Part shown: piece after piece, positions 1-64,000 of the stretch
Layout: every line of letters begins with the position of its first letter
How positions within the stretch are numbered: position 1 is the stretch's first letter
Source: Usitatibacter sp.
GTDB taxonomy: Bacteria; Pseudomonadota; Gammaproteobacteria; Burkholderiales; Usitatibacteraceae
Length of the DNA: 64,000 nt
Reading direction: 5' to 3'
Assembly (NCBI GenBank): GCA_036271595.1
Contig: DATBAI010000013.1
Span: 7,154-71,153 of the forward strand
Program-made: the position numbers and the translations under genes
Notes under the pieces: generated by a model
Seen by the model: the letters and a program-made list of their open reading frames with translations, nothing else
Told to the model about the DNA's origin: nothing
The model's database searches: none

Positions 1-2
1 CG

Positions 3-638
3 CTCCTGGACCGCGGGATGATCTTCGCGATCGCGCACGTGCGTGGCGGCGGGGATCGCGGGCGCACCTGGTACGACGACGGGAAGCTCCTCAAGAAGAA
101 GAACACCTTCACCGATTTCATCGCGTGCGCGGATTCGCTGGTGCGCCGGCGCTACACCACGACCGACAAGCTCGTGATCCAGGGCGGCAGCGCGGGCGGG
201 CTCCTCACCGGCGCGGTCGCCAACATGCGCCCGGATCTCTTCAAGGCGGTCGTGGCGCAGGTGCCCTTCGTGGACGTGATGAACACGATGCTCGATCCGA
301 CCTTGCCCCTCACCACCGGCGAATACCTCGAGTGGGGCAACCCGAACGAGGAGCGCTACTACCGCTACATGCGCTCCTATTCGCCTTACGACAACGTCGC
401 CGCCAGGTCATACCCCGCGATGCTCGTCGAGACCTCGCTCAACGACAGCCAGGTCGGCTACTGGGAAGCGGCCAAGTACGTGGCAAAATTGCGCTCCCTC
501 AAGACCGACCGCAATCCGTTGCTGCTCAAGACGATCATGGAAGCGGGCCACGGCGGCGCCTCCGGCCGCTACGACGCCCTCAAGGAAGTCGCCTTCACCT
601 ACGCCTTCGTCCTGGACCAGGCCGGATTGGCGAAGTAG
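3..638 (+). CDS. ptrB: Oligopeptidase B / S9 prolyl-oligopeptidase family, C-terminal part (5' end truncated by window edge)
   Basis: GGSAGG nucleophile motif, DSQV acid region, EAGHGG histidine motif, AHVRGGG segment; the frame is open back to the window start. Confidence 0.85.
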   Translation, partial: LLDRGMIFAIAHVRGGGDRGRTWYDDGKLLKKKNTFTDFIACADSLVRRRYTTTDKLVIQGGSAGGLLTGAVANMRPDLFKAVVAQVPFVDVMNTMLDPTLPLTTGEYLEWGNPNEERYYRYMRSYSPYDNVAARSYPAMLVETSLNDSQVGYWEAAKYVAKLRSLKTDRNPLLLKTIMEAGHGGASGRYDALKEVAFTYAFVLDQAGLAK

Positions 639-639
639 C

Positions 640-1509
640 TTGGGGAACCTGCGCCTCTTCGTCGCGTGCGTCGCGATCTGGGGCTCGACCTGGCTCGCGA
701 TCAAGTTCCAGCTCGGGCACGTCGCGCCCGAGGCGAGCGTCGTGTATCGCTTCCTGCTAGCCTCGATGTTGCTGTTCGCCTACTGCCTTGCGCGAAGCCT
801 TCCCCTGGCGTTCACGCTCGCGCAGCATGGCTGGATCGCGCTGCAGGGCCTGTTCATGTTCAGCGTGAGCTACATCTTCGTGTACTACGCCGAGGAGCAC
901 GTGGTTTCGGGATTGGTGGCGGTCGGTTACTCGGCGAGCCCTTTGCTCGGGATGTTCGGAATGCGCGCCGCATTCGGCACCCGCATCACGCGCACGGTAG
1001 CGACGGGTTCGCTCCTGGGCATCGCGGGAATCGCGATCGTGTTCTGGCCCCAGTTCGCGCAGCTGCAGGGCGGGGGCGACGTCGCGGCGGGCGCGTTCTT
1101 CACGGTCGCCGCGGTGGTCGCGTCCACCATCGGGTCGCTCGTCGCGCAGCGTAACGCGCAGCACCAGGCGCCACTCTGGCAATCGATGGCCTACGGGATG
1201 CTGTACGGCTCGATCTTCTCGCTCGCGGTGACGCTGCTCCTCGGAAAGCCGCTGGGCTTCGAGGCAACGCCGGCCTACGTCGCTTCGCTCCTTTACCTCG
1301 CGATCCTGGGCTCGATCATCGCTTTCGCCGGCTACCTCACGCTCCTGAAGCGCGTCGGCACGGCGGTCTCGGGCTACATCGGCGTGATGGTCCCCATCGT
1401 GGCGCTCATCCTTTCGGCGGCATTCGAGGGCTTCCGCTTCACCGCGCTCACCTGGGCCGGGATCGCGATCTCGGTGGCGGGCAACGTGATCATCCTGCGG
1501 CGCCGGTAG
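640..1509 (+). CDS. EamA/DMT family transporter
   Basis: 289 aa, about 10 hydrophobic helices in two repeats, IWGSTW N-terminal motif; TTG start 1 nt after the ptrB stop. Confidence 0.85.
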   Translation: MGNLRLFVACVAIWGSTWLAIKFQLGHVAPEASVVYRFLLASMLLFAYCLARSLPLAFTLAQHGWIALQGLFMFSVSYIFVYYAEEHVVSGLVAVGYSASPLLGMFGMRAAFGTRITRTVATGSLLGIAGIAIVFWPQFAQLQGGGDVAAGAFFTVAAVVASTIGSLVAQRNAQHQAPLWQSMAYGMLYGSIFSLAVTLLLGKPLGFEATPAYVASLLYLAILGSIIAFAGYLTLLKRVGTAVSGYIGVMVPIVALILSAAFEGFRFTALTWAGIAISVAGNVIILRRR

Positions 1510-1524
1510 GCGCGGCGCATCGGC

Positions 1525-2322
1525 GTGCGTCCGCGGTCGCGCAGGTTCCTCGTCTGGCTCGCGATCTCGATCGCGGTCCACCTGCTCTGCGCGATCCTCA
1601 TTCCGGCGGTGAAGCCGCACGAGACGCTCACGACGGTTTCCGGCGGCCCGCTTACGGTGGAGCTCGTGCCGGAGCAGAAGGCCCCGGTCACGACCGCGGA
1701 GCAGGTCGCGCCCGAGCCGCGCAAGGCCGAGGCCCCACCCATCCGCCGGCCCGTCGTTCCTCCGAGGACCATCGCGCGCGAAGCGCCGAAGGGCACCGTG
1801 CCCTTGCCGCCTCCCATCCCGCCGCCGGCGCAACCCGCACCTCCATCACCTCCGGAGCCGCCCGTGGACATGATGGCCTCCATCGCGTCCAGGCGCGCCA
1901 CGCGCGAAGCGGCCGAAGCGGCCCTGGCACGCGGCCCGCACAAGCCCACGGCCGCGGAGCTCGCCCAGGCCAACATCAACCGCAACCTGCGTTTCGATCC
2001 CAATGGCGGCGTCGGCGGCGTCTTCCAGATATTGAGCAAGAGCCAGCTCTCCGCGGAATTCGCCTTCAACGGGTGGGAGCCGGATAGCGATCGCAAGTGG
2101 CGCGAGGTGATCGAGGTCCACGTGAAGCCGGGCGAGGATATCGAGCGCGGCATCGTGAAGCGGATGATGGAATTGATCCGCGGCCACTACAAGGAAGACT
2201 TCCGCTGGGAATCGCAGCGCCTCGGACGCGTGGTGGTCCTCTCGGCACGCATCGAGGATAACGACGGCACCGAGGACTTCCTGATACGGGAATTCTTCGA
2301 TACGCCGATCGCGCGCCGCTAG
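1525..2322 (+). CDS. Hypothetical membrane-anchored protein with Pro-rich linker (TonB-like architecture)
   Basis: N-terminal TM helix (SIAVHLL), PPPIPPPAQPAPPSPPEPP linker, globular C-terminus not recognised. Confidence 0.6.
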   Translation: MRPRSRRFLVWLAISIAVHLLCAILIPAVKPHETLTTVSGGPLTVELVPEQKAPVTTAEQVAPEPRKAEAPPIRRPVVPPRTIAREAPKGTVPLPPPIPPPAQPAPPSPPEPPVDMMASIASRRATREAAEAALARGPHKPTAAELAQANINRNLRFDPNGGVGGVFQILSKSQLSAEFAFNGWEPDSDRKWREVIEVHVKPGEDIERGIVKRMMELIRGHYKEDFRWESQRLGRVVVLSARIEDNDGTEDFLIREFFDTPIARR

Positions 2323-3518
2323 CGGCCTGCGCGCCTGTATCCGTCGTCGAGGGTACGCAGGAAAGCCACGATGTCGTGGATGTCGGCATCCGTGAGTGGC
2401 TCCTTCGTTCTCCCGAACGGTGCTTCCTGGCTCACGTTGTCGCGTAGGCTCGGCGGCAGGTCGTCGAATTTCTCCACCTGTCCACCACGGGCCGGGTACC
2501 AGCGCGCCGGCTTGGAGTCGCGCTCGCCGTAGAAGCGCACGGCCTTCTCGAGGCCCTTCACCGCGCCGTTGTGGAAGAAGACCGAGCGGCGCGCGGCGTT
2601 ACGCAGCGTGGGCGTGCGGAAGCGCCCGCAATATTCGCGATGCGAGGCGAGGTCGGTGCGGATCGGCCCGCAAAGGCCGAGATCGTAGGCGCCGTCCTTC
2701 GCGATACGCGGATTGCGCGGCACGCCGAGCGCGATGAACCCCCAGTCGCTGAACGCCGGAAGCGCGTGTTCCTTGATGCCGCTCGGGTGGCACGAGGCGC
2801 AGTTGCCGCGCGCCGGATCGTTGAAAGCCTGCAGGCCTCGAAGCTCGGCGCGGGTGAGCTTCGCGTTGCCGCGCAGGTAGGCGTCGTACTTGCTGTCGTA
2901 GGGATAGAACTCGCGCGGGTCCTCCTGGAAGACCTCCAGCGCAAGCACCATCGCGCGGAACGCTCGCGGGCCGTCGTCGAGCACCGAGGGTCCGAATGCG
3001 TCGCGCATCGCCCGGGCGTTGGAAGATGCGCGCACGCGGGCGACCACCTCGTCGGCGTCGCGATTGGCCATTTCCAGGGGAGAGGTGAGGGGAAGGGCGG
3101 CCTGGTCGTGAAGCGTGCGCGCGCGTCCATCCCAGGTGTGGCCGCCCGCGGGGCCCTGGTCCTCGGCGTCATTGCCGTCGGCCTCGAAGAAGTGCTCCGT
3201 GAAGGCCGGGACGTGCTGGAGGTATCGAAGCGATGGCGCCGCGCGCGTCCCCGGAGTCTTGCCGTCGGCGCCCGCCAGCTGCACCGCGAGGCCGTTCGGT
3301 GGCCCATAGGCGTGCGCTGGATCGTGGCAGCTCGCGCACGAGATACGGCCGGAGGCCGAGAGGGACCGGTCGTGGAAGAGCGCGCGCCCGAGCGCGGTCA
3401 ACTGCTCCACCGTGGGACGCCTCTCGAAGGGCGTGGCGTAGAACGGGGTGCTGTCGCCGCACGCGGCGAGCGACGCCAGCGCGCAAAAAGCGAGCCCCGC
3501 GAAGGAAGCGGTCTTCAC
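2319..3518 (-). CDS. Di-heme cytochrome c peroxidase/MauG superfamily lipoprotein (BthA-like)
   Basis: GTG start with lipobox-like LAAC, two CASCH heme motifs, [17 protein letters not shown]; this is the 3' part of the 826-aa track ORF. Confidence 0.85.
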
Positions 3519-3571
3519 GTCGCCAGCAAAGCGTATTTGCGTTTCACCCGCGTGACAATGGATGCGAAAAA

Positions 3572-3605
3572 TCGTCACGCACCTGTCACGCGCGAGCCGT
3601 CTAAT
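3572..3605 (+). promoter_or_regulatory. Pho box (TCGTCAC-GCAC-CTGTCAC) followed 10 bp later by a -10 element TCTAAT
   Basis: 7-4-7 direct repeat matching CTGTCAT-N4-CTGTCAC with canonical spacing to the -10, upstream of an acid phosphatase. Confidence 0.7.
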
Positions 3606-3641
3606 CGCCGCTCCTCCCGAACCATCACACAACGAGAGCCC

Positions 3642-5264
3642 ATGCGACCCCGACAAATCGCCATCGCCATTTCCATCGTTCTCGCCGGCGGACTCGCCGC
3701 GGGAATCGCCGCCTGCACTTCCCACGACAGTTGCGACACCGATTGCCAGCTGCAGGACAAGGTGCAGACGGTGGTCGTGATCTACGCGGAGAACCGTAGC
3801 TTCGACAACATGTTCGGCCTCTTTCCGGGCGCGAACGGTATCCCGGGCGTGAACGCGTCGGCGTCGGGCAGCATCGCCTCGCAGGTGGATCGCGATGGAA
3901 CGCCACTCGCGAAGCTTCCCCAGACGTGGGGCGGCGTGACCCTTGCGGGCCAGGCGCCGGTCGTCACCCAGGCGATGAGCGACAACCTCGCCAACAAGCC
4001 CTTCCGCATCGACACCCAGTACAACCTGCCGCAGTCGATCATCACACGCGATCTCTACCATCGGTTCTTCGAGAACCAGATGCAGATCGACGGCGGCAAG
4101 AACGACAAGATGGCCGCCTGGGCGGACTCGGGCGGGCTCGTGATGGGCTACTGGGACGCGACCAACACCAGGCTGGGCCAGCTCGCGAAGCAGTTCGTCC
4201 TGGCGGACAACTTCTACCAGGGCGCCTTCGGGGGCTCGTTCCTCAACCATCAGTACCTCATCTGCGCGTGCGCGCCGGAATATCCGAATGCCGATACCGC
4301 GGCGGCGAAGCCGACGATCGCGGTGGTCGACACGGATGCCGCCGGGAAGCTCACGGCAAACCTCACCGCGGCCGCGGCCTCGCCGGATTCTTCCCTCGAT
4401 GGGCCGCCCACGTTCGTGCTCTCGGGCAACATCGCGCCGAAGAACTATTTCGGCGACGGCACTTTTCGCGCGGTGAACACGATGCAGCCGCCGTACCAGC
4501 CGAGCGGGAATGCCCCCGCCTCCAGCGACGCAACGGGTCTTTACGCGACGACGGCATCGGGCACGACGCTTCCGCCGCAGGCGCAGAAGAACATCGGCGA
4601 TGTCCTCACCGCCAAGGGGCTTACCTGGGCGTGGTACGCGCAGGCCTGGAGCGCCGCTTCGGCCAACCGCGCGTTGATCTACAGCGGCACGGCCTCCGGA
4701 CCCAATGGCGTCGCGCCCGATTTCCAGGCGCACCACCATCCGTTCAACTACTTCGCCAACATGGATCCCGTGGCGAGCGCCGCCAATCGCTCCACGCATC
4801 TGAAGGACTACAACGATCTCGTCGCCGCGGCGGCGGCGGGCACGCTACCCAACGTCGTCTTCTACAAGCCGGAAGGCGATACCAACATGCATCCGGGTTA
4901 TACCAACATCACGGGCGCGGACAACCATCTCGCCGACCTCGTCGCCAAGCTCCAGGCGAGCCCCCAGTACAAGAACATGGTCATCGTAGTCACCTACGAC
5001 GAGTTCGGCGGCCAATGGGACCACGTGGCCCCGCCGAAGGCCGACGCGCTCGGCCCCGGCACGCGCATTCCGGCGATCGTCATCTCGCCTTTCGCGAAGA
5101 TGGGAACGATCGACCACACGCAAATGGACTCGACCTCGGTTCTGCGGCTCATCCAGCGCCGTTGGGGCACCGATCCGCTGCCTGGCGTGACGGCCCGCGA
5201 CGAGGCGCTGAAGGCCAATGGGCTTCCCCCCATGGGCGACCTCACCTCGGCGCTGGACTTTTGA
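3642..5264 (+). CDS. acpA: Acid phosphatase AcpA (phosphoesterase/phospholipase C family), lipoprotein
   Basis: [35 protein letters not shown] and GPGTRIP motifs; signal peptide ending IAAC. Confidence 0.85.
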
Positions 5265-5265
5265 A

Positions 5266-5736
5266 CTAGCCCTTTCGGTCCCGGAACGCGCGCAGGGACC
5301 GCTCGGCGTCCTTGCGCACTTTCCACCTGAGGGGAGGCGACCAGCCGAGGAGCTTGCCCGCGGGGCCCAGCGCCTGCGCGGCCCAGCGCCAGAACGAAAA
5401 GCTGTCGTAGTGGCGCACGATGAGCCCGTCCCGGAACGCGAAGAGCGCATGGACGCGGTTCTCGACGCCGCGCCCGGTTCGGCTGAACGTATATCGCGCG
5501 GTCCAGCGGGCTTCGCCGCCCTGCGGCCCTGCCTCGCAGGCATCCAGCGTCACGGAGAGGTCCGCGGCGCGCGCCAGCAGCATCCGCCACATGTCGCAGG
5601 CTTCCTCGCCGCGCAGCATGGGGAAGACGGCATCGCTGAAGGCCACTTCCGGGTGGTAGCAGCGCGCCATGGCCTCCGCGTCGCGCGCGGCAAAGGCTTG
5701 GTAGAAATCGCGGACGAGCCGCTCGTGGGGATGCAT
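5266..5736 (-). CDS. SnoaL/NTF2-like family protein
   Basis: FYQAF..RDAEAM..CYHPEV.FSD pattern, 156 aa. Confidence 0.8.
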   Translation of the reverse strand: MHPHERLVRDFYQAFAARDAEAMARCYHPEVAFSDAVFPMLRGEEACDMWRMLLARAADLSVTLDACEAGPQGGEARWTARYTFSRTGRGVENRVHALFAFRDGLIVRHYDSFSFWRWAAQALGPAGKLLGWSPPLRWKVRKDAERSLRAFRDRKG

Positions 5737-5754
5737 GGGATGAGCCGCAGGCGC

Positions 5755-5797
5755 TTGACGCGTGTCAAGGCCCGCCCATTCTGCCGCTTTCTATACT
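5755..5797 (+). promoter_or_regulatory. CRP/FNR-family palindrome TTGAC-N4-GTCAA with -10 TATACT (class II geometry) upstream of fhs
   Basis: Perfect palindrome at 5755-5768 and TATACT at 5792-5797; site centre about -41.5 if the TSS is near 5803. Confidence 0.65.
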
Positions 5798-5833
5798 CGG
5801 GGAAAACCCGCTGTTTCCGAGGAGCCCTCCCCC

Positions 5834-7543
5834 ATGGTCACCACCAGCGCCCCCGAGGCGAAGAAATCGGCCGTCCCGAGCGACATCGAGATCGCCCAGC
5901 AGTCGAAGATGCAGCCCATCGCCGAGGTCGCGAAGAAGCTCGGCATCCCCGGGGACGCCATTTCCCCGTATGGGCACTACAAGGCGAAGGTATCGCTCGA
6001 GTACATCGACACGCTGAAGGGCAAGCCCGACGGCAAGCTGATCCTCGTGACCGCCATCAGCCCCACTCCGGCCGGCGAGGGCAAGACCACGACGACGGTG
6101 GGCCTGGGCGACGCGCTCAACGTGATCGGCAAGAAGGCGGTGATCTGCCTGCGTGAGCCTTCCCTCGGCCCCGTCTTCGGGATGAAGGGCGGCGCCGCCG
6201 GCGGCGGTTATTCGCAGGTCGTGCCGATGGAGGACATCAACCTCCACTTCACCGGCGATTTCGGCGCGATCCAGCTCGCGAACAATCTGCTCGCGGCGAT
6301 GATCGACAATCACATCAACCACGGCAACGAGCTCGGCTTCGACGTGCGCCGCATCGCGTGGAAGCGCGTGCTCGACATGAACGACCGGGCGCTGCGCCAG
6401 ATCACGGTCGCCCTCGGCGGGCCGGCCAACGGCTATCCGCGCGAGGACGGCTTCGACATCGTGGTCGCCTCCGAGGTGATGGCGATCTTCTGCCTGTCCA
6501 CCAGCATCAAGGACCTGAAGGCGCGCCTGGGCAACATCGTCTGCGGCTACACCCGGGACCAGAAGCCCATCCTCGCCAAGGACCTCAAGTGCCACGGCGC
6601 CATGGCCGCGCTCCTGAAGGACGCCATCGCGCCCAACCTGGTGCAGACGCTCGAGCATTCGCCGGCATTCATCCACGGCGGGCCCTTCGCGAACATCGCG
6701 CACGGCTGCAACTCGGTGCTCGCCACGCAGACGGCGCTCAAGCTGGGCGACTACGTGGTCACCGAGGCCGGCTTCGGCGCCGACCTGGGCGCCGAGAAGT
6801 TCATCGACATCAAGTGCCGCAAGACCGGGTTGAAGCCCTCGGCGGTGGTGCTCGTGGCCACGATCCGCGCGCTCAAGTATCACGGCGGCATCGAGGTGAA
6901 GGAGCTGGGCAAGCCCAACCTCGAGGCGCTCGCCAAGGGCATCACGAACATCGAGCGCCACGTGAGCAACATCCGCAACAACTACGGCCTTCCCTGCGTG
7001 GTGGCGATCAACCATCGCACCGAGGACACCGATGCGGAAATCGCGATGCTCCAGGAGAAGATGGCGCACCACGGCGCGAAGGTGATCCTCGCCCGCCACT
7101 GGGCCGAAGGCGGCAAGGGCGCCACCGATGTCGCGAAGGAAGTCGTGCGCCTTTGCGAGGAGCCCAGCAACTTCAAGTACGTCTACGAGGACGCGGCGCC
7201 GCTCTGGGACAAGATGAAGGCGATCGCCACGAAGATCTATGGCGCTTCCGACATCAGCGCGGATTCCAAGGTACGCGCGCAGATCAAGAAGCTGCAGGAG
7301 TCGGGCTACGGCCACTACCCGGTGTGCGTGGCGAAGACGCAGTACTCGTTCTCGACGGATCCGCAGCTTCGCGGCGCGCCCTCGGGCCACGTGGTGAACG
7401 TCCGCGAGGTGCGGCTCGCCGCGGGCGCGGAGTTCGTCGTGATGGTTTGCGGCGACATCATGACGATGCCGGGGCTTCCGAAGGTGCCGTCGGCCGTGAA
7501 CATCGACGTGGACGACAGCGGGAAGATCACCGGGCTCTTCTGA
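5834..7543 (+). CDS. fhs: Formate--tetrahydrofolate ligase
   Basis: [70 protein letters not shown]. Confidence 0.97.
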
Positions 7544-7556
7544 GCCGGTCGGCGCT

Positions 7557-8486
7557 TCAGGCGGCCCGGATGCCCGGGCTGTCACCCGCCTGCGTCGCGG
7601 CGAGGCGCTGCTTCGCGAACTTCACGAAGCCCTCGACCAGGCGGGAGTGGAACCGCTCCTTCGGATACACGACGGCGAGCTGGCGCACCAGCGGCGGCGC
7701 GAGCGCCACCTCGACCAGCTCTCCCAGGCGCAGCTCCTTGGCGACGGTGGCTCGCGACATGATGGCGAAGCCCAGGCCGGTCGCGACCAGCCGCTTGAGG
7801 GCTTCGGGGCTGCTCGCTTCCATTACGACCTGCAGGGCCTCGGGCGCCACGCCCGCCTCGTGCAGGTAGTGATCCACCACCTCGCGCGTCCCGGAGCCCA
7901 GCTCGCGGCTGATGTACGCATGCTCCGTGAGCGTCGGGGCCGACACGCTCGGCGCCCGGGCCAGCGCATGGCTGGGTGCGCAGACGACGCGCAGCTCGTC
8001 GTCGCAGCAGAAGTCGTTCACCAGCGAGGGCAGGTGCGAGTAGCCCTCGATGAAACCCAGGTCGAGGCTGCGCTCGGCCACGCGCGCCTGCACCACTTCC
8101 GAATTGGCGACGAAGAGCCGCGGCACCACCGCGGGATGGCGCGCCTTGAACTCTCCCAGCACCTGCGGCAACAGGAATTCGGCGATCGTGGTGCTCGCCC
8201 CGATGAGGAGCGGTCCCGATTCGACCCCGCTCATCTCCTTCAGGCGCGCATCGAGCTCCCCGGAGAGCGCGAGGATGCGCTCGGCATAGTCGAAGGCCAG
8301 GACGCCCGCCGGGGTGAGGACGATGCGGCCCTGCGCGCGGTCGAAGAGGCGCAGGTCGAACTGCTCTTCGAGCTGGCGAACCTGGAAGGTCACCGCCGGC
8401 TGCGTCATGAAGAGCGCTTCCGCAGCCTTGGTGAAGGAGAGGTGCTTGGCGACTGCATGGAAGACACGAAGCCGACGGTCGGCCAT
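7557..8486 (-). CDS. LysR-family transcriptional regulator (CysL-like)
   Basis: N-terminal HTH MADRRLRVF..SFTKAAEALFMTQPAVTFQVRQLE; GASTTIAE; RELGSGTR; divergent from msmA. Confidence 0.92.
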   Translation of the reverse strand: MADRRLRVFHAVAKHLSFTKAAEALFMTQPAVTFQVRQLEEQFDLRLFDRAQGRIVLTPAGVLAFDYAERILALSGELDARLKEMSGVESGPLLIGASTTIAEFLLPQVLGEFKARHPAVVPRLFVANSEVVQARVAERSLDLGFIEGYSHLPSLVNDFCCDDELRVVCAPSHALARAPSVSAPTLTEHAYISRELGSGTREVVDHYLHEAGVAPEALQVVMEASSPEALKRLVATGLGFAIMSRATVAKELRLGELVEVALAPPLVRQLAVVYPKERFHSRLVEGFVKFAKQRLAATQAGDSPGIRAA

Positions 8487-8787
8487 GTTCGACGCATTCT
8501 CGCGGTACGGGGCAGGAGTCCCCTCGGATCGAATATTATCGCGAAGGGCGGTCGCCTGCCCCGCACGGCGCGAGCGCCACCACGGCCGGCTTGCGGGCAA
8601 CAGGCTGGCCATCCTCGGGGCGTTTCATTTGGGGCGCCCGGAACCCGCGACTTTTCGAAACGAAACGTCCGGTGGCGGCTCGGCGTTCAGACCGACGCAG
8701 AAGTCTTTTCAATTGCCCCATGAGCGCCATACACTGGCCACAGACGCCAGCCGCCATGGCGGATTGCAGGAAATAAGGAGATATCGA

Positions 8788-10005
8788 ATGCCCAGGTCAG
8801 GAGCCGAGTGGAGCGCCCCACCGAAGTTTCCGGCGACGCACTACGTCGATTCGCGCATCTACAGCGACCCCGGTATTTTCGAGGAGGAGCTGGACAAGCT
8901 CTTCCGTCCCGCGTGGATCATCGCCTGCCACGAATCCGAGATCCCGAACGCGTTCGACTACCGCCTCTTCAATCACCCGGCGGGCGTGCCGCTCATCATC
9001 GTGCGCGGCGACGACCTGAAGGTGCGCGCGTTCTACAACATCTGCCCCCACCGCGGCAACACCATCCTCTACGACCCGGCCGGCAACGCGAAGCGCATGA
9101 CCTGCATCTTCCACCAATGGTCGTTCGACGTGCGCGGCAACTGCGTCGACATCTCGCGGGCCGAGCAGGGCTACCAGGATCGTTTCTGCAAGGCCGACGC
9201 GGGGCTGCGCGAGGTCAAATGCGAGATGGCGTTCGGCGGATTCGCGTGGGTGAACCTGGACGACGCGAGCGTGACGCTGAAGGAGTTCATCGGCCCCTCG
9301 CTGGACATCCTCTCGCCCTACATGGTCGAACCGATGGAGGTATTCCACTTCAACCGCGCCGTCGTCGACACCAACTTCAAGCTGTGGCACGACACGAATA
9401 GCGAGTTCTATCACGACTATGTGCACTACTTCAATCGCATCACCGGCATGATGCAGCCCGGCTACTTCGAGCGCAGGTACACGGGCTTCCCGAACGGCCA
9501 CGCGACGGTCGGCTCGATGCAAATCCAGTACGACAAGTACGAGGGCTCGAAGGAACGCGCGGTCGGCTGGCCCGGGCTTACGCCCGGTGGGTGGTACATG
9601 GTCGACCTCTTCCCGGGGATGACGTACAACCTGCGCACCTCGGTGCTTCGCATCGACACCGCGATCCCGTTGGGGCCCAACAAGGTCGCGATCGAGTTTC
9701 GCGGGCTGGGGTTGAAGAGCGACACGCCCCAGCAACGCGCGCAACGCATCTTCGACCACAACACGATCTGGGGCCCGTTCGGCCGCAACCTGCACGAGGA
9801 CCTGCTCGCGGTCCACGGCCAGGGGCGCGCCATGCGCGAGCGCACCGACAGCCGCTGGGTGATCCACGGGCGCGAGGAGAACAACACCATCCATGACGAG
9901 GTGGGAATGCGCCACTTCTATGCCGAGTGGACCCGGCGGATGGGACGCCCGTCCTATGCCCCGATGAGCGAGAACCCGCCGAACCCGGCGCGCGCGGTGG
10001 CGTGA
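8788..10005 (+). CDS. msmA: Rieske oxygenase alpha subunit, methanesulfonate monooxygenase-like
   Basis: RBS AAGGAG; CPH-x17-CIFH Rieske motif; EFYHDYVH and HEDLL mononuclear-Fe ligands; operon context. Confidence 0.8.
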   Translation: MPRSGAEWSAPPKFPATHYVDSRIYSDPGIFEEELDKLFRPAWIIACHESEIPNAFDYRLFNHPAGVPLIIVRGDDLKVRAFYNICPHRGNTILYDPAGNAKRMTCIFHQWSFDVRGNCVDISRAEQGYQDRFCKADAGLREVKCEMAFGGFAWVNLDDASVTLKEFIGPSLDILSPYMVEPMEVFHFNRAVVDTNFKLWHDTNSEFYHDYVHYFNRITGMMQPGYFERRYTGFPNGHATVGSMQIQYDKYEGSKERAVGWPGLTPGGWYMVDLFPGMTYNLRTSVLRIDTAIPLGPNKVAIEFRGLGLKSDTPQQRAQRIFDHNTIWGPFGRNLHEDLLAVHGQGRAMRERTDSRWVIHGREENNTIHDEVGMRHFYAEWTRRMGRPSYAPMSENPPNPARAVA

Positions 10006-10469
10006 GCGAGGCGATGGAACAACGACATCAGATCGAAGAGCTGGTCTACCGCTCGTGCCTTGCCCTCGACGACCAGGATTTCAAGGCCTTCCTGGAGCTG
10101 TGCGATCCCGGGTTTCGCTACACGGTGACGGCGTACAGCCCGGAGATCCGCAAGGAGATGACCTGGCTGGACCACGACAAGGCGGGCATGGAGACCCTCT
10201 TCACGCAACTGCCGCGGCACAACAGCGACCACTCGCCGCTCACGCGCCACGCGACCGTGTACACGGTGAAGGTCGACGGCGGCGAGGCGGAGGTGGTGTC
10301 GGCGCTGCAGGTGTTCCGCACCACCCTCGACGGCGGCACGACCGAGCTCTATACCGTTGCTCGCCTGGTCGACACCGTGAAGCTCGATGGCGCCGCTCCC
10401 AGGCTCGTGCGTCGCCACGTGCGGATGGGCACCCGCGAGCTCGGCTTCGGCACGCACATCCCGTTTTGA
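10002..10469 (+). CDS. msmB: Oxygenase beta subunit, MsmB-like
   Basis: LVYRSCL.LD..DF..FL.LC, AYSPEIRKEM.WLDHD; GTG overlaps the msmA stop (alternative ATG at 10014). Confidence 0.8.
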   Translation: MSEAMEQRHQIEELVYRSCLALDDQDFKAFLELCDPGFRYTVTAYSPEIRKEMTWLDHDKAGMETLFTQLPRHNSDHSPLTRHATVYTVKVDGGEAEVVSALQVFRTTLDGGTTELYTVARLVDTVKLDGAAPRLVRRHVRMGTRELGFGTHIPF

Positions 10470-10483
10470 GCGATCCACGCTGC

Positions 10484-11512
10484 ATGCGCATCCAGGTGAA
10501 CGCCCGCAACCGCGCCTTCCAGTTCGATGCGCTCCCGGGCGAGAAGATCCTCTATGCGGGCCTCAGGGCGCAGGCCGCGCTCCCCTACGAGTGCGCCACG
10601 GGCACGTGTGGAACCTGCAAGGCGCGCCTGGTCGAGGGACGCATCGAGGATGCGTGGCCCGAGGCCCCGGGGCGCAAGTTCCTGAAGGCCGATCGCGGCG
10701 AATTCCTCATGTGCCAGTGCTCGGCCCAGGGCGACCTCGCGATCGAGGTCGCGAGCTTCGTTCATCCGGCCGATCCCGGCGAGTCCCGGGTGGGGCATGT
10801 CGGCGGCTCGGTGCGCTCGGTGCGGCCCCTCACGCACGACGTGAGCGCGGTCGAGGTTACGCTGGACGCGCCGTGCGAATTCGAGGCCGGGCAGTTCATG
10901 GCGGTGAGCGCGCCAGGGGTCGTGGGCATGCGCGGCTACTCGATGGTGAACTTCGAGCAGCCGGCGCGGCGCCTGGACTTCGTGGTGAAGAGGAAGCCCG
11001 GCGGAGGTTTCTCCGAGTGGCTCTTCTCCGGCAACGCGGTTGGCGCGCGCCTGGAAATGTTCGGTCCGCTCGGCAAGGCGACCTTCCATCCGTCGGCGGG
11101 CAAGAACATCCTGTGCATCGCCGGCGGCAGCGGCATCGCCGGGATGATGTCGATCCTCGGGCGCGCCGCGGCCGCGGGCTGCATGGAGCGGCACGACTTC
11201 CGCGTCTTCTTCGGCATTCGAACCTTGCGCGACGCGTTCTTCCTTCAGGAGCTCTCCGCGTTCGCGAAGGCGCAGGTCACGATCGCGTTGTCCGAGGAAG
11301 ACGTTCCCGAGCTCGTCTCGAAACAATGGCCCGGCCTGCGCTTCGAGCGCGGCCTGGTGCACGAGGCCGCGAAGCGGGCCATGGCCGGGCGATACCAGGA
11401 CGTGCGCGCTTACCTCGCGGGCCCCCCACCGGCGGTGGAGGCGTCCATCCGCGTGCTGCTGCTGGAGGCGAAGCTCACCGCCGATTGCATCCGTTACGAC
11501 AAGTTCAGCTGA
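10484..11512 (+). CDS. msmD: Oxygenase reductase (plant-type 2Fe-2S + FAD/NAD domains), MsmD-like
   Basis: CATGTCGTC...C cluster motif, RGYSM FAD motif, GGSGIAG NAD motif, YLAGPP, terminal DKFS. Confidence 0.8.
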   Translation: MRIQVNARNRAFQFDALPGEKILYAGLRAQAALPYECATGTCGTCKARLVEGRIEDAWPEAPGRKFLKADRGEFLMCQCSAQGDLAIEVASFVHPADPGESRVGHVGGSVRSVRPLTHDVSAVEVTLDAPCEFEAGQFMAVSAPGVVGMRGYSMVNFEQPARRLDFVVKRKPGGGFSEWLFSGNAVGARLEMFGPLGKATFHPSAGKNILCIAGGSGIAGMMSILGRAAAAGCMERHDFRVFFGIRTLRDAFFLQELSAFAKAQVTIALSEEDVPELVSKQWPGLRFERGLVHEAAKRAMAGRYQDVRAYLAGPPPAVEASIRVLLLEAKLTADCIRYDKFS

Positions 11513-11515
11513 GCG

Positions 11516-12244
11516 ATGGCCAGACGAATGATCTGCCGAACCAGCGAGGTGCCGGCCAACGGGTTGAAGGAGTGCGAGCTGGATGGGGGCATGAAGCTGC
11601 TCGTGGCCAATTCCGGGAGCGAATACTTCGCCGTGCAGGCCACGTGCCCGCACCAGGAGGTTGCGCTCTGCGAAGGGATGTACGACGGCAACGTCCTCAC
11701 CTGCCACCAGCACTTGTGGCAATGGGACATCCGCACCGGCGCGGCCATGGGCATGGCGGAGGCGCCGCTCGAGCGCTACGACGTGAGCGTCGAGGGCGAT
11801 GCGATCTACGTCGGCGCGCAGGGCGCGCTCAACGTGGGCGAGCTCTTCAGCGGCATCGGGGCCGCGACGCTCGAGGCGCTGGCACGGCTCGCGCGTCGCG
11901 AGGAGTTCGCGGCGGGGCAGGCGCTCTACGGGCCCGGCGACCGCGCCGACGATTTCTTCGTGCTGGAGTCGGGCCGCGTCGAATTCCGGCTCGGCCGCGG
12001 AGAGAACGCCAACCCCGCGGGGTTCATGCTGAAGAAGGGCGAGGTCTTCGGATGGGCGGCGCTGGTAGACGGGCATTCGCAACGCATCGCGAGCGCGCGC
12101 GCCCTCGAGGATTCGGCGCTGCTGCGGGTGAACGGCAAGCAGGCCCTGCAGCTCCTCGAATCGGATCCGGCCTCGGGATTCATCGTGATGCGCCGGCTCT
12201 CGGCGCTGATCGCACGCTTCCTCGCCGACGCGGGGGCGAAGTGA
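11516..12244 (+). CDS. msmC: Rieske ferredoxin (MsmC-like) fused to a C-terminal cNMP-binding-fold domain
   Basis: CPH-x16-CHQH in the first ~105 aa; then GDRADDFFVLESGRV..GEVFGWAAL..RIASA; no HTH. Confidence 0.75.
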   Translation: MARRMICRTSEVPANGLKECELDGGMKLLVANSGSEYFAVQATCPHQEVALCEGMYDGNVLTCHQHLWQWDIRTGAAMGMAEAPLERYDVSVEGDAIYVGAQGALNVGELFSGIGAATLEALARLARREEFAAGQALYGPGDRADDFFVLESGRVEFRLGRGENANPAGFMLKKGEVFGWAALVDGHSQRIASARALEDSALLRVNGKQALQLLESDPASGFIVMRRLSALIARFLADAGAK

Positions 12245-12304
12245 TGGGAATGTCGATGTGAAGTTCCATTCGTGACTCAAAACGATAACGGAGGAGGTCG
12301 GACC

Positions 12305-13453
12305 ATGAACAAGGCGTTCAAGTGCTTCGCTGCCGCGGCGATGGTTTCAATGACGATTGCCGCGCCGGTAGCTTTCGCAAAGGACTACGGCAAGGTCGGC
12401 GAGCCGGTGCACCTCGTGATCGGCTACCAGCCCTACTACACGCAGGCCTGGTCGGCGGTGATCCAGAAGGAGATGAAGCCGTGGGAAAAATACCTTCCCA
12501 AGGGCTCCACCGTCGACTGGGAGGTGGGCCTCCAGGGCGCCATCGTCGGTAACGCGATGCTCGCCGACAAGAACGACATCGGCTACATGGGCGACATGCC
12601 CACCATCGTCGCGATCAGCAAGCGCGAAATCCGCGAGCTGCGCATGGTGGCGGTCCTGGGCCTCGCCAACGACCAGTGCAGCGTCTTCCTTTCGCGTAAC
12701 GAGGCGCCGGACTTCAAGACGCCCGAAGAGGCGATCAAGTGGTGGAACGGCAAGCGAATCGCCGTCGCGAAGGGCAGCTGCACCGACCGCAGCGCCCAGG
12801 AGGCGATGCGCAAGTACAACATCAAGCCGGAGCAATACCTGAACCAGAACATCGAGGTGCAGACCTCGAACTTCAAGGCGGGCCGCCTCGACGGCTCGAT
12901 CGTGTGGGAGCCCACCGCCTCGAAGATCGTGATGGAAGGCATCGCCAAGCGCATCGCCGACACCAAGGTGATCGGCAAGCTGGACGGCGGCTTCATGGCC
13001 ATGCAGGAGGAGCTGATCAAGCAGCGCCCCGACGTGGTGAAGGCCTGGCTCGAGGCCGAGCTCGACGCGGACCTCTATTGGTCCAAGCCCGAGAACTACA
13101 TGAGTGTCGTCGAGATGGCCCACAAGAACGCCCAGGGCTTCAGCAAGGAAGAGCTCTGGATGGCGATGGCGGGCAAGTATCCCAAGAGCATGGGCGGGGG
13201 CGACGTGCGCAACATCATGTACTACGGCATCAACGACGATGTGCGCAACATGATGAAGGACGAAGTCACGTTCCTGCACGAGATCAAGATCCTGCCGATG
13301 GCCGAGCTGCCGGCCGACCTCGTCGATTCGAGCTGGACCGACGAGATCCTCAAGCGCCGTGGCCTCAAGGTACCGCTCGCCAAGATCGTGGCGCAGGACC
13401 CGTCCAAGTATCCCGGCGGGAAGATCCAGCTCCCGGCGTCGTGGCGGGAGTGA
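12305..13453 (+). CDS. msmE: ABC substrate-binding protein, MsmE/SsuA-like
   Basis: RBS GGAGGAGG, signal peptide, IGYQPYYT, GLQGAIV.NAMLA, GYMGDMP. Confidence 0.75.
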   Translation: MNKAFKCFAAAAMVSMTIAAPVAFAKDYGKVGEPVHLVIGYQPYYTQAWSAVIQKEMKPWEKYLPKGSTVDWEVGLQGAIVGNAMLADKNDIGYMGDMPTIVAISKREIRELRMVAVLGLANDQCSVFLSRNEAPDFKTPEEAIKWWNGKRIAVAKGSCTDRSAQEAMRKYNIKPEQYLNQNIEVQTSNFKAGRLDGSIVWEPTASKIVMEGIAKRIADTKVIGKLDGGFMAMQEELIKQRPDVVKAWLEAELDADLYWSKPENYMSVVEMAHKNAQGFSKEELWMAMAGKYPKSMGGGDVRNIMYYGINDDVRNMMKDEVTFLHEIKILPMAELPADLVDSSWTDEILKRRGLKVPLAKIVAQDPSKYPGGKIQLPASWRE

Positions 13454-13489
13454 TGCCGGCGTATTCCCACCCGGGAGGCCGGACGCGCC

Positions 13490-14365
13490 ATGGCTAGCAC
13501 TCGCATGACTTCCGGCGGGGAGATCGGTGCATGGGAAATGTTCCTGTACCGATTCTCCAAGTGGCTGCGCAGCCCCAGGCCCTACCTGATGGTCCTGGGG
13601 TTCGTGCTGTTCTTCGGCGCGTGGTTCCTGCTCTCGGAGGTGTTCAAGGTGTGGCGCTTCGCGAGCCTGCCCGGCCCGCGCCAGGTGCTGCACGAATGGT
13701 TCAGCCGCAATCCGGTGTACGGCATGTCGCTGTACACGCCGGATTACTACATGCACATCGGGATGAGCGTGCGGCGGGTGCTCTATGCGTTCGTGATCTC
13801 GACCTGCCTGGGCGTGCCGTTCGGCCTCTTCCTCGGCTGGTCGAAGAACTTCCGCGACTTCACCTTCCCGGTGTTCGAGACGCTGCGGCCGATCCCGGTG
13901 CTCGCGTGGGTGCCGCTCGCCATCGTGATGTTCCGCGCCGACGAGACGCCGGTGATCTTCCTCACCACGCTGGCGTCGTTCTACGCGACGGCCCTCAACA
14001 CCATGCTGGGCGTGCAATCGATCGACGAGTCCTACCCGCGCGCCGCCGCCTGCCTGGGCGCGAGCCGGTGGCAGATCTTCCGCCATGTCATCGTCCCCGG
14101 GGCGCTGCCGTTCATCTTCACCGGGTTGCAGATTTCCGTGGGTGTGGCCTGGTTCTCGCTGGTGGCCGCGGAGATGGTGTCGGGCGAATACGGCCTGGGC
14201 TACCTCATCAACAGCTCCTACGTGAACGTCCAGTACCAGGTGATCATCATCGGCATGATCTCGGTGGGCATCGTGGGCTATGCGAGCAGCGCGCTGGTGC
14301 GCCTCGCGGGCGACTACCTGATGCAGTGGCGGGTGCGCGAGCTGGCGCTGGGAGCCGGGCGATGA
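13490..14365 (+). CDS. msmF: ABC permease (nitrate/sulfonate family)
   Basis: LRPIPVLAWVP and EAA-type loop RAAACLGASRWQIFRHV. Confidence 0.75.
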   Translation: MASTRMTSGGEIGAWEMFLYRFSKWLRSPRPYLMVLGFVLFFGAWFLLSEVFKVWRFASLPGPRQVLHEWFSRNPVYGMSLYTPDYYMHIGMSVRRVLYAFVISTCLGVPFGLFLGWSKNFRDFTFPVFETLRPIPVLAWVPLAIVMFRADETPVIFLTTLASFYATALNTMLGVQSIDESYPRAAACLGASRWQIFRHVIVPGALPFIFTGLQISVGVAWFSLVAAEMVSGEYGLGYLINSSYVNVQYQVIIIGMISVGIVGYASSALVRLAGDYLMQWRVRELALGAGR

Positions 14366-15228
14366 ACGCACCGGACCTGGTCGCGGCCTCGCCTTCGGCG
14401 CAGCACGCGGCCAAGGGCGCGATCCGAATCCAGAACGTCGACAAGCGGTACTACGCGCGCGAGGGCCAGGTGCAGGCGGTCTCCGACTGCACCCTGGACA
14501 TCCGCGCCGGCGAGATCTGCATGATCGTGGGGCCGTCGGGCTGCGGCAAGACCACGCTGCTGAACGCCATCGCGGGGTTCCACGACATCACCGGCGGCGC
14601 GATCTACCTCGACGGGCAGATGCTGTGCGGGCCCGGCAAGCCCAAGGCCGAACCGGGTCCCGACCGGGTCGTGGTGTTCCAGAACGGGGCGCTTTTCCCG
14701 TGGAAGACCAACCTGGAGAACGTGGCCTTCGGCCCCGTGGTCCAGGGACGGTTGAGGAAGAAGCAGGCGGCCGAGAAGGCGCGCGGCATGATGGCGGACG
14801 CGGGGCTCGCGGGCGTCGAGCACAACTATCCCGGCGAGATCTCCTCGGGCATGCGCCGGCGCGTGGAGATCGTGCGCGCGCTGATGAACGACCCGAAGGT
14901 GCTGCTGCTGGACGAGCCGTTCCGCGCGCTCGACTCGCTCACCAAGTCGGTGATGCACGAGGCGCTGCTCGAGATCTACTACAAGAACAAGGTCACGACG
15001 TTCTTCATCACCCACGACCTCGAGGAAGCGATTTTCCTGGGCCATCGCGTCGTCATCATGACGACGCGGCCTTGCCGCCCCAAGTTGATCCTCGAGGTGG
15101 ATATCCCGCATCCGCGCAACTACAGCGTGCTCACCAGCCCGCGGTTTCGCGAGCTGATGGAGGAGACGGTGAACGCGGTGCACGAAGAGGCGGTCAAGGC
15201 CTTCGAGGCCGGCGAGAAGGAGATGTGA
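14362..15228 (+). CDS. msmG: ABC ATPase 1
   Basis: GPSGCGKTT, deviant signature ISSGM, LLLDEPF, ITHD. Confidence 0.8.
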   Translation: MNAPDLVAASPSAQHAAKGAIRIQNVDKRYYAREGQVQAVSDCTLDIRAGEICMIVGPSGCGKTTLLNAIAGFHDITGGAIYLDGQMLCGPGKPKAEPGPDRVVVFQNGALFPWKTNLENVAFGPVVQGRLRKKQAAEKARGMMADAGLAGVEHNYPGEISSGMRRRVEIVRALMNDPKVLLLDEPFRALDSLTKSVMHEALLEIYYKNKVTTFFITHDLEEAIFLGHRVVIMTTRPCRPKLILEVDIPHPRNYSVLTSPRFRELMEETVNAVHEEAVKAFEAGEKEM

Positions 15229-16064
15229 TGAGCGCCGCCATCGCCACCGCGGTTCGCCCGATCGCGCGCCCGCGCCAATCCATCTTCCGCAACCGCGTCG
15301 TGCGGGCGGTGATCTCCATCGCGTCGTTCGTCATCCTTTGGGAGATCGGGTCGCGGCTCAAGCTGCCATGGGTGGGCGACGTGCCCGCGCCCACCGTCGT
15401 GATGAAGGCGTGGGTGCCGCTGCTGCACGACCCGGGATACTGGTACAGCTGGTACCAGAGCTCGCGGCGCGTGCTGACCGGCTTCGTCGCGGCCATGCTG
15501 GTCGGCATCCCGCTCGGCCTCGCGATGGCGACGAGCCGCGTCTTTCGCGACATCACGTTCCCGGTCTTCGAGATCCTGCGGCCGGTGCCGCCGCTCGCAT
15601 GGGTGCCGGCGGCGATCATCTTCTGGCCGACGCAGGAGCTCTCCATCGGCTTCGTGATCTTCCTCGGGGCCATCTTCACCATCATGCTGAACGTGATCGG
15701 CGGCGCACGCTCCATCGACGTGCGCTTCTTCCAGGCGGCCCGCTCCATGGGCTCTAGCAACTGGGACATCTTCCGGCGCATCGTCCTGCCGGGCGTGCTG
15801 CCCTCGATCGTGGTCGGCTGCGAGGTCGGCATCGGCATCACCTGGAACGTGGTCGTGGCCGCGGAGATGATCTCGGGGGGCGGGGGCGCGATCCAGTCGA
15901 GCGCCGGCGGCGGCCTCGGATTCTTCATCTGGAGCTCGTACATCGGCGGCTCCTATCCGCTGATCGTCGTGGGCATGATCAGCATCGGCATCGCGGGCTA
16001 CATCTCCAGCGCCATCATCCGGCGACTGGGCATGCTGGTGATGCCGTGGGTGAGGGTGCGATGA
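15228..16064 (+). CDS. msmH: ABC permease 2
   Basis: LRPVPPLAWVP, QAARSMGSS; ATG overlaps the preceding stop. Confidence 0.75.
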   Translation: MSAAIATAVRPIARPRQSIFRNRVVRAVISIASFVILWEIGSRLKLPWVGDVPAPTVVMKAWVPLLHDPGYWYSWYQSSRRVLTGFVAAMLVGIPLGLAMATSRVFRDITFPVFEILRPVPPLAWVPAAIIFWPTQELSIGFVIFLGAIFTIMLNVIGGARSIDVRFFQAARSMGSSNWDIFRRIVLPGVLPSIVVGCEVGIGITWNVVVAAEMISGGGGAIQSSAGGGLGFFIWSSYIGGSYPLIVVGMISIGIAGYISSAIIRRLGMLVMPWVRVR

Positions 16065-16945
16065 GCGTCGCCCCGGCTCCCGGCGGCAAGCTCGCCGCCT
16101 CCATCAAGCCGAGCGAGATGCGCATCGCCAACGTCTCCAAGGGCTATGGCGATGCGCGCTTCCGTACCGAGGTCGTGCGCGACTGCTCGTTCGTCATCGA
16201 GCGAAGCAAGCTCACGGTGATGATCGGTCCGTCGGGATGCGGCAAGAGCACGCTCATCCGGCTGCTGGCGGGATTCGAGAAGCCCGACAGCGGCAGCATC
16301 ACCCTGAACGGCGTGCCGGTGACGGGGCCGGGCCGCGACCGCCTGGTGCTCTTCCAAGAGTCCGCGCTCTTCCCGTGGATGAACACCTGGGACAACACCA
16401 TGTACGGGCCGCGGGCGCGCGGAGAGGCCACCGCCGAGAACCGCGACATGGCGGAGTTCCTGCTGAACAAGGTCGGCCTGGGACAGTTCCGCAAGAAGTA
16501 CCCGACGCAGCTCTCGGGGGGGATGCAGCGGCGCGCCGAGCTCGCGCGCGCCATGATCAACAACCCCGCCGCGATGATCCTGGACGAGCCGTTCCGCGGC
16601 CTCGACGCCATGACCAAGGAGCTCATGTGGGAGTACTACTCGCGCCTCTTCGAGGAGACGCGGCGCACCAATTTCTTCGTGACCACGGACATCGACGAGG
16701 CGATCTTCCTCGCCGACCGGCTGCTGATCATGTCGAACATTCCCTGCCAGGTGCGCGCGGTGCTCGACATCGACATTCCGCGGCCCCGGCGCCTCGTCGC
16801 CATGGTGGAGAACGACCGCGCCAACGAGATCAAGATGAGCGCGCTCTCGATCCTGCACGAGGAGGCGATGAAGTCTTTCTCCCGGGGGAGCAAGGCGGCG
16901 GCGGACTTCGTCGACGCCTACTCCCGGCGGGTCGCCAAGGGCTGA
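16061..16945 (+). CDS. ABC ATPase 2 (H-loop His replaced by Thr)
   Basis: GPSGCGKST, LSGGM, MILDEPF, VTTD. Confidence 0.85.
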   Translation: MSVAPAPGGKLAASIKPSEMRIANVSKGYGDARFRTEVVRDCSFVIERSKLTVMIGPSGCGKSTLIRLLAGFEKPDSGSITLNGVPVTGPGRDRLVLFQESALFPWMNTWDNTMYGPRARGEATAENRDMAEFLLNKVGLGQFRKKYPTQLSGGMQRRAELARAMINNPAAMILDEPFRGLDAMTKELMWEYYSRLFEETRRTNFFVTTDIDEAIFLADRLLIMSNIPCQVRAVLDIDIPRPRRLVAMVENDRANEIKMSALSILHEEAMKSFSRGSKAAADFVDAYSRRVAKG

Positions 16946-16973
16946 TGGACACCGGGCCAAGGGGAGCGCCGCC

Positions 16974-17837
16974 ATGAGCGCGATCGTGATCGACGGCAAT
17001 GCCATCGCGCGCGAGGTGCGCGCGCAGTGGAAGCAGCGCGCCGACCGCCTGAACGCCCATGGCTGCGCGCCCGGCCTCGCGGTCATCATGGTGGGTGACA
17101 ATGCCGCCTCGGCCGTGTACGTGGCCAACAAGCTGCGCGCCTCCGCCGAGATGGGCATTCGCTCGGAGCGCTTCCTCTACCCCGCGGACGCGCCCGAGGG
17201 CCTGGTCCTCGACTGCATCCGCGCGCTCAATGCCGACCCCGCGATCCACGGCATCCTGGTGCAGTTGCCATTGCCACCGCACATCTCGGTGCGCAAGGTC
17301 CTGGAGACCGTCTCGCCCGACAAGGACGTGGACGGCTTCCATCTCTACAACGTGGGCGGCCTCGTGGCCGGGGGCACGGTGTTCCCGCCGTGCACGCCTT
17401 ATGGCGTCATGTGCATCCTCGACAAGACCGGCATTCCCGTGACCGGGCAGAACGTCACGGTGGTGGGCGCCTCGAACGTCGTGGGGAAGCCCCTGGGGCT
17501 CATGTTCCTGCAACGCGAGGCGACGGTGGCGATCTGCCACGTGAAGACGCGCGACCTCGCGCAATTCACCATCGCCGCCGACATCCTGGTGGTGGCCGCG
17601 GGGCATCCCAACCTGGTGACCGCACCCATGGTGCGTACGGGCGCCGTGGTGATCGACGTGGGCATCAACCGCCTTCCCGACGGGCGCCTGCTGGGCGACG
17701 TCGAGTTCGAGACCGTGCGCCAGAAGGCTTCGTACATCACGCCGGTGCCTGGCGGCGTGGGGCCGATGACCGTGACGATGCTCCTCTGCAACACCATCGC
17801 TTCCGCGGAGCGCTTCCACCAGGCGCGCGCGGCCTGA
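16974..17837 (+). CDS. folD: Bifunctional methylene-THF dehydrogenase/methenyl-THF cyclohydrolase
   Basis: HGILVQLPLP, KDVDGFH, PCTP, VGAS.VVGKP, DVGINR, ITPVPGGVGPMT. Confidence 0.96.
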   Translation: MSAIVIDGNAIAREVRAQWKQRADRLNAHGCAPGLAVIMVGDNAASAVYVANKLRASAEMGIRSERFLYPADAPEGLVLDCIRALNADPAIHGILVQLPLPPHISVRKVLETVSPDKDVDGFHLYNVGGLVAGGTVFPPCTPYGVMCILDKTGIPVTGQNVTVVGASNVVGKPLGLMFLQREATVAICHVKTRDLAQFTIAADILVVAAGHPNLVTAPMVRTGAVVIDVGINRLPDGRLLGDVEFETVRQKASYITPVPGGVGPMTVTMLLCNTIASAERFHQARAA

Positions 17838-17847
17838 CGGGAAGAAC

Positions 17848-18738
17848 CTAGCCGGGCAGGGGCGCCGCCCGCGGCCGAAGCCGCTCGCGATCGTAGAACG
17901 GGAGCTCGGCCACGCGTGCGCGCCGGTCACCCGCGCGCACCTCGCTGCCGATGACGGCCTCGGGCGCGACAAACCCCAGCGCCAACGCCTTTCCGAGAGT
18001 CGGCGACAAGCATTCGCTGGTGATCGCCGCAGGCGGAAGCTCGGCGCCTGGGCGGCCCTCGAGGATCTCGAGCCCCGCCAGCCGGCGGCGCAGTGCGAAA
18101 CGCGTACCGCCATCGACCAGCCGTTCGAGGCCGAGCTCACGGGGATTCGCCTCGCCGTCCACCTCGCGATCGAAGAGCACGTAACCCGCCTCGATGCGAA
18201 GGCTGTCCGCTGCAGCCCAGCCGCACTCGCGCAGCCCCTCGACGCGCCCGGCCTCGAGTAGCCGGCGCCTCAGCGCGTTTACCTCATCCGCGGGGACCAG
18301 CAACTCGTATCCCAGCTCGCCGCAGTAGCCGATGCGGGCCACGATGATTTCCTGCACCTCGGTGAAGCGGAAGTAACGCAGCGCCGCCACGGCGTCGCGG
18401 CCGATGAGGCGTGCCAGCACCGTGCCGCTCGCCGGCCCCTGCAGCGCGAGGATTGCGAGCTCGCCCGAACGGTCGCGCCCGCCGTAGGCCGCGCGCTTGC
18501 CCGCGAATAGCCAGTAGCGCCGCGGCCCGCGCCGCCACACCGTGGCGTCGATGCGCACCGCCCCATTCGGCGCGAGAAGGAGCGTGTAGGCGATCTGGCC
18601 GATTTCCAGCCCCGTCAGGTCGCGGCTCTGCAGCGCCTGCAGAGCCTCGGCATCGTCGAACTCGTAGTGCCCCATGAACGAAAAGTCGAAGAGGCCCACG
18701 CCTTCCCGCACGGCGAGATGCTCCTCGGCACTGCTCAA
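17848..18738 (-). CDS. Stand-alone, shortened GcvT-family (folate-binding aminomethyltransferase-like) protein
   Basis: EEHLAVREGVGLFDFSFMG, RIGYCGELGYEL, DSLRIEAGY; TTG start overlaps the tauE stop (start inferred). Confidence 0.75.
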   Translation of the reverse strand: MSSAEEHLAVREGVGLFDFSFMGHYEFDDAEALQALQSRDLTGLEIGQIAYTLLLAPNGAVRIDATVWRRGPRRYWLFAGKRAAYGGRDRSGELAILALQGPASGTVLARLIGRDAVAALRYFRFTEVQEIIVARIGYCGELGYELLVPADEVNALRRRLLEAGRVEGLRECGWAAADSLRIEAGYVLFDREVDGEANPRELGLERLVDGGTRFALRRRLAGLEILEGRPGAELPPAAITSECLSPTLGKALALGFVAPEAVIGSEVRAGDRRARVAELPFYDRERLRPRAAPLPG

Positions 18739-19484
18739 ATGGCGCGAACCAGCATGAAGAGCCCGACCACGATGCAAAGGCCCGCGGCCATGCGCCGCAG
18801 CACCACCATGCTCACCGCATGCGCGGCCCGGGTACCGAGCGCCACGCCGATGAGGGAGAGCGGCGCGACCCAGGCCGCGGTGAGGAAGTCGATCGAGCCG
18901 AACTGCAGGTTCCCGGCCGTACCCGACACGGCGACCACGATCTGCAGCACCTGGCTCGCGCCGATGGCTTCGAGCGGGACGAAGCCCAGCGCCATCATCA
19001 ACGGCACGGCGAACACGGGCCCGCCCGCGCCCGAAAGGCCCGAGCCGAAGCCGGCCGCCGCGCCGACGCTCGCGAGGAGCACCTGCTGCGCGGCGCCGCG
19101 GCCGGTTCGGTACACACCCTCGGCACGCCGCGACGGGAGCATCACGTAGAGTCCCGCGAAGACGATGATCGAGGCGATGATGAGGGTGAGCAACCGCGGC
19201 TCGACGTAGGAGTTCACCATCGCGCCGATGTAGCTGAAGATCACCGAGCCCACGCATATCGGCACCGTCAAGCGCCACTGGATCGAGCCGCGTACGTAGA
19301 AGAGCCACGTGCCGAGGACCCCGGTGAAGATGAACGTGAAGAGCGCGGTCGCGCTGGCGCGGTGGATGTCCATCCCGCCAAGGATCGCGAGCGCCGGGAT
19401 GGCCAGCACGCCGCCCACCCCGACCGAGCCGATGAAGAAGCCCACCACCGCGGCGACGACGGCGAGGAGCGCGGTCGCGGCCAT
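18735..19484 (-). CDS. TauE/SafE family sulfite exporter
   Basis: GSVGVGG.LAIP and GLSGAGG.VFAVP glycine motifs, about 8 TM helices. Confidence 0.85.
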   Translation of the reverse strand: MAATALLAVVAAVVGFFIGSVGVGGVLAIPALAILGGMDIHRASATALFTFIFTGVLGTWLFYVRGSIQWRLTVPICVGSVIFSYIGAMVNSYVEPRLLTLIIASIIVFAGLYVMLPSRRAEGVYRTGRGAAQQVLLASVGAAAGFGSGLSGAGGPVFAVPLMMALGFVPLEAIGASQVLQIVVAVSGTAGNLQFGSIDFLTAAWVAPLSLIGVALGTRAAHAVSMVVLRRMAAGLCIVVGLFMLVRAI

Positions 19485-19491
19485 CGCGTGC

Positions 19492-19944
19492 TCAGCCGGC
19501 GGCGAGGATCACGAGCTCGCTGGTGAGGAGCACCGCCAGCCTCTTCATGACGCCGAAGCCGAGGTCGGTGTCCTCCTCCATGAGCTGCGTGAGGGCGGCT
19601 CCGTTGATCGCGAGGACCTCGCATGCGGTGAGGCAATACGCGGTGGCGATGCGCCGCGTGTGCCCCTCGACCAGCGGCGCCCAACCGAAGACGTCGCCGC
19701 GCCGGATGATGTCGCCGGCCGCGGTATCGCGCTTGGACAGGCCGAGCGTGAACCTCACCATGCCGTCGGCGAGCACGTAGAAATTGTCGACCGCGTCACC
19801 TACCGTGTAGATGCGCGTGTCGGCCTCGAACGAGCGCGCCTGGGCAAGCGCGGCGATGTGCTCGAGCTGCGAAGCGTGCAGGCCCGAGAAGAACCGCGCC
19901 TGCGAGAGGATGGCGCGCGCGTCGAGGGAGCTGACGGAGCTCAA
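19492..19944 (-). CDS. Stand-alone cNMP-binding-fold protein (FGW variant)
   Basis: GDAVDNFYVLADGMV..GDVFGWAPL..RRIATA; TTG start overlaps the panB-like stop. Confidence 0.8.
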   Translation of the reverse strand: MSSVSSLDARAILSQARFFSGLHASQLEHIAALAQARSFEADTRIYTVGDAVDNFYVLADGMVRFTLGLSKRDTAAGDIIRRGDVFGWAPLVEGHTRRIATAYCLTACEVLAINGAALTQLMEEDTDLGFGVMKRLAVLLTSELVILAAG

Positions 19945-20846
19945 CCGGCGCTACCGGCCTTGCGCGGCTTCGCCATCAGCTGCTTGAACTTCGCAAGCTC
20001 ATCCTCCTTCATGAACACGGTGTGCTCCTTGCCGGGATAGGCGCGCGAGCGCACGTCGTCGCGGTAGTCGGACAGGCCCTTTTCCATGATCGGCACCAGG
20101 TCCACGTACATCTTCGAATGGCGCGGCGTGTGCGCCTCGTACAAATGGAAGAGGTCCGAGCCGATGATATGCACGCCGTGCGCGCGGTTGCCCGCGCCCA
20201 GGCTGATGACCGGGACCGGAAGCGTCTCGGCCAGGTGCTCGCAGACTTCGGACGTGGTCACCTCGCACAGGATCGAGAAGCAGCCGGCATCGACCATCGC
20301 CCAGGCGTCGTCCACCAGCTCCTTGGCGCGGTCCGCGGTCTTGCCCTGCGCGAAGAAGCCGCCCAGCTGCGCCATGCGCATCGGCGTGATGCCGATGTGG
20401 CCCTGCACGGGGATGCCCGCCTTCACGATCGCCTCCATGTACTTGGCATGGTGCTGGTTGCCCTCGCACTTCATCACTTCCGCGCCGCCCTGGGAGACGT
20501 ACTTCGCGGCATTGTCGACGGCTTGCTGTGCGGAAAGGTGGAAGCTCATGTACGGCATGTCGACCATGCGCAAGCCGTACTTCGAGCCGCGCTTCACGGC
20601 CTGGGCCATGAACATCACCTCCTCGAACGATACCGAGGTGGTGTTTTCGTGCCCGAAGAGCACCATGCCGCCGGTGTCCGAGACGCACAGGATGTCGACC
20701 CCGACGCGGTCCGAGATGATCGCGGTCTCGTAGTCGTAGACCGCGAGCTGCACGATCGGGTCGCCCTTCTTCATTTTCTCGACAAGCTGGGGAATCGTGA
20801 CTTTCTTGCGTGCCGGCGCGGCGGCCGCGGGTTTCTGCTCGGACAT
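19941..20846 (-). CDS. panB: Divergent ketopantoate hydroxymethyltransferase (PanB) homolog
   Basis: YDY, VSDTGGM (vs VGDSLGM), DMPYMSF, KCEG, GHIGITP, SILCE, SLGAG. Confidence 0.7.
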   Translation of the reverse strand: MSEQKPAAAAPARKKVTIPQLVEKMKKGDPIVQLAVYDYETAIISDRVGVDILCVSDTGGMVLFGHENTTSVSFEEVMFMAQAVKRGSKYGLRMVDMPYMSFHLSAQQAVDNAAKYVSQGGAEVMKCEGNQHHAKYMEAIVKAGIPVQGHIGITPMRMAQLGGFFAQGKTADRAKELVDDAWAMVDAGCFSILCEVTTSEVCEHLAETLPVPVISLGAGNRAHGVHIIGSDLFHLYEAHTPRHSKMYVDLVPIMEKGLSDYRDDVRSRAYPGKEHTVFMKEDELAKFKQLMAKPRKAGSAG

Positions 20847-20882
20847 CCAGGTCTCCTCGGTTGGTTTTCTATCCCGTACTGC

Positions 20883-20986
20883 TTGTTAACAATTCGGCAG
20901 GACGATTGCAAGTCCCGGAAGGCATTGCGTGCATGCATGGGGCACTGGCGCGTTTCCGTGGGAAACGAGAGGTTCGCGCGGAAACA
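20883..20986 (-). promoter_or_regulatory. Putative sigma70 promoter (TTGCAA-17-TAACAA) of the panB-like operon with upstream tandem palindromes
   Basis: -35 at 20911-20906, -10 at 20888-20883; perfect CGTTTCC-N3-GGAAACG at 20951-20967 and a degenerate copy at 20970-20986. Confidence 0.5.
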
Positions 20987-20995
20987 TCGCGGGGG

Positions 20996-22366
20996 TCATC
21001 CGGCGCTTCGGCGGACGCGCTTCAGCCCCCATTGGCGCCGCCGGGTCCAGAGCGCCTTGCGCCCGATACCGAGCATGCGCGCGAGCTCGGCTTCGCTGCG
21101 CGTGTCCTGGAACCGCTCGACCACCTCGCGGATGTACTCCTCGATGGCGAGGGGCGGCGTGTCGCCTTGCGCGATGGGCGCGGCCCGCACCATGGGCAGC
21201 GCGGGGGCGACCTCCGCGAGGTCGCGGCCGGTGAGCACGTCGCCCTCCGCGAGGATCACGGCGCGCTCGACCAGGTGCTCGAGCTCGCGCACGTTGCCCG
21301 GCCACGAATGGTGCTCGAGGAAGGAGGTGAACTCCGGGTCGAAGCCGCGCACGCTCTTGCCGAGCTTGCGCGAGTAGCGCTCGGCAAAGTGGCGCGCGAG
21401 CGTCAGCACATCGGCGCCGCGATCACGCAGCGGCGGCAGCGTGATCGAGATCACGTTGAGGCTGTAGTAGAGCTCCTGCCGGAATGCGCCCTTCGCGACC
21501 GCGCCCTCGAGGTCCCAGTGCGTGGCCGCGACGAAGCGCACGTCGGCGGCGTAGGTGCGGCCTTCGCCGAGCGAGCGGGCCACCTTGTCCTGCAACACCC
21601 GCAGCAGCTTCGCCTGGAGGGCGGCGGAGAGCTCGGTGATCTCGTCCAGGTAGAGGGTGCCGCCGTGCGCCTCGCGAATGAGCCCCTCGCGCGCGTCCGG
21701 GCCGCCCTGGCGCCCGAAAAGCTCCGCCTCGAGCAGGGCGGGGGCGAGCGCGCCGCACTTGACCGGCACGAAGGGACCGGCCGCGCGCGGCCCGCGCGCA
21801 TGCAGCGCGTGCGCGAGGAGCTCCTTGCCCGTGCCGTACTCGCCGGAGAGCAGCACGTTGGCTTCGGACTTCGCGGCCTTGCGCATGCGCTCCAGCGCCT
21901 TCTGCATCCCGGGGCTCTCGCCCAGGATCGGCCGGCTCGCGTAGGCGCTCTGGAGCGTTCGCCGCAGCGCCGCGTTCTCGCGGCCCATGCGCCGTTCCTT
22001 CAGCGCGCGCTCGACCGAATGCAGCAGCTCTTCGTTGTCGAACGGCTTGATGATGTAGTCCACGGCGCCCGCGCGCAGCGCCGCTACCGCGCTCTCCAGC
22101 GAGGAGTAGCTGGTCATCATGATGATCGGGAGCGTGCGGTCCTTCTCGTGGATGAGGCGCACCGCGTCCAGTCCGGTGCCGTCGGGAAGCTTCAGGTCCG
22201 TGATCACGACGTCGTGGTCCCCGGCCGCGATGCGCCGCAGGCCTTCCTTCACCGAGGCGGCGGAATCGACCCGGTAGCCCTCGCTCGAGAGGAGGAGCGC
22301 CACCACCTCGGAGACGCCCGGGTCGTCCTCGATCACGAAGATGCGCTCGCTGCGGGCGGTGGCCAT
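20996..22366 (-). CDS. NtrC/CbrB-like response regulator (REC-AAA+-HTH) lacking the GAFTGA loop
   Basis: IEDD/TD/KPF receiver residues; GEYGTGKE; ELFGRQGGPDAREG; LYLDEI; WPGNVRELEH; C-terminal HTH. Confidence 0.85.
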   Translation of the reverse strand: MATARSERIFVIEDDPGVSEVVALLLSSEGYRVDSAASVKEGLRRIAAGDHDVVITDLKLPDGTGLDAVRLIHEKDRTLPIIMMTSYSSLESAVAALRAGAVDYIIKPFDNEELLHSVERALKERRMGRENAALRRTLQSAYASRPILGESPGMQKALERMRKAAKSEANVLLSGEYGTGKELLAHALHARGPRAAGPFVPVKCGALAPALLEAELFGRQGGPDAREGLIREAHGGTLYLDEITELSAALQAKLLRVLQDKVARSLGEGRTYAADVRFVAATHWDLEGAVAKGAFRQELYYSLNVISITLPPLRDRGADVLTLARHFAERYSRKLGKSVRGFDPEFTSFLEHHSWPGNVRELEHLVERAVILAEGDVLTGRDLAEVAPALPMVRAAPIAQGDTPPLAIEEYIREVVERFQDTRSEAELARMLGIGRKALWTRRRQWGLKRVRRSAG

Positions 22367-22368
22367 CG

Positions 22369-23274
22369 CTACGCGGCTGCGGGGAGGATCAGCTCCATGC
22401 AGGTGCCGCCCTCCGGATGGTTGCTGGCGCTGAGCGAGCCGCCCAGCTCGTGCACGATTTCGTTGCAGATCGCGAGCCCCAGCCCCGTGCCCTCTCCGGG
22501 CGCCTTGGTGGTGAAGAACGGCTCGAAGATGCGCTCCAGGTCGTGCCCGGGTATCCCGGGGCCGGTGTCGCGCACCCGCACCCGCACGCGCCCGGCGGCG
22601 TCGCGCCCGGTGTCGATCTCGATGTCGCCGCGGCCCTGCATCGCCTGCGCGGCGTTCAGCATGATGTTGAAGAGCACCTGCTGCAGCTCGCCGGGGCGCG
22701 CCGGCGTCACGGCATCGGGCAAGCCGCGGCATGCGAACCGCACTTCCGCGCCCCAGCGGTTGTGGCGCAGCAGCCCGAGGGCCTCGCGCACGGCGGCGTC
22801 CACCGACTGCGGCTGCGGCGCATCGCCCGTCAACCGCGAGAAATCGCCCAACTTGCGGGTGATCGCGAGCACCCGCACGAGGTTACCCGCGATGGAGCTC
22901 AGGCCCTTCTCGACGGTCTCGGGCGTGACGCCGCGGGGCGACTGCAGGATCTGCACCATCGAGTGGATCGCGGCGAGCGGATTGGAGACCTCGTGGCAGA
23001 CGCCCGCGAGCATGAAGCCCAGGGAGGCGAGGCGCTGCATCTGCGGGTCGGGCGTGGTCCCGGGAAGGACGAACACGCAACGGCCCGCCGGAAGGTCGGC
23101 CACATGGGCCCCGGGGAGGCGTGCGGGATCCGAACGCCCGGCCAGGGCGCGCATCGCGGCATTCATGTGCAGCACTTTGCCATCGGTGCCGAGGATCGCC
23201 GCGGCGATCGGCATCGCGTCGAGCAGCGCCCGCAACTCGCCGGAAACCTCGGGTCGCGCGCCGGTGCGAATCAC
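22369..23274 (-). CDS. Cytoplasmic sensor histidine kinase (short PAS-like + HisKA + HATPase)
   Basis: HEVSNPL H-box, NAAQA N-box, DTGPG, FFTTK, GTGLGL; no TM segment. Confidence 0.85.
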   Translation of the reverse strand: MIRTGARPEVSGELRALLDAMPIAAAILGTDGKVLHMNAAMRALAGRSDPARLPGAHVADLPAGRCVFVLPGTTPDPQMQRLASLGFMLAGVCHEVSNPLAAIHSMVQILQSPRGVTPETVEKGLSSIAGNLVRVLAITRKLGDFSRLTGDAPQPQSVDAAVREALGLLRHNRWGAEVRFACRGLPDAVTPARPGELQQVLFNIMLNAAQAMQGRGDIEIDTGRDAAGRVRVRVRDTGPGIPGHDLERIFEPFFTTKAPGEGTGLGLAICNEIVHELGGSLSASNHPEGGTCMELILPAAA

Positions 23275-23275
23275 G

Positions 23276-24481
23276 TCACGCGGCCCCGGGCGCCGCCCGC
23301 GCGATCGCCCGTTCGTCGATCGGCAAACACATCGCGCATGCGATCACCGACAGCGCGATCGACATGATCCACACCCACAGGTACGAGCCGGTCGCATCGA
23401 ATACCGCGCCGCCGGCCCAAGCGCCCGCGAACGCTCCCAGCTGGTGCCCGAGGAACGCGATCGAGAAGAGCGTCGAGAGGTATTTCAGCCCGAAGATCTG
23501 TCCCACCAGCGAGTTGGTGAGCGGCACGGTGCCCAGCCAGGTGAATCCCATCACCGCGGCGAAGAGGTAGATGCTGCCGAGGGTGATGGGCAGGCCGACG
23601 AAGAGCGCGATCGCCACGGCACGGATGGCGTAGACCCAGAAGAGCAGCCACTTGCGGCTGTAGCGTGCGCCGAGCGCGCCGGCGGCGAAGGAACCGACGA
23701 TGTTGAAGAAGCCGATGGTCGCGAGCGCCGCCATCGCATGCTGCGCGCCGAGGCCGCGGTCCACGAGGTAGGCCGGGAGGTGGACCATGATGAAGATCGT
23801 CTGGAATCCGCAAACGAGGAACGAGCCCGTGAGGAGCCAGAAGCCGCCGTGGCTCGCGGCTTCGGACAGGGCGCCGCCGATCGACTGCGTGCTTTCGTTC
23901 GCCGCCTCGTTTCGTCCCGACAGGGCGCCTCCGAGCGGGATCATCACGGCCGCGAGCGCGGCGAGCGTCGCGAGCGCCGGGAGCCAGCCCCACGCGTTGA
24001 TCAGCGCCTGTCCCGTCGGAAGCATCGCGAACTGCCCGAATGAGCCGGTGGCGCCGGCGAGGCCCACCGCCACCGAGCGGCGCTCGGGCGGGAATGCCCG
24101 CGCCACCACCGCGAGCACGACACCGAAGCCGGTGCCCGACAGCCCAAGGCCTACCAGCAGCCCGGCCGACAGGTCGAAGAGGAGCGCGTTCGTGGCATGG
24201 GCCATCGCGTAGAGGCCGATGGCATAGAGGATGGCGCCCGCGACGATGACGCGCCCGGCGCCCTTTCGGTCGGCGATCGCACCCGCGAACGGCATGGCGA
24301 GGCCCCACACCAAGTTCTGCAGCGCGATCGCGAAGGAGAACGTCTCGCGCCCCCAGCCGAGCTCGGCCGACATCGGGCGCAGGAAGAGTCCGAAGCTCTG
24401 GCGAATGCCGAGCGCGAGCATCAGGACGAGCCCGGCGCAGGCGAGGACTACCGTGGGCGTGCGCCAGCGACCGTGATCCAG
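23276..24481 (-). CDS. MFS transporter (possible CTG start)
   Basis: GIRQSFGLF, 12 predicted TM helices; GGGAGG RBS 5-6 nt before an in-frame CTG giving 401 aa. Confidence 0.85.
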   Translation of the reverse strand: MDHGRWRTPTVVLACAGLVLMLALGIRQSFGLFLRPMSAELGWGRETFSFAIALQNLVWGLAMPFAGAIADRKGAGRVIVAGAILYAIGLYAMAHATNALLFDLSAGLLVGLGLSGTGFGVVLAVVARAFPPERRSVAVGLAGATGSFGQFAMLPTGQALINAWGWLPALATLAALAAVMIPLGGALSGRNEAANESTQSIGGALSEAASHGGFWLLTGSFLVCGFQTIFIMVHLPAYLVDRGLGAQHAMAALATIGFFNIVGSFAAGALGARYSRKWLLFWVYAIRAVAIALFVGLPITLGSIYLFAAVMGFTWLGTVPLTNSLVGQIFGLKYLSTLFSIAFLGHQLGAFAGAWAGGAVFDATGSYLWVWIMSIALSVIACAMCLPIDERAIARAAPGAA

Positions 24482-24512
24482 GAACGCCTCCCCATGGCCG
24501 AATTGGACAAGC

Positions 24513-24671
24513 CTACGGCTTTTTCGGGGTCTTGTACTCGTCTTCCTTGTGGAGCGGCTTCCAGACGGTCTCGTAACCGACAAATCCCTTTTCGTTCGGA
24601 GGCTTCTGCCGCGTCGTGTAGTAAGGCGTATGGCCGTCGGGGACCTTGGTGACGGGTTTTTGCTCGCTCAT
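24513..24671 (-). CDS. Small 52-aa hypothetical protein (not in the ORF track)
   Basis: GGAG RBS + ATG; MSEQKPVTKVPDGHTPYYTTRQKPPNEKGFVGYETVWKPLHKEDEYKTPKKP; fills the gap in the operon. Confidence 0.75.
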   Translation of the reverse strand: MSEQKPVTKVPDGHTPYYTTRQKPPNEKGFVGYETVWKPLHKEDEYKTPKKP

Positions 24672-24701
24672 GGGTCAGCTCCTTTCGCGTGAATTCATTT
24701 T

Positions 24702-25211
24702 TCAAACCGGCCTCATGAGCGACCCATCGACGCGGGGCTGCGCGCCGATCGCCCGGCCGGCCTTCGTCTCTTCGCCGGTCGCCTCGCGCACCGTGAGGAT
24801 CTCGAGGCGGAAGACGACTTCCCTGCCGCAAAGGGGATTGTTGCCGTCGACCGTGAGCGTCTCGTCGTCCACTCGCGTCACGATGAAGCTGCGGGCGTGG
24901 CCCTTGTCGCTTTCCATGAGGATGGAAGTGCCGACGCGCCGATACTCCTCGGGGACGTTCTCGATGCGGTCGGAAAAAACCAGCGACTCGTCCCTCGGCC
25001 CGAAGATGCGGTTGCCGTCGATCGGGACCTCGATCACATCGCCGACGGACCTGCCCTCCAGCTCCTTGTGGACCGACGGGGCGAGAATCTCATTGTGTCC
25101 GTGGACGTAGCCCAACGGGAATTCGACGCATGTGAGGACATGACCCGATTTCCCGTCGATCACCTGGTAGGTGAGCTCGACGAACTTGCCGTCCTGGATG
25201 GATTCGCTCAT
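24702..25211 (-). CDS. SlyD-like FKBP-type peptidyl-prolyl isomerase
   Basis: VELTY, YVHG, FGPRD, VDGNNPLCG (cf. DGNHPLAG); no His-rich tail. Confidence 0.75.
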   Translation of the reverse strand: MSESIQDGKFVELTYQVIDGKSGHVLTCVEFPLGYVHGHNEILAPSVHKELEGRSVGDVIEVPIDGNRIFGPRDESLVFSDRIENVPEEYRRVGTSILMESDKGHARSFIVTRVDDETLTVDGNNPLCGREVVFRLEILTVREATGEETKAGRAIGAQPRVDGSLMRPV

Positions 25212-25217
25212 GTCCGC

Positions 25218-25568
25218 TCAGAAGATGGACGCGGCGAAGATCCTCGCCTCGCCGTCCTCGTACCCGAGCACCAGCCGGCCGAGCCATTCGCCCTGCTTGC
25301 GGGTGCTGCGTTGCCGGTAGAGGACCGTCGCATGCTCGCCGCGGCGGATGATGCCGAGATAGTCGGGGTCCTCGGCGAGGCTCCGCGCGAGCTCGCTGTT
25401 CGCGAACTGGTGGTTCACCACGACCTGATCCATGGCAAGCGCCAGGGAGCGGGCGAACTTCTTCACGAAGTCCCCGTACTTGCCTTCGTTGGAGTACTTG
25501 AGGAGATCGCGCCACAGCGGATCGGCCATGGCGCGTATCTCCTCGTCGGTCCTGTCGATGATGTTCAA
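25218..25568 (-). CDS. Hypothetical protein downstream of aprA (~116 aa)
   Basis: TTG start just after the aprA stop, 6 nt gap to the slyD-like gene; start inferred. Confidence 0.65.
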   Translation of the reverse strand: MNIIDRTDEEIRAMADPLWRDLLKYSNEGKYGDFVKKFARSLALAMDQVVVNHQFANSELARSLAEDPDYLGIIRRGEHATVLYRQRSTRKQGEWLGRLVLGYEDGEARIFAASIF

Positions 25569-25579
25569 CGCCGCCCCGG

Positions 25580-27448
25580 CTAGTCGCTTTCCGCGACCAG
25601 GTGGTAGCAGGGCGCTTTTTCCATGGTGTATTCGCCGCTTTGAGGATCGCGGCGCGAGACCGTGAGCACGTGCCAGTTCTCGTCGTCCACCTTCATGGCG
25701 TCGCCACGGTAGTAGTAGCCCGGCCAGCGCGTCTCCTTGCGGAAGAGCGTGTGGTGGGTGACGCACTCCGCGGCCCGGTGGCGGTGCATGAGCTCCCATG
25801 CGCGCAACAACTCGTGAAGGTCCTTCGCGGCGAGGCTCTGGAGGTCCTCCTCCATGATCTGGAGCTTCTTCAGGCAGATGTTGAGGAGCTTCTCGTTGGT
25901 CATGTACCTCACGGTATAGCCGCCGCAGTACTCGTCCATGAGCTTTTGCAGGCGGTCCAGGCCCTGCTGCGGATTGATGTAGTGCGGGTTGACGGTCCCC
26001 GCCACGACGGCGTTGCGATAGATCCTGTAGTGCTCCAGGGGCTTGTAGATCTCCTTCCTGCGCCGCTCGACCTGGTCATCGGATACGACGATTCCCTCGC
26101 CATTCCCGTCGTCGATGTATTTGCACGCGGCCTTCGCTGCGAGGCGGCCTTCGGTGAACGAGCCCGACGAGAAGGCGTGGGGAGTGCCGCCCACCGCATC
26201 GCCGGCGCCGAAGAGGCCTTCGATCGTCGTCATGCGGTTGTAGCCCCAGAAATATTCGGGCGGGGAGACGTCCTCGGGGCCCGAGCACCAGGCGCCCGAG
26301 CACGTGGCGTGGGAGCCCATGACGTACGGCTCGGAGGTGGTGAGCTCGGGATTCTCGTTCTTGGGATCCACGTCGGTGGCGGCCCACAGGACTGCCTGGC
26401 CGATGGTCATTCCGAGGAAATTTTCCCAGCCGACCTCTTCCAGGTGAGGGTCCTGGAAGGCCGGCATGGTCACCATGTGGATGGGCCCGCGGCCCGCGTT
26501 CACCTCGCTGATGATGCAATGGTTGCGCAGGCACGTCGGGATGGGCCGATGGGTCAGGTGGGAGGCTTCCGGATCGAGGTACTCCTTGCCGACCATCTTC
26601 TGGAGATCGGGGAACCACTTGGATTCGTACTCTTCCCCCAGGGCGTTTTGCGTATAGGTCTTCAGGTGCAGGAAGTAGGCGCCGACCGGGCCGTAGCCAT
26701 CCTTGAATCGCGCCAGCACGATGCGATTTTCCATCTGCGTCATCTTGGCGCCGGCGTCGATCATGAGCCCGTAGGCGGACGCGGACGACCAGGGCGCATA
26801 CCAGGTGCGGCCGGCACCTTCGCCGGTCGAGCGCGGCTTGAAGATGTTGGAGGCGCCGCCCGCGCCGCAGATCACGGCCTTCGCCTTGAAGACGTGGTAG
26901 TTGCCCGTGCGCACGTTGAAGCCGACGGCACCGGCGACCCGGTTCGGCTTCGCTTCATCCATCAGCAGGTGCGTCACGCAGATGCGGTTGAAGACCTTGT
27001 CGGCCGATTTCTTGGCGGCTTCGGCCACGATCGGCTTGTAGGATTCGCCGTGGATCATGATCTGCCATCGGCCCTCACGAAGATAGCGCCCGGTTTTCGG
27101 GTTCTTCATGATGGGCAGGCCCCACTCTTCGAACTGGTGCACGGTGGAGTCGACGTGGCGGGCCATGTCGAACAGCAGGTCTTCGCGCACCAGCCCCATC
27201 AGGTCGATGCGGGCATACCGGACGTGGTCTTCGGGATTGTTCTCGCCCCAGCGGGTGCCCATGTAGCAGTTGATGGCGTAGAGGCCCTGGGCGACGGCGC
27301 CGGAGCGATCGATGTTGGCCTTCTCGGCAATGACGATCTTCTTGTCCTGGCCCCAGAACCTGGCTTCCCATGCGGCTCCGGTGCCGCCGAGGCCCGCACC
27401 GACGACCAGGACATCGATGCCGTCTTCGACGATCGTGTTGTAGGCCAT
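25580..27448 (-). CDS. aprA: Adenylylsulfate reductase alpha subunit (AprM-associated, oxidative type)
   Basis: VVGAGLGGTG, DRSGAVAQGLYAINCY, WQIMIHGESYK, FKDGYGPVGA, SEPYVMGSHA, HAFSSGSFTEG. Confidence 0.97.
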   Translation of the reverse strand: MAYNTIVEDGIDVLVVGAGLGGTGAAWEARFWGQDKKIVIAEKANIDRSGAVAQGLYAINCYMGTRWGENNPEDHVRYARIDLMGLVREDLLFDMARHVDSTVHQFEEWGLPIMKNPKTGRYLREGRWQIMIHGESYKPIVAEAAKKSADKVFNRICVTHLLMDEAKPNRVAGAVGFNVRTGNYHVFKAKAVICGAGGASNIFKPRSTGEGAGRTWYAPWSSASAYGLMIDAGAKMTQMENRIVLARFKDGYGPVGAYFLHLKTYTQNALGEEYESKWFPDLQKMVGKEYLDPEASHLTHRPIPTCLRNHCIISEVNAGRGPIHMVTMPAFQDPHLEEVGWENFLGMTIGQAVLWAATDVDPKNENPELTTSEPYVMGSHATCSGAWCSGPEDVSPPEYFWGYNRMTTIEGLFGAGDAVGGTPHAFSSGSFTEGRLAAKAACKYIDDGNGEGIVVSDDQVERRRKEIYKPLEHYRIYRNAVVAGTVNPHYINPQQGLDRLQKLMDEYCGGYTVRYMTNEKLLNICLKKLQIMEEDLQSLAAKDLHELLRAWELMHRHRAAECVTHHTLFRKETRWPGYYYRGDAMKVDDENWHVLTVSRRDPQSGEYTMEKAPCYHLVAESD

Positions 27449-27927
27449 CAGTAGTACACGCCTTTCTTCAGCTTGAGGCCGGCGTCCTCGAGCGTACGCA
27501 GGCCCCCTTCGTCCATGCGAATCCACTTCGGCTCGTTGTACAGCAGCTGGCCGTCGCGTTCCGCCTTGCTGGGCGCGGGAACGTCCGCGAGCTTCGGGAT
27601 CGCCGTTCCCCAGGGCTTCGTGGTGATGGGCGACAGGAAGTTCTTTTCGGTGCCGTCGCGGAACTTGATCTTCCAGGCGATCGTGCCCTTGCGCTCGTCG
27701 CGGTCGACCCGGACGCTGTGGCCGAGCGGGGCGAAATCGGCATATCCGCGCACGTCGATCGCATGCTGGGGGCAGGCCTTCACGCAGGAGTAGCACTCCC
27801 AGCACATGTTCGGCTCGATGTTGTAGGCGCGCCGGTAGATCGGATCGATGTGCATGATGTCGGAGGGGCAGATGTCGACGCAGTGTCCGCATCCGTCGCA
27901 CCTCGTCATGTAGACGAAGGTAGGCAT
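27448..27927 (-). CDS. aprB: Adenylylsulfate reductase beta subunit
   Basis: MPTFVYMTRCDGCGHCVDICP; CWECYSCVKACP; VRGYADF. Confidence 0.97.
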   Translation of the reverse strand: MPTFVYMTRCDGCGHCVDICPSDIMHIDPIYRRAYNIEPNMCWECYSCVKACPQHAIDVRGYADFAPLGHSVRVDRDERKGTIAWKIKFRDGTEKNFLSPITTKPWGTAIPKLADVPAPSKAERDGQLLYNEPKWIRMDEGGLRTLEDAGLKLKKGVYY

Positions 27928-27949
27928 AGTCGGCTCCTTGGGCTGTGTT

Positions 27950-28771
27950 CTAGTAGTGGCGGGGCGCTTCGCGCTTGATGCCGAGCCCCATGTCCATCGG
28001 AGCGTCTCGCAACAGCTCCATGGAGTGCCGCTTTTGTTGTTCCGGATCCGCACGGCCATGCGTCGGCAGGTTCTCGGCCGTGCCATCGGCCTTCGATACC
28101 CGCTTCTCGAAGGCCGCGGCGGGCTTGAAGAACATGTGTGCGAACTTGGACCACGTGACCCCGCCGAAGAGCACCGTGGTGGCGAGCAGGTAGAGCAGGA
28201 AAAGCCAGCCCGTGCCCCCGCCTCGCCACGCCCAGAGGAGGGCGAGGGTCACGCTCGCGAGGAGCGACAGGACGAAGAGGTCGGCACGCATCACGCGCCA
28301 GGGCGACTGGCCCTCGGCGGCCACGTCGGCGCGGATGAAGAACCAGAACCAGTAGCCGCCCAACGCGACTGCGAGCGCGCCGATCCACCAGAGCGTGGGC
28401 ACGATGGGTGCGGGCGTCGCGGGGTAGCCGAATACCATGATGGCCGTGGTGCCCACGTAGAGCAGGAAGCCGTACATCGTGAGCAGGTGCGCGAGACGGC
28501 GCCGCGGGTTGCAGAACTCGCCCGAGGCGAGGACATCGACCACGGCGGTCTGCACGGCGATCGACACGAGCTCGCCGCCCGCGACCGGCCGCGCGCCCTT
28601 CGCGGTGCGCGATTTCTTCATGTTGGCGAAGAAGTACCTCGCGCTTGCCTTGTGCGTCATGTCGACGAGGACCCCGATCACCACCGCGGCGACCATCAGG
28701 CAGAGGTACCACTCCATGAAGCCGGCAGGCAGGGACTGCATCGCCGGTGCGAACGGGTTGGTGCCGAACAT
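27950..28771 (-). CDS. aprM: APS reductase membrane anchor
   Basis: N-terminal NPF, EFCN..RR.AHLLTMYGF, WFWFFIR.DV, WSKF.HMFFKP; directly upstream of aprB. Confidence 0.9.
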   Translation of the reverse strand: MFGTNPFAPAMQSLPAGFMEWYLCLMVAAVVIGVLVDMTHKASARYFFANMKKSRTAKGARPVAGGELVSIAVQTAVVDVLASGEFCNPRRRLAHLLTMYGFLLYVGTTAIMVFGYPATPAPIVPTLWWIGALAVALGGYWFWFFIRADVAAEGQSPWRVMRADLFVLSLLASVTLALLWAWRGGGTGWLFLLYLLATTVLFGGVTWSKFAHMFFKPAAAFEKRVSKADGTAENLPTHGRADPEQQKRHSMELLRDAPMDMGLGIKREAPRHY

Positions 28772-28864
28772 GTTTTGCCTCCTCGGGTTGCGGTCGATTC
28801 TACGATCGGGTCCCGCGCGCGCCGCCGCAAACTTTGCTATGCGCCCATCAAAAGGCTCGTGGCC

Positions 28865-29371
28865 CTATAACACCTTGATGTCGAACGACATGGTGGCCAG
28901 GTCGGCGAGGATCCAGGTCGCCGGCGCAGCCAGCCCCGCCACCGTTCCCGGGTTCACGAGCCACGTGGTGCCACCCTTCACGTTGTCGACCTGGCGGGCC
29001 TCCGCGCGGTGCGAATGGCCGCAGCAGACGAGCTCCCAGTCGCCGGTGCAGGCCATCGCGTAGCCGTGGTGGTCGTAGTGGACGACGACCATGCGGCGCC
29101 CGCCCAGCTCGAGGGTCGCCTCCGCGCCATGGTATTGGAGCAGGCCGCCGCTCTTGCGGGACTGGAAGTGCATCGCCTGGGCATCGCCCAGGTTGTTGCC
29201 GTGGATCGCGTGCACGGGCAGCCCCGCGGCCAAGGCGGGCTTCATCGTCTGCGCGCCGATCAGGTCGCCGCAATGGATGACCGCCTCGGCGCCCAGCGCC
29301 TTTGCCGCCTCCACCGCCTGGGCCAGGGGATCGGCACGATCGTGGCTGTCGGAGACGATGCAGATCTTCAC
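28865..29371 (-). CDS. Metallophosphoesterase (YfcE-like)
   Basis: SDSH, HCGD, HGNN, GHSH and NPG motifs; GTG start. Confidence 0.85.
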
Positions 29372-29478
29372 CGAGCCATTATCGAGCAAGCCGTCGCGGG
29401 CCTCAATCGAGCCGCTTTATCGGCTCATCAGGAATATCGGGCTTGTCACCCCGGCGGGGTGCGAGGTCCAATTGCGCC

Positions 29479-30651
29479 ATGCCACTTCCTCCCCCGCACG
29501 GCGGCAAGGGCCTCCGGCCGCTGCTTGTCCAGGGCGCCGAGCTCGCCGCCGAAGCCAGGCGCGCCGGCTCGCTCCCGCGTGTCACCGTGACTTCGCGCGA
29601 GAAGGGTGACCTGGTCATGCTCGGCCTGGGCGGCTTCTCTCCGCTCGATGGGTTCATGCGCCGGGCCGATTGGGAAGGCGTGTGCAACACCATGCACACC
29701 GCCGACGGCACCTTCTGGCCGATCCCGATCACGCTGTCCACCGACCCCGCGGCCGCCGATACCCTCTCGCCGGGCAAGTCGGAAATCGCGCTCGTGGATC
29801 CGGACGACGGTTCGGTCCTCGCCATCATGTCGGTCGCGGAAAAGTACGGCATCGACAAGCGCCACGAGTGCTTGTCCGTGTTCCGTACCGACGATCCCGC
29901 GCATCCTGGCGTGCAGATGGTGATGCGCCAGGGAGACGTGAACCTCGGCGGCCCCGTGAAGGTGCTCTCCGACGGCGGCTTCAAGGCCAAGTATGGGCAG
30001 CTCTTCAAGACCCCCGCCGAGACGCGCGCCGAGTTCGAACGCCTGGGCTGGTCGCAAGTGGCCGCATTCCAGACGCGAAATCCCATGCATCGCTCTCACG
30101 AGTATCTCGCGAAAGTCGCGGTGGAGACTTGCGACGGCGTGCTGGTGCACTCGCTGCTCGGCCACCTCAAGCCCGGCGACATCCCGGCCGAGGTGCGCAC
30201 GCGGGCGATCGGCGTACTGATCGAGAAATATTTCGTGCCCGGCACGGTCGTGCAGGCCGGCTATCCCCTCGACATGCGCTACGCGGGCCCGCGAGAGGCG
30301 CTGCTGCATGCCGTGTTCCGCCAGAACTACGGCTGCTCTTCCCTGATCGTCGGGCGCGACCATGCCGGCGTGGGCAAGTTCTACGGCCCCTTCGACTCCC
30401 ACCGGATCTTCGACGAGATCCCCGAGGGCTCGCTCGAGATCAAGCCGATGAAGCTGGACCTCACTTTCTGGTGCCATGCGTGCGGCGGCATGGCCTCGGG
30501 ACGCACTTGCCCTCACGGCGACGCGGACCGGCTGCAGGTTTCCGGCACGGAAGTTCGCAAGGCGCTTGCGGAGCGCAGCCCGATCGCCGCGGGATTCTCG
30601 CGGCCGGAGGTCCTCGAGATCCTGCGCGAGTACTACGACACCTTGGCGTAG
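29479..30651 (+). CDS. sat: Sulfate adenylyltransferase (ATP sulfurylase, homo-oligomeric type)
   Basis: [48 protein letters not shown]. Confidence 0.96.
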
Positions 30652-30678
30652 TCCTGAGGTTTTCTGAAACCTTCGAGC

Positions 30679-30820
30679 CTGCGTTTGTGCTCGGGAGTTG
30701 CGCCAAAGGGCGAGGGCGCGGGAAATCTCGAGCCGGCGCACTCTTCGAAGCGGAGTGACACAACCGATTTGACCTTCGGAGTCTCGGACGCGCGCGCCTC
30801 TCGAGATTTCCCGCAAGCCC
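30679..30820. repeat. REP/REPIN-like element A with inverted cores GCGGGAAATCTCGA (30718-30731 and 30801-30814)
   Basis: Direct reading; 30714-30820 aligns with the reverse complement of 30991-31100; 30679-30739 matches 46223-46282. Confidence 0.8.
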
Positions 30821-30990
30821 TCCCCTTTGGCTTTCCGGTACGTATCGAATGCAGCACCCACTTTGAGTTGGGAAGGTCGTCGCCTTCAGCCCGCAACAGG
30901 CTTACCTTCGGTGCGGCGGCAGAACCGTAGCGGCCCTCCCATCCAATAGTCGGGATCGATCGCTTCCGTGAACGCAGAGCCGACGTTCGG

Positions 30991-31100
30991 GGGCTTGCGG
31001 GAAATCTCGAGAGGCGCGGGCGTTCGCGACGACGACGACCCAATGGATTGTGTCACCGCCCTTCGAAGAATCGCGCCGGTTCGAGATTTCCCGCGCCCCC
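30991..31100. repeat. REP/REPIN-like element B, inverted relative to A (cores 30997-31010 and 31081-31094)
   Basis: Direct reading of the same 14-bp core and shared internal CTTCGAAG..GTGACACAA segment. Confidence 0.8.
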
Positions 31101-31159
31101 GACGTCGGCGCCCGGGCCGGGTACGCGGAAGGGACGCCCGTCCCCTATAATCTGCGCCC

Positions 31160-32458
31160 ATGGCCACCATGCAGTCCATCGGCAAGTACCAGCTCATGCG
31201 AGAGCTGGGGCGGGGCGCCACCGGCAAGGTGTACCTGGCCGAAGACCCGTTCGCCAAGCGCAAGGTCGCGATCAAGGTGGCCTTCCCCGAAGCCCTCAAG
31301 CATTCCGAGGACGGCGCGCTCTACAAGAGCATGTTCCTGAACGAGGCCGCGCTCGCCGGCAAGCTGAACCACCCGCACATCGTCCAGATCTACGACGCGG
31401 TGGTCGAGGACAAGTACAGCTACATCGTGATGGAGTTCGTCGAGGGCGGCACCCTCGAGAAATTCTGCAAGCCCGAGGCGCTCCTCGAGACTCGCGACGT
31501 CGCGGAGATCAGCTTCAAGTGCGTGAGGGCGCTCGCCTTCGCGCAATCCCTGGGCCTCACGCACCGCGATATCAAGCCGGGCAACATCCTCCACAGCGAC
31601 GGCACCGAGATCAAGCTCGCGGACTTCGGCGCGTCGATCAACAAGGTCTCGGACCGCACGGTCATCACCAACGTGGGCTCGCCCGCCTACATGTCGCCGG
31701 AGCTGGTGCAGGGCGGCGTCCAAGCCTCGCACCTCACCGACATCTACGCGATGGGCGTGGTGATGTACTACCTCCTCGCGGGGAAGCTCCCATTCTCGGG
31801 CGCCAACACGATGAGCGTGATCTACCAGATCGTGAATACCGATCCCGATCCGCCGTCGTCCTCCACGCACCGCCAGGGCATCTCGCCGGAGCTGGACGCC
31901 GTGGTGATGAAGGCGATGGCCAAGGACCCGGCCAAGCGCTTCGCCAGCTGGGACGAGTTCGGCGCGGCGCTGGCCGAGATCTGGAAGAAGGAGCATCGGG
32001 CCGAGGAGAAGCGCGAGCAGTCCGACACCGAGCGATTCAGCGTGATGAAGAACCTGCCGTTCTTCAAGGATTTCCCGGAGAACGAGCTCTGGGAGGTCCT
32101 GAAGATCAGCAAGTGGGCCCGGTTCAAGCCCGACACCTCCCTCATCAAGGAGGGCGACCACGGCGACTCGTTCTTCGTCCTCGCCGGCGGCTACGTACGG
32201 GTGACTCGCGGCAAGAAGACGCTCTCGGTCCTCACCGCGGGGGATTGTTTCGGCGAGATGTCATACCTCACCGCGAAGGGCGACCCGCATCGCTCGGCTA
32301 CCGTCTCCACGACCTCGGACACGATCGTGATGAAGATCCGCGCGGAAGACCTCCGCAATGCTTCGCTTTCGTGCCGGCGCCTCTTCGACGAGCGCTTCCT
32401 CAATACGCTGGTCGAGCGGCTGGAAAAGGCGAACGAGCAGATATCGGTGATGAGCTAG
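31160..32458 (+). CDS. Hanks-type Ser/Thr kinase with C-terminal cNMP-binding domain
   Basis: LGRGATGKVY, VAIK, HRDIKPGN, DFG, YMSPE; GDCFGEMS..RSATV. Confidence 0.92.
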   Translation: MATMQSIGKYQLMRELGRGATGKVYLAEDPFAKRKVAIKVAFPEALKHSEDGALYKSMFLNEAALAGKLNHPHIVQIYDAVVEDKYSYIVMEFVEGGTLEKFCKPEALLETRDVAEISFKCVRALAFAQSLGLTHRDIKPGNILHSDGTEIKLADFGASINKVSDRTVITNVGSPAYMSPELVQGGVQASHLTDIYAMGVVMYYLLAGKLPFSGANTMSVIYQIVNTDPDPPSSSTHRQGISPELDAVVMKAMAKDPAKRFASWDEFGAALAEIWKKEHRAEEKREQSDTERFSVMKNLPFFKDFPENELWEVLKISKWARFKPDTSLIKEGDHGDSFFVLAGGYVRVTRGKKTLSVLTAGDCFGEMSYLTAKGDPHRSATVSTTSDTIVMKIRAEDLRNASLSCRRLFDERFLNTLVERLEKANEQISVMS

Positions 32459-32560
32459 CTTTCGGTTGCCCGGGGAATGGCGTGACCAGGGTGGCCACGA
32501 GGCCGGCGATTCGGATCGTTCTCGTCATGGGCGGTGTCACCGCCGTGGGATAATTGCCGC

Positions 32561-34009
32561 ATGACCGAAGTCACCGCCCGGCTCGCGCGCTCGCTGCCCC
32601 CGCCTTCGCTGCTGGTGGAGCCCGAGGCGCTCAAGCCCTACGAGTGCGACGGCCTTTCGGCCTATCGCGCCACGCCGCTCGCGGTGGCCATTCCCGACAA
32701 CGAAGCGCAGGTGGCGGAAATCCTGCGAGTGGCGCTCGAGACGAATACGCCCGTCGTGGCTCGCGGATCGGGGACGGGGCTGTCGGGGGGTGCGCTGCCG
32801 CTCGCGGATGGCATCGTCTTGTCGCTCGCCAAGTTCAAGCAAGTGGTCGCGGTGGATCCCCTTGCGCGCCGCGCACGCGTGCAACCCGGCGTCACGAACC
32901 TTCGCATCTCCCAGCACGTGGCTCCCCTCGGCCTCTACTACGCACCGGATCCGTCGAGCCAGATCGCCTGCTCCATCGGCGGCAACGTGGCCGAGAATTC
33001 CGGCGGCGTGCACTGCCTCAAGTATGGCCTCACGGTGCACAACGTCGCCAGCGTTCGCGCGATCACGATCGAGGGCGACCTCGTGGAGCTGGGAAGCGCG
33101 GCGCTGGACGCGCCCGGCTACGACCTGCTCGCGCTCGCGACCGGCTCCGAAGGGCTCCTCGCCATCACGCTCGAGGTCACGGTGAAGCTCCTGCCCAAGC
33201 CGGAGCTCGCACAGGTGGCCATGGCCTCGTTCCCCGACGTGGAAAGCGCGGGCGAGGCGGTGGCGTGCGTGATCGGCGCCGGGATCGTTCCCGCCGGGCT
33301 CGAGATGATGGATCGCCTCGCGACCGACGCCGTGGAGGGGTTCGTGCACGCGGGGTACGATCTCGAGGCGGCCGCGATCCTGCTCGTGGAATCCGACGGC
33401 ACGCGCGAGGAGGTCGCCCACGAGATGGAGCGGCTGATCCGGATCCTCCGCGACAACGGCGCCACGCGCATCCAGTGCTCGCGCGACGAAGCCGAGCGCC
33501 TGCGTTTCTGGTCGGGGCGCAAGGCCGCCTTTCCCGCCGTGGGGCGCATCTCGCCCGACTACTACTGCATCGACGGCTCCATCCCGCGCGCGGCGTTGGC
33601 GAAAGTCCTGAAGCGCATAGAAGAGCTCTCGGCGCGCTACGGCCTGCGCTGCGCCAATGTCTTCCACGCGGGCGATGGCAACCTGCATCCCTTGATCCTC
33701 TACGACGCCAACATCCCCGGCGAGCTGGAGACCACCGAGCGCTTCGCCCGCGACATCCTCGAGATGTGCGTGGAAGTGGGCGGCACGATCACCGGCGAAC
33801 ACGGCGTGGGCATCGAGAAGATCAACCAGATGTGCACGCAGTTCCGGCCCGCCGAGCTCGCGCAGTTCCACGCCGTGAAGGCGGCGTTCGATCCGCCGGG
33901 GCTCCTCAACCCGGGCAAGGCCGTCCCTACGCTGCACCGCTGCGCGGAGTACGGCGCGATGCGCGTGACGTCGGGGGCGATGCCGCACCCGGACCTGCCG
34001 CGCTTCTGA
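32561..34009 (+). CDS. glcD: Glycolate oxidase FAD subunit, copy 1
   Basis: RGSGTGLSGG, YAPDPSSQIACSIGGNVAENSGGVHCLKYG, HAGDGNLH, GEHGVG, LNPGK. Confidence 0.88.
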   Translation: MTEVTARLARSLPPPSLLVEPEALKPYECDGLSAYRATPLAVAIPDNEAQVAEILRVALETNTPVVARGSGTGLSGGALPLADGIVLSLAKFKQVVAVDPLARRARVQPGVTNLRISQHVAPLGLYYAPDPSSQIACSIGGNVAENSGGVHCLKYGLTVHNVASVRAITIEGDLVELGSAALDAPGYDLLALATGSEGLLAITLEVTVKLLPKPELAQVAMASFPDVESAGEAVACVIGAGIVPAGLEMMDRLATDAVEGFVHAGYDLEAAAILLVESDGTREEVAHEMERLIRILRDNGATRIQCSRDEAERLRFWSGRKAAFPAVGRISPDYYCIDGSIPRAALAKVLKRIEELSARYGLRCANVFHAGDGNLHPLILYDANIPGELETTERFARDILEMCVEVGGTITGEHGVGIEKINQMCTQFRPAELAQFHAVKAAFDPPGLLNPGKAVPTLHRCAEYGAMRVTSGAMPHPDLPRF

Positions 34010-35484
34010 TGAACGCGCTTGCCCAGCCGAGCCTTCGCAGCCAGGTGCTCGCCCGGCTTGCCGCGATCCGCCCGGCGCTCACGTTGATCGCGGACGACGA
34101 GGGGCTGAAGCCCTTCGAGACCGACGCGCTCATCGCGCACCGCGAGACGCCGATGCTGGCCGCGCTTCCCGAGAGCGAAGCCCAGGTACGCGAGATCGTG
34201 GCCGCATGCGCCGCGCTCGCCGTGCCGGTCGTCTCGCGCGGCGCCGGCACCGGCATCTCGGGCGGCGCCATTCCGAACCGCGATGGCGTGCTGCTGGTGC
34301 TCTCCAAGATGCGCCGCGTGCTCGACGTGGATCCTCTCGCGCGCACCGCCACCGTCGAGCCCGGCGTTCGCAACCTCTTCGTCTCCGAGGTCGCGGCGCC
34401 CCACGGGCTCTTCTACGCCCCCGATCCTTCGAGCCAGGTGATCTGCTCCATCGGCGGCAACGTGGCGGAGAATTCCGGCGGCGTGCATTGCCTCAAGTAC
34501 GGCCTCACCACGCACAACCTCTGCGCCGTGCGCGCCGTGGATGCGGACGGGGACGTGCTGGAGGTCGGTAGCCGGGCGCTCGATTGCGCGGGCTACGACC
34601 TGCTTGCGATCCTCACCGGCAGCGAGGGAAACCTGGGCGTGATCACGCAGGCGACGCTCAAGCTGGTCGCACTCCCACAGCGCACCGAGACGCTGCTCGC
34701 GGTCTTCTCGACGGTGCGCCAGGCGGCCCAGGCCGTGGGCGAGATCATCGGCGAGGGCATCGTGCCCGCCGCCCTCGAGATGATGGACCGCATCGTGATC
34801 GAGGCTTGCGAGAAGTGCTACGCGCTGGGCTTTCCCGCGGGTGCCGAGGCGCTCCTGCTGGCCGAGGTGGACGGCACGCACGAGGAGGCGGCCGCGGACC
34901 TCGCGGCGGTGCGTGCCGTGATCGAGCGCTGCGGGGCGGCGCAGGTGCGCGTCGCCGCCGACGCCGCCGAGCGCGAGCGCCTCTGGAAATCGCGCAAGGG
35001 AGCCTTCACCGCGCTCGCCACGATCCTTCCCGACTACTACGCCATCGACGGATCGATCCCGAGGCGATGCCTGCCCGATATCCTCGACTACGTGTACGGG
35101 CTCGCCGCGGAATACCGCCTCGTCGTCGGCAACGTCTTCCACGCGGGCGACGGAAACATCCACCCGTGCATCTTCTACGACGCGAATCGCCCGGGCGACC
35201 TCGAGCACGCCGAAGAATTGGGCGGGCGGATCCTCGAGCGCTGCGTGGAGATGGGCGGCACCATCACCGGCGAGCACGGCGTGGGCATCGAGAAGCTGCG
35301 CCAGATGTGCGTGCAGTTCCGCGCGCCCGAGATCGCGGCCTTCCATGCGGTGAAGCATGCCTTCGATCCCGCCGGCATCCTCAATCCGGGCAAGGCCGTG
35401 CCCACGCTCAAGCGCTGCGCCGAGTGGGGCGGCATGCACGTGCACGGCGGGCGTGTGCCGCGCGCCGACATTCCGAGGTTCTGA
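34009..35484 (+). CDS. glcD: Glycolate oxidase FAD subunit, copy 2
   Basis: Same motif set as copy 1; ATG overlaps the preceding stop. Confidence 0.85.
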   Translation: MNALAQPSLRSQVLARLAAIRPALTLIADDEGLKPFETDALIAHRETPMLAALPESEAQVREIVAACAALAVPVVSRGAGTGISGGAIPNRDGVLLVLSKMRRVLDVDPLARTATVEPGVRNLFVSEVAAPHGLFYAPDPSSQVICSIGGNVAENSGGVHCLKYGLTTHNLCAVRAVDADGDVLEVGSRALDCAGYDLLAILTGSEGNLGVITQATLKLVALPQRTETLLAVFSTVRQAAQAVGEIIGEGIVPAALEMMDRIVIEACEKCYALGFPAGAEALLLAEVDGTHEEAAADLAAVRAVIERCGAAQVRVAADAAERERLWKSRKGAFTALATILPDYYAIDGSIPRRCLPDILDYVYGLAAEYRLVVGNVFHAGDGNIHPCIFYDANRPGDLEHAEELGGRILERCVEMGGTITGEHGVGIEKLRQMCVQFRAPEIAAFHAVKHAFDPAGILNPGKAVPTLKRCAEWGGMHVHGGRVPRADIPRF

Positions 35485-35485
35485 G

Positions 35486-36541
35486 GTGGACGATACTTTC
35501 ATCGCGGAAATCTGCGAGCGCGTCCGGGACCATGCGGCGCGCAAGGCGCCGCTTCGCATCCGCGCGGGCGGCACCAAGGATTTCTACGGCGAGGCGTCCG
35601 AAGGCGCCGTGCTCGACCTCTCGTCGTACTCCGGCATCGTCGCCTACGAGCCGCGCGAGCTCGTGGTGACGGTGCGCGCCGGCACGCGCCTGAGCGAGCT
35701 GGAAGCCGCGCTCGCGGCCGAACGCCAGATGCTCGCCTTCGAGCCGCCGCACTTCGGCCCCGCCGCCACGATCGGCGGCACGGTCGCCACCGGGCTCTCG
35801 GGGCCCCGGCGTCCTTACGCGGGAGCGGTGCGCGATTTCGTGCTGGGGACGCGAATCGTGAACGGCAAGGGCGAGGACCTCGCCTTCGGCGGGCGCGTGA
35901 TCAAGAACGTCGCCGGCTACGACGTCTCCCGCCTCATGGCGGGCGCGCTGGGCACGCTGGGCGCCATCACGGAAATTTCCTTCAAGGTGCTGCCTCGCCC
36001 GGCCGCGGAGATGACGCTCGCCTACGAGATGGAAGAGGCGCCCGCGACCGAGCAGGTGAACCGCTGGGCGGGCCAGCCGTTGCCGCTTTCGGCCACGGCG
36101 TGGCAAGGCGGGCGGCTGCGCGTGCGCATTTCCGGCGCCCCTGCGTCGCTAGCCGCCGCGAAAGCGAAGATGGGTGGCGAGGAAGTCGACGCGGAGGACT
36201 ACTGGCGCGATCTTCGCGAGCAACGGCTCGATGTCTTCCAGGGCTCGCCCACGCTGTGGCGCGTGTGCGTTCCGCAGACCGCGGCCCCGATCGGCGTGAC
36301 GAGCGCCCAGGTGATCGAATGGGGCGGCGGGCTGCGCTGGGTCGCGGGCGACGTGGACGCGCTGCACGTCCGCTCGGCTGCGGAGCGCGCGGGCGGGCAC
36401 GCCACGGTCTTCCGCGGCGGCCGCGGCGTCCTTCCCGTGTTCCACCCGCTCAAGCCCGCGATCGCCAAGATCCACCGGCGGCTGAAGGCGGCATTCGATC
36501 CCGCCGGCATCCTCAACCCCGGCCGCATGTACGACTTCTGA
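35486..36541 (+). CDS. glcE: Glycolate oxidase FAD-binding subunit
   Basis: GGTKDFYG, YEPRELV, FEPPHF, GGRVIKNVAGYDVSRLM, FDP.GILNPGR. Confidence 0.92.
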   Translation: MDDTFIAEICERVRDHAARKAPLRIRAGGTKDFYGEASEGAVLDLSSYSGIVAYEPRELVVTVRAGTRLSELEAALAAERQMLAFEPPHFGPAATIGGTVATGLSGPRRPYAGAVRDFVLGTRIVNGKGEDLAFGGRVIKNVAGYDVSRLMAGALGTLGAITEISFKVLPRPAAEMTLAYEMEEAPATEQVNRWAGQPLPLSATAWQGGRLRVRISGAPASLAAAKAKMGGEEVDAEDYWRDLREQRLDVFQGSPTLWRVCVPQTAAPIGVTSAQVIEWGGGLRWVAGDVDALHVRSAAERAGGHATVFRGGRGVLPVFHPLKPAIAKIHRRLKAAFDPAGILNPGRMYDF

Positions 36542-36543
36542 CG

Positions 36544-37770
36544 ATGCAGACGCAGCTCGCCGACTGGATCAAGGATTCCCCGCGCGGCCTCGAGGCCGAC
36601 TCGATCCTGCGCAAGTGCGTGCATTGCGGCTTCTGCCTCGCGACGTGTCCCACGTACACGCTGCTGGGCGACGAGCTGGACAGCCCGCGTGGGCGAATCT
36701 ATCTCATGAAGCAGATGCTCGAGGGCTCGCCCGTCACCGAGCGTACGCAGCGCCATCTCGATCGATGCCTCACCTGCCGCGCCTGCGAGACGACCTGTCC
36801 ATCGGGCGTCGAGTACGGAAGGCTCGTGAACATCGGCCGCGCTTTGGTGGAGGAGCGAGTGCCTCGTGCGCCGGGCGATCGCCTGAAGCGCTGGCTCCTC
36901 AAGTCGTTCATCCCGCGGCGCGGTCTCTTCTCGGTCGCCGTGGCGCTGGGCCGGGCATTCCGGCCGCTGCTGCCTGCATCGATCTCCGCGAAGCTCACCG
37001 CGCGCCGCGACGTGGGCTCCTGGCCCGAGGCGCGCCACCGTCGACGCATGCTCGTGTTGCAGGGCTGCGTGCAGCCCTCGCTCGCACCTTCCATCGACCC
37101 GGCCGCCGCCCGCGTGCTGGACCGCCTGGGCATCTCGCTGGTGCGCGTGCCGCGCGGTGTCTGCTGTGGCGCCGTGGCTTTCCATCTCGAGTACCAGGAG
37201 GAAGGCCTGGACTATGCGCGCGCCAACATCGACGCGTGGTGGCCGCATATCCAGGACGGCGCCGAGGCGATCGTGATCACCGCCAGCGGCTGTGGCACGC
37301 AGGTGAAGGAATACGGGCACCTCTTGAGCCACGATCCGGCCTACGCCGCGAAGGCGGCCCGCGTTTCCGCGCTGGCGAGGGACATTTCAGAGGTCGTCGC
37401 CGCGGAGCGTACGGCGCTCGCATCGCTGCCGAAATCCGCGGCCGCCCAGAAGATCGCGTTCCACTCGCCTTGCAGCCTCCAGCATGGGCTCAAGCTGACC
37501 GGCGTCGTGGAGTCGATCCTGGGCGATGCGGGATTCACGCTCACGCCGGTGCCCGATGCGCACTTGTGCTGCGGCTCCGCGGGCGCCTATTCGCTCCTGC
37601 AACCGGGCATCGCGAGGGACCTGCGGCGCAACAAGCTGACCGCGCTCGAGTCGGGAGGCCCGCAGCGGATCGCCACCGCGAACATCGGCTGCCTGTCGCA
37701 CCTGGACGCCGGCTCGCGCGTGCCCGTGGTCCACTGGATAGAGCTCCTCGACGCGAGGTTGAGGACGTAG
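36544..37770 (+). CDS. glcF: Glycolate oxidase iron-sulfur subunit
   Basis: CVHCGFCLATCPTY, CLTCRACETTCP, CCG domains, TANIGC. Confidence 0.93.
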   Translation: MQTQLADWIKDSPRGLEADSILRKCVHCGFCLATCPTYTLLGDELDSPRGRIYLMKQMLEGSPVTERTQRHLDRCLTCRACETTCPSGVEYGRLVNIGRALVEERVPRAPGDRLKRWLLKSFIPRRGLFSVAVALGRAFRPLLPASISAKLTARRDVGSWPEARHRRRMLVLQGCVQPSLAPSIDPAAARVLDRLGISLVRVPRGVCCGAVAFHLEYQEEGLDYARANIDAWWPHIQDGAEAIVITASGCGTQVKEYGHLLSHDPAYAAKAARVSALARDISEVVAAERTALASLPKSAAAQKIAFHSPCSLQHGLKLTGVVESILGDAGFTLTPVPDAHLCCGSAGAYSLLQPGIARDLRRNKLTALESGGPQRIATANIGCLSHLDAGSRVPVVHWIELLDARLRT

Positions 37771-37785
37771 CCCAGCGGCGGGGCC

Positions 37786-39435
37786 CTACCTGCGATAGAG
37801 CAGGAACATCTCGCCCTTGTCGCCGGGGCGCGAGGTGCGATACGGCTCGCCCCAGCCCACGGGCGAGGGCAGCTTCGAGGGTGCGGCCTGCACGAGGAGC
37901 GCATCGCAGCGCGACGCCGCGGGATCGTTCTCCGGAAGCGTTCGGATACCGGCGAAGTAATCGAGGAGCGCGCGCTGTGCATCGCCCACGTTGCGCCGCG
38001 CGATGCAGGTCGGCGCCGGCGACAACTTGGCGGCGAGGCGCGCGGCCACGCTTCGGTAGCTCCTCGCCTGGTCCACCAGCGGCAGTCCGAGCGTCATCAC
38101 CAGCATCCAGACCATCGTGATGCCCGCCGCCCAGTTCACGAGCGCGCGTCGCGTGGAACGCAGCGAGCGCGCGACCACGACGACCCAGACCAGCGTGAGG
38201 AGCGAGGCGAGAGCGAAGGCCACGAAGCTGAACGGGTAGCGGAAGCCCGGCACCTCGCGCGCGATCGCCATCGCGATGGCTTCGGGGCGCCCCGTCATGG
38301 CCGCCACGTATCCGAGCCAGAGCGCCGCGCCCAGCGAGAGGAACGTCATCATGCCGAACCAGTCGAGCGCGCTCGCCGCGCCTCGCGGAAGCGTGTCCAG
38401 CTCGGCGACACCGAGGAGGGCGAGCGGAAGCAGCAGGGTCAAGCCGTTGGCGACGCGCGCGTCCCCGAAGATCGAGGTCACCACGAAGAACGCGACGAAC
38501 GCGAGGAGCGGCAGCATGAGGTCGCGCCGCTGCGTGAGCGTGTGGCGGGCCCGGTAGAGCGTCCATGCGGCGAGCGGCAGCGCCGGCCACGCGTACCACG
38601 GCAGGATCCGCGCGAAGTAGAACACCTCGCCGATGGCGTCCGGGCTGATGGGGCTGCTCCAGCGCGAGGTGAGGGCGTTGTCGAGCCATGCCGAGAGCGC
38701 ACCGGGCGTGACGATCGCGAGCGCGATCGGCCAGAGCGCGAGGAGCGGAGCGGCCACCACGAGCGCGATCCCCGCCGTGCCGGCATATTGGCGAGTGCGC
38801 CAGAAGGGGCTCGCCGCAGGCAGCAAGGCCATCGTGGCGACCAGGATGCCGGCCGGAAGGAAGCCGTTACCGAGAAATCCCACGCCAACGCCCGCTCCCG
38901 CCAATACGCCGCCCAGCCACGGACGGCGCGCGGCCAGGACGAGGCCGTAGAGGCAGAGGGCAACGCCGGTGAGGCCGGCCAGGTCCGGCAGCATCTCGTG
39001 CGCATGGGGAAGCAGGCCCAGGCAGCCGATGAAGAGGAGGACCGCCAGCCGAAGGCCTCCCCGAAGCTCCAGGCTGGCCGCGGAGAGGAGCGCCAGGGTG
39101 GCCGCCATGAAGACCCCGGCCGCGAGGCGCGCGGCGTCGTGGACCGGCATGAAGCCGCCGAACAGCTTGGCGCAGAGGGCCGCCACCCACATGAAGAGCG
39201 GCGCCTTGTCGAGGTAGGGCTCGCCCGCGAGGTGGAAGGCGATCCAGTCGCCGCTTCGCAGCATGTCGGCGACGATCCCGAAGACGATCGCCTCGTCGTA
39301 CTTCCAGGGATCGTGGCCGACCAACCCCGGCACGAGCCACGCGAAACACACGATGAGGAAGAGGAGCGTCTTCGTCGGCGTGCGCGTGCCGTCGAAGGAG
39401 ATCATGCCTCGCAGCGTCTCGTCGGTGGCGGCCAT
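37786..39435 (-). CDS. ArnT/GT-C (family 39-like) membrane glycosyltransferase
   Basis: HDPWKYDE, EPYLDKAPL, multiple TM helices, WYAWPALPLA. Confidence 0.8.
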   Translation of the reverse strand: MAATDETLRGMISFDGTRTPTKTLLFLIVCFAWLVPGLVGHDPWKYDEAIVFGIVADMLRSGDWIAFHLAGEPYLDKAPLFMWVAALCAKLFGGFMPVHDAARLAAGVFMAATLALLSAASLELRGGLRLAVLLFIGCLGLLPHAHEMLPDLAGLTGVALCLYGLVLAARRPWLGGVLAGAGVGVGFLGNGFLPAGILVATMALLPAASPFWRTRQYAGTAGIALVVAAPLLALWPIALAIVTPGALSAWLDNALTSRWSSPISPDAIGEVFYFARILPWYAWPALPLAAWTLYRARHTLTQRRDLMLPLLAFVAFFVVTSIFGDARVANGLTLLLPLALLGVAELDTLPRGAASALDWFGMMTFLSLGAALWLGYVAAMTGRPEAIAMAIAREVPGFRYPFSFVAFALASLLTLVWVVVVARSLRSTRRALVNWAAGITMVWMLVMTLGLPLVDQARSYRSVAARLAAKLSPAPTCIARRNVGDAQRALLDYFAGIRTLPENDPAASRCDALLVQAAPSKLPSPVGWGEPYRTSRPGDKGEMFLLYRR

Positions 39436-39448
39436 GGGCGATTTAAGC

Positions 39449-39475
39449 AAAAAAGGCAGCCCGGGGGCTGCCTTT
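39449..39475 (-). terminator. Rho-independent terminator of rpmE2
   Basis: Stem AAAGGCAGCC/GGCTGCCTTT with 4-nt loop, followed by a T-run on the minus strand. Confidence 0.75.
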
Positions 39476-39495
39476 CGTGGTCTTCGCGAGCAGGG

Positions 39496-39762
39496 TTACT
39501 CGGCGGCCTTGGCCGTGCCCTTGCGCGCGTAGCGCTTCTTGAACTTGTCCACGCGGCCCGCGGTGTCCACGATCTTCTGCTTGCCGGTGTAGAACGGGTG
39601 GGACTCGGCCGAGATCTCGATCTTGTAGACCGGGTACTCCTTGCCGTCCTTCCACTTGATGGTTTCGTTGGTCGCGACCGTGGAGCGGGTCACGAAGCCG
39701 AAATCGCAGCTGGTGTCGAGAAACACGACCTCGCGGTAGTTGGGATGGATGCCGTCTTTCAT
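39496..39762 (-). CDS. rpmE2: 50S ribosomal protein L31 type B
   Basis: [37 protein letters not shown]; no zinc ribbon. Confidence 0.95.
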
Positions 39763-39823
39763 GATGGTCGCCTTGTGGGTGGGCACGAACTTATTCTGCT
39801 TTCAACCTGCCCAGGAATCACTG

Positions 39824-39852
39824 ATTATCCCAGAAAACCCCAATCAAAGCAA
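39824..39852 (-). promoter_or_regulatory. sigma70 promoter of rpmE2 (TTGCTT-17-GATAAT, extended -10 TG)
   Basis: Direct reading in an AT-richer intergenic segment. Confidence 0.55.
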
Positions 39853-39996
39853 GGGGTTGTTACCGTTCCTCGTGCTGAGCCAGGTATTTGAGCGGACAGG
39901 GTTTTTTGGCCCGGAGCGTGCTTTGCCGAGACATGTTGACCGGCGCCCGCTGGCGTCCGGTCCAACAAGGCGCCCGGCTGCCCTTTTACCGTGCGC

Positions 39997-41256
39997 CTAT
40001 CCCTTCTTCATGGAGTTGAAGAATTCGTCGTTGTTCTTGGTCGCCCGCAGCTTGTCGAGCAGGAATTCCGTGGCCTCGAGCTCGTCCATGCCGAAGAGGA
40101 GCTTCCTCAGGATCCACACCTTGGGAAGGATCTCCGGTGCGATCAGCAGCTCTTCGCGGCGGGTGCCGGATCGGTTCACGTTGAGCGAGGGGTAGATGCG
40201 CTTCTCGGCCATGCGGCGATCCAGGTGGATCTCCATGTTGCCGGTGCCCTTGAATTCCTCGTAGATCACGTCGTCCATGCGCGACCCGGTGTCGATCAGC
40301 GCGGTGGCGATGATCGTGAGCGAGCCGCCTTCCTCGACGTTCCTCGCGGCGCCGAAGAAGCGCTTGGGGCGCTGCAGCGCGTTGGAATCGACGCCGCCCG
40401 TCAGCACCTTGCCGGAGGCCGGCACCACGGTGTTGTAGGCGCGCGCGAGGCGCGTGATCGAATCGAGGAGGATCACGACGTCCTTCTTGTGCTCGACCAG
40501 GCGCTTCGCCTTCTCGATCACCATCTCCGCCACTTGCACGTGGCGCGTGGCCGGCTCGTCGAACGTGGAGGCCACCACCTCGCCGCGCACGGTGCGCGTC
40601 ATCTCGGTCACTTCCTCGGGGCGCTCGTCGATCAGCAGCACGATGAGGACGGCCTCCGGATGGTTCGCGGTGATGGCGTGCGCCATGTGCTGCATGAGCA
40701 CCGTCTTGCCGGCCTTGGGCGGGGAGACGATGAGGCCGCGCTGGCCCTTGCCGATGGGCGCGATGATGTCCATCACGCGGCCGGTGAGGTTCTCCTCGGC
40801 CTTGATGTCGCGCTCGAGCTGCATCACCTCATCGGGGTGCAGCGGCGTGAGGTTCTCGAAGAGGATCTTGCTCTTCGCGTTCTCCGGCGGCTCGCCGTTC
40901 ACCGTGTCGACCTTCACCAGCGCGAAGTAGCGCTCGCCGTCCTTGGGCGTGCGGATCTCGCCCACGATCGAGTCGCCGGTGTGCAGGTTGAATCGCCGGA
41001 TCTGCGAGGGCGAGACGTAGATGTCGTCGGGGCCCGCGAGGTAGCTCGTGTCGGGCGAGCGCAGGAAGCCGAAGCCGTCCTGGAGCACTTCGAGCGTGCC
41101 GTCGCCGAAGATCGCCTCGCCCTTCTTCGCGTGGCTCTTCAGCAGGGCGAAGACGAGCTCCTGCTTGCGCAGCCGGTTGGCGCCCTCGAGCTCGGCCGTG
41201 TTGGCCATGTCGACGAGCTCCTGGACGTGCTTGAGTTTCAGGTCGGATAGGTGCAT
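39997..41256 (-). CDS. rho: Transcription termination factor Rho
   Basis: [56 protein letters not shown]. Confidence 0.98.
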
Positions 41257-41402
41257 GCCGCGGTCCTACGAGGAGGGTTTGGGTGAACGAGCCCGGAAGA
41301 CCTCACGGGCCGGCAATACGAACGAAGTGGGATGGGCCTGGCGAAGAAACTACGCTGCGGGGGTCAAGCGGGTGCGGCCAGGATGGATCGAGGTTATCGG
41401 GT

Positions 41403-41729
41403 TCAGATATTGCTGTCAATGAAGGCGGCGAGCTGCGTCTTCGAGAGCGCACCGACCTTGGTCGCCTCGACCGCGCCGTTCTTGAAGAGCATGAGCGTCG
41501 GGATCCCACGGATGCCGTACTTGGGCGGGGTCGACTGGTTTTCGTCGATGTTCAGCTTGGCGACTTTCAGGCGCCCGGAGTATTCGCTCGCGATCTGGTC
41601 GAGCGCGGGGGCGATCATCTTGCACGGGCCGCACCACTCGGCCCAGTAGTCGACCAGCACGGGCGTCTGCGATTGCAGCACTTCGCTCTCGAACGTGTCG
41701 TCGGTGATATGAACGATCTTCTCGGCCAT
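41403..41729 (-). CDS. trxA: Thioredoxin
   Basis: [17 protein letters not shown]. Confidence 0.97.
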
Positions 41730-41920
41730 GTTTCCTCTGCGTATTGGATTTGGTGCCCGGAGGGATGGGGTTCGGGGGAGAACCGGGGGCGCCTTTATGG
41801 CCATCATCGTAGACCAAAACCCGGCGCCCGGGCAAAGAGCCGGGTTGGGAGCCCATCCGCCCTCTGATAAAATGGCAGTCTTTTCCAATCTTTCAAGCCC
41901 GTGGCGAGAGAGGCCGTGCG

Positions 41921-42244
41921 ATGACTTACGTGGTGACCGAGTCCTGCGTCAAATGCAAGTACACCGATTGCGTGGACGTCTGCCCGGTCGACTGCTTCCG
42001 CGAGGGCCCGAACATGCTCGTGATCGACCCGGACGAGTGCATCGACTGCACCCTCTGCGTGGCCGAGTGCCCCGTCGAGGCGATCTTCGCCGAGGACGAC
42101 GTCCCCGCGGCCCAGAAGGAATTCATCGCCATCAACGCCGAGCTCTGCAAGGTCTGGAAGCCGCTGGTGGAGCGCAAGCCCGCGCCTCCCGACGCCGACG
42201 AGTGGAAGGAAGTGAAGGACAAGAAGGGCCTCATCGAGCGCTGA
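41921..42244 (+). CDS. fdxA: 7Fe ferredoxin
   Basis: [18 protein letters not shown]; [12 protein letters not shown]. Confidence 0.93.
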
Positions 42245-42330
42245 TGTAACGGCGCTAGGAGGGCCCCGCCGCGGGGCCTAGAATGACGGTGAGAATCCCC
42301 ATCCATGGGGACGGCATGAGGAGCGGCGAG

Positions 42331-44019
42331 ATGCAGGATGAGGGCCAAGCCGACGTCGCGTCCGTGCTCGCCGTGCTGGGCGCTCGCCGCGACGACCTCC
42401 AGGTTGCGCAAGGCCTGATCGAGGTGCTGCCCATCCCGGTCTTCTTCAAGGCCCGCGACGGGCGCTACCTCGGCGTGAACCGCGCGTGGGAGGATTTCTT
42501 CGGGATACAGCGCTCCGACGTCGCAGGCGTCGCGGTCGGCGATCTCTACCCCGCCTCGCCGCAGGTGGCCGCGCGCCACCAGGCGATGGACGAGGAGCTC
42601 TGGGCCAATCCGGGCCGCCAGAGCTACGAGATCCAGCTCGTGATGCGCGATGGCCGGGTGCGCCACACGATCTACTACAAGGCGACCTTCCAGGGGCCCG
42701 ACGGCGGCGTGGCCGGCCTCATCGGCACCATCGTCGACATCACCGAGCGCAAGCAGTCCGAGCAGCGCGAGGCGATCGAGAACGCCGTCGCGCGCTACCT
42801 GGGAAGCACCGAGTCGCTCGCCGACGCGATCCGGGGAATCATGCAGGTGATGTGCGAGCGCCTCGACTGGGCGTGCGCCGCGCGCTGGACGCTCGACCCG
42901 GCGGCCAACCGGCTGCACTGCGTCGAGACCTGGAGCGAGGACGACCCCAGGGTGCGCTCGTTCCTCGAAGCGAGCGGCCGCGAGACCTTCGTGCCCGGAA
43001 CGAGCGGCCTCATCCGCCGCGTGCTCGCCACCGGCAACTCCGTGTGGGTGGCCGACGTGACCGAGAAGCCGGATTTCCTGCGCGGGCCGCTCGCGAAGTC
43101 CTGCGGCCTGCACGGCGCCTTCGCGCTCCCGGTGCTCATGGGCGAGAAGGTGCTGGGCGCGATCGAATTTTTCTCCCATGAGCCGCGCCACCCCGACAAG
43201 TGGCTGCTGCAGATCACCGTGAGCGTGGGCCGGCAGATCGGCCAGCTCATGGCGCGGCGCGAGGCGGAGGACGAGGCGCGCCTCGCCCACGACGAGCTGC
43301 AGGTGAAGGCGCGCGAGCTCGAGCGCTCCAACGAGGAGCTGCAGCAGTTCGCCTACGTCGCTTCCCACGATCTGCAGGAGCCGCTGCGCATGGTGTCGTC
43401 GTACACGCAGCTCCTCGAGCGGCGCTACGGCGATCGCTTCGACGGCGACGCGAAGGAGTTCATGGAGTTCATCGTGGACGGCGCGGCGCGCATGAAGCAG
43501 CTGATCGAGGACCTCCTCACCTATTCCCGCGTCGGCACGCGCGGGCGGGAGATCGCGCTCACCTCGAGCGCGGCGGCGCTGGACAAGGCGCTGGTGAACC
43601 TTCGCGCCTCGCAGGAGGCGAGCGGGGCCCGGGTGACCCACGGCGACATGCCCGAAGTCCTCGCCGACGCGACGCAGCTCACGCAGCTTTTCCAGAACCT
43701 GGTCGGCAACGCGATGAAGTTTCGCGCCGGCGAGGACCCGCGCATCCACGTGAGCGCCGATACACGCGACAAGGTCTGGGTCTTCACCGTGCGCGACAAC
43801 GGCATCGGCCTCGACCCGCAATACGCCGACCGCATCTTCATGATGTTCCAGAGGCTGCACAACAAGGCGGAATATCCCGGCACCGGCATCGGCCTCGCGA
43901 TCTGCAAGAAGATCGTCGAGCGCCACGGCGGCCACATCTGGGTCGAGTCGCGGCCCGGCGAGGGCGCGACGTTCGGCTTCACGCTCGCACGTTCCGATGC
44001 CGGCGGCAGCCATCATTGA
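42331..44019 (+). CDS. PAS-GAF sensor histidine kinase
   Basis: PAS (FFKARDGRYLGVN), GAF, ASHDLQEPLR, QNLVGNA, DNGIG, GTGIGL; start chosen from the AGGAG RBS. Confidence 0.88.
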   Translation: MQDEGQADVASVLAVLGARRDDLQVAQGLIEVLPIPVFFKARDGRYLGVNRAWEDFFGIQRSDVAGVAVGDLYPASPQVAARHQAMDEELWANPGRQSYEIQLVMRDGRVRHTIYYKATFQGPDGGVAGLIGTIVDITERKQSEQREAIENAVARYLGSTESLADAIRGIMQVMCERLDWACAARWTLDPAANRLHCVETWSEDDPRVRSFLEASGRETFVPGTSGLIRRVLATGNSVWVADVTEKPDFLRGPLAKSCGLHGAFALPVLMGEKVLGAIEFFSHEPRHPDKWLLQITVSVGRQIGQLMARREAEDEARLAHDELQVKARELERSNEELQQFAYVASHDLQEPLRMVSSYTQLLERRYGDRFDGDAKEFMEFIVDGAARMKQLIEDLLTYSRVGTRGREIALTSSAAALDKALVNLRASQEASGARVTHGDMPEVLADATQLTQLFQNLVGNAMKFRAGEDPRIHVSADTRDKVWVFTVRDNGIGLDPQYADRIFMMFQRLHNKAEYPGTGIGLAICKKIVERHGGHIWVESRPGEGATFGFTLARSDAGGSHH

Positions 44020-44032
44020 AAGGGGAACGACG

Positions 44033-44485
44033 ATGATCCGCAGCGCTGAAGACTCGCCACCGGTGGAGATCCTCCTCGTGGAGGACAACCCGGGCGACCA
44101 CCGCCTCACCAAGGAGGCGCTCCACGAAGGCAAGGTCTACAACAACCTGCACTGGGTGACCGATGGCGTGGAGGCGATCGAATTCCTCAAGCAACGCGGC
44201 AAGCACGCGAAGGCGCCGCGGCCCGACATCATCCTGCTGGACCTGAACCTGCCCAAGAAGGACGGGCGCGAGGTGCTCTCCGAGATCAAGCAGGATCCGG
44301 CGCTGCGAGCGATCCCCGTCGTGATCCTCACCACGTCGAAGGCCGAGGAGGACGTGCTGAAGAGCTACGACCTGCACGCCAACTGCTACGTGACCAAGCC
44401 CGTGGACCTCGAGAAGTTCATCGTCGTGATCCAGTCCATCGACCGCTTCTGGCTTTCGGTCGTGACCCTCCCGCCCGTCAAATGA
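44033..44485 (+). CDS. Single-domain response regulator (Rcp1-like)
   Basis: [23 protein letters not shown]. Confidence 0.9.
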
Positions 44486-44498
44486 AATCCTCGCCCGA

Positions 44499-46223
44499 AT
44501 GAAGTCCGAGAATCCCGGCCAGCAGGTCCTCCTCATCGAGGACAACCCCGGCGACGCGCGCCTCATCCGCGAGATGCTGTCGGAGGAGCCGGCCCGGGTG
44601 GAGTTCCGCCTGAAGCACGCGGACCGCCTCTCGCGAGGGCTGGAAGTGCTCGCGCAGAAGGATGTGTCGCTCGTGCTGCTGGACCTCTCGCTGCCGGACA
44701 GCCACGGCCTGGACACCTTCTCCAAGGTCTACGCGCATTCGCCCGACGTGCCGATCATCGTGCTCTCGGGCAACGACGACCAGCAGCTCGCGCTCTACGC
44801 GGTGAAGAGCGGCGCGCAGGACTACCTGGTGAAGGGAAAGATCGACCGGGAGCTGCTGCTGAAGGCGATGCAATACTCGATCGAGAGGAAGCGCTACCAG
44901 CAGGAGCTGGAGCGCCAGGCCAACTACGACGGCCTCACCGGGCTTCCCAACCGGCACCTCTTCCACGACCGGTTGAAGCAGGCCGTGTTCACGCAGAGGA
45001 ACACGCGCTCGATCGCGGTGGTCTTCATCGACCTCGACCATTTCAAGGTCATCAACGATTCCCTCGGCCATAACTTCGGCGACGAGGTCCTGCGCCACGT
45101 GGGTGAGAGGCTGCAGGGCGCGGTGCGCGACGGCGATACCGTGGCGCGCCTGGGCGGCGACGAGTTCGTGCTGATCCTCTCCGACCAGACGCGCGAGGAC
45201 GTGATCTTCCGCACCATGCGCCGCTTGATCGCCCGGGTGAGCGAGCCCATCGAGATCGGCGAGCGCGAGCTGAACATCACGTGCAGCGCCGGGATCAGCC
45301 TCTATCCACAGGATGGGCCCGACGTGCAGACGCTGCTGAAGAATGCCGACGCCGCGATGTACCGCGCGAAGAGCCAGGGCCGCAACACGTTCCAGTTCTA
45401 CACGGCGGAGATGAACGAGCTCGCCAACGAGCGCCTGTCCATGGAGCAGAGCCTGAGGCGCGCCATCGACCGCGACGAGCTGCTGCTCCACTACCAGCCC
45501 CGCGTGGACCTCGCCACGGGGCGCGTGGACGCGGTGGAGGCGCTGGTGCGCTGGCGGCACCCGGAGCGCGGACTGATCCTTCCCGATCGATTCATCCCGC
45601 TCGCCGAGGAAACGGGCCTCATCGTTCCCATCGGCGACTGGGTGCTGCGTACCGCGTGCGCGCAGGGCCGCGCCTGGCGCAACGCCGGCTTCCAGCCCGT
45701 GATCTCGGTGAATCTCTCGGCGCGCCAGCTCTGGGGAGGCGGCCTCGTGCGCAGCGTCGCCGACGTGATCCACAAGACCGGCATGGCCGGGCACCTCGAG
45801 CTGGAGCTCACCGAGAGCATGGTGATGCACGATCCGGAGAATGTCGTGCAGACGATGCAGGACCTTCGCGGCATCGGCGTGCGACTCTCGGTGGACGACT
45901 TCGGCACCGGCTACTCGAGCCTTTCCTACCTGCGCCGCTTGCCGCTCACGGCGCTCAAGATCGACGGCTCGTTCGTGCGCGACATCACGAGCGGCGGCCC
46001 GGACCAGGGACTCATCGCCAAGGCCGTCATCTCGCTCGGCCATAGCCTGCACCTGCGCGTGATCGCCGAAGGCGTGGAGACCGAGGAGCACCGCCGCTTC
46101 CTCGAAGCCCACGACTGCGACGAGATCCAGGGCTTTCTCATCAGCAAGCCCGTGCCGCCGGAGCAGTGCCAGAAATTCTTCGGCACCGTCGTCGTGGCGA
46201 ACTTCGAGAGCGAAGGAAGCTAG
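44499..46223 (+). CDS. REC-GGDEF-EAL protein
   Basis: IEDNPGD receiver, [21 protein letters not shown]. Confidence 0.92.
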
Positions 46224-46282
46224 CGCCGGCTCGAGATTTCCCGCGCCCCCGCCCTTTGGCGTCACCCCGAGCACAAACGCAG
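46223..46282. repeat. Solo copy of the REP-like repeat between convergent genes
   Basis: Matches the reverse complement of 30679-30739 with 3 substitutions and 1 indel. Confidence 0.8.
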
Positions 46283-46294
46283 CCCCGAAAGTAA

Positions 46295-47281
46295 CTAGTC
46301 GTACAGCTTCTTCGCCGCCTTCCCGCCGAAGATGCGATACGAGAGGATCGTGTACGCCACGATGAACGGCAGCACGATCGCGGTCCCCAGCAGGAGCGCC
46401 CGCTGTCCCGAAGGATGCGCCGCCGCCTCCCAGATCGTGAGCTGGTCGATGACCACGTACGGGAAGATGCTGTAGGCGAGCCCGAGGAAGGAGAGCGTGA
46501 AGATCCCAACGGCCATGGCATAGGGCACCCACTCGCGCTTCCAATGCCCGCCGGGCCGCGTGGCCCTCCAGAGCGCGAACCACGTCACCGCCGTGGCGAT
46601 CGGAAGGATCATCACCCAGAGCGTGCCCGGGAAGTCGAACCACTTCGCGCGCACCGTATCGCTCACGAGGGGGGTCGCGAGGCTCACGAGCGCCACTCCG
46701 AAGGCGACCCACAGGAGCCCCCAGCGCGACCATGCGCGCGCCTTCGCCTGGAGCTCGCCCTCGGTCTTGTAGACGAGCCAGGTCGCGCCGAGGAGCACGT
46801 AGCCGCCGCAGAGGCTCGCTCCCGTCACGAACGCGAAGATCCAATAGCCGAATCCGCTCGCGAAGCCCGTGACGTAGCGACCGAGCATGACGCCCTGCCA
46901 GAAGGACGCCCCGAAGGAGCCGGCCCAGAAGAGCCAGTTCCAGAGGTCGCGATGCCAGCCGTGGGCTTTCACCCGCAGCTCGAAGGCAACGCCGCGCAAC
47001 ATGAGGCTCACCAGCATCGCGACGACCGGCAGGTACAACGCACCCAGCACGACGCCGTGCGCCTTCGGAAATGCCGCGAGCAACACGCCGATCCCGAGCA
47101 CGAGCCAGGTCTCGTTCGCGTCCCAGAACGGCCCGATGGAAGACACCATGAACGATTGCTCGTCTTCGCTGGCCGCGGGCATCAGCATTCCCACGCCCAG
47201 GTCGTAGCCGTCGAGCACGACGTAGACGAGGACCGACGCGCCCATGATCACCACGAAGACGAGGGCGAGATCCATGGTCAT
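46295..47281 (-). CDS. cydB: Cytochrome bd ubiquinol oxidase subunit II (Cio-type)
   Basis: LDGYDLGVG, IGPFWDANETWLVL, LRGVAFE, YSIFPY. Confidence 0.92.
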   Translation of the reverse strand: MTMDLALVFVVIMGASVLVYVVLDGYDLGVGMLMPAASEDEQSFMVSSIGPFWDANETWLVLGIGVLLAAFPKAHGVVLGALYLPVVAMLVSLMLRGVAFELRVKAHGWHRDLWNWLFWAGSFGASFWQGVMLGRYVTGFASGFGYWIFAFVTGASLCGGYVLLGATWLVYKTEGELQAKARAWSRWGLLWVAFGVALVSLATPLVSDTVRAKWFDFPGTLWVMILPIATAVTWFALWRATRPGGHWKREWVPYAMAVGIFTLSFLGLAYSIFPYVVIDQLTIWEAAAHPSGQRALLLGTAIVLPFIVAYTILSYRIFGGKAAKKLYD

Positions 47282-48636
47282 TCCGCCGCGCGCGCGAGGG
47301 GCACGACGGCGGCGTGCGAATCGGCCGTGGGGTCCGTGGGATCCGCGCCTTTGCCCGCCATGTGCGTGAGGGTCACCATGTATGCGACGAGGAGCAGCGC
47401 ATACGTGATCGCATAGCCGGTGATGCTCATGCCGAGCTTCACGCCGCTTGCCGCGCCCACCGCATCGCGCGTACGCAGCAGGCCCGTGACGAGCCAGGGT
47501 TGCCGGCCCACCTCGGTCACGATCCAGCCGCAGAGCGTGGCGGCCCATCCCGAGAAGGTGAACGCCGCGAAGCCCCACAGCATCCATCGCGGCGGAACAC
47601 GCCCGCGGCGGGTGGCCCACACGCCGATCCACGAGACGGCCAGCATCAGGAGGCCGATGCCCACCATCGCGCGGAAGGCGAAGAAGAGGGGGCCCACCGG
47701 CGGCCGGTCGGGCTCGAACTCATCCAGCCCGCGCACCGTCGCGTGGGGATCGTGCTTGAGGATCAGGCTTCCCGCGTACGGGATCTCGATCGCGTAGTCG
47801 TTGGTTCGCTTCTTCTCGTTGGGAATCGCGAAAAGCACGAGGGGCATCCCGCCCTGCGTGTGCCACAGCGCCTCCATGGCCGCGATCTTGGCGGGCTGGT
47901 ACTCGAGCGTATTCAGGCCGTGCTGGTCGCCCACGAAGACCTGGATCGGTATGAGGATCGCCGCGGTGGCGAGCCCGATGCGAAGCGTGCGCCGCGCGAG
48001 CTCGTCGGCGCCGGCCTTCAGCAACCTCCAGGCCGAAAGTCCCGCGACGACGAAAGACGCGGTAAGGCCGGAGGCGAGCAGCATGTGCGTGAGGCGGTAT
48101 GGAAAGGACGGATTGAAGATCACCCGCCCCCAGTCGGCCGCGATCCACTGGCCCTGGTCCATCACGGCGCCCGCGGGCGTGTGCATCCACGAGTTGAGCG
48201 CGAGGATCCAAAAGGCCGAGACGGTCGTCCCCACCGCGACCAGGACCGTGGACAGCACGTGAAGCCAATCGGGCACGCGGTTCATGCCGAAGAGCATGAT
48301 CCCGAGGAAGGTCGCCTCCAGGAAGAACGCGGTGAGCACCTCGTAGGAGAGGAGCGGGCCCGCGATCGCTCCCACCTTGTTCATGTAGCCGGGCCAGTTG
48401 GTGCCGAACTGGAACGACATGGTGACGCCGGTCACGACGCCCACCGCGAAGGTGAGCGCGAAAACCTTGAGCCAGAGCTTGTAGGTCGCGAGCCAGCGCA
48501 GGTCGCGAGTTCGCTGGTAGGCCAGCCGGAAAACGATGAGGTACCAGGCCAGCGCGATGGTGAGCGCGGGAAAGAGGATGTGGAAGCCGATGTTGAGGCC
48601 GAACTGCGCCCGGGCGACGAGGAGGGTGTCTTCCAC
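47278..48636 (-). CDS. cydA: Cytochrome bd ubiquinol oxidase subunit I (short Q-loop, Cio-type)
   Basis: FHILFP, FQFGTNW, YEVLTAFFLEA, QPAKIAAME, TEVGRQPW. Confidence 0.93.
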   Translation of the reverse strand: MEDTLLVARAQFGLNIGFHILFPALTIALAWYLIVFRLAYQRTRDLRWLATYKLWLKVFALTFAVGVVTGVTMSFQFGTNWPGYMNKVGAIAGPLLSYEVLTAFFLEATFLGIMLFGMNRVPDWLHVLSTVLVAVGTTVSAFWILALNSWMHTPAGAVMDQGQWIAADWGRVIFNPSFPYRLTHMLLASGLTASFVVAGLSAWRLLKAGADELARRTLRIGLATAAILIPIQVFVGDQHGLNTLEYQPAKIAAMEALWHTQGGMPLVLFAIPNEKKRTNDYAIEIPYAGSLILKHDPHATVRGLDEFEPDRPPVGPLFFAFRAMVGIGLLMLAVSWIGVWATRRGRVPPRWMLWGFAAFTFSGWAATLCGWIVTEVGRQPWLVTGLLRTRDAVGAASGVKLGMSITGYAITYALLLVAYMVTLTHMAGKGADPTDPTADSHAAVVPLARAAE

Positions 48637-48693
48637 GATCGGTTCGCTGGCTGGTCGCCGATTCTAGCCCACCCGGAAGCGTAAAATCGTTCT

Positions 48694-51093
48694 ATGTCGG
48701 CTGCAGCTCCGCAACGCGGCAAGCTCAAGATATTCTTCGGCGCCTTCCCCGGTGCCGGCAAGACCAATGCCATGCTCACCTCCGCCCACCGGATGCGCGA
48801 GGCGGGGCGCGACGTGGTGGCGGCCGTCGTGGACGCGCACGAGAGCGCGGACCTCCTTCTCCTTCAAGGCTTCGAGACGCTCGCGTCTCCGGTACCCGGC
48901 GAGCTCGACCTGGATGGGGCGATCCGGCGTCGTCCCGAGGTGATCCTGGTCGACGACCTCGCGCACGCGAACCCGGCCGGTGCCCGCCATCCCAAGCGTT
49001 GGAAGGATGCCGACGAGCTTCTCGCCGCGGGGATCGACGTCTTCACGACGATGAGCGTGCAGCACCTCGAGAGCCTGAACGACGTGGTGGGCGAGATCAC
49101 CGGGATCCGGGAGGCCCAGACCGTCCCCGACACGTTCTTCGATACCGCCGACGAAACGATCATGGTGGACATGTCCGCCGACGAGCTGCTGGTGCGCCTC
49201 GCCGAGGGCAAGGTGCACGTGGGCGTGGCCGAGCGCGGCGCCGAGGGCACGTTCTTCAGCAAGGGAAGCCTTCTCGCGCTGCGGGAGATTGCGCTGCGCC
49301 GAACCGCGGACGTGGTCGAGGACGAGGTGCGCCGGCTTCGCGCCGACAAGTCCGCGGAGGGCGTGTGGAAGACGCAGGGCACGCTTCTTTGCTGCATCGG
49401 GCCCGCGCATGGGGCCGAGCACGTCGTGCGAAGCGCCGCGCGGCTCGCCAAGGGGCTCGCGGCTCCGTGGACCGCGATCTACGTCGAGACGCCGCACCTC
49501 CAGCGCCTGCCCGGGCCCGAGCGCGGCCGCATCCTCAACGTCGTGCGCCTCGCCGAGGAGCTCGGTGCGGCCACTGCGATCGTCACGGGCAACGACGAAT
49601 CCCAGGCGATCGTCGACTACGCGTGCGAGCACAACATCGGGCGCGTTGTCGTGGGGCGCGGGCGCGTCCGCCGGGTCTTCACGGGGAGGAGCGTGAGCGA
49701 GCGCCTCGCCGCGGCCGACGCGAGCCTGGACGTGATCGAGATCGGGAGGTCCGGTTCGGATGCGGGTGTCGCGGTGGAGGCTCCGGCGCCGGTGCCGCGG
49801 CTCGCCCGTGTCGAAGGCTCACGCGTGGGAGAGAAGCGCGCCCGCTATGTGTGGACCGTGCTCGCATGCGCGGCGGCCACCGGTGTCTCGAGCGCGATCC
49901 ATCCCACGTTCGAGCTCGCCACCATCGCGATGTTCTACACGCTCACCGTGGTGCTGCTCGCGGTGAAGTGGGGCCGTGGCCCGGCGGTCGTCGGCGCCGC
50001 GATCAACGTGGCGGCGTTCAAGTTCTTTTTCGTGCCGCCGCGCTTCAGCTTCGTCCCCGCCGACATCCAGTATTTCCTGACGTTCGCCGTGATGCTGGCG
50101 GTGGGCGTGCTGATCGGCCAGCTCGCCGGAAGCCTGCGCTTCCAGGCGCGCGTCGCCGCCCATCGCGAGCGGCGCGCACGCACGCTCTACGAATTCGCTC
50201 GCGACCTCGCACAGCTGCGTACGCCCGCCGAGGTGATCGAGAAGACCGAGGACTTCATGTCGCGCCAGTTCAAGGCGCGCGTGGCCGTGCTGGTGCCCGA
50301 TTCCACGGGCACGCTCACTTCCCCCACGGCGCGCGGCATGACCAATCCGTTCGACAGCACCGCGGCGCAGTGGGCGTTCGACCAGGCGCAGCAGGCGGGC
50401 GCCGGGACCGAGACGCTCGCCGGCAACGAGTACCTCTTCCTGCCCCTCAAGTCGCCCACCCGCACGCGCGGCGTGCTCGCGGTTCGCCCCGAACGAACGC
50501 GCGACCTCTTCATCCCGGAGCAGCGCCACCAGTTCGAGATCTTCGCGACGCTCGTGGCCACGGCGCTCGAGCGCGTGCACTACGTGGACGTGGCCCGCGA
50601 TGCGCTCCTCATGGCCGGGTTGCAGAGCGGCGACCTGCGCCTGGAACGCGAAGCGCGCAAGCCCGCGGAGCTCGTGGACGATGCGCTGCGTTCCGTGGGA
50701 ACCCTCCTCGGGCGCCACGAGCTCGAGCTGCGCATCGCGAGCGACCTGCCCGAAGTGTCGGTGGATCCGCTCCTCGCCGAGCGCGTGCTCACGAGCCTCA
50801 TCGGCAACGTTGCCCGCCACACGCCGGCGGGAACGCATTTCACCGTCGAGGCCAAGGCCCATGGCGGTTTCGTCGAGTTCGCGGTTGAGGACAGCGGGCC
50901 TGGGCTTCCGCAGGGCCGCGAGGAGGAGCTCTTCGAGTCGTTCGCGCGAGGGGCGACCAAGCGCGCCCGCAAGGGCGCAGGGCTGGGCTTGGCGATCAGC
51001 CGTGCCATCGTCGAGGCGCACGGCGGCACCATCCGCGCGGAGTCGCGCGAGGGCCGCGGCACGCGGATCGTCTTTACGCTCCCCGACGCCTAG
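48694..51093 (+). CDS. kdpD: KdpD homolog lacking the HisKA/DHp domain
   Basis: KdpD N-domain (GKLKIFFGAFPGAGKT), USP, 4 TM, GAF, HATPase; no H-box between ARDALL and MAGLQSG. Confidence 0.8.
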   Translation: MSAAAPQRGKLKIFFGAFPGAGKTNAMLTSAHRMREAGRDVVAAVVDAHESADLLLLQGFETLASPVPGELDLDGAIRRRPEVILVDDLAHANPAGARHPKRWKDADELLAAGIDVFTTMSVQHLESLNDVVGEITGIREAQTVPDTFFDTADETIMVDMSADELLVRLAEGKVHVGVAERGAEGTFFSKGSLLALREIALRRTADVVEDEVRRLRADKSAEGVWKTQGTLLCCIGPAHGAEHVVRSAARLAKGLAAPWTAIYVETPHLQRLPGPERGRILNVVRLAEELGAATAIVTGNDESQAIVDYACEHNIGRVVVGRGRVRRVFTGRSVSERLAAADASLDVIEIGRSGSDAGVAVEAPAPVPRLARVEGSRVGEKRARYVWTVLACAAATGVSSAIHPTFELATIAMFYTLTVVLLAVKWGRGPAVVGAAINVAAFKFFFVPPRFSFVPADIQYFLTFAVMLAVGVLIGQLAGSLRFQARVAAHRERRARTLYEFARDLAQLRTPAEVIEKTEDFMSRQFKARVAVLVPDSTGTLTSPTARGMTNPFDSTAAQWAFDQAQQAGAGTETLAGNEYLFLPLKSPTRTRGVLAVRPERTRDLFIPEQRHQFEIFATLVATALERVHYVDVARDALLMAGLQSGDLRLEREARKPAELVDDALRSVGTLLGRHELELRIASDLPEVSVDPLLAERVLTSLIGNVARHTPAGTHFTVEAKAHGGFVEFAVEDSGPGLPQGREEELFESFARGATKRARKGAGLGLAISRAIVEAHGGTIRAESREGRGTRIVFTLPDA

Positions 51094-51563
51094 AAGCGCG
51101 ATCCGCCGAGGATCGCGTCGATGTCGCAGGTCTCGGAGCCGGTCAGCTTGATCGAGAGCCGGATCGACATCGCATTGGCCGTGGCGCTGATCGACTGCGC
51201 CTGGAAGTTACCCGTCTTGCCGTCGGTGCAGCTGTAGAAGCCGGTCCACGTGGGCTGGAACCGATCGGCCGTGTACGCACCGCTGTACGTGCACTGCAGG
51301 CCCGTGATGCCGATCTGGTTGATGCCGATCGTGGCGGCGGTCCTGTCGTAGCCGATGTCGTATTCGGCGTAGGTGCCCCGAGTTCCGTTGTTCTGCGTCG
51401 CCGCGCAGTTGCTGCGCTTCTCCAGGTCCGCCCCGTTCCAGGCGCCGGGCAGGAGGAGGGCGGGGTCGTCGGGTCGGGCGACCGGGTTTCGGGCCTGGGC
51501 CCATGCCGCGGGCGCCGCGAGGCTCGCGCAGGCGAACAGGAGGAACAGAGGTTTGCGGTTCAT
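51090..51563 (-). CDS. Secreted hypothetical protein, Cys-containing, beta-rich
   Basis: Signal peptide ending AWA-Q; 157 aa; 4 Cys in the mature part. Confidence 0.7.
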   Translation of the reverse strand: MNRKPLFLLFACASLAAPAAWAQARNPVARPDDPALLLPGAWNGADLEKRSNCAATQNNGTRGTYAEYDIGYDRTAATIGINQIGITGLQCTYSGAYTADRFQPTWTGFYSCTDGKTGNFQAQSISATANAMSIRLSIKLTGSETCDIDAILGGSRF

Positions 51564-51638
51564 GGTGGCCCATTCCTCTGGCCACCGGCGCACGCGCGGG
51601 TTTCCGCGCGCGGCTGGTCCGTTGGAGCTATGTAAGGG

Positions 51639-54110
51639 CTACGCGAGGATCGGCACCGGGCCGTGGTTGGCCGCCGCCAGGATGCCGCCCGCGCGGTCGG
51701 CGTTCACCGGCCTGGAGAGGAGGAAGCCCTGGCCGAATTCGCAGCCCAGCTCCTGGAGCGTCGCGAGCTGCGCGCGCGTTTCGATTCCCTCGGCGTACAC
51801 CTGCTTGGAGAGCGCCTGGCCCAGCTTGAAGATCGCCTTCACGATCTCGCCGCCCTCGCCGTTCATGCGGTCGATGAACGAGCGGTCCACCTTGAGCGCG
51901 TCGATCGGGAGCGTCGCGAGGTAGGAGAGGGACGAGTAGCCGGTGCCGAAGTCGTCGATGGAAAGCTGCACGCCCATCTGGCGAAGCGAGGTCAGCGTGG
52001 AAAGGGCGTTGTCGATGCCGTTCATCAGCACGCTCTCGGTCACCTCGAGCATGAGCTGCGACGGCTGCATCTCGGCGGCGGCGAGCGAGCGGGCCACGTG
52101 CGGGACGAAGTCGGGGTGAGAGAGCTGCAGGCTGGAGACGTTCACGCTCATGCGCAGCCCCGAGTCGGCGCGGATCGCACGCCATTCGCTCATCTGGCGG
52201 CACGCCTCGGCGAGCACCCAGTTGCCCAGCGGCACGATGAGGCCGGTTTCCTCGGCGACGGGGATGAACATCGACGGCTCGAGGAGCCCGCGCACCGGAT
52301 GGTTCCAGCGGGCGAGCGCTTCGAACCCCATGAGGCGGCCGTCCTTCAGCGTGCAGATGGGCTGGTACTCGAGGTAGATCTGGCCTTTGCCAAGCGCCTT
52401 GCGAAGCTCGGTTTCCAGCGTGAGCTGGGCGGAGACTTGCGCGTGCTGGCTGGAATCGAAGAGCGCGTACTGGGCCTTGCCCTTCGACTTCGCCTTGTAC
52501 ATCGCGATGTCGGCGTCGCGGATGATCTGGTCCGAAGTCTGGTAGTCGTTGGTGCTGTAGGTGATGCCGATGGAGGCGCTGATCGCCACTTCCATGTGGC
52601 CCAGCTGGATCGGGCGCTGCAGCTCCTTGTGGATGCGCTCGGCGAGCTCCACCGGCTCGCGTTCGTTCTTGATGTTCTCTACGAGGATCGCGAACTCGTC
52701 GCCGCCCAGGCGCGCCAGCACGTCGGACTCGCGCAGCATCCCCTTCAGGCGCCGCGCGACGTTCACCAGGAGCTCGTCGCCCGCCTTGTGCCCCAGCGAG
52801 TCGTTCACGACCTTGAAGCGGTCGAAGTCGAGGTACATCACGGCGAAGCGCTGCTCGGGATGGCGCTGCACGCGCGCGATCGCCCGGTTCAGCTGCTCGT
52901 CGAAATGGACGCGGTTGGTGAGCTGCGTGAGGCTGTCGTGATAGGCGTTGTGGAAGAGCTCGGCCTCGGCGCGGCGCCGCGCGCTCACGTCCTGGGCCTG
53001 CACGATGAGGTTGTGGGTGTGGAACTGCCAGTCGCGGGCGAGCGAGACGTTGAGCGCCATCCAGACGTCGGCCCCGTCGCGGTGCAGGCCGCGGACCTCG
53101 ATGTGCACGGAATTCAGCTCGCCCTTCACGAGGCGGTCCAGCGGGGAGCGCAGGGCGTCCGAGTCGGCGGGATTCACGAGGTCGAAGAGCTGCGTGGCCG
53201 AAAGGTCGGCGGAGCCGCGCCCCAGCATGTCGCAGAACGCCTTGTTCGCCTGGATGAAGCGCCCGTCGGTCGAGACGATCGCCATGCCGATGGCGGCGTG
53301 GGCGAAGGCGCTGTGGAAGCGGCTCTCGCTCTCCTTCAGCTCTTCCACGTGGCGCGCGTCGGCTTCCTTGTGCTGGAAGTAGTAGTGCACGGTCGAGATG
53401 AACATCGCGACAAGCGGAACCGAGACCAGCAGGGCGGGCAAGCCGAACTGCTCGAAGCTCACGTACAGCACGCCGGCGACCGACGCCCCGGCGACGTATG
53501 CGAGGCCGATCCAGCCGCTTTCGCGCAGCCACTTGCCGGGCGTGAGGGGCTGGCTCCTCTTCAGGGCGATGAGGGTCGATGTGATGAAGATATTGGCGAT
53601 CCAGTACAGCACGGAGAGCGCCATGACGGCCGCGATGATCGCGCCGCCGTTGAAGCCATGCGCCACGATCACCGACTTGGCCGCTACGAAGATCGAGGCG
53701 CACGCGAGCATCGCGACCGAGGCCATGGCCGGGGCCACGACGCGGCTGGTCCAGCGCTTGGAGCCGCGCCAGGAGCCCACGATCGCCTCCACGGCGGCCG
53801 CGAGCACCGCGGCCGGCGCGCCGAAGAGCATGAGCATGAGGAAGATGAAGATCTCGGCGCCCGCGATGGATGTCTTCGAGCCGGGAATGCGAACCGGGAA
53901 AAGCCCCACGACGGCGGCGACCGCCGCGCCCGCGATCACCTGGAGCAGCGCCGTCCCCTGCAGCGCGGCCACGCTCGCGATCGCATAGATGAGCGCCCAG
54001 ACCCCGAGGAATACGATGGTCCACCAGTACAGCCGGGCCTTGGGTGTGTAGTCCTGCATGTCGATCAGGGACACGGGCGCCTCTCGTTTCTTTTCCTGGG
54101 TATCCATCAT
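51639..54110 (-). CDS. Membrane (MASE-type, ~7 TM)-PAS-GGDEF-EAL protein
   Basis: Hydrophobic N-terminal ~240 aa, PAS (FAHAAIGMAIV), [23 protein letters not shown]. Confidence 0.9.
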   Translation of the reverse strand: MMDTQEKKREAPVSLIDMQDYTPKARLYWWTIVFLGVWALIYAIASVAALQGTALLQVIAGAAVAAVVGLFPVRIPGSKTSIAGAEIFIFLMLMLFGAPAAVLAAAVEAIVGSWRGSKRWTSRVVAPAMASVAMLACASIFVAAKSVIVAHGFNGGAIIAAVMALSVLYWIANIFITSTLIALKRSQPLTPGKWLRESGWIGLAYVAGASVAGVLYVSFEQFGLPALLVSVPLVAMFISTVHYYFQHKEADARHVEELKESESRFHSAFAHAAIGMAIVSTDGRFIQANKAFCDMLGRGSADLSATQLFDLVNPADSDALRSPLDRLVKGELNSVHIEVRGLHRDGADVWMALNVSLARDWQFHTHNLIVQAQDVSARRRAEAELFHNAYHDSLTQLTNRVHFDEQLNRAIARVQRHPEQRFAVMYLDFDRFKVVNDSLGHKAGDELLVNVARRLKGMLRESDVLARLGGDEFAILVENIKNEREPVELAERIHKELQRPIQLGHMEVAISASIGITYSTNDYQTSDQIIRDADIAMYKAKSKGKAQYALFDSSQHAQVSAQLTLETELRKALGKGQIYLEYQPICTLKDGRLMGFEALARWNHPVRGLLEPSMFIPVAEETGLIVPLGNWVLAEACRQMSEWRAIRADSGLRMSVNVSSLQLSHPDFVPHVARSLAAAEMQPSQLMLEVTESVLMNGIDNALSTLTSLRQMGVQLSIDDFGTGYSSLSYLATLPIDALKVDRSFIDRMNGEGGEIVKAIFKLGQALSKQVYAEGIETRAQLATLQELGCEFGQGFLLSRPVNADRAGGILAAANHGPVPILA

Positions 54111-56326
54111 TCGCCCGGCATCGGGCCCTGCTCGGTCACGATGACGCTCTCGGTGACGAGCACGCCCTCGGTGACGACCACGCCTTCCGTGACCATCACG
54201 CCCTCGGTGAGGATCACGCCTTCGGTGAAGATCACGCCTTCGGTAAGGATCACGCCCTCGGTGATGATCACGCCGTTGCCGATCAGCACCGGCGACCCGC
54301 CCGCGAGCTGCGAGACCGTGAGCGTCGGCATGAAGGCACCGGTCTGGGTCGCGGAGCTGCTGGAGCCGAGGAGCGTCGCCACGTTGCCTACCCCGGCGGA
54401 CAGGAGCGCGGCGTTGCCCACCAGCGCCTCGTCGAAGCCGGAGATGTAGGCGTTGTTGTTGGCGAAGCGGTCGATGTCGATGTCGAACGCGGTCGGGCCG
54501 ACCCAGGAGAGCGTCGGGTCATACGGTGCCTGGAACCGGGTGAGGAGCGCGTCGCCCGTGAGGACCTGGTTTCCGCCCAGGTAGGCGATGCGGCTCCAGT
54601 TCGCCAGGCGCCCGTCGATGTTCGAGGAGGGCGAGGGAAGCGATTGGCCGGCGGCGAGCAGCCCGTCGCCCACATTGATCGAGCCATTCGCCACGCGCGT
54701 CGAGATGTTGGACTGGAGCACCTGCGCGACTTGCACGGCGCCCACGTCGTTCACCATGCCCGCGCCTTGCTCCAGCAGGTTGTAACCCACGAGCGGCTCG
54801 GCGGTGTACTGGAGGATCGCCTTCACGAGCGGCGGGGTGAGGCCGGGGTTGGCCTGCAGCATGAGCGCCACCGTGCCGGAGACGACCGGCGCGGAGAACG
54901 ACGTGCCGCTCGCCACCATGAGGCCCTTGCCCAGGGGCGCGGCCTGCACGACGAGTTGCGGGAAGGTGACGGCGAGCTTGCTGCGAAAGAGTCCGAGGTT
55001 GTCGGTGGCGAGCGCGCCCACCAGGCGGTTGCCCGGCGCCACGAGGTCGGGCTTCAACAGCGAGTCGGCGCGATGCACGCCATTCGCGTCGTTGTCGCCG
55101 CCCAGCGTGGGGCCCCGCGAGCTGAACATGTTGACGGTGTCGTCGGCGCGGCTGGCGGTGTCGTGCGGGTTCGCGCTTCCTACCGTGATCGCGGAAGGCT
55201 CGTTGCCCGGCGACGTGATGCCGCCGTACTGCTCGCGCCCCGAGGCGTCGAGGCCGTAGTTGCCGGCCGCGACGACCACCACCAGGCCCGAGGCCACCGC
55301 GTGGCGCACGGCGAGGCAGAGCGGATCGGTGAGGTAGGACTCGGTCGAGTCGGCGGCAAGGCTGATGTTCACGACGCGGATGCCGTAGTCGTCCTTGTGC
55401 AGGATCACCCAGTCCATCCCCGCGAGGGCGTCGCCCACGTCGCCGATGCCGGTGCCGTCGAGCACACGCACGTCGTAGAGGTTCGCCGAAGGCGCCACGC
55501 CCGTGCTGTCGGTGGTCGTGGAGACGGCGCGGCCCGCGGCGAGCGAGGCGACCAGCGTGCCGTGGCCGTACGGGTCCTGGTTGCCCACGGCCGAGCTGTT
55601 GATCGTCGATTCCAGCGTGTTGAGGGCGGAGCTGCCGGGATAGATCAGCTTGCTGAAGTCGAGCCCGCCCTTCCAGTCGAGAAGGCCCAGCAGCGCCGAC
55701 TCGTTCACGCGGGTGAGGTCCACGCTCTTCTTCACGCGCGACTTGCCATTGGTGCCGGCGAAGGCGCCATGCGAGGCCATGATCCCGGAGTCGAGGAACG
55801 CGATGCCGATCCCCGCGCCCGTGAAGCCCGTCCCCGTCGTGCCGGCGCGAAGCGCCGCGGCGCCGGTGGACTTCTCCACGAGGCTCGAGGTGCGCGCGGT
55901 CATGCGGTTGGGGGAGATGCTCTCGACGTCGGAGCGGCGGGCGATGTCCAGCACGCGCGCGGCGGGGAGCATTGCGAGCAGGCCGTTCACGGAGATGTAC
56001 TTGTAGTAGACCGCGCCGCCGGAGGCGACCACGGCATGGCGCAGGTCGGAAAGCGAGGAGTCGGTGGTGTTCGTGGAGATCACGAGCACCTTCACGAGGC
56101 GCCCCGACGACGATTCGCGCGCCCAGGAGATGCCCGAGACGCTGTTGGCCGTGATCGCCTTGGAAAGGTCGGTGGAAAGCTTCGCCTGCGCGACCGACGG
56201 CGGATCGAGCGCAACGTCGGCGCGTGCCGCCGGCGCCAGCGACAGCGCGGCAAGGAACACGAGCGCGGCGAAAGAAGCGAGCGCCTTCGCGATGGGGTTA
56301 CGTTGTCTGTTGGTTGTTTGACGCAT
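54107..56326 (-). CDS. Secreted S8 (subtilase) peptidase with C-terminal hexapeptide repeats
   Basis: Signal peptide, prodomain, FLDSG (Asp), HGTLVA (His), AAGN, GTSFSAP (Ser); GVxxTE x8. Confidence 0.9.
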   Translation of the reverse strand: MRQTTNRQRNPIAKALASFAALVFLAALSLAPAARADVALDPPSVAQAKLSTDLSKAITANSVSGISWARESSSGRLVKVLVISTNTTDSSLSDLRHAVVASGGAVYYKYISVNGLLAMLPAARVLDIARRSDVESISPNRMTARTSSLVEKSTGAAALRAGTTGTGFTGAGIGIAFLDSGIMASHGAFAGTNGKSRVKKSVDLTRVNESALLGLLDWKGGLDFSKLIYPGSSALNTLESTINSSAVGNQDPYGHGTLVASLAAGRAVSTTTDSTGVAPSANLYDVRVLDGTGIGDVGDALAGMDWVILHKDDYGIRVVNISLAADSTESYLTDPLCLAVRHAVASGLVVVVAAGNYGLDASGREQYGGITSPGNEPSAITVGSANPHDTASRADDTVNMFSSRGPTLGGDNDANGVHRADSLLKPDLVAPGNRLVGALATDNLGLFRSKLAVTFPQLVVQAAPLGKGLMVASGTSFSAPVVSGTVALMLQANPGLTPPLVKAILQYTAEPLVGYNLLEQGAGMVNDVGAVQVAQVLQSNISTRVANGSINVGDGLLAAGQSLPSPSSNIDGRLANWSRIAYLGGNQVLTGDALLTRFQAPYDPTLSWVGPTAFDIDIDRFANNNAYISGFDEALVGNAALLSAGVGNVATLLGSSSSATQTGAFMPTLTVSQLAGGSPVLIGNGVIITEGVILTEGVIFTEGVILTEGVMVTEGVVVTEGVLVTESVIVTEQGPMPGE
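54131..54274 (-). repeat. Eight 18-bp tandem units encoding G-V-[ILMV]-[ILFV]-T-E
   Basis: Units such as CTCGGTGAGGATCACGCC read directly on the + strand. Confidence 0.92.
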
Positions 56327-56341
56327 CTTCGGCCTCGTGGC

Positions 56342-56411
56342 TGTGAAACAGCGCACAGTTCGGGCCGACTCTATTCCCCGCACCCACCGGGACCGTGTGA
56401 GATTTCGCACA
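56342..56411. promoter_or_regulatory. Two CRP-like sites TGTGA-N6-GCACA (56342-56357 and 56396-56411)
   Basis: Each is one mismatch from TGTGA-N6-TCACA, and both carry the same deviation. Confidence 0.55.
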
Positions 56412-56429
56412 ACGCCGGGGTTCGGCTGC

Positions 56430-56463
56430 TTACAGCCGTAAGCGGGATGGTTACAGCCGTAAG
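56430..56463. promoter_or_regulatory. 13-bp direct repeat TTACAGCCGTAAG x2 with 21-bp period; each copy is a TTAC-N4-GTAA palindrome
   Basis: Direct reading at 56430-56442 and 56451-56463. Confidence 0.6.
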
Positions 56464-56536
56464 AAAGCGCCGCCCGATACCGCAGTCCCCGGCTACGTGG
56501 CTCATCTGGTGAGCCGGCGGGCCGCTATCATGCCCC

Positions 56537-59293
56537 ATGCGTCGCGACCTGCCGCAGATGGATAAATCCCAGTTATTTGAAAGGCTTAGCGAAGGCCACG
56601 GTGCGGCCGCGACGGTGGTCACCCCGAACCGGCGCCTTGCGCAGTCCCTGGCGCGGGATTTCGCGGCCTACCAGGGCTCCCGGGGCCTCGCCTCCTGGGA
56701 AACGGCCGACATCCTGCCCCTCGAAAGCTGGATGAAGCGCCTTTGGGAGGAGGCGATGCAGGCCGATGGCGACGGGCCGTTGCCGCTCCTCCTCTCGCCG
56801 GCCCAGGAGCTGGCCGCCTGGGAAGAAGCCGTCCGCGCCTCGCGCTTCGCGAAAGAGCTTTTCGCGCTGGGACCGGCGGTTTCCCAATGCCGCGAGGCAT
56901 GGCACCTGGCGCACGCCTGGCGTATTCCGCTCGACGCCCGCCGGATCCCGAATGACGACGGCCGTGCCTTCCTCGAGTGGGCGGCGCACTACGAGCGCAC
57001 GCTTCGCGAGCGCGGCCATGCCGATCCAGCGCGCACCGCCGATCTCCTTGCGCCGCTCCTTGGCCGCCCGCGGGTGCGCCGGCCCTCCACCCTCGCGATG
57101 GTGGGCTTCGACATCGTGACGCCGCAGCAGCGCGAGCTTCTCGAGAAGCTCGCCGCCACCGGCTCTGCGGTGGTCGAGGTGATGTCGGTGCCGCACAAGG
57201 CGCGCGCCGCACGTGTGGCTCTTGCCGACGCAAAGGCCGAGATCGATGCCGCCGCCCGCTGGGCGCGCACCCGGCTGGAAGACGCTGCGGGATCGTCTCC
57301 ACGCATCGGCATCGTCGTGCCGGACCTCGCCAGGTCGCGCTCCCGTGTCGAGCGCGCGCTCGCCAATGTCCTCGTTCCGGGCCACCGGATCGCGGCCACG
57401 CAGCCCGCGCTCCCCTTCAACGTTTCCCTCGGGCTTCCCCTCGATTCCTATCCGCTCGTGGCCGATGCGCTCTACGTGATCGATCTTGCCGGAGCGCACG
57501 CGTCGTTCGAGCACGCGAGCCGCGTGCTGCGCTCGCCCTTCATCGCGGGCGCGCATACCGAGCGCGAGGCCCGCGCACGCCTCGATGCGCGGCTTCGCCG
57601 CCGGGCGATGCCGGAGCTCTCCCTCGAATCGTTCGTGCGCCAGGGCGAGGCCTCGGGAAATGGTTTCGTCCCGGATTTCATCGACCGCTTCCGCCGCCTT
57701 GCAGAGTTCCGCAAGAGCGATCTCTTCGAGGCTCGGGTCGCCTCCGGATGGGCGCGCGCGTTCTCCGAGGCCTTGCGCATCGTGGGATTCCCCGGCGAGC
57801 GCACGCTCGATTCGCGCGAGCAGCAGACGCTCGTGAAGTGGCATGAGGTGCTTGCGCAATTCGCGACGCTCGAGCAGGTGAGCGGCAGGATGGGCTTCCA
57901 GCTCGCACGCGAGCGCCTTCGCCGCATGGCCCGCGAGGAGATCTTCCAGCCGAAGGCGCCGGACGTGCCGATCCAGGTGATGGGCGTCCTCGAATCCGCG
58001 GGGCAGGAATTCGACCACCTCTGGGTGATGGGCCTCACGGACGACGCATGGCCTTTGCCTTCGCGGCCAAACCCGTTCCTCCCCATCGCCGCGCAGCGCG
58101 CCGCCGGCATCGCGCAGGCCGATCCGGCCGCATCGCTCGAGCTCGACCGGCGCATCACGCAGGGCTGGATGGATGCCGCGCCCGAGGTTGTCTTGAGCCA
58201 CGCGACGATGCGCAAGGAAAGCGAGCTTTCACCCAGCCCGCTCATCGCGATGCTCCCCGCGGAAACGCCCGAAGCGCTCGGCGTGCGGTCGTTCGCGATG
58301 CTTCGCGAAGCGATGCGCTCACTGGACGCGGTCGAGACGATCGAGGATGGCGCCGGCCCACCGATCGCGACCGGAGGGACGACGCGAGGTGGCACCGGGC
58401 TCTTCAAGGACCAGGCGGCATGCCCATTTCGCGCATTCGCGAAACGGCGCCTGCGCGCGGAGGAGATCGAGACGCCGCGCGCCGGCCTCGATTCGAAGGA
58501 TCGAGGCACGCTCATGCACGAGATGCTTCGAGCCGCGTGGCAACGCATCCAGACCCAGGAGCGATTGCTGGCCCTGGGCGAATCGGAGTGCGAATCGCTT
58601 CTTGCGGAGTGCGCCGAGCAAGCCCTCGGTGTGCTTCGCGGCCGCGGCGCCGAAGCCCTCTCGGGGCGTTACGGCGAGCTGGAGCGCGCGCGAATCATGC
58701 GGCTCACGCGCGCCTGGCTCGAGGAAGAACGCAAGCGCAAGGTAGCGTTCACGGTCGTGAAGACCGAGGACAAGTGCGAGGTCGAGTTCGGCGGCGTGAA
58801 GGTGGAAGCGCGGCTCGACCGCAAGGACGAGCTCGAGGGCGGCAGGCTCGCCGTGATCGATTACAAGACCGGCGATTGCAAGGTCGCGGCGTGGCTCGGC
58901 GAAAGACCCGATGAGCCCCAGCTTCCGATGTACGCGCTGGGCGGCGAGGATGCGGGCCGGATCGCGGCGGTCGCCTTCGCGCAGGTTCGCACGGGCGAAA
59001 CGCGCTTTCGGGGAATCTCCGCGGTGGGCGGCCTCATGCCCGGCGTCTGCACGATCGACGAGGTCCGCAGCAAGGCGTCGCGGCAATACCAAAACTGGGA
59101 TGGCGTGGTGGCGCGCTGGCGCCAGGAGCTGGACGTGCTGGGCCGCGCCTTCGCCGCGGGCGAGGCGCGTGTCGATCCCAAGAACCTCGCGCAGACCTGC
59201 GCCTTCTGCGAGCAGCACCTGCTATGCCGCGTCGCCGAGAAGGCGCCGTTCGGGGCCGCGTCGAGCGATGAGGATGCGCAATCCGATGACTGA
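56537..59293 (+). CDS. addB: AddB-like DNA repair protein (inactive helicase fold + PD-(D/E)XK nuclease with Fe-S staple)
   Basis: VTPNRRLA, DQAACPF, RLDRKD..VIDYKTG, CAFCEQHLLC. Confidence 0.85.
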   Translation: MRRDLPQMDKSQLFERLSEGHGAAATVVTPNRRLAQSLARDFAAYQGSRGLASWETADILPLESWMKRLWEEAMQADGDGPLPLLLSPAQELAAWEEAVRASRFAKELFALGPAVSQCREAWHLAHAWRIPLDARRIPNDDGRAFLEWAAHYERTLRERGHADPARTADLLAPLLGRPRVRRPSTLAMVGFDIVTPQQRELLEKLAATGSAVVEVMSVPHKARAARVALADAKAEIDAAARWARTRLEDAAGSSPRIGIVVPDLARSRSRVERALANVLVPGHRIAATQPALPFNVSLGLPLDSYPLVADALYVIDLAGAHASFEHASRVLRSPFIAGAHTEREARARLDARLRRRAMPELSLESFVRQGEASGNGFVPDFIDRFRRLAEFRKSDLFEARVASGWARAFSEALRIVGFPGERTLDSREQQTLVKWHEVLAQFATLEQVSGRMGFQLARERLRRMAREEIFQPKAPDVPIQVMGVLESAGQEFDHLWVMGLTDDAWPLPSRPNPFLPIAAQRAAGIAQADPAASLELDRRITQGWMDAAPEVVLSHATMRKESELSPSPLIAMLPAETPEALGVRSFAMLREAMRSLDAVETIEDGAGPPIATGGTTRGGTGLFKDQAACPFRAFAKRRLRAEEIETPRAGLDSKDRGTLMHEMLRAAWQRIQTQERLLALGESECESLLAECAEQALGVLRGRGAEALSGRYGELERARIMRLTRAWLEEERKRKVAFTVVKTEDKCEVEFGGVKVEARLDRKDELEGGRLAVIDYKTGDCKVAAWLGERPDEPQLPMYALGGEDAGRIAAVAFAQVRTGETRFRGISAVGGLMPGVCTIDEVRSKASRQYQNWDGVVARWRQELDVLGRAFAAGEARVDPKNLAQTCAFCEQHLLCRVAEKAPFGAASSDEDAQSDD

Positions 59294-62200
59294 TGCCTTC
59301 GTGGCGCCCGACGAAACCGGGCGCCGGCGCGCGCTCGATGTCTCGCGCTCGTTCATCGTGCAGGCGCCCGCGGGCTCGGGAAAGACGGAGCTCCTGATCC
59401 AGCGCTACCTCGCGCTCCTCTCGTGCGTCGAGCGTCCCGAGGAAATCGCGGCGATCACGTTCACGGTAAAGGCCGCGTCCGAGATGCGCGGGCGCGTGCT
59501 GGCGGCGTTGCGTGCCGCCAGGACCTCACCGCGGCCGCCGGAAGGCCAGGCCGCTCGCACCTGGGACCTGGCGCGTGCCGCCCTCGAGCGGGACGCATCG
59601 CTCGGCTGGAAGCTCGAGGAAAGCGCCGATCGATTGAAGGTCCAGACCATCGATGCGCTATGCGCCTCCCTCACCCGGCAGATGCCGGTCCTTTCGCGAT
59701 TCGGCGGCCAACCGGAGGTGATCGAGGACGCGACCGCCCTCTTCTCCGAAGCCGCACGCGAGCTGCTCGCCATGGTCGAGGAGCCGGGCGAGGAGGCGAC
59801 CCGCGTGGCGAGCCTGCTGCGCCACCTCGACAACGACGCCGCGGCCGCCGAAAAGCTCATCGCCGAAATGCTCGCCCGGCGCGACCAATGGCTGCGCACG
59901 CTCCTGCGCAAGACCGACCGCGAATCCCTCGAGCGCGCGCTGGACGATGTGCGGCGAGTCACCGTCGAGGAGTTGCTCGAGAGCTGGCCCGCGCAAGCCG
60001 AGCGCCCGCAGCTCGATATGGACGGGTGGATCGCGCAGTCGAGGCAGTGGCTCACCGGCGACGGCAAGAAATGGCGCCAACGCCCCTCGCAGGCGCCCGA
60101 GGGCATCTACGAAAACGACGTGCTGCTGCCGCTGTTGCGAGTCGTGAAGGACCTGCCCGCCGCGACCTATTCCGACGCGCAGTGGGAAGCCCTCGACGCG
60201 ATGTTGAAGCTTGCGCCGATCGCGATCGCGCAGCTGCAGGTCGTCTTCGCGAAGCACGGCAAGGCGGATTTCACCGAGTTCGCGCTGCGTGCCCTGCGCG
60301 CGCTCGAGTGCGAGGAGGGCGCGACCGACCTCATGCTGGTGCTCGACTATCGTATCCGGCACATCCTCGTGGACGAGTTCCAGGACACGTCGTTCACGCA
60401 ATTCAAGCTGCTGCAGCTCCTCACCTCCGGCTGGGAACCCGGCGACGGCCGCACGCTTTTCGTGGTGGGCGATCCGATGCAGTCCATCTACCGTTTTCGC
60501 GAGGCCGAGGTGGGTCTGTTCCTGCAAGCCTGGGAGCGCGGCGTGGGTAGCGTCGCCTTGGAGCCGGTCACGCTCTCGGCCAACTTCCGCTCCCACGCGG
60601 GAATCGTGGAATGGGTGAACAGCGCTTTCGCGCACGTGATGCCGCAGGCGGCGGATGCGAGGACCGGCGCCGTGAAGTACGAGCGCTCGCACCCGGTACG
60701 CCCGGAAGCCCCCGGCGGCGTCCACGTCCATCCGTTCTACGACTACGACAGCGCCGGCCAGGCGAGGGCCGTGGCCGACGTCGCGCGCGAGGCGATGCAG
60801 CGGCGCCCCGACGGCAGCTACGCAAGCGTGGCGATCCTCGTGCGTAACCGCAGCCACCTCTTCGAGGTCTTGCCCCGGCTTCGCGAAGCGGGCATCGCCT
60901 ACCGCGCCGTGGAGATCGATTCGCTGGGCCACCGCCCGACGGTGGCGGATCTCCTGGCCCTCACGCGCGCCGTGTCCCACCTTGCCGATCGCGTGGCGTG
61001 GCTTTCCATCTTGCGCGCGCCGTGGTGCGGCCTCACGCTCGCCGACTTGCTGGCCCTCGCCCCCGAGGACCAGCGGATCACGATGTGGGAGGCGATCCGC
61101 GATGAAGCGCGGCTTGCTAACCTCTCCGCCGATGGCCGCATGCGGCTCCAGCGCACGCGCGAGGTGCTGGCCCGCGCGCTCGACGAGCAGGGCCGCCGGG
61201 GATTGCGCGATGTCATCGAGCGCGCCTGGCTCGCACTGGCGGGGCCCGCCTGCGTGGAAGGCGATGTCGAGCTGGAAGACGCCGACACCTATCTCGACCA
61301 TCTCGAGGCGATGGAGCAATCCGGTTGGCTTCCCGACCTGCGCGCGTTCGAGGAGTCCGTCACCAGGCTCTTCGCGCTGCCCGACCTCGCGTCCGCGGAT
61401 TGTGTCCAGGTGATGACCATCCACAAGGCGAAGGGGCTCGAGTTCGACTCCGTCATCGTGCCGGGCCTCGCGGGGCAATCGGGCCGCGACGACCGCAGCC
61501 TCTTCATGTGGATGGAAACCGCGGATGGCGCGCTGCTCCTTGCCCCCATCCAGCCGTCCGGCGCGAAGCCGGAAGCCATCTACGAGATGATCCGCCGGCT
61601 GGACAAGACAAAGTCCGCCCACGAGATGGGAAGGCTCCTGTACGTCGCCGCAACGCGCGCGCGAAGCCGCCTGCACCTCATGGGAGACGCGAAGCGCGAT
61701 TCGAGAAGGGCCGGTGCGGTCCAGGAGCCGGCCGGCACGTCGCTACTGGGGAAGCTCTGGCCCGCGGTCGCGCGTCATTTCGAGCCTGGCGATCCCCGGC
61801 GTAACACGCGCGGCGCCGGGCGAACGGTGCCGTTGGCCGCGCAAACATCGCTGCGCCGCCTCGACCTCACGCGTCTCGCGTTCGAAGTGCCAGCGGGCGT
61901 TGCGTGGCGCGCGCCCGAGGAGCGCGAGGAACGCGATCCCATCGAATTCTCCTGGGTGGGCGATACGTCGCGGCGCGTCGGCAGCGTCGTCCACCGTTGG
62001 CTGCAACGCGTCGCCGATGAAGAGATGCGCGGCTGGAACCGCGCCCGCGTCGAAAGGCAGCGCGATGCCATCCGCGCGAGCCTTGTCGCGGCGGGCGTGA
62101 TCCAGGCGGAGCTGGACCAGGCCGCAGCCCGCGTGGCCGCGGCGTTGAACGGCGCCCTCGAGGATCCGCGCGGGAAATGGCTCCTCGGGCCGCATCCGAA

Positions 62201-62474
62201 CGCGCGCAACGAGTATCGCCTCACCACGTATGTCGATGGCGCGCGCCGCGACATCGTGATCGACCGTATGTGGGAGGATCTCGCCGAGGCATGGGTCGTC
62301 GACTACAAGACCAGCAGCCACGAAGGCGCGGGCTTCGAGAAGTTCCTCGACGCCGAAGCGGTGCGTTATCGTCCGCAGCTCGAAGGCTACGCGGCGGCGC
62401 TCGGCAAGCCTGGCGCTCGGCGCGGTCTCTATTTCCCGCTGCTGAAAGGATGGCGCGAATGGGGAGGCGGATGA
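59286..62474 (+). CDS. addA: AddA-like UvrD helicase-nuclease
   Basis: APAGSGKT, VDEFQDTS, VGDPMQSIYRFR, MTIHKAKGLEFD, LYVAATRA, VIDR..VVDYKT. Confidence 0.9.
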   Translation: MTDAFVAPDETGRRRALDVSRSFIVQAPAGSGKTELLIQRYLALLSCVERPEEIAAITFTVKAASEMRGRVLAALRAARTSPRPPEGQAARTWDLARAALERDASLGWKLEESADRLKVQTIDALCASLTRQMPVLSRFGGQPEVIEDATALFSEAARELLAMVEEPGEEATRVASLLRHLDNDAAAAEKLIAEMLARRDQWLRTLLRKTDRESLERALDDVRRVTVEELLESWPAQAERPQLDMDGWIAQSRQWLTGDGKKWRQRPSQAPEGIYENDVLLPLLRVVKDLPAATYSDAQWEALDAMLKLAPIAIAQLQVVFAKHGKADFTEFALRALRALECEEGATDLMLVLDYRIRHILVDEFQDTSFTQFKLLQLLTSGWEPGDGRTLFVVGDPMQSIYRFREAEVGLFLQAWERGVGSVALEPVTLSANFRSHAGIVEWVNSAFAHVMPQAADARTGAVKYERSHPVRPEAPGGVHVHPFYDYDSAGQARAVADVAREAMQRRPDGSYASVAILVRNRSHLFEVLPRLREAGIAYRAVEIDSLGHRPTVADLLALTRAVSHLADRVAWLSILRAPWCGLTLADLLALAPEDQRITMWEAIRDEARLANLSADGRMRLQRTREVLARALDEQGRRGLRDVIERAWLALAGPACVEGDVELEDADTYLDHLEAMEQSGWLPDLRAFEESVTRLFALPDLASADCVQVMTIHKAKGLEFDSVIVPGLAGQSGRDDRSLFMWMETADGALLLAPIQPSGAKPEAIYEMIRRLDKTKSAHEMGRLLYVAATRARSRLHLMGDAKRDSRRAGAVQEPAGTSLLGKLWPAVARHFEPGDPRRNTRGAGRTVPLAAQTSLRRLDLTRLAFEVPAGVAWRAPEEREERDPIEFSWVGDTSRRVGSVVHRWLQRVADEEMRGWNRARVERQRDAIRASLVAAGVIQAELDQAAARVAAALNGALEDPRGKWLLGPHPNARNEYRLTTYVDGARRDIVIDRMWEDLAEAWVVDYKTSSHEGAGFEKFLDAEAVRYRPQLEGYAAALGKPGARRGLYFPLLKGWREWGGG

Positions 62475-62510
62475 AGAGCGCGCGATGCGAAGCGCGGTGA
62501 GACGTCGCTC

Positions 62511-62717
62511 CTAGCCGGGTCCGCCGGCAACCCGCTCGTAGTGGTTCACCGTGGGAAACGGATCGTAGAAGTGATGCAGCAGTTTCTTCCACTGCGGAAG
62601 CTCGTGCGACCGATAGCCCGGCATCGAGGAGATGATCGCCTGGGCTTCGTGGAACGCCGCTTCGAATGCGGCCGCCGTTCCCGGCCTCACCTGTAGCGGC
62701 GCCGATTCGAGGATCAT
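62511..62717 (-). pseudogene. Antibiotic-biosynthesis-monooxygenase (ABM) family gene with apparent in-frame internal deletion
   Basis: Has the N-terminal MILE..L.VRPG..AFE.AF..AQ.II.SMPGY.SHEL and C-terminal WK.LLHHFYDPFP.V.HY segments, but only 68 aa. Confidence 0.6.
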
Positions 62718-62757
62718 CGGAGAGCGATCAGCACGCGCTGCGCGGCTGTTCTCGCCA

Positions 62758-63039
62758 TCAAGCCTCGGATACCTCTTCGGTAACGAACTCGATGCCGCCG
62801 ACCCATTTTGCCGCCAGGTTATAGATCAAGGCGCCCAGGGCCATGAAGATGAACCCGAAGACGATGTAGATGATGGGGAAAACGACGATCATCACGAGCG
62901 ACACGGTGCTGTTGGCGTGCGGCCCGAACAGCGCCGCGATGGCCATGATCGCCATGATGGGAATGCTCAAGACTCCGTACACGACCGCCGCCACCTTGCC
63001 GAGCTGAACCGGAGCGATCCGGGAAATTCGCTTGCGCAT
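62758..63039 (-). CDS. Small two-TM membrane protein (DUF3566-like)
   Basis: RI.PV..GK, IYN..A.WVGGIE pattern. Confidence 0.65.
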   Translation of the reverse strand: MRKRISRIAPVQLGKVAAVVYGVLSIPIMAIMAIAALFGPHANSTVSLVMIVVFPIIYIVFGFIFMALGALIYNLAAKWVGGIEFVTEEVSEA

Positions 63040-63122
63040 GGCCTGCCCCTTTGCCGATTGATCGACAGCGGCATTCTTCGCCTGCGCGATTGGCCCGTCA
63101 ACTGCGTCGATTGCGCGAGGAG

Positions 63123-63407
63123 CTACCGATCACCTTCAACGCGGCGGAACCGCAGCGCCGAACGCTCCCTTGCTTTCGCGGCCTCGACTTCACGGGTGCG
63201 CGAGTGCGCGTTCGTGACGAGCGCCCCGATCAAGGCTTCGGCCGACGCCGCGATGTTCTCGACCGCGCGCTCGAACTCCGCTTCATTGGCCTTGGACGGC
63301 TGCGTGAAGCCGCTCAGCTTTCGCACGAATTGCAGCGACGCGTCGCGAATTTCAGCCTTGGTGGCCGGCGGCTCGAAGTTGAAAAGCGTCTTTATGTTGC
63401 GGCACAT
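63123..63407 (-). CDS. DUF2277 family protein
   Basis: MCRNIKTLFNFEPPAT..EIR.ASLQFVRKLSGF. Confidence 0.85.
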   Translation of the reverse strand: MCRNIKTLFNFEPPATKAEIRDASLQFVRKLSGFTQPSKANEAEFERAVENIAASAEALIGALVTNAHSRTREVEAAKARERSALRFRRVEGDR

Positions 63408-63409
63408 GG

Positions 63410-63784
63410 TCAGGCCCCCGGTTGGTGACAAACCACTTCGATGTTGTGCCCGTCGGGGCCAATCACGAAGGCGGCATAGTAGTTCGCGTGGTAGCGCGGG
63501 CGCAGGCCAGGCGGCCCATTGTCCTTGCCACCCGCCGCCAGGGCCGCGCGATGGAAGGCTTCGACTTGCTGGCGATTCTCGGCCGTGAACGCCAAGTGGA
63601 GATGCGCCGGCTTCTCGTCGGTTTGGTACAGGCACAATGAAGCCTTGCCATTCGGGCTGAGCTCTATACCGTATGTGGGCGACCCCTCCGCCACGACAGC
63701 TACGCCCAGCGGTGCGAGCGCCTGCAGGAAGAACGCTTTGCTCGCCGCGTAGTCGCTGACCCCGAATTTGACGTGGTCAAACAC
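63410..63784 (-). CDS. VOC/glyoxalase family protein
   Basis: MFDHV.FGVSD, HLAF.A, YHANYYAAFV.GPDGHNIEVV. Confidence 0.9.
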   Translation of the reverse strand: MFDHVKFGVSDYAASKAFFLQALAPLGVAVVAEGSPTYGIELSPNGKASLCLYQTDEKPAHLHLAFTAENRQQVEAFHRAALAAGGKDNGPPGLRPRYHANYYAAFVIGPDGHNIEVVCHQPGA

Positions 63785-64000
63785 GGGTTCTCCGTGGCGC
63801 GGCTCGGCGTGATGCTTGTTGATTCACGGCTGTTCCAACGCAAGGGCTATGGCCACTACGACAGCCGCGGCCGCTTGGCGGGCAAGCGCCATATCTCGGA
63901 GCGTCCGGCATCAGTGGAAGACCGCGCAAAGTTCGGGCATTTTCGAGATCGAGAGTCGCACGCGCGCCACCTTCTACTTCGCAACGCCCTACCACTCGTG

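Follow-up and report, generated by a model that had tools for sequence, protein, structure and literature searches.

Gene content of the locus

The window, the whole 64,000 nucleotide stretch of Usitatibacter sp. DNA that was analyzed, was annotated using family (profile) searches and start-codon checks. Every gene named by an initial annotation was recovered between positions 5834 and 30651 with tiny gaps between neighbors, and five genes missing from it were added: an MFS transporter, a stand-alone cNMP-binding protein, two small proteins and a metallophosphoesterase. The locus is flanked by housekeeping genes with even GC content, and no tRNA or mobile-element gene was found in the flanks. 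The clustering is far beyond chance, as the same gene sets co-occur in many other species.

The locus starts with fhs, encoding formate-tetrahydrofolate ligase (5834-7543, plus strand; PF01268 FTHFS, 897 bits), which is single copy in the genome and in 10 of the 80 related loci is a neighbor of the msmA-like gene. A LysR regulator (7557-8486, minus strand; HTH_1 and LysR_substrate), also seen in the msm loci of Filomicrobium and M. nodulans, is divergent from a plus-strand operon that opens with the oxygenase. This operon encodes an X17 MsmA-like Rieske oxygenase alpha subunit (8788-10005; Rieske and Ring_hydroxyl_A), an MsmB-like beta subunit (about 10002-10469; Ring_hydroxyl_B and SnoaL_4) whose start is uncertain by start-codon check (9927, 10002 or 10014), an MsmD-like reductase (10484-11512; Fer2, FAD_binding_6 and NAD_binding_1) and an MsmC-like Rieske ferredoxin fused to a cNMP-binding domain (11516-12244; Rieske at residues 5-80, cNMP_binding at 129-217). 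The four genes are in the msmA-B-D-C-like order assigned initially, and 64 of the 80 related loci contain a match covering half or more of the ferredoxin fusion. An MsmEFGH-like ABC importer follows, kept in about 55 of the 80 loci and consisting of a binding protein (12272-13453; TIGR01728 SsuA family, NMT1_2), a permease (13490-14365; BPD_transp_1), an ATPase (14362-15228; ABC_tran), a second permease (15225-16064; BPD_transp_1) and a second ATPase (16046-16945; ABC_tran), all on the plus strand. The operon ends with folD (16974-17837, plus strand; both THF dehydrogenase/cyclohydrolase domains), which comes after the importer in 17 related loci and is 57% identical to the other folD of the genome.

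The string of thirteen genes that begins with the metallophosphoesterase and ends with gcvT is entirely on the minus strand, and neighbors in it are spaced by -4 to 149 nt. A short GcvT-like folate-binding protein (17848-18738; GCV_T, 166 bits) scored below the GcvT equivalog cut-offs and is 31% identical to a separate GcvT homolog in the genome; its gene is found in 22 related loci and in Filomicrobium. Next to it is a TauE/SafE anion exporter (18735-19484; PF01925, 130 bits), which also occurs in 22 related loci as well as in the msm loci of Filomicrobium and M. nodulans. The stand-alone cNMP-binding protein (19492-19944; PF00027) comes next; it shares 42% identity with the C-terminal domain of the ferredoxin fusion and travels with panB and tauE. 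The PanB-like hydroxymethyltransferase paralog (19941-20846; PF02548, 268 bits) shares 88-94% identity with its counterparts in related loci and 29-35% with three other PanB homologs in the genome, and is also present in Filomicrobium. The folD, GcvT-like and PanB-like genes of the locus are all extra paralogs in this genome. A response regulator of the sigma-54 activator type (20996-22366), a histidine kinase (22369-23274) and the MFS transporter (23276-24583) complete a block that recurs in G010, L039 and L040, is present in G004 and G007 with the transporter and kinase and no regulator match, and is present in G001 and G002 with the kinase only.

The apr genes form the remainder of this string. 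At its head is the metallophosphoesterase (28865-29389; Metallophos_2, 99 bits), which adjoins aprM in 12 other loci. The AprM-like membrane anchor (27950-28771; 273 residues), directly upstream of aprB, has four strong hydrophobic helices, a fifth Trp/Gly-rich stretch and weak similarity to the membrane parts of QmoC and TcuB; family searches found no Pfam domain in it, and by these sequence features it appears to fit the published description of AprM. Both aprB (27448-27927; TIGR02060, 199.5 bits against a cut-off of 135.65) and aprA (25580-27448; TIGR02061, 1084 bits against a cut-off of 641.75) scored well above threshold; aprA is single copy in the genome and its ATG overlaps the aprB stop. 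Two small conserved proteins are encoded 3' of aprA (24702-25211 and 25218-25568). Neither had a Pfam match even at E = 1, the 169-residue protein looks like an SlyD/FKBP-type protein as judged by eye, and copies 74-82% identical come after aprA in G001, G002, G020, L038 and G052. Divergent from the apr string is sat (29479-30651, plus strand; NF003166, 484 bits against a cut-off of 387; PUA_2 and ATP-sulfurylase), encoding a dissimilatory-type ATP sulfurylase, which is also found beside apr or the msmA-like gene in L012, L031, L036, G007, G009 and G052. We infer that the genes of the locus are co-regulated.

As initially reported, no sox or dsr genes were found inside the window; soxB and a SoxC-like gene sit on another contig of the genome. 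No dsrA, sHdrB-like gene or xsc was found in this genome, which is 92% complete, nor was any other obvious cytoplasmic source of sulfite. Other routes for sulfite may exist, as soxB, the SoxC-like gene and three more genes of the sulfite-oxidase family (four in all) are present. The Sox pathway operates in the periplasm.

Rieske motif and phylogeny of the oxygenase

The Rieske motif of the alpha subunit is CPH-X17-CIFH, i.e. an ordinary CXH-X17-CXXH. An X26 spacer is treated in the literature as the signature of MsmA and is present in every proven methanesulfonate degrader (PMC4433239). The X17 spacer rules out a canonical MsmA, and the substrate is therefore predicted rather than established. 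The protein belongs to the "short-spacer MsmA" group of Methyloversatilis, Methylibium and Thiobacillus, whose function is putative in every member and whose oxidation of methanesulfonate is, according to PMC4433239, not backed by hard data. In Methyloversatilis universalis FAM5 the short-spacer genes are silent on methanol and methylamine, and growth on methanesulfonate is not reported there.

The alpha subunit shares 53-54% identity with the X26 MsmA proteins of M. nodulans and Burkholderia RPE67. Phylogenetic analysis supported a joint X26 and X17 clade at 100/100, with the alphaproteobacterial X26 sequences basal and the main X17 group sister to the X26 protein of Burkholderia RPE67 (93/91). 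The X17 group nests inside the MsmA clade, at nodes whose support (93/91-93/93) is good but below the tree program's own mark for strong support (95/80). Comparison of 80 X17 with 6 X26 sequences showed no fixed residue differences besides the 9-residue loop, and eight residues, R124 and R132 among them, set the joint clade apart. Each of the four components has its homolog in X26 systems, with identities of 38-49% for the beta subunit to MsmB, 46-48% for the reductase and 38-45% for the Rieske part of the ferredoxin fusion. Judged by sequence, the oxygenase is still MsmA-like. The initial naming as a methanesulfonate monooxygenase holds for clade membership and component homology; the X26 spacer is absent and methanesulfonate is a predicted substrate.

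apr/sat linkage in other species

Of 50 other species with the oxygenase, the neighborhood search proposed with the initial annotation identified 15 in which aprA shares a contig with the msmA-like gene at a distance of 2.7-17.8 kb, showing that the synteny is not a unique, recently recombined arrangement. The linked apr genes occur in at least five arrangements, including one with apr directly upstream of msmA at 2.7 kb, and by score the linked aprA genes form two groups, one sharing about 93% and the other about 70% identity with that of the window. At the genome level, in an evenly drawn sample of the order, aprA was present in 13 of 17 oxygenase carriers and 82 of 384 non-carriers (Fisher p = 3.8e-6), a value that is uncorrected for phylogeny and comes from related genomes that are not independent samples.

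No dsrA was found in any of the 15 linked genomes, and it was absent from the genomes of 44 of the 50 species. In the six genomes with dsrA, aprA was never beside the msmA-like gene; three of these (G022, G023 and G024) have an aprA copy 16-36 kb from dsrA and the other three have aprA and dsrA on separate contigs. In no fewer than 15 further species, the apr/sat module is thus linked to the oxygenase locus both physically and evolutionarily. No aprA was found in the genome, rated 100% complete, that encodes the nearest MsmA-like relative (89% identical), and aprA is also absent from Methyloversatilis, Polynucleobacter and the complete genome ZE-4. The linkage is recurrent; Apr is not obligatory for the oxygenase cluster and is dispensable.

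Comparison with known systems

The msm region of 'Candidatus Filomicrobium marinum' strain Y (KM879220; Henriques & De Marco 2015, PMC4433239), a proven degrader, is likewise a single locus of about 20 kb and has matching accessory genes; M. nodulans carries a comparable set. Both loci carry LysR, TauE/SafE, GcvT-like and PanB-like hydroxymethyltransferase genes, msmEFGH with an extra ABC ATPase in the order E-F-G-H plus ATPase, a four-component Rieske monooxygenase and a sulfite-oxidizing module. In Filomicrobium, MsmA has the X26 spacer, the gene order is A-B-C-D, msmABCD and msmEFGH form two divergent operons, and the sulfite dehydrogenase is periplasmic and of the SoxCD type, whereas the locus described here has an X17 alpha subunit, the order A-B-D-C, a ferredoxin fused to a cNMP domain, the oxygenase, importer and folD in one operon, an adjacent fhs, and cytoplasmic AprMBA and Sat in place of SoxCD.

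The 'MsmA' proteins with a short spacer (n = 17 residues) from Methyloversatilis universalis FAM5, Methylibium petroleiphilum PM1 and Thiobacillus spp. (PMC4433239) belong to the same protein group as the alpha subunit of the window. The Methyloversatilis sequences are 71-72% identical to it and lie in the same operon (msmA-B-reductase-ferredoxin::cNMP-importer), but that genome has no aprA and that locus no apr/sat. The X26 clusters of Methylobacterium nodulans ORS 2060 plasmid pMNOD01 and Burkholderia sp. RPE67 plasmid p3 have homologous beta subunits, reductases and ferredoxins, and RPE67 shares the order A-B-reductase-ferredoxin. Unlike the locus here, both have the X26 spacer and an MFS transporter replacing the ABC importer, and lack THF genes and apr/sat. 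In M. nodulans, msmABCD-tauE is directly followed by molybdoenzyme and cytochrome c genes (a sulfite-oxidizing enzyme), and formate dehydrogenase is also present.

The sat-aprMBA genes of Allochromatium vinosum (PMC3779200) have the same AprM, AprB, AprA order with a dissimilatory Sat adjacent, and in both systems AprM sits in the membrane with about five helices and has no known domain. In A. vinosum, sat is co-transcribed with aprMBA and sulfite comes from reverse Dsr during inorganic sulfur oxidation (PMC3779200); here there is no Dsr, sat is divergent, the neighbors are sulfonate-catabolic, and the apr genes are framed by a metallophosphoesterase gene before aprM and two small-protein genes after aprA.

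Discussion

We consider it probable that the genes from 5834 to 30651 serve to break down a one-carbon sulfonate, with methanesulfonate the likeliest candidate, and that they combine an X17 relative of MsmA with cytoplasmic sulfite oxidation through the APS pathway. The gene content supports this reading, as it is what cleavage of a C1 sulfonate to formaldehyde and sulfite would need. The sulfonate would enter through the importer with its SsuA-family binding protein and be converted to formaldehyde and sulfite by a three-component Rieske monooxygenase (alpha/beta hydroxylase, Rieske ferredoxin and NADH reductase). The C1 unit would be loaded onto tetrahydrofolate, probably via the GcvT-like and/or PanB-like paralogs, and oxidized by the dedicated FolD, after which Fhs would release formate with a gain of ATP. 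Apr/Sat would run from sulfite to sulfate: AprBA would convert sulfite and AMP to APS, passing electrons via AprM to the quinone pool, and Sat would convert APS and PPi to sulfate and ATP. Sulfite or sulfate could leave via TauE.

A less likely reading, though one to be taken seriously, is that the short-spacer oxygenase uses another small substrate, for example a different short sulfonate, methanesulfinate, dimethylsulfone or some other methylated compound; sulfite and a C1 unit would still be released and Apr/Sat still be fed, but this would not be a methanesulfonate pathway. The missing X26 signature and the lack of any short-spacer protein tied to methanesulfonate (PMC4433239) point this way. 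Paralogous X17 oxygenases, 54-61% identical, occur in the same neighborhoods of several genomes, suggesting substrate diversification within the group, and two clearly distinct types of binding protein (79-88% versus about 50% identical) accompany near-identical oxygenase operons. Some X26 proteins are in non-msm contexts with TctC, GntR and aldehyde dehydrogenase, so even the specificity of the clade may be broader. However, only a C1 sulfonate jointly explains a sulfonate-type importer, TauE, a sulfite-oxidizing module and dedicated genes for THF-bound C1 units, the msm genes proven in Filomicrobium are surrounded by this same set of accessory genes, and the X17 proteins lie within the X26 proteins in the tree without fixed residue differences.

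It is improbable that the apr/sat adjacency is functionally meaningless, with AprMBA/Sat serving general inorganic sulfur oxidation in a sulfur-oxidizing lineage and being neighbors by descent. The soxB and SoxC-like genes would fit such a role, as would some same-genus members with dsrAB and aprA and no msmA-like gene, and aprA is unlinked or absent in many oxygenase carriers. Most of the 15 linked genomes come from a single region of the oxygenase tree (75-88% identity), so common descent accounts for some of these cases. Against this, the linkage survives at least five rearrangements and involves both aprA identity groups, it is confined to genomes without dsrA, and no Dsr, sHdrB-like gene or Xsc that could supply Apr with cytoplasmic sulfite was found in this genome, Sox being periplasmic. 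We give still less credence to Apr/Sat acting in detoxification only, or making APS for another purpose, with no real energy gain and the main flux going to TauE or periplasmic sulfite dehydrogenases. TauE is indeed more widely conserved with the operon than apr (22 loci versus 8 within 10 kb) and the genome has its four sulfite-oxidase-family genes, but an apr string of four to six conserved genes plus sat beside catabolic genes would be costly for that alone, and the AprM anchor and dissimilatory-type Sat are energy-conserving parts in sulfur oxidizers (PMC3779200).

The novelty initially suggested for joining msm to apr/sat was overstated. Passage of sulfonate-derived sulfite to Apr/Sat has already been proposed, at the whole-genome level, for SAR202, SAR11 and subsurface genomes. 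A sulfite-oxidizing enzyme is also known from the msm loci of M. nodulans and, as SoxCD sulfite dehydrogenase, of Filomicrobium (PMC4433239). The Apr/Sat-linked locus is a variant of this published msm layout with sulfite oxidation, for which the gene identities, the conserved operon, the recurrent apr/sat linkage in species without Dsr and the place of the oxygenase within the MsmA clade are established here. Counting this genome, at least 16 betaproteobacterial species from soil and freshwater were found to carry this type of locus.

Gene content and layout of the locus

Genes were called using third-position GC and frame analysis followed by family searches. Every gene named in the initial annotation was found at 5834-30651, although five genes had been omitted from its list. 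On the plus strand fhs comes first and is followed by a ten-gene operon (8788-17837) encoding, in order, a Rieske oxygenase alpha subunit, a beta subunit, a Fer2-FAD-NAD reductase, a Rieske ferredoxin fused to a cNMP-binding domain, an SsuA-family binding protein, a permease, an ATPase, a permease, a second ATPase and FolD. A divergently oriented LysR gene adjoins this operon. The alpha-beta-reductase-ferredoxin (A-B-D-C) order proposed for the oxygenase genes was borne out and is the same in Burkholderia RPE67. The minus strand carries a string of 13 co-directional genes between 29389 and 17848, spaced by -4 to 149 nt, in the order metallophosphoesterase, aprM, aprB, aprA, two small proteins, MFS transporter, histidine kinase, response regulator, PanB-like, cNMP-binding protein, TauE and GcvT-like. 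The aprB stop is overlapped by the aprA ATG, and sat is divergent from the metallophosphoesterase gene. At 31160-36541, directly after sat, are a gene for a Ser/Thr protein kinase whose C-terminus carries a cNMP-binding domain and then three GlcD-like FAD oxidase genes. The kinase is the third protein with a cNMP domain in a span of 20 kb.

The oxygenase alpha subunit is a short-spacer relative of MsmA

The initial annotation had identified the oxygenase as methanesulfonate monooxygenase (MsmA). Canonical MsmA has a 26-residue spacer in its Rieske motif (CXH-X26-CXXH), which is present in every organism proven to grow on methanesulfonate (PMC4433239). The window's alpha subunit (8788-10005, plus strand) has CPH-X17-CIFH and does not have this spacer; the X26 comparators were RPE67, Methylobacterium nodulans, the same-genus genome G052 and the homolog P0122. 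X17 was found in all 120 of the closest homologs (69-91% identical), and a protein of Methyloversatilis universalis FAM5 among the genome hits was 72% identical. Short spacers (n = 17) have been described in "MsmA" annotations from Methylibium, Methyloversatilis, Ralstonia and Thiobacillus, with no hard data on methanesulfonate oxidation and no published activity for any member (PMC4433239). Judged by its motif, the window's alpha subunit belongs to this short-spacer "MsmA" group.

The X17 group was nevertheless recovered inside the MsmA clade. When 1.8 billion cluster representatives were searched, the nearest 50%-identity cluster beyond the query's own was an X26 protein (50% identical), and the next full-length clusters were at 45% identity or less. 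X26 alpha subunits from named replicons were 54% (Burkholderia sp. RPE67 plasmid p3) and 53% (M. nodulans pMNOD01) identical to the window's protein. In a maximum-likelihood tree the X26 and X17 proteins formed a joint clade with 100/100 support, in which the main X17 group had the RPE67 X26 protein as its sister (93/91), with a clade of X17 paralogs just outside and the alphaproteobacterial X26 proteins basal. Under this topology, the simplest account of the short spacer is that a 9-residue loop was lost secondarily, a reading that depends on a midpoint-rooted tree with 93% support at the relevant nodes. No alignment position showed a fixed residue difference between 80 X17 and 6 X26 sequences. 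Eight positions, among them R124 and R132 of an R-x3-GYQDR motif, did not vary within the joint clade, and their residues were rare in sequences outside the clade. Nearest cluster, tree and residues all place the X17 group close to MsmA. The proposed identity therefore held for placement in the MsmA clade but not for the spacer.

Database names and structures were also considered. The JGI name "methanesulfonate monooxygenase" given to the window's protein was set aside as a homology-based label. Two further clusters, one of X17 type at 41% identity and another at 38%, have this name too, and as it is applied to X17 sequences and Rieske-motif-free sequences alike it was not counted as evidence. 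NCBIfam has no MsmA model and its best matches were aromatic dioxygenases, far below cut-offs. No methanesulfonate monooxygenase structure was found in the PDB, where the nearest chains align over the Rieske domain only.

Partner proteins, importer and C1 genes

All four oxygenase components are encoded together, with the beta subunit, Rieske-type ferredoxin and FAD/NAD/2Fe-2S reductase beside the alpha subunit. The window's beta subunit, reductase and ferredoxin were 38-49% identical to their X26-system counterparts. The ferredoxin carries an extra cNMP-binding domain, whereas the X26-system ferredoxins (M. nodulans, RPE67 and the locus of homolog P0273) are about 105-122 residues long and do not have it. 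In 64 of the best 80 of 261 related loci, a match covered half or more of this fusion (11516-12244). A stand-alone cNMP protein (19492-19944), paralogous to the cNMP domain of the fusion, travels with panB and tauE.

An MsmEFGH-type importer adjoins the oxygenase genes, with an SsuA/TauA-family binding protein followed by permease, ATPase and permease. The binding protein scored 88 bits against TIGR01728, below the subfamily cut-off of 163.5, which gives family-level membership only. Likened by family and gene order, the E-F-G-H order plus second ATPase is that of Filomicrobium. Two types of binding protein occur in similar operons, one 79-88% and the other about 50% identical to the window's.

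FolD and Fhs are complete (FTHFS 897 bits; both FolD domains present). For folD, the GcvT-like gene and the PanB-like gene, the window's genome has other homologs elsewhere, making those of the locus extra copies (a second copy in the case of folD). The GcvT-like gene scored below the equivalog cut-offs (NF001567 148.9 vs 300 bits; TIGR00528 116.6 vs 235.85), and by these scores its product is a GcvT-fold folate-binding protein and not GcvT proper.

The operon is conserved across species

To assess conservation one genome per species was scanned, giving 261 loci of which the best 80 were examined. Among these 80, the operon from msmA to the second ATPase was kept wherever the contig was long enough, with matches to the reductase in 72 loci, the ferredoxin fusion in 64, the binding protein in 66 and the second ATPase in 55. 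Less frequent in the same 80 were gcvT (22), tauE (22), the adjoining PanB-like gene (11), folD (17) and fhs (10). The msm region of Filomicrobium strain Y, a proven methanesulfonate degrader, is also surrounded by LysR, TauE, GcvT, a PanB-like gene and an extra ABC ATPase (PMC4433239). This accessory set is common to both, but Filomicrobium has SoxCD sulfite dehydrogenase in place of the window's Apr/Sat. M. nodulans differs again, with msmABCD-tauE followed by a molybdoenzyme and cytochrome c, and also formate dehydrogenase.

The P0273 contig and G052 were rejected as bona fide msm references as their X26 alpha and beta genes lie in TctC/GntR contexts without reductase or msmEFGH. G052 (contig C14, loci L081/L082) has X26 MsmA and MsmB 13 kb from sat-metallophosphoesterase-aprMBA, with an AprA 96% identical to the window's. 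The vicinity of this msmAB contained neither a reductase nor a ferredoxin nor msmEFGH, and the genes between it and apr encode TctC/TctA-like transporters, GntR and an NhaA fusion. The 13-kb distance was not counted as linkage because this X26 locus is unusable as a bona fide msm reference.

The apr/sat module

AprA and AprB both scored above their equivalog cut-offs (TIGR02061, 1083.9 bits vs 641.75; TIGR02060, 199.5 bits vs 135.65). Sat has PUA_2 and ATP-sulfurylase domains and also scored above cut-off (NF003166, 483.7 bits vs 387; TIGR00339, 382.3 vs 322.95). Directly upstream of aprB is an AprM-like protein of 273 residues with four to five hydrophobic helices, for which the family search gave no Pfam match. 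Likened by description, it fits the published AprM, which spans the membrane with about five helices, has no known domain and is encoded before aprB (PMC3779200). AprM and not QmoABC lies beside aprBA and the genome has no dsrAB, which gives indirect support to a predicted oxidative direction of AprBA, from sulfite to APS.

Several other features of the module were conserved. A YfcE-like metallophosphoesterase gene (28865-29389) immediately adjoins aprM in 12 other loci (L007, L012, L021, L022, L029, G001, G002, G004, G007, G009, G020 and G052). To our knowledge no function of such a protein alongside APS reductase has been described; its substrate might be APS, AMP or PPi. The two small proteins after aprA (24702-25568) have no Pfam match and are conserved there, 74-82% identical, in G001, G002, G020, L038 and G052. 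Judged by eye, the 169-residue one looks like a SlyD/FKBP-type protein.

Linkage of apr to the oxygenase operon

Apr genes lay within 10 kb in 8 of the best 80 of 261 loci and sat in 3. A complete aprA was present in at least 35 of 50 carrier genomes searched in full, and in 15 species of those 50 carriers it was on the msmA-like contig, 2.7-17.8 kb away. Extending seven loci revealed at least five types of arrangement: the window's own layout (G010); the window's position with the apr string inverted (G001, G002, G004, G007); metallophosphoesterase-aprMBA with or without sat directly upstream of msmA (L012, L021, L022, L029, L031); divergent (L007); and apr 9-13 kb upstream (G009, G020). By score the linked AprA proteins formed two groups, with about 93% and about 70% identity to the window's. 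Among 401 genomes sampled evenly across the order, aprA was found in 13/17 X17 carriers vs 82/384 others (Fisher p = 3.8e-6, uncorrected for phylogeny), and by genus in 9/11 carriers vs 37/156 others.

The initial annotation had named, as a refuting outcome, a synteny unique to this genome and flanked by signs of recent recombination. The linkage instead extends to at least 16 species with several rearrangements. Recent transfer was rejected as GC is even across the window (64-70%), no tRNA gene was found in the window and no mobile-element domain was found in the scanned flanking genes (rho lies downstream at 39997-41256). Linkage is concentrated largely in one part of the oxygenase tree. Apr is not obligatory for msmA-like carriers: aprA was absent from the closest relative (MsmA-like 89% identical, genome rated 100% complete), Methyloversatilis, Polynucleobacter and the complete genome ZE-4.

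The apr genes could alternatively serve sulfite from another source. Among the 50 carrier genomes dsrA was present in 6, none of which belongs to the 15 with linked aprA. Three of these six (G022, G023, G024) had an aprA copy 16-36 kb from dsrA, and the other three had the genes on different contigs. The window's genome (92% complete, one aprA) had no dsrA, no sHdrB-like gene and no Xsc, and because all three were absent no other evident cytoplasmic sulfite source was found. Its other contigs do carry soxB, a SoxC-like gene and three more members of the sulfite-oxidase family. With soxB and a SoxC-like molybdoenzyme on one of these (C81, 4171-10302), this organism probably also oxidises thiosulfate.

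Across genomes G001-G050 and the order sample, AprA scores fell into classes of about 1075-1099, 950-1000 and 900-947 bits. Only the two higher classes were found next to an msmA-like gene, and the lowest includes the aprA copies near dsrA in G022 and G024. These classes may be the published AprM-type and Qmo-type lineages.

Proposed pathway and significance

The combination of a sulfonate-type importer, an anion exporter, a sulfite-oxidising module and dedicated THF C1 enzymes points to a substrate yielding sulfite and formaldehyde; from gene context, methanesulfonate would be the obvious such compound. What the analysis shows directly is the gene identities, the conservation of the operon and its linkage to apr. 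In the proposed pathway a C1 sulfonate would be imported and cleaved oxygenolytically to formaldehyde and sulfite. THF-linked C1 oxidation would yield formate with ATP gain at Fhs, and AprMBA and Sat would take sulfite through APS to sulfate with quinone reduction and ATP gain, with TauE acting as an anion exporter. The GcvT-like and PanB-like proteins presumably have roles here, and the genes would be co-regulated. That short-spacer MsmA-like proteins are true methanesulfonate (C1-sulfonate) monooxygenases, and that their linkage to AprMBA-Sat in Dsr-less Burkholderiales is a widespread undescribed energy-conserving route with an APS reductase dedicated to organosulfonate sulfite and ATP from both carbon and sulfur, is in our judgement a serious possibility that falls a little short of an even chance.

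In the atmosphere, oxidation of dimethyl sulfide gives methanesulfonate as a major product. Only a handful of methanesulfonate degraders are known, most of them methylotrophic Alphaproteobacteria, and the X26 signature of MsmA is what identifies them. Short-spacer "MsmA-like" proteins are common in soil, groundwater and freshwater Betaproteobacteria and sit in a full C1-sulfonate catabolic setting. Their function was explicitly left open by Henriques & De Marco 2015 (PMC4433239) and is now testable in cultured carriers. If the proposal is true, the known soil and freshwater methanesulfonate degraders would be greatly enlarged (more than 1,200 homolog clusters; 261 species-level genome hits).

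The initial annotation raised msm with apr/sat as a possibly undescribed single locus. The literature searched contained no paper treating msmA and aprA as one locus, but the concept itself is published: organosulfonate desulfonation feeding Apr/Sat has been proposed for SAR202 and SAR11 (PMC5864207) and for subsurface genomes (PMC12019592). There are published examples, too, of msm loci that include a sulfite dehydrogenase (PMC4433239). The locus reveals no new kind of enzyme or mechanism. What sets it apart is the combination of a short-spacer oxygenase, the oxygenase, importer and folD in one operon, and a cytoplasmic APS pathway replacing the periplasmic sulfite dehydrogenase. It provides a concrete operon for testing the published idea that APS reductase and Sat oxidise organosulfonate sulfite in Dsr-less bacteria and, if the proposal is true, a genetically tractable locus for this long-proposed role of Apr.

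Paralogous oxygenases near the locus

Several genomes have a second, paralogous X17 oxygenase (54-61% identical) within a few kb of the main msmA-like gene (L010, 4757-5941; L027, 6212-7396; L072, 4871-6055; G119, contig C31, 7880-9100). These nearby paralogs suggest a second sulfonate substrate. In G119 the paralog is 2.2 kb from aprA.

Follow-up and report, generated by a model that had tools for sequence, protein, structure and literature searches.

The oxygenase operon analyzed here encodes a protein in which a Rieske [2Fe-2S] ferredoxin and a domain of the cNMP-binding fold are joined in one reading frame, and the cNMP-fold half carries tryptophan where the ligand pocket of that fold canonically has glutamate (FGW in place of FGE). 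Judging from sequence comparisons, the protein is a genuine, and apparently the sole, Rieske ferredoxin of a three-component Rieske monooxygenase, and its FGW domain constitutes a module reserved for this pathway. We give a probability of about 0.5 to the reading that the domain is a pathway-dedicated sensor that gates the ferredoxin, responding more probably to a small anion than to a cyclic nucleotide, and that it thereby coordinates import, electron supply, and sulfite disposal. Rieske ferredoxins, cNMP folds, and msm-type operons are all of known kinds; it is their combination that is new, and it calls for no new category.

The fusion gene (MsmC-like) lies at 11516–12244 on the plus strand of the window (the whole 64,000-nucleotide stretch of Usitatibacter sp. 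DNA that was analyzed), has its ATG 3 nt beyond the end of the reductase reading frame, and codes for a 242-aa product. Residues 1–105 (11516–11830, plus strand) form the Rieske [2Fe-2S] ferredoxin domain, as identified by Pfam (PF00355 over residues 5–80, E 1e-12), by motif, and by Foldseek. The cluster motif, C44-P-H46-x16-C63-H-Q-H66 (CPH-x16-CHQH), conforms to the CxH-x15-17-CxxH pattern of Rieske ferredoxins, and its four ligands C44, H46, C63, and H66 (11645–11713) are invariant in 81 fusion sequences. Residues 106–242 (11831–12244, plus strand) form the cNMP-binding-fold domain, likewise identified by Pfam (PF00027 over residues 129–217, E 1.8e-15, 57.1 bits against a cut-off of 27.5), by an AF2 model, and by Foldseek. 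Pfam finds no HTH family in the fusion protein, and the C-terminal HTH that marks the CRP/FNR family is absent; in the AF2 model a long C-terminal helix (218–236) closes the domain, and the protein stops 6 residues later. The original prediction of a Rieske domain followed by a cNMP fold without an HTH is thus borne out by Pfam, model, and structural search alike.

The AF2 model (63 homologs, mean pLDDT 84.7, pTM 0.60) consists of two well-folded domains connected by a very short linker, with residues 101–110 at a mean pLDDT of about 60; at this pTM and linker pLDDT the relative placement of the domains is uncertain, so that the geometry of any gating cannot be read from the model. In Foldseek searches against the PDB, the N-terminal half matches the ferredoxins T4moC, TodB, BphA3, and CarAc (TMt 0.85–0.89, rmsd 1.2–1.6 Å), the C-terminal half matches the cNMP folds of GlxR, CRP, and 3mdp, and no solved chain spans both halves. 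With T4moC (38% identical), TodB, BphF/BphA3, and CarAc, which serve class III oxygenases and diiron monooxygenases, the fusion has its ferredoxin fold and the CPH-x16-CHxH motif in common; those proteins, however, are single domains of about 105–110 aa, and no solved one carries a sensor domain.

In PKA and CAP, the Glu of the phosphate-binding cassette (PBC) binds the ribose 2'-OH and the Arg binds the cyclic phosphate. The equivalent segment of the fusion, located by conservation at 12038–12097 (plus strand) and running from G175 through A192 and two residues beyond, reads GEVFGWAALVDGHSQRIASARA: W180 stands at the position of the canonical Glu, whereas R190 is kept at CAP-like spacing, just as had been read from this one sequence at the outset (FGW instead of FGE, with the Arg retained). 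Across the 81 fusion sequences G175, E176, F178, G179, W180, A182, R190, I191, and A192 are invariant; the PBC Arg is therefore a fixed feature of the family and the PBC Glu is replaced. Among the aligned best PDB matches from sequence and profile searches, none has Trp at the PBC Glu position. The FGW domain accordingly has the beta-roll, the PBC helix, the CAP-like PBC length, and the PBC Arg in common with the cNMP domains of CRP/GlxR, PKA/PKG, and Bd1971, but differs from them in its invariant Trp for Glu, in having no HTH or other known output domain, and in its partner, which is a ferredoxin or an ABC permease.

The joining of the two domains recurs among homologs. Metagenomic proteins include at least 120 full-length homologs (72–89% identity), all with both Pfam domains, and a relative of the fusion is encoded in 155 species-representative genomes; for the best 80 of these 155, the alignment extends over essentially the whole protein at 54–82% identity. 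Translation of the loci gives an uninterrupted ORF of 241–243 aa in 79 of the 81 fusion sequences. The genomes that bear the fusion belong to the Betaproteobacteria (Burkholderiales in the broad sense), with Usitatibacter closest, and include the cultured strains Thiobacillus thioparus DSM 505, T. denitrificans DSM 12475, and Glaciimonas immobilis DSM 23240; other carriers are Herminiimonas, Methylibium, and Caldimonas MAGs. At none of the 80 best loci are the halves encoded as two separate genes, the arrangement that the original prediction had itself named as counting against it, and the fusion is real. The idea that a ferredoxin gene and a small cNMP gene were merged here through a frameshift or the loss of a stop codon gains some plausibility from the existence of free-standing 150-aa FGW proteins, which make a two-gene ancestor conceivable, but the linker of about 3–5 residues leaves no room for a stop codon, an RBS, and a start codon, and the presence of the fusion in all 80 of the best genomes (finished cultured strains included) and in the at least 120 metagenomic proteins effectively excludes a read-through, annotation, or assembly artefact.

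Among 1.84 billion cluster representatives, the full-length FGW fusion makes up one 50%-identity cluster together with fragments. The same set holds a single independent Rieske plus cNMP fusion (P0386), known from a 1.3-kb metagenome contig only, in which the cassette is of the canonical FGE...RTA type; as this protein is unrelated to the FGW fusions, the architecture arose at least twice. Three further candidates (P0283, P0309, and P0371) were rejected as double-Rieske proteins. In the library of papers searched by full text there is no description of the fusion, of the FGW subfamily, or of the permease fusion discussed below, and the only relevant passages there are remarks on the x17 spacer of the oxygenase in PMC4433239 and PMC5068391. 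Public records label the fusions 'cyclic nucleotide-binding domain-containing protein', and in public databases the free-standing FGW proteins are wrongly labelled 'toluene monooxygenase system ferredoxin subunit'.

Within the window, the fusion gene is the fourth in a plus-strand series that begins with a Rieske oxygenase alpha subunit (8788–10005; MsmA-like by domain and motif, with the short spacer CPH-x17-CIFH) and continues with an MsmB-like beta subunit (10014–10469; Pfam) and an MsmD-like Fer2-FAD-NAD reductase (10484–11512; Pfam), which here precedes the ferredoxin gene. It is followed on the same strand by an MsmE-like periplasmic binding protein of the SsuA/NMT1 type (12272–13453; Pfam), an MsmF-like ABC permease that in the window lacks a cNMP domain (13490–14365), and the remainder of an ABC importer at 14362–16945, comprising ATPase 1, a second permease, and ATPase 2 (approximately 14362–15228, 15225–16064, and 16061–16945, respectively). 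A LysR-type regulator identified by Pfam is transcribed divergently on the minus strand (7557–8612, the true start being probably downstream of 8612). Also on the minus strand is an operon in the order panB-like, FGW, tauE, gcvT-like: its first gene encodes a PanB-like hydroxymethyltransferase (19941–20846), followed by a free-standing 150-aa paralog of the FGW-type cNMP-fold domain (19492–19944, GDVFGWAPLVEGHTRRIATA; 42% identical to the fused domain), directly downstream of it a TauE/SafE-type sulfite exporter (18735–19484, so named by homology to the Filomicrobium cluster), and a GcvT-like folate-binding protein (17848–18738). Formate-THF ligase (FTHFS), FolD, and, further on, AprBA are also encoded near the cluster in the window.

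The order alpha, beta, reductase, fusion, SsuA-type binding protein, permease is found in the window and at 80 of 80 related loci. The oxygenase cluster contains no plain ferredoxin gene, and elsewhere the genome offers a single Rieske-ferredoxin-like match, 31% identical and on a different contig; for these reasons we take the fusion to be the ferredoxin of the oxygenase.

The nearest well-described systems are the msm operons, in which proven MSA degraders have an MsmA with a 26-residue spacer, the gene order msmABCD, and a plain MsmC, the spacer (CXH-X26-CXXH) being regarded as a hallmark of MSAMO (PMC4433239). The canonical MsmC proteins of Methylosulfonomonas methylovora, Filomicrobium, and the SAR116 type are, like the fusion, Rieske [2Fe-2S] ferredoxins encoded beside MsmA/B-like subunits and a Fer2-FAD-NAD reductase, and the two kinds of cluster have LysR, TauE, GcvT-like, PanB-like, FTHFS, and SsuA-type ABC importer genes in common as accessories. 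In other respects they differ. Canonical MsmC is a single domain of about 125 aa (16 kDa), whereas the 137 extra residues of the 242-aa fusion make up the cNMP-fold domain; the order here is A-B-D-C rather than A-B-C-D; and the partner MsmA has an x17 rather than an x26 spacer, use of MSA by x17 organisms being unproven (PMC4433239). A spacer of 17 residues characterizes the alpha subunit of the window as well as those of 69 of 69 relatives. Henriques and De Marco class Methylibium, Methyloversatilis, Ralstonia, and Thiobacillus as 'MsmA-annotated, short-spacer', with growth on MSA unproven (PMC4433239).

A genome of 44% GC (G076) allows a direct comparison with the canonical type. It has an x26 MsmA, 56% identical to the alpha subunit of the window, in the order A-B-C-D, and its MsmC is a 125-aa single domain about 43% identical to the Rieske part of the fusion; its msm genes are adjoined by a PanB-like gene (68% identity to the copy in the window), FTHFS, and LysR, and an FGW-type domain occurs nowhere in that genome. 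Together with the 378-nt msmC of Filomicrobium (PMC4433239), the 125-aa protein of G076 agrees with the original statement that characterized MsmC is a plain ferredoxin, and the departure from the order msmABCD that had been noticed in this single operon proves general, since it is repeated at all 80 related loci while both PMC4433239 and G076 have ABCD. On the basis of these alignments and gene orders, the system in the window is a close homologous variant of msm, alike in its C1 and sulfite accessory genes and different in spacer, gene order, and extra domain, and its oxygenase belongs to a short-spacer MsmA-like clade, a putative methanesulfonate or C1-sulfonate monooxygenase. An x17 alpha subunit from a further genome (42% identical) was set aside as a different oxygenase, the 4.2-kb locus examined containing no adjacent ferredoxin or reductase.

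The FGW domain is found on more than the ferredoxin. At 56 of the 80 related loci the MsmF-like ABC permease is immediately preceded, in frame, by a copy of this domain; in eight of nine sampled loci, among them those of T. thioparus DSM 505, T. denitrificans DSM 12475, and Glaciimonas immobilis, the permease fusion is one uninterrupted ORF of 440–480 aa (the ninth ran off the end of the locus), and in both of the permease fusions scanned with Pfam (T. thioparus and Glaciimonas) cNMP_binding and BPD_transp_1 are present together. The permeases of the window and of its closest relatives are without the domain. In 22 of 25 genomes searched whole there are 2 to 4 FGW copies, which with few exceptions lie no more than about 12 kb from the ferredoxin gene; in the other three the ferredoxin copy is the sole FGW domain. 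Among 401 evenly sampled Pseudomonadota, only two have an FGW domain, namely the genome of the window and one other (G349), both of which carry the short-spacer operon; in the latter, ferredoxin-fused, permease-fused, and free-standing FGW domains all lie in one cluster. Permease-fused and free-standing copies do not strictly replace each other: six loci (L011, L012, L052, L058, L077, and L078) have both, and some genomes have neither. Given the domain-free permease of the window and the three of 25 genomes with a ferredoxin copy only, co-regulation of import cannot be universal. The original suggestion of a regulatory sensor linked to the pathway is nevertheless strengthened by the permease fusions, by the copy beside TauE, and by the confinement of the FGW domain to this neighborhood.

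A tree of 166 FGW domains resolves three monophyletic clades, of which the ferredoxin-fused and permease-fused are sisters (support 0.999). The free-standing paralog at 19492–19944, which has at least 120 close homologs, carries the signature GDVFGW...RRIATA. Overall the three subfamilies are only about 30–45% identical, yet F111, Y138, G141, G153, G175, G179, W180, R190, A192, and G221 are conserved in all three, with W180, R190, A192, and Y138 (as well as G175 and G179) invariant across ferredoxin-fused, permease-fused, and free-standing domains. The common positions are thus the structural glycines of the beta-roll and the Trp, Arg, and Ala of the PBC, a pattern from which the FGW pocket appears to be under selection. 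Other conserved positions are surface positions specific to a subfamily (F157 vs H, R161 vs P, F170 vs K, and R226 vs S).

The presence of FGW on both the ferredoxin and the importer suggests that one small molecule controls uptake and oxidation, and because the domain keeps to a single catabolic cluster, where it is joined to three effectors, a sensor of a pathway metabolite is the simplest reading. Under such a scheme, all FGW copies would bind a single small cytoplasmic ligand at the W180/R190 pocket, most likely an anion of the pathway, for example sulfite or the sulfonate that is oxidized, and less likely cAMP or cGMP: the Arg of the PBC helix would suit an oxyanion, and the Trp would remove the ribose contact and narrow the pocket. 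Binding might drive dimerization through the C-terminal helix (218–236), or re-orient the domain against the Rieske domain across the 3–5-residue linker, and the rearrangement would alter how well electrons pass through the ferredoxin on their way from reductase to oxygenase; in relatives with a fused permease, the ligand would also alter the rate of the importer. Uptake, NADH-consuming oxygenation, and sulfite disposal could in this way be matched at the protein level. Sulfite as the ligand would offer the simplest logic, with import and electron supply inhibited and export promoted, whereas the sulfonate substrate would combine trans-inhibition of import with substrate-dependent release of electrons, so that uncoupled oxidation of NADH is avoided; AMP or APS is also conceivable, as suggested by the nearby AprBA.

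Parts of this scheme have precedents. CRP-fold sensors of ligands other than cNMPs include NtcA (2-oxoglutarate), CooA (haem), and CprK (chlorophenolacetate), and in NtcA the 2-oxoglutarate is bound at the Arg of the CRP-type pocket. In all of them the fold has been re-used, as we suppose for FGW, but they are DNA-binding transcription factors, whereas FGW sits on metabolic and transport proteins, which implies control after translation. Cytoplasmic ligand-binding domains that mediate trans-inhibition are found on importer subunits in the C-terminal domain of NrtC, the C2 domain of MetN, and ModC, and in NitT/TauT-family ABC importers the regulatory domain of NrtC exerts allosteric control over import. 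These are the closest analogues of permease-fused FGW; they differ in being of other folds and placed on the ATPase, while FGW is of the cNMP fold, placed at the N-terminus of the permease, and shared with a ferredoxin. In Sphingomonas macrogolitabida, the ThnA3/ThnY pair provides a case of a Rieske oxygenase ferredoxin that also carries regulatory information, although ThnA3 passes a redox-state signal to a separate protein at the level of transcription and has no fused ligand-binding domain (PMC3771892). The more specific claim that FGW represents a new ligand class of the cNMP fold, a sensor of sulfite, of short sulfonates, or of another pathway metabolite placed on the ferredoxin, the importer permease, and the partner of TauE, we hold only tentatively.

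Sensing with gating of the ferredoxin ranks first among the readings considered, followed by a ligand-independent tether, a true cyclic nucleotide receptor, and, last, the gene-merging artefact dealt with above. If FGW were a ligand-independent module for dimerization or interaction, it could pair ferredoxins with each other or with the permease-fused or free-standing copies and so tether the electron chain and the oxygenase to the importer or exporter in a metabolon. The invariant Trp might itself be a structural plug, which would leave the domain independent of ligand. The long helix 218–236 that ends the modeled domain, as in dimeric CRP-family proteins, would serve such pairing; most genomes have at least two FGW copies in one cluster, the sister clades fused to ferredoxin and to permease could have co-evolved as partners, and each subfamily has conserved surface positions of its own. 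Against this, the residues that the three clades have in common are positions of the ligand pocket (the W, R, and A of the PBC) and not of the helix interface, the window and its closest relatives have no permease fusion, and three of the 25 genomes possess a single copy. We regard tethering as rather unlikely, though still the strongest competitor to sensing.

A second possibility is that FGW binds cAMP or cGMP despite the change of Glu to Trp, in which case a second messenger of carbon or energy status would exert post-translational control. The domain scores 57 bits against Pfam cNMP_binding, keeps the PBC Arg at spacing identical to that of CAP, and by sequence is nearest, among solved structures, to the cAMP-binding domain of Bd1971. 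Since Epac lacks the PBC Glu and yet binds cAMP, loss of the Glu alone is no bar to cNMP binding; the genome encodes at least six class III nucleotidyl cyclases, for which reason we discarded a supposed lack of cyclases as an argument against cNMP binding. However, more than 140 sequences from three subfamilies all have W where the Glu would stand, and none of the aligned best PDB matches does. The FGW family keeps to a single catabolic cluster, whereas effectors of cNMPs usually occur all over the genome. The genome of the window also encodes canonical FGE...R domains elsewhere, for example in the kinase at 31160–32458, and the coexistence of FGE and FGW domains in one genome indicates that selection has kept the two types apart. 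A cyclic nucleotide receptor is therefore, in our estimation, improbable, and more so than a tether.

Control of Rieske oxygenases is ordinarily placed at the level of transcription. An obligatory sensor on the ferredoxin would be a new point of control, at which the supply of electrons is throttled against uncoupled oxidation of NADH, reactive oxygen, and sulfite overload, and if the sensor reading is true, the fusion would stand as the first Rieske ferredoxin to be gated allosterically and as a case in which uptake, electron supply, and export of a toxic product are coordinated at the protein level by one ligand. The occurrence of FGW on an ABC permease provides a second, independent read-out of its ligand, which makes the hypothesis testable in the cultured strains T. 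thioparus DSM 505, T. denitrificans DSM 12475, and Glaciimonas immobilis DSM 23240, and a sensor built onto a ferredoxin is also a design idea for biocatalysis. The analysis flags a systematic mis-annotation of the free-standing FGW proteins, and it supplies in the FGW fusion a sharp sequence marker for the short-spacer MsmA-like clade. It also bears on an old question of the sulfur cycle, namely whether the widespread short-spacer 'MsmA-like' operons of the Betaproteobacteria oxidize methanesulfonate.

The FGW-type cNMP-fold domain, in which Trp replaces the canonical Glu of the phosphate-binding cassette and Arg is kept, is also carried by the importer in most relatives. In 56 of the 80 loci holding the best species-level relatives of the ferredoxin fusion, it forms the N-terminus of an MsmF-like ABC permease of 440-480 aa (cNMP_binding + BPD_transp_1), as seen in T. 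thioparus DSM 505 (L066:10164-11486) and at L064:10190-11512 and L072:10222-11607. The permease ortholog in the window (13490-14365) is without the domain. We found no description, in the literature searched, of a cNMP-fold domain on an importer permease of the NitT/TauT family. The importer genes of the window (14362-16945, plus strand) encode two different ATPases and two different permeases; this importer is a heterodimeric ABC system and differs in that respect from the simple msmEFGH description.

A third, free-standing form of the domain is represented in the window by a 150-aa protein (19492-19944, minus strand) encoded between the PanB-like and TauE genes. Such proteins constitute a separate, widespread clade, usually ending in ...FAAG. 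Many of them are labeled "toluene monooxygenase system ferredoxin subunit" by JGI even though the Rieske domain is absent, a name apparently carried over from the annotation of the Rieske-FGW fusion. All three forms (free-standing, ferredoxin-fused, and permease-fused) occur together in one cluster of a complete 5.4-Mb genome from the same order (L111/L112, G349:C1:326000-362000), where the free-standing gene is divergent from TauE.

Fusion of a Rieske ferredoxin to a cNMP domain has also arisen independently in P0386, a 272-aa metagenomic representative (locus L113), which differs from the FGW fusion in its canonical FGE...RTA cassette and longer linker. A Ser/Thr protein kinase in the window (31160-32458, plus strand) has a C-terminal cNMP_binding domain; the genome thus also keeps such a domain away from the sulfonate cluster, attached to an effector of an unrelated kind.

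The MsmA-like alpha subunit of the window (8788-10005, plus strand), from a clade of putative methanesulfonate monooxygenases, has a 17-residue Rieske spacer, as do 69 of 69 relatives, and shares 56% identity with a canonical 26-spacer MsmA. In G076, a genome with canonical msmABCD, plain MsmC (L124:10142-10519, minus strand) bears a strongly acidic C-terminal tail (EEEDELGDDDFFS) at the position occupied by the sensor domain in the FGW fusion.

Approximately 6 kb from the sulfite-export operon lie genes for an AprA-like protein (FAD_binding_2 + Succ_DH_flav_C) and AprB (APS-reductase_C + Fer4) (25580-28086, minus strand), after which come, at 20996-24583, genes encoding an MFS carrier, a histidine kinase, and a response regulator of the sigma54 type. 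This arrangement suggests that the organism oxidizes sulfite via APS.

Follow-up and report, generated by a model that had tools for sequence, protein, structure and literature searches.

The window, by which we mean the whole 64,000-nucleotide stretch of Usitatibacter DNA analysed here, carries on its minus strand an operon that opens with a PanB-like gene, continues with genes for a cNMP-domain protein and TauE, and ends with the gcvT-like gene under study (Table 1). The earlier note had described the product of this last gene as a stand-alone, truncated GcvT-like protein of about 296 residues that lacks the usual N-terminal segment, encoded convergently with folD and without gcvH or gcvP nearby. 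This description was correct throughout: the translation, the positions covered in the Pfam profiles and the alignment with canonical proteins agree on the missing segment, folD and the gcvT-like gene meet tail to tail with their stop codons 10 nt apart, and GCV_H and GDC-P matches occur exclusively on other contigs of the genome, with neither gcvH nor gcvP on the contig of the window. A consensus scan detected no terminator in the 10-nt gap between the two genes and no sigma-70-type promoter in positions 17600-21200.

On the far side of folD lie the genes of an ABC importer, an oxygenase of the MsmABCD type and fhs; the second importer ATPase (16046-16945) was named from its cross-hits with the first ATPase, not from Pfam. 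fhs and msmA are separated by a divergent LysR gene on the minus strand. Upstream of the operon, the minus strand also carries an MFS gene and genes for a histidine kinase and a response regulator with a sigma-54-type AAA+ domain, and farther along we noted an AprA-like flavoprotein (minus strand) and an ATP sulfurylase (plus strand). The PanB-like gene of the operon is one of four PanB paralogues in the source genome, a 3.9-Mb MAG that is 92% complete.

Table 1. Features of the locus around the gcvT-like gene, with positions in the window.
Feature	Positions	Strand	Evidence
fhs, formate-tetrahydrofolate ligase	5759..7543	+	Pfam FTHFS 3.9e-270
MsmABCD-type four-component oxygenase (Rieske alpha, beta, Fer2-FAD-NAD reductase, Rieske ferredoxin fused to cNMP domain)	8788..12244	+	Pfam
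ABC importer (NMT1-type binding protein, two permeases, two ATPase paralogues)	12272..16945	+	Pfam NMT1_2, BPD_transp_1, ABC_tran; tblastn synteny
folD, methylene-THF dehydrogenase/cyclohydrolase, convergent with the gcvT-like gene	16974..17837	+	Pfam THF_DHG_CYH and THF_DHG_CYH_C
Armless minimal GcvT-like putative folate-binding protein, 296 aa	17848..18738	-	Translation, Pfam, AF2, Foldseek, THF residues
TauE/SafE-family sulfite or anion exporter	18735..19484	-	Pfam TauE 1.3e-37
Free-standing cNMP-binding-domain protein, 150 aa, same operon as the gcvT-like gene	19492..19944	-	Pfam cNMP_binding 2.5e-15
PanB-like (ketopantoate hydroxymethyltransferase family), first gene of the operon	19941..20846	-	Pfam Pantoate_transf 1.5e-79

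The gcvT-like gene starts at a TTG at 18738, which overlaps the TGA stop codon of the upstream TauE gene in a TTGA motif and is the sole start that retains the family-invariant residues E6 and H7; the frame contains no internal stops. A longer version of the open reading frame, open to 19308, was rejected, as the part beyond 18738 is an Arg-rich, out-of-frame reading across the TauE gene.

Matches to both PF01571 and PF08669, together with a predicted three-domain cloverleaf fold, place the protein in the GcvT superfamily. Residues 4-206 match positions 30-254 of the 255 in the Pfam GCV_T profile (E 3.5e-49; 167.8 bits, cut-off 25.6), and residues 238-283 match positions 30-80 of the 80 in GCV_T_C (29.9 bits, cut-off 25.9). 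An AlphaFold2 model built on a 65-sequence alignment had a mean pLDDT of 96.3 and a pTM of 0.91, and a Foldseek search with this model returned GcvT structures of the same cloverleaf shape (EC 2.1.2.10; PDB 1YX2, 1WOO, 3A8I and 1WSV) at TMq 0.80-0.84, sarcosine oxidase alpha at 0.85-0.89, DMGO/DMGDH at 0.83-0.84 and DmdA at 0.81, with YgfZ and Iba57 lower, at 0.57-0.66. GcvT proteins are also its best sequence matches in the PDB (E 5e-40). The protein falls about 65 residues short of their length: in an alignment with the GcvT of E. coli and that of the source genome, it lacks the first ~31-35 canonical residues, which include the arm that engages the H protein, and begins opposite about residue 32-35 of the E. 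coli protein, and it is also missing a helix of ~15 residues in domain 2 and a linker of ~14 residues before domain 3.

The curated families draw the same line. The protein missed the thresholds of both canonical GcvT models, scoring 119.4 bits against 235.85 for TIGR00528 and 152 against 300 for NF001567, which the genome's own GcvT passes with 397.6 and 462.1 bits, and it likewise missed those for DmdA (NF009133; 58.8 against 410 bits), LigM (28 against 580) and DesA (34 against 800). The NCBIfam thresholds for GcvT, Tdm, SoxA, DmdA, LigM and DesA were all missed by the window protein and a long-form orthologue alike. Elsewhere in the genome, a canonical gcvT-gcvH-gcvP operon is found on a separate contig (C49) and a weaker GCV_T match, probably YgfZ-like, on another (C2), so the window gene is an extra paralogue. 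Its assignment as a canonical T protein was rejected, the arm, the GcvT-specific Arg described below, the curated scores and the gcvH/gcvP neighbours all being absent, and the data support a distinct, conserved paralogue of the GcvT superfamily.

To describe the active site we numbered residues through the alignment with E. coli GcvT and counted their conservation over 64 family members. In human GcvT, M56, D101, Y197 and E204 form the canonical THF-binding set that is common to GcvT, DMGO and TrmE, R233 is a GcvT-specific Arg that contacts THF, and the D101N and D101A variants are inactive (PMC9551070). The counterparts of M56, D101 and E204 in the window protein are M22, D64 and E145, each present in 64/64 members, while Y197 corresponds to Y138, which is Tyr or Phe in 63/64; judged by sequence, the family has the residues of the THF-dependent branch. 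The Arg of the LRxE motif is likewise shared with GcvT (R181). R233, in contrast, is replaced by A177, a position occupied by A, I, T, V or M across the family and by Arg in 0/64. Further departures from canonical GcvT are F19 and F21, present in 64/64 and turning the canonical FDVSHM into FDFSFM, as well as W68, G80 in place of E. coli N113, and R206, which is found family-wide where canonical proteins have Trp or Phe. R39 and R286 align with R480 and K782 of Tdm, its polyglutamate-entrance residues (PMC13619132). In these alignments the folate site appears to be retained while the donor side appears to be remodelled, residue by residue, which is a new observation. Preservation of the folate site and of the catalytic Asp points to THF-dependent C1 transfer, and we expect the protein to bind folate.

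The short form is shared by more than 100 homologues of the same length (E 1.5e-186 to 1e-113), and the best 120 of 1228 database relatives have 65-82% identity, 285-308 aa, 93-100% query coverage and an identical start. Pairwise dN/dS against seven relatives was 0.22-0.40, with dS near saturation, and the short form is under purifying selection. Orthologues taken from 80 genome loci fall into three architectures: proteins of about 350-385 aa whose N-terminal arm of ~30 residues can be aligned with the start of canonical GcvT, proteins of about 330 aa with a 9-residue stub, and proteins of 292-324 aa in which the arm is absent, the domain-2 helix and the linker being additionally lost in the subgroup of the window. 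We built a maximum-likelihood tree with the genome's own GcvT as root. All 31 armless sequences group there as a single clade (SH-aLRT 94) that is embedded among proteins with an arm, and the stub forms make up a separate clade (SH-aLRT 99) that includes one arm-bearing member. The family has therefore given up or trimmed its arm on at least two occasions without losing the gene. For most armless members the new start coincides with the TauE stop codon. The earlier note had named full-length homologues alongside an eroded copy as the finding that would speak against it; deeper orthologues are indeed full-length, yet purifying selection acts on the short form, which makes up a large clade, and the objection fails.

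A search for longer or fused forms gave two singletons, neither with a recognisable catalytic domain, and no Rosetta-stone fusion; one singleton has an unexplained 280-aa tail and the other is an apparent frameshift artefact. A plasmid collection held generic GcvT relatives at no more than 32% identity and no members of the family, and a protein atlas search returned GCV_T clusters only.

The gene neighbourhood is strongly preserved. In tblastn comparisons of the window's proteins against 79 usable family loci, TauE lay directly upstream of the gcvT-like gene on the same strand in 74/75 loci, the PanB-like gene was found upstream in 62/62, the cNMP-domain protein upstream on the same strand in 57/62, and an msm oxygenase gene within 10 kb downstream in 32/42. 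Among the stub genomes that have no msm genes nearby, msmA was found elsewhere in 4/5, in two of these cases ~20 kb off on the same contig. No gcvH or gcvP was seen in the related loci, as judged by their gene content. The window gene itself has all the features by which we define the family, namely the FDFSFM signature, TauE directly upstream, a PanB-like gene in the operon and msmA in the genome. Median identities to the window proteins were 46% for the gcvT-like protein, 53% for TauE, 77% for MsmA and 89% for the PanB-like protein. The gcvT-like gene is thus the least conserved of the module, as might be expected of a helper that presents folate rather than of an enzyme with demanding chemistry.

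The co-occurrence with msmA that the earlier note had suggested as a check was clear when 401 genomes were sampled evenly across the order and a close msmA was taken as one of at least 72% identity: the gcvT-like gene occurs in 17 genomes and a close msmA in 17, the two being found together in 16, in line with the synteny across about 80 loci. The exceptions are a genome with a partial gcvT-like match and no msmA (G166) and another, 84% complete, with msmA only (G075). Since related genomes are not independent, these counts are descriptive. The distribution is patchy: the 9 genomes sampled from the family to which the window belongs, among them 3 of its genus, have neither gene. A true GcvH was found in 18/21 carrier genomes of the gcvT-like gene; of the other three, G031, which is 98% complete, has no GcvH, and G343 and G401 have weak lipoyl-domain matches only, a pattern that hints faintly at independence of the family from the H protein. 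Both the co-occurrence and the GcvH tallies include an unpublished double-positive genome (G026).

Methanesulfonate (MSA) ranks among the major intermediates of sulfur cycling in the atmosphere, and its textbook degradation pathway ends at formaldehyde and sulfite, the hand-over to C1 metabolism being left to spontaneous chemistry. Dedicated formaldehyde-activating enzymes exist for H4MPT and glutathione; we know of no free-standing one that has been characterised for tetrahydrofolate. Neither Fae nor Mch of the H4MPT route was found in the 92%-complete genome, leaving the folate route as the visible path for formaldehyde. Judged by the neighbourhood of the gcvT-like gene, the C1 unit from methanesulfonate is the one evident donor, and FolD and Fhs are the two evident consumers of the product. 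On the strength of residues and gene context, we consider it moderately probable that the protein works without an H protein and uses folate to capture the C1 unit that the MsmABCD-type oxygenase releases, supplying FolD and Fhs. Imported MSA would be hydroxylated by the oxygenase to formaldehyde and sulfite, at first as the hydroxymethanesulfonate adduct; the GcvT-like protein would bind THF in its conserved central cleft, where D64 would help to turn the released C1 unit into 5,10-methylene-THF without an H protein; FolD and Fhs would then oxidise this unit to formate, and TauE, presumably coupled translationally to the gcvT-like gene, would remove the sulfite. In this scheme we infer folate binding, the donor of the C1 unit, the product and how the work is shared with the PanB-like enzyme.

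Several observations argue that the H protein is not the donor: the protein has neither the arm nor the GcvT-specific Arg, gcvH is missing from the vicinity and a canonical T protein is encoded elsewhere in the genome. A passage in PMC7733448, citing Okamura-Ikeda 1999 and 2003, describes the N-terminal arm of the T protein as essential to engage the H protein. Action without an H protein, as proposed here, is the rule for the GcvT-like domains of the TMAO demethylase Tdm (PDB 9Q5A), dimethylglycine oxidase/dehydrogenase (DMGO/DMGDH) and the alpha subunit of heterotetrameric sarcosine oxidase (SoxA), which convert formaldehyde or iminium from a neighbouring active site into methylene-THF, the domain of Tdm capturing tunnelled formaldehyde (PMC13619132). 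The window protein is comparably similar to this group (Tdm, E 1.6e-30; SoxA, TMq 0.89), with which it shares the entrance residues R39 and R286, equivalent to R480 and K782 of Tdm, and a PFYDP...R tail. Unlike these domains, which are fused to or assembled with a formaldehyde-producing unit and fed through a tunnel, it is free-standing, and fusion to a C1-releasing unit, the hallmark of Tdm, DMGO/DMGDH and SoxA, is absent; the stacking Phe of Tdm, F672, is an Arg in the gcvT-like protein. Fae, which acts on H4MPT, and Gfa, which acts on glutathione, have the same role as the one proposed here, speeding the spontaneous condensation of formaldehyde with a C1 carrier, but their folds and carriers are unrelated to those of the gcvT-like protein.

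Formaldehyde and THF condense spontaneously, and a catalyst may therefore not be needed. The PanB-like partner, moreover, handles methylene-THF and is far more conserved (89% against 46%), and so may itself carry the critical step. The earlier note's proposal of a formaldehyde-capturing enzyme is supported in part: the conserved paralogue, the folate and catalytic residues, the absence of the arm and the linkage to msm, folD and fhs all favour it, while the capture of free formaldehyde by this protein is a prediction.

A precedent for the gene arrangement comes from Filomicrobium sp. strain Y, a proven MSA degrader, in which a TauE/SafE gene, a 'glycine cleavage system protein T' gene and a 3-methyl-2-oxobutanoate hydroxymethyltransferase gene adjoin the msm genes (Henriques and De Marco 2015, PMC4433239, Table 1), the sole comment on this trio being a link to methylotrophic pathways or metabolism (PMC4433239). 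As in the window, the 'GcvT' reading frame follows directly after TauE/SafE, lies next to a PanB-family gene and is short, 331 aa by the published coordinates. In contrast to the window, Filomicrobium is an alphaproteobacterium, its gene order is TauE, GcvT, PanB, and it has a LysR regulator where the window has a two-component system; the orthology of this reading frame with our family rests on gene context, not on sequence.

Other readings have to be weighed against capture of the released C1 unit. We give almost no credence to the gene being the decaying remnant of a full-length one. It is ~65 residues shorter than its deeper orthologues, starts with TTG and is the fastest-evolving gene of the module, but its length and start are common to more than 100 relatives, the 31 armless sequences of the tree form one clade, the frame has no internal stops, the model reaches a pLDDT of 96, dN/dS stands at 0.22-0.40 and the catalytic residues are all retained. 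An extra T protein working with a lipoyl-H protein is improbable for other reasons. Such a protein might run glycine cleavage in reverse for MSA carbon (methylene-THF, NH3 and CO2 to glycine) or forward for C1 supply, and fhs, folD and a T-like gene together make up the folate half of the reductive glycine route; the long-form orthologues do keep an arm that aligns with the canonical one, and as 18/21 carrier genomes have GcvH, use of the H protein by these long forms may occur. The arm, however, is gone in the clade of the window and truncated in a second clade, the GcvT-specific Arg is found in 0/64 members, scores of 152 against 300 bits and of 119 against 236 fall under the curated GcvT cut-offs that the genome's own GcvT passes, related loci show no gcvH or gcvP by gene content, and G031, at 98% completeness, lacks GcvH. 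We also regard as very unlikely a folate-independent, YgfZ/Iba57-like helper (COG0354) that would serve the oxygenase's Fe-S clusters under formaldehyde and sulfite stress. The oxygenase does hold several such clusters, and the gcvT-like protein resembles YgfZ and Iba57 in its superfamily fold (TMq 0.57-0.66), its stand-alone length of ~300-330 aa and its want of an H-protein partner. Yet these proteins lack the pterin-binding Glu and Tyr and have a constricted pocket (PMC9551070), whereas the Glu and the aromatic residue are retained here, no KGCY-type motif, the conserved surface Cys motif of YgfZ and Iba57, occurs in the translation, GcvT-type proteins fit the model far better (TMq 0.83-0.89), and the separate, weaker GCV_T match on contig C2 is probably the YgfZ-like protein of this genome. 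Hardly more plausible is a THF-dependent demethylase of the DmdA/LigM kind, acting on methylated sulfur or another compound unrelated to the oxygenase product: membership in the same superfamily and the DmdA fold (TMq 0.81) are compatible with it, but the protein lies far under the DmdA, LigM and DesA thresholds (59 against 410, 28 against 580 and 34 against 800 bits), and the strictness with which its gene accompanies msm, TauE and the PanB-like gene speaks against an unrelated substrate.

A fifth reading, which we regard as unlikely though better placed than these, keeps the oxygenase product as substrate and changes the chemistry. In it the protein would be a C-S-cleaving C1 transferase in which THF attacks hydroxymethanesulfonate (HO-CH2-SO3-), sulfite leaving to TauE and methylene-THF passing to FolD. 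It would then be the small-molecule counterpart of the T protein acting on aminomethyl-S-lipoyl, and the loss of the arm the footprint of a switch from a protein-bound to a free donor. T-protein chemistry is itself an attack of THF on an X-CH2-S carbon with sulfur as the leaving group (PMC9551070). TauE and the gcvT-like gene are the tightest pair of the module (74/75 loci), overlap in the armless clade and are adjacent in Filomicrobium, and the donor-side changes are family-wide (H to F in FDVSHM, N113 to G and R233 to A, with R39 and R206 newly invariant). For the adduct, a dissociation constant near 2e-4 M is reported, with rapid breakdown at high pH only (PMC6459274), and by our own estimate its lifetime at neutral pH is on the order of minutes. 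Against this stands that the argument is inferential throughout and that the adduct would dissociate by itself at micromolar levels. A literature search found no paper tying MSA monooxygenase to an aminomethyltransferase or gcvT, or to hydroxymethanesulfonate. We continue to favour capture of the C1 unit released by the oxygenase.

The fold and the general chemistry of such proteins are already known, and a gene of this kind beside msm genes was tabulated in 2015 (PMC4433239). New are the finding that the window form is a derived, repeatedly minimised, armless clade and the quantitative linkage of the gcvT-like gene to msmA. The family is a small (296 aa), well-folding candidate, with clear genetic context, for formaldehyde capture on the THF side, and a natural experiment in how far the T-protein fold shrinks once the H protein is no longer its substrate. 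If it merely accelerates a spontaneous reaction, the biochemical result would be modest, but the gene would still be a reliable marker of MSA catabolic clusters in metagenomes. In a metagenome scan, the family signature occurred in 5 of 80 loci (a second pattern was too generic), and the usual gene context surrounded it in 5/5.

The 401 genomes sampled from the order included 9 from the window's own family, 3 of them members of its genus. Neither the GcvT-like gene nor msmA, which encodes the Rieske alpha subunit of the MsmABCD-type oxygenase, was found in any of the 9 sampled genomes of the family (0/9), and several other families carry both. This patchy occurrence suggests that the whole module has moved horizontally.

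Across the related loci with GcvT-like relatives (L006-L085), the PanB-like gene is by far the most conserved of the module, with a median identity to the window protein of 89%, followed by MsmA (77%), TauE (53%) and the GcvT-like protein (46%). The window's own genome encodes four PanB-family paralogues (n=4).

In some relatives, 2 or 3 msmA paralogues occur per genome, and where msmA is multiple, a divergent copy with 57-61% identity to the window MsmA directly adjoins the GcvT-like gene. This arrangement suggests that the same module serves a second oxygenase type.

Coordinates of features in the window and in related genomes and loci
Feature	Location	Strand	Remark
PanB-like gene	window 19941-20846	-	
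AprA-like flavoprotein	window 25580-27901		Pfam FAD_binding_2 and Succ_DH_flav_C
ATP sulfurylase	window 29281-30651		
Multi-msmA relatives (examples)	G235:C11:32185-33384; G051:C31:7880-9100; L056:11443-13200		genome:contig or locus
Tandem GcvH-like pairs (examples)	G104:C111:50220-51450; G404:C19:161599-162854		genome:contig

A few kb from the module lie genes for an AprA-like flavoprotein and an ATP sulfurylase, a pair compatible with a route that oxidises sulfite via APS instead of exporting it. Fae and Mch of the H4MPT formaldehyde route were both searched for in the window's genome (92% complete) and neither was found; only one RuBisCO_large match turned up there, a weak, partial one that resembles a RuBisCO-like protein.

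One metagenomic relative, P0124 (572 aa, 56% identity), consists of a GcvT-like domain lacking the N-terminal arm followed by a C-terminal extension of ~280 aa, for which a Pfam search gave no match; P0124 could be either a genuine fusion protein or the product of a gene-calling error. Many genomes carrying the GcvT-like gene also contain tandem pairs of additional GcvH-like genes, not adjacent to it, which presumably resemble LbpA, the lipoate-binding proteins of sulfur-oxidising sHdr systems.

Follow-up and report, generated by a model that had tools for sequence, protein, structure and literature searches.

KdpD variants and incomplete histidine kinases

Canonical KdpD (E. coli type, NF007793) possesses a dimerization/histidine-phosphotransfer (DHp) domain, belongs to a kdp operon, and is accompanied by kdpE. 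Its KdpD-N domain, an atypical serine kinase, phosphorylates Ser162 of KdpB in E. coli, and natural forms of KdpD without histidine-kinase function exist (Silberberg et al. 2024, Nat Commun 15:3223, PMC11018627). That survey was confined to species in which a Kdp pump is annotated, and its variants, which include the classes “KdpD/Usp only” and “truncated DHpCA,” were read as pure KdpB regulators (PMC11018627). The other group of relatives consists of histidine pseudokinases (DivL, RetS, PsmA) and incomplete histidine kinases (iHKs, with HATPase but no HisKA), kinase-like sensors without a usable phospho-acceptor; 869,964 RefSeq iHK sequences have been analyzed (bioRxiv 10.64898/2026.02.27.708494).

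The Usitatibacter protein described here, referred to below as the short form or short KdpD, shares the domain order of canonical KdpD (KdpD-N, USP, DUF4118, GAF, and the ATP-binding CA domain) but lacks DHp, the kdp operon, and kdpE and is present even in pump-less genomes. It resembles the classes of Silberberg et al. in its predicted inability to act as a histidine kinase, in the retained N-terminal P-loop, and in its occurrence in organisms with no KdpE alongside. Unlike those classes, which lose the whole C terminus, it loses DHp only and keeps the ATP boxes of CA intact; in addition, two of its serine-kinase residues are changed and KdpB is absent. The comparison with pseudokinases is similarly mixed: DivL and RetS retain a DHp domain that is used for protein contacts, whereas the short form has none, and many iHKs hide an unrecognized HisKA-like hairpin, for which the ∼20 residues of single helix between GAF and CA leave no room here. 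As in the descriptive definition of iHKs and pseudokinases, the protein combines HATPase_c and sensor domains, contains no phospho-acceptor domain, and is conserved rather than decaying. Literature searches found no description of a DHp-less Usitatibacter KdpD.

No H-box and no helical hairpin in the short KdpD

The window, that is, the whole 64,000-nucleotide stretch of the Usitatibacter sp. contig that was analyzed, contains a stop-free open reading frame of 799 amino acids plus stop with the following parts.

48694 to 51093, plus strand: DHp-less KdpD paralogue (ORF, domain matches, orthologues in 41 of 46 genomes of the genus)
48712 to 49317, plus strand: KdpD N-terminal P-loop domain, aa 7 to 208 (PF02702, E 2.8e-68)
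49378 to 49743, plus strand: USP-like alpha/beta domain, aa ∼229 to 350 (weak Pfam Usp match, E 0.068; AF2 fold)
49846 to 50166, plus strand: DUF4118 four-helix membrane domain, aa 385 to 491 (PF13493, E 3.8e-27; 4 TM)
50224 to 50574, plus strand: GAF domain (GAF_3), aa 511 to 627 (PF13492, E 6.4e-12)
50515 to 50628, plus strand: single connecting helix, aa 608 to 645, replacing the DHp hairpin (AF2; 67-aa gap relative to canonical paralogues)
50635 to 51090, plus strand: CA (HATPase_c) domain with N, G1, F, and G2 boxes intact (PF02518, E 1.4e-26; Pfam match at aa 691 to 798)

The original prediction described a KdpD that lacks its entire DHp domain, and the absence is borne out by three kinds of evidence. 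The Pfam search found no HisKA domain (PF00512) in the 799-aa protein; alignment with five canonical KdpDs of the same genus leaves a clean gap of exactly 67 residues, comprising both DHp helices with the SHDLRTPL H-box that canonical KdpDs, as predicted, carry between GAF and CA; and an AF2 model of moderate quality (mean pLDDT 70, pTM 0.37) contains one unbroken helix at 608 to 645, followed by the CA strands. In the canonical proteins, the region reads ...ALERVHYVDVARDALV, then the segment that is missing here (KIESERLRNSLLSALSHDLRTPL...LVNNLLD), and then MARIQSGE; in the short form, ...ALERVHYVDVARDALL is followed directly by MAGLQSGD. The missing segment includes H673 as well as the H-box, and the H-box gap is seen in 19/19 short forms compared. 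The junction had been placed near 50611 and indeed coincides with the codon boundary at 50610/50611, between codon 639 (CTC, last base 50610) and codon 640 (ATG, starting at 50611).

The remainder of the protein is intact, again in agreement with the prediction. The P-loop domain has GAFPGAGKT as Walker A and DDLAH as Walker B, and the model places membrane helices at 375 to 506. The Usp match in Pfam is weak, but the region is modeled as alternating strands and helices (231 to 350) and also falls within the match to the KdpD equivalog profile. This profile (NCBIfam NF007793) is matched over positions 17 to 654 and then over a second stretch, with a score of 798.6 bits, below the cut-off of 1123; its input architecture (KdpD-N, USP, four-helix membrane domain, GAF) is present in full. 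The profile for KdpD-like non-kinase potassium sensors (NF038185) scores 220.7 bits, below its cut-off of 550, and describes a short, N-terminal-only architecture, whereas the Usitatibacter protein is full length except for DHp. A Foldseek comparison with the PDB matched generic histidine-kinase catalytic cores only.

In current annotation, the NCBI pipeline describes these proteins only as “DUF4118 domain-containing” or “ATP-binding protein,” and JGI labels them KdpD histidine kinase. The latter label cannot be right for proteins without DHp.

Occurrence, origin, and genomic setting

Of 46 Usitatibacter genomes at species level, 41 have the short form with an identical junction and an open frame, at 64 to 90% identity; hence, the deletion is not private to one strain. 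The three closed genomes, which may be those of the cultured isolates, are without it. The short form is also common in soil metagenomes, which yielded >120 clusters at 90% identity; the best 120 all combine KdpD, DUF4118, GAF, and HATPase_c, and none contains PF00512. Misassembly is untenable because 41 genomes, each assembled independently, and more than 100 metagenome protein clusters share this junction. Nor is the divergence neutral. Among closer pairs, NG86 dN/dS is 0.10 to 0.27 for the whole gene (0.17 to 0.31 for canonical paralogues) and 0.06 to 0.39 for the CA domain, and it lies far below 1 in every domain. The GAF domain is the most constrained part, with values of 0.01 to 0.13 in close pairs versus 0.18 to 0.37 in canonical paralogues. 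Across 38 sequences, N705, D733/G735/G737, F747/F750, and G763-L766 in CA are invariant, and so are residues 625 to 628, 633 to 637, and 640 to 641 of the junction helix. The original prediction had offered a decaying gene as one option and leaned toward retained function. Decay, or an assembly artifact, has nothing in its favor beyond the missing domain and can be dismissed almost entirely: all 42 copies, from 41 genomes, are open and share one junction, the motifs are invariant, dN/dS is low throughout, and the gene is found on contigs of up to 1 Mb. These same observations, together with deletion boundaries that stay identical down to 64% protein identity, decide in favor of retained function. 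On these estimates, purifying selection maintains the short form in most species of Usitatibacter, a soil genus.

In the phylogenetic tree, all short forms make up one monophyletic group (100% support), which has a stem of 0.31 and lies beside the canonical KdpDs of Usitatibacter, with which the short form shares 58 to 61% identity over residues 1 to 640. The family has 8 further genera; none of them yielded a short form, and only canonical forms occur there. The clade's long stem and its place beside the resident canonical kdpD point to an origin by duplication and a single, old deletion. A full-length allele, which would have cast doubt on the deletion, does exist in some genomes, but as a separate paralogue inside the operon kdpABC-kdpD-kdpE.

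The occurrence of the short form is independent of kdpFABC, kdpE, and canonical kdpD. KdpA is present in 18 of 46 genomes, each of which also has canonical KdpD; the short form, unlike canonical KdpD, does not track KdpA. It is found without KdpA and without canonical KdpD in 23 genomes, including the present one, and 12 of these 23 are at least 90% complete. A role as a dominant-negative partner of canonical KdpD was rejected because these 23 genomes have no canonical copy. In the own assembly (3.9 Mb, 92% complete), there is one KdpD-N match, no KdpA, and no KdpC, and P-type ATPases are represented by one copper-type P1B pump, next to a CDF exporter. The gene had been called an orphan with no kdpE or kdpFABC adjacent. 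Its neighbors include no kdp genes, in line with that description, but “orphan” understates the situation, given that the pump is missing from the genome and not just from the neighborhood.

The genes and the intergenic region around the short kdpD are as follows.

46295 to 48636, minus strand: cydA (47278 to 48636) and cydB, short cytochrome bd-type quinol oxidase (PF01654, PF02322)
48637 to 48693, no strand: divergent intergenic region shared with cydA, 57 bp (sequence)
51090 to 51593, minus strand: small secreted protein, convergent, signal peptide MNRKPLFLLFACASLAAPAAWA (translation; no Pfam family)

The intergenic region contains two -10-like boxes back to back, GATTCTA at 48660 to 48666 (minus strand) and TAAAAT at 48682 to 48687, the latter 6 nt upstream of the ATG of short kdpD. 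This arrangement is repeated in 18 orthologous loci; a consensus scan of the region gave no full sigma-70 match, and the boxes are reported as a motif observation only. Of the orthologous loci, 19 extend to the upstream side, and in 18 of them cydA adjoins short kdpD. Conversely, cydAB also occurs in genomes without short KdpD, where it abuts an addB-like gene, whereas in carrier genomes cydA and addB are separated by a block of short kdpD, the small secreted ORF, a GGDEF-EAL gene, and an S8 protease gene. As a neighbor cydAB is constant, yet this may reflect simple descent, and any functional link is tentative. The small secreted ORF follows short kdpD in ∼11 of 19 other loci and in L045. A tie to the GGDEF-EAL/S8 pair was discarded, as orthologues of the pair are found elsewhere in two genomes without short KdpD. 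No response regulator is linked to short kdpD in its own neighborhood or in the orthologous loci, and no partner or output was found among the neighbors and candidate proteins examined.

Putative function of the short form

We lean slightly toward the short form being a lineage-specific KdpD paralogue whose putative function is that of a nucleotide-binding membrane sensor pseudokinase. In this scenario, the resident kdpD would have been duplicated, and one in-frame 67-codon deletion would have removed both helices of DHp, such that the last GAF helix would continue as a single helix directly into CA. Autophosphorylation on histidine and the supply of phosphate to a response regulator would have been lost. 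The TM/GAF module would sense a signal (K+ and ionic strength are possibilities), nucleotide bound at CA, and perhaps also at the P-loop, would set the conformation, and the readout would be contact with a partner protein instead of His-Asp phosphotransfer. As to K+/nucleotide sensing, which the original prediction had proposed, we infer that the short form may be capable of it. The fate of CA in another lineage is instructive. An independent DHp-less KdpD (P0144), encoded directly after kdpC, combines retained serine-kinase residues with a degenerate CA, and it fits the logic of Silberberg et al. better than the Usitatibacter form does. The pattern in Usitatibacter is the opposite, and this contrast speaks for a reason behind the retention of its CA pocket. 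The catalytic-looking CA motifs would, however, be equally compatible with real phosphotransfer in trans. An ATP-binding domain of the Bergerat fold that works without DHp has a precedent in the GHKL serine kinases SpoIIAB and RsbW, which are anti-sigma factors; in the short form, the cross-match to PF13581 (HATPase_c_2) reaches 19.8 bits, below the cut-off of 27.4, and no STAS or anti-sigma partner was found among the neighboring genes.

Alternatively, the KdpD domain at the N terminus might itself be the output, controlled by TM, GAF, and CA, and phosphorylate a protein other than KdpB, which we consider unlikely. The serine-kinase activity of KdpD-N and the natural forms without histidine-kinase function (PMC11018627) are in keeping with this option, as are the invariant G-x5-GKT motif, Walker B Asp, and R190 equivalent, and the strong constraint on the domain (dN/dS of 0.06 to 0.21) makes kinase output from it possible. 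However, the adenine-stacking W/Y39 position is N, D, I, or G in 19/19 short forms and Y or W in 22/22 canonical proteins, and the equivalent of the catalytic E110 is Asp in 18/19 short forms; in E. coli KdpD, E110A and W39A/R190A abolish activity (PMC11018627). By alignment, the short form has substitutions at two positions on which KdpB phosphorylation by E. coli KdpD depends. Furthermore, KdpB is missing from the genome, a new P-type ATPase as the target was ruled out because the copper-type P1B pump is the only one, and the retention of the ATP pocket in CA would be left unexplained.

Phosphotransfer in trans, in which CA would phosphorylate a histidine belonging to another kinase or to a separate protein made up of DHp only, appears improbable to us, although the CA boxes are invariant, as catalysis would require, and two small HisKA proteins that stand alone, with no HATPase and with their H-boxes intact (P0273 and P0274), are encoded in the genome. 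Doubtful to the same extent is the specific version in which a free-standing, P0273-type mini-protein encoded by an unlinked gene is the acceptor. Such mini-proteins are ∼140 aa long, lack an ATPase domain, and have their SHDLRTPL H-box intact; P0273 itself (SLSHDLRTPL, at 50227 to 50643 of G000:C35) has Rieske proteins as neighbors. The P0273 family is present in 31 of 41 genomes with short KdpD versus 1 of 5 without, but the association is confounded by phylogeny, three of the five being one clade. There are also counter-examples in both directions: G049 and G052, which are essentially complete, have short KdpD and no P0273, and G002 has P0273 and no short KdpD. With partial co-occurrence, these counter-examples, the confounding, and no linkage, P0273 and P0274 were kept as a lead only and not accepted as phospho-acceptors. 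A further candidate was a mini-kinase (G000:C58; DUF4118-HisKA-HATPase, 358 aa, without GAF or N-terminal domains) that, together with an OmpR-type regulator, is divergent from kup and whose membrane domain could mediate pairing; the idea that it supplies the complementary half as a general partner was dropped because no more than 12 of 46 genomes have such a mini-kinase, and one of the 12 is without short KdpD. Self-phosphorylation on another histidine of the single helix is more improbable still. H612 is invariant, H629 occurs in 33 of 38 sequences, and both lie on the helix that runs into CA. H629 was nonetheless excluded as a substitute acceptor: it is Tyr in 5 of 38 sequences and is shared with canonical paralogues that have a normal H-box, which marks it as an ancestral residue rather than a replacement. 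Both histidines lack the context of an H-box, there is no linked response regulator, and the single helix does not provide the four-helix bundle that docks receivers.

A textbook sensor kinase, lately shown to be a tandem serine/histidine kinase, is found here minus its phospho-acceptor hairpin alone. Were the pseudokinase to signal only by contact, it would be one well-defined addition to a known category; a split kinase, if true, would be a two-component kinase with catalytic and acceptor modules as separate, unlinked genes. The short form is probably a repurposed sensor that is unable to signal in the usual way. It makes testable whether a histidine kinase's CA domain can serve a purpose independently of DHp, be it nucleotide sensing, trans-phosphorylation, or provision of a contact surface, and what the KdpD input module senses once it is uncoupled from control of the K+ pump.

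Architecture and conservation of the short KdpD

An uninterrupted 799-codon ORF occupies 48694-51093 (+) of the window. A Pfam search of its product gave no HisKA match, only a weak match to Usp, and the following domains:

aa 7-208, + strand: KdpD domain
aa 385-491, + strand: DUF4118
aa 511-627, + strand: GAF_3
aa 691-798, + strand: HATPase_c, the ATP-binding (CA) domain

When the window protein and 19 orthologues were aligned with 5 canonical KdpDs from the same genus, the identical 67 residues were absent from every short protein. This gap and the missing HisKA match confirm the original prediction that the phospho-acceptor (DHp) domain is lacking; the junction, predicted near 50611, lies at 50610/50611. 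Across this site, canonical KdpDs read ...ALERVHYVDVARDALV-KIESERLRNSLLSALSHDLRTPL...LVNNLLD-MARIQSGE, and the short form reads ...ALERVHYVDVARDAL(L/M)L-MA(G/R)(L/I)QSG. Against the NCBIfam KdpD equivalog, the short KdpD aligned at profile positions 17-654 and then in a second stretch, for a total of 798.6 bits (cut-off, 1123). In an AlphaFold2 model built from 38 family members (mean pLDDT 70), residues 608-645 form a single unbroken helix, with the first CA strand directly after it and no helical hairpin. Because one helix runs directly to CA, the model leaves no space for a cryptic DHp.

The window belongs to Usitatibacter (Betaproteobacteria), judging by the NCBI names of nearly identical proteins. 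The short form is open, with zero internal stops, in 41 of 46 species-level Usitatibacter genomes (64-90% identity to the window protein), and in every carrier the match crosses the junction in one piece; the deletion is therefore shared by related genomes, a check that the original prediction had proposed. Since the same junction recurs in 41 independent assemblies, the question of misassembly is settled. In a 5.8-billion-protein collection, the best 120 clusters all combined KdpD, DUF4118, GAF, and HATPase_c, and none contained PF00512. Pairwise dN/dS (NG86) was 0.10-0.27 over the whole gene for closer pairs (KdpD-N, 0.06-0.21; GAF, 0.01-0.13; CA, 0.06-0.39) and 0.17-0.31 for the canonical paralogues. 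Among 38 sequences, the invariant CA residues are those of the nucleotide-binding boxes (N705, D733/G735/G737, F747/F750, and G763-L766), and the junction-spanning helix is near-invariant (residues 625-628, 633-637, and 640-641). The open frames, low dN/dS, and near-invariant helix uphold the earlier leaning towards retained function; with the same junction in so many genomes and such constraint over the gene, a decaying gene or assembly artefact is scarcely credible.

Genomic neighbourhood and origin

At orthologous loci, the short kdpD is constantly divergent from cydA, which encodes a short cytochrome bd-type oxidase, across a gap of 45-100 bp. The usual 3' order is a small secreted ORF, found at many loci but not all, followed by genes for a membrane-bound PAS-GGDEF-EAL protein and an S8 protease. 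Two features of the window belong here:

48637-48693: cydA/short-kdpD intergenic region, with two back-to-back -10-like hexamers, also present in the same region of loci L004-L021
51090-51593, - strand: small secreted protein with a signal peptide and no Pfam family, conserved, convergent with short kdpD

The leftward hexamer is TAGAAT (from GATTCTA at 48660-48666); the kdpD-side hexamer (TAAAAT/TAGAAT/TACAAT) lies 5-7 nt 5' of the kdpD ATG in the window and L004-L021, with no Shine-Dalgarno sequence before that ATG. In some species both merge into a palindrome, ATTCTAGCTAGAAT. The arrangement suggests that the two divergent promoters overlap and that the kdpD mRNA is leaderless; a consensus promoter scan of the region gave no full match.

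In four genomes without short kdpD (L034-L037), cydA directly adjoins an addB-like PD-(D/E)XK gene; in carriers, short kdpD, the small secreted ORF, the PAS-GGDEF-EAL gene, and the S8 protease form a four-gene block between the two (L045). However, cydAB and the GGDEF-EAL gene each occur in genomes without short KdpD, so synteny within one genus poorly supports a functional tie.

Among 143 genomes from 9 genera of the family, the short form was restricted to Usitatibacter, other genera giving the canonical two-piece match only. From among 1.84 billion representative proteins, a search retrieved the Usitatibacter clade (as the representative P0106 plus fragments) and a sole other one-piece relative of ~800 aa, P0144, at 41% identity. 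A further representative, P0143 (872 aa), continues after its GAF domain as Arg/Ala/Gly-rich nonsense; it looks like a frameshifted gene call from a high-GC contig and not a real KdpD variant. In a maximum-likelihood tree, for which gap trimming removed the DHp columns, the short clade (100% support; long stem, 0.31) adjoins the Usitatibacter canonical KdpDs, and P0144 is distant. This placement and stem point to a history in which the resident kdpD was duplicated, a single deletion followed, and a phase of rapid change gave way to conservation. In the CydA tree, three closed genomes without the short form make up one clade (96% support), and a fourth, G002, sits among carriers, which is consistent with a secondary loss on top of either a single gain or a single early loss. 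Two bins, G023 (C67 and C142) and G050 (C342 and C473), each hold two differing copies, for example with 90% and 70% identity to the window protein; a mixed bin is more likely than true duplication (G023 contamination, 6%).

Relation to Kdp and the serine-kinase site

Canonical kdpD lies in kdpA-kdpB-kdpC-kdpD-kdpE or in kdpDE divergent from kdpCBA. KdpA occurs in 18 of the 46 genomes; all 18 also encode canonical KdpD, in many cases on the contig that carries KdpA. In 23 genomes, 12 of them at least 90% complete, the short form is present while KdpA and canonical KdpD are both absent. The assembly from which the window comes is 92% complete; it contains a single KdpD-N match, no KdpA or KdpC, and one P-type ATPase, which is copper-type. 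No response regulator is linked to short kdpD.

Silberberg et al. 2024 (PMC11018627) showed that KdpB Ser162 is phosphorylated by the KdpD-N domain, an atypical serine kinase whose activity depends on Walker A, on D109/E110 of Walker B, and on the W39/R190 pair; they also showed, in a survey restricted to pump-bearing species, that some natural KdpDs have no histidine-kinase function. The short clade retains G-x5-GKT, D109, and R190, but position 39 is N/D/I/G in 19/19 short forms versus Y or W in 22/22 canonical proteins, and the E110 position is Asp in 18/19. P0144 (830 aa; a 6.1-kb JGI metagenome contig), a KdpD that lacks DHp independently of the Usitatibacter clade and is located directly after kdpC, shows the opposite pattern: it retains Y39 and E110, with a degraded CA (NLLTYAGDH, DFGPS), which fits a role as pump regulator only. 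Mainly because the short form keeps its CA pocket and alters the serine-kinase site, its CA domain probably still does something that requires nucleotide.

Output and candidate partners

On balance, we favour the short KdpD being a membrane-bound sensor pseudokinase that would take a nucleotide-dependent conformation, read by a partner through contact. Behind this stand the missing canonical phospho-acceptor and pump, the conserved nucleotide sites, and the strongly constrained GAF domain and junction helix. A serine-kinase output directed at a new target, given a site partly retained and partly altered, is unlikely, and the use of a substitute histidine within the single helix is highly improbable. 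Trans-phosphorylation of a separate DHp protein would fall to candidates outside the window:

G000:C35:50227-50643 (window's own assembly): P0273, stand-alone HisKA (DHp-only), intact H-box, no ATPase domain
G000:C79:~24658-25014: P0274, the same type, after an NtrC-type regulator
G000:C58:14900-18700 (locus L027, 2933-6711): kup/mini-KdpD/OmpR-type regulator

The P0273 family (open frames of 145-205 aa, conserved in 32/46 genomes) occurs in 31/41 carriers versus 1/5 non-carriers; however, it is absent from two complete carriers and unlinked to short kdpD, and we regard this route as doubtful. The third locus encodes a 358-aa "mini-KdpD" (DUF4118-HisKA-HATPase, without GAF or N-terminal domains) followed by the regulator and divergent from the Kup K+ transporter gene. 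Its presence in just 12/46 genomes argues against this kinase as a general partner.

Without DHp, under the cut-off, and without a Kdp system, the short form falls outside KdpD proper. It also fits none of the published KdpD classes that lack histidine-kinase function, because it retains CA, has an altered serine-kinase site, and comes from a genome without KdpB. Literature searches found no published description of the Usitatibacter form. Its place is in the large, already recognised class of incomplete or pseudo histidine kinases. The two-component system that truly responds to K+ in the pump-less genomes may be the mini-KdpD with its regulator.
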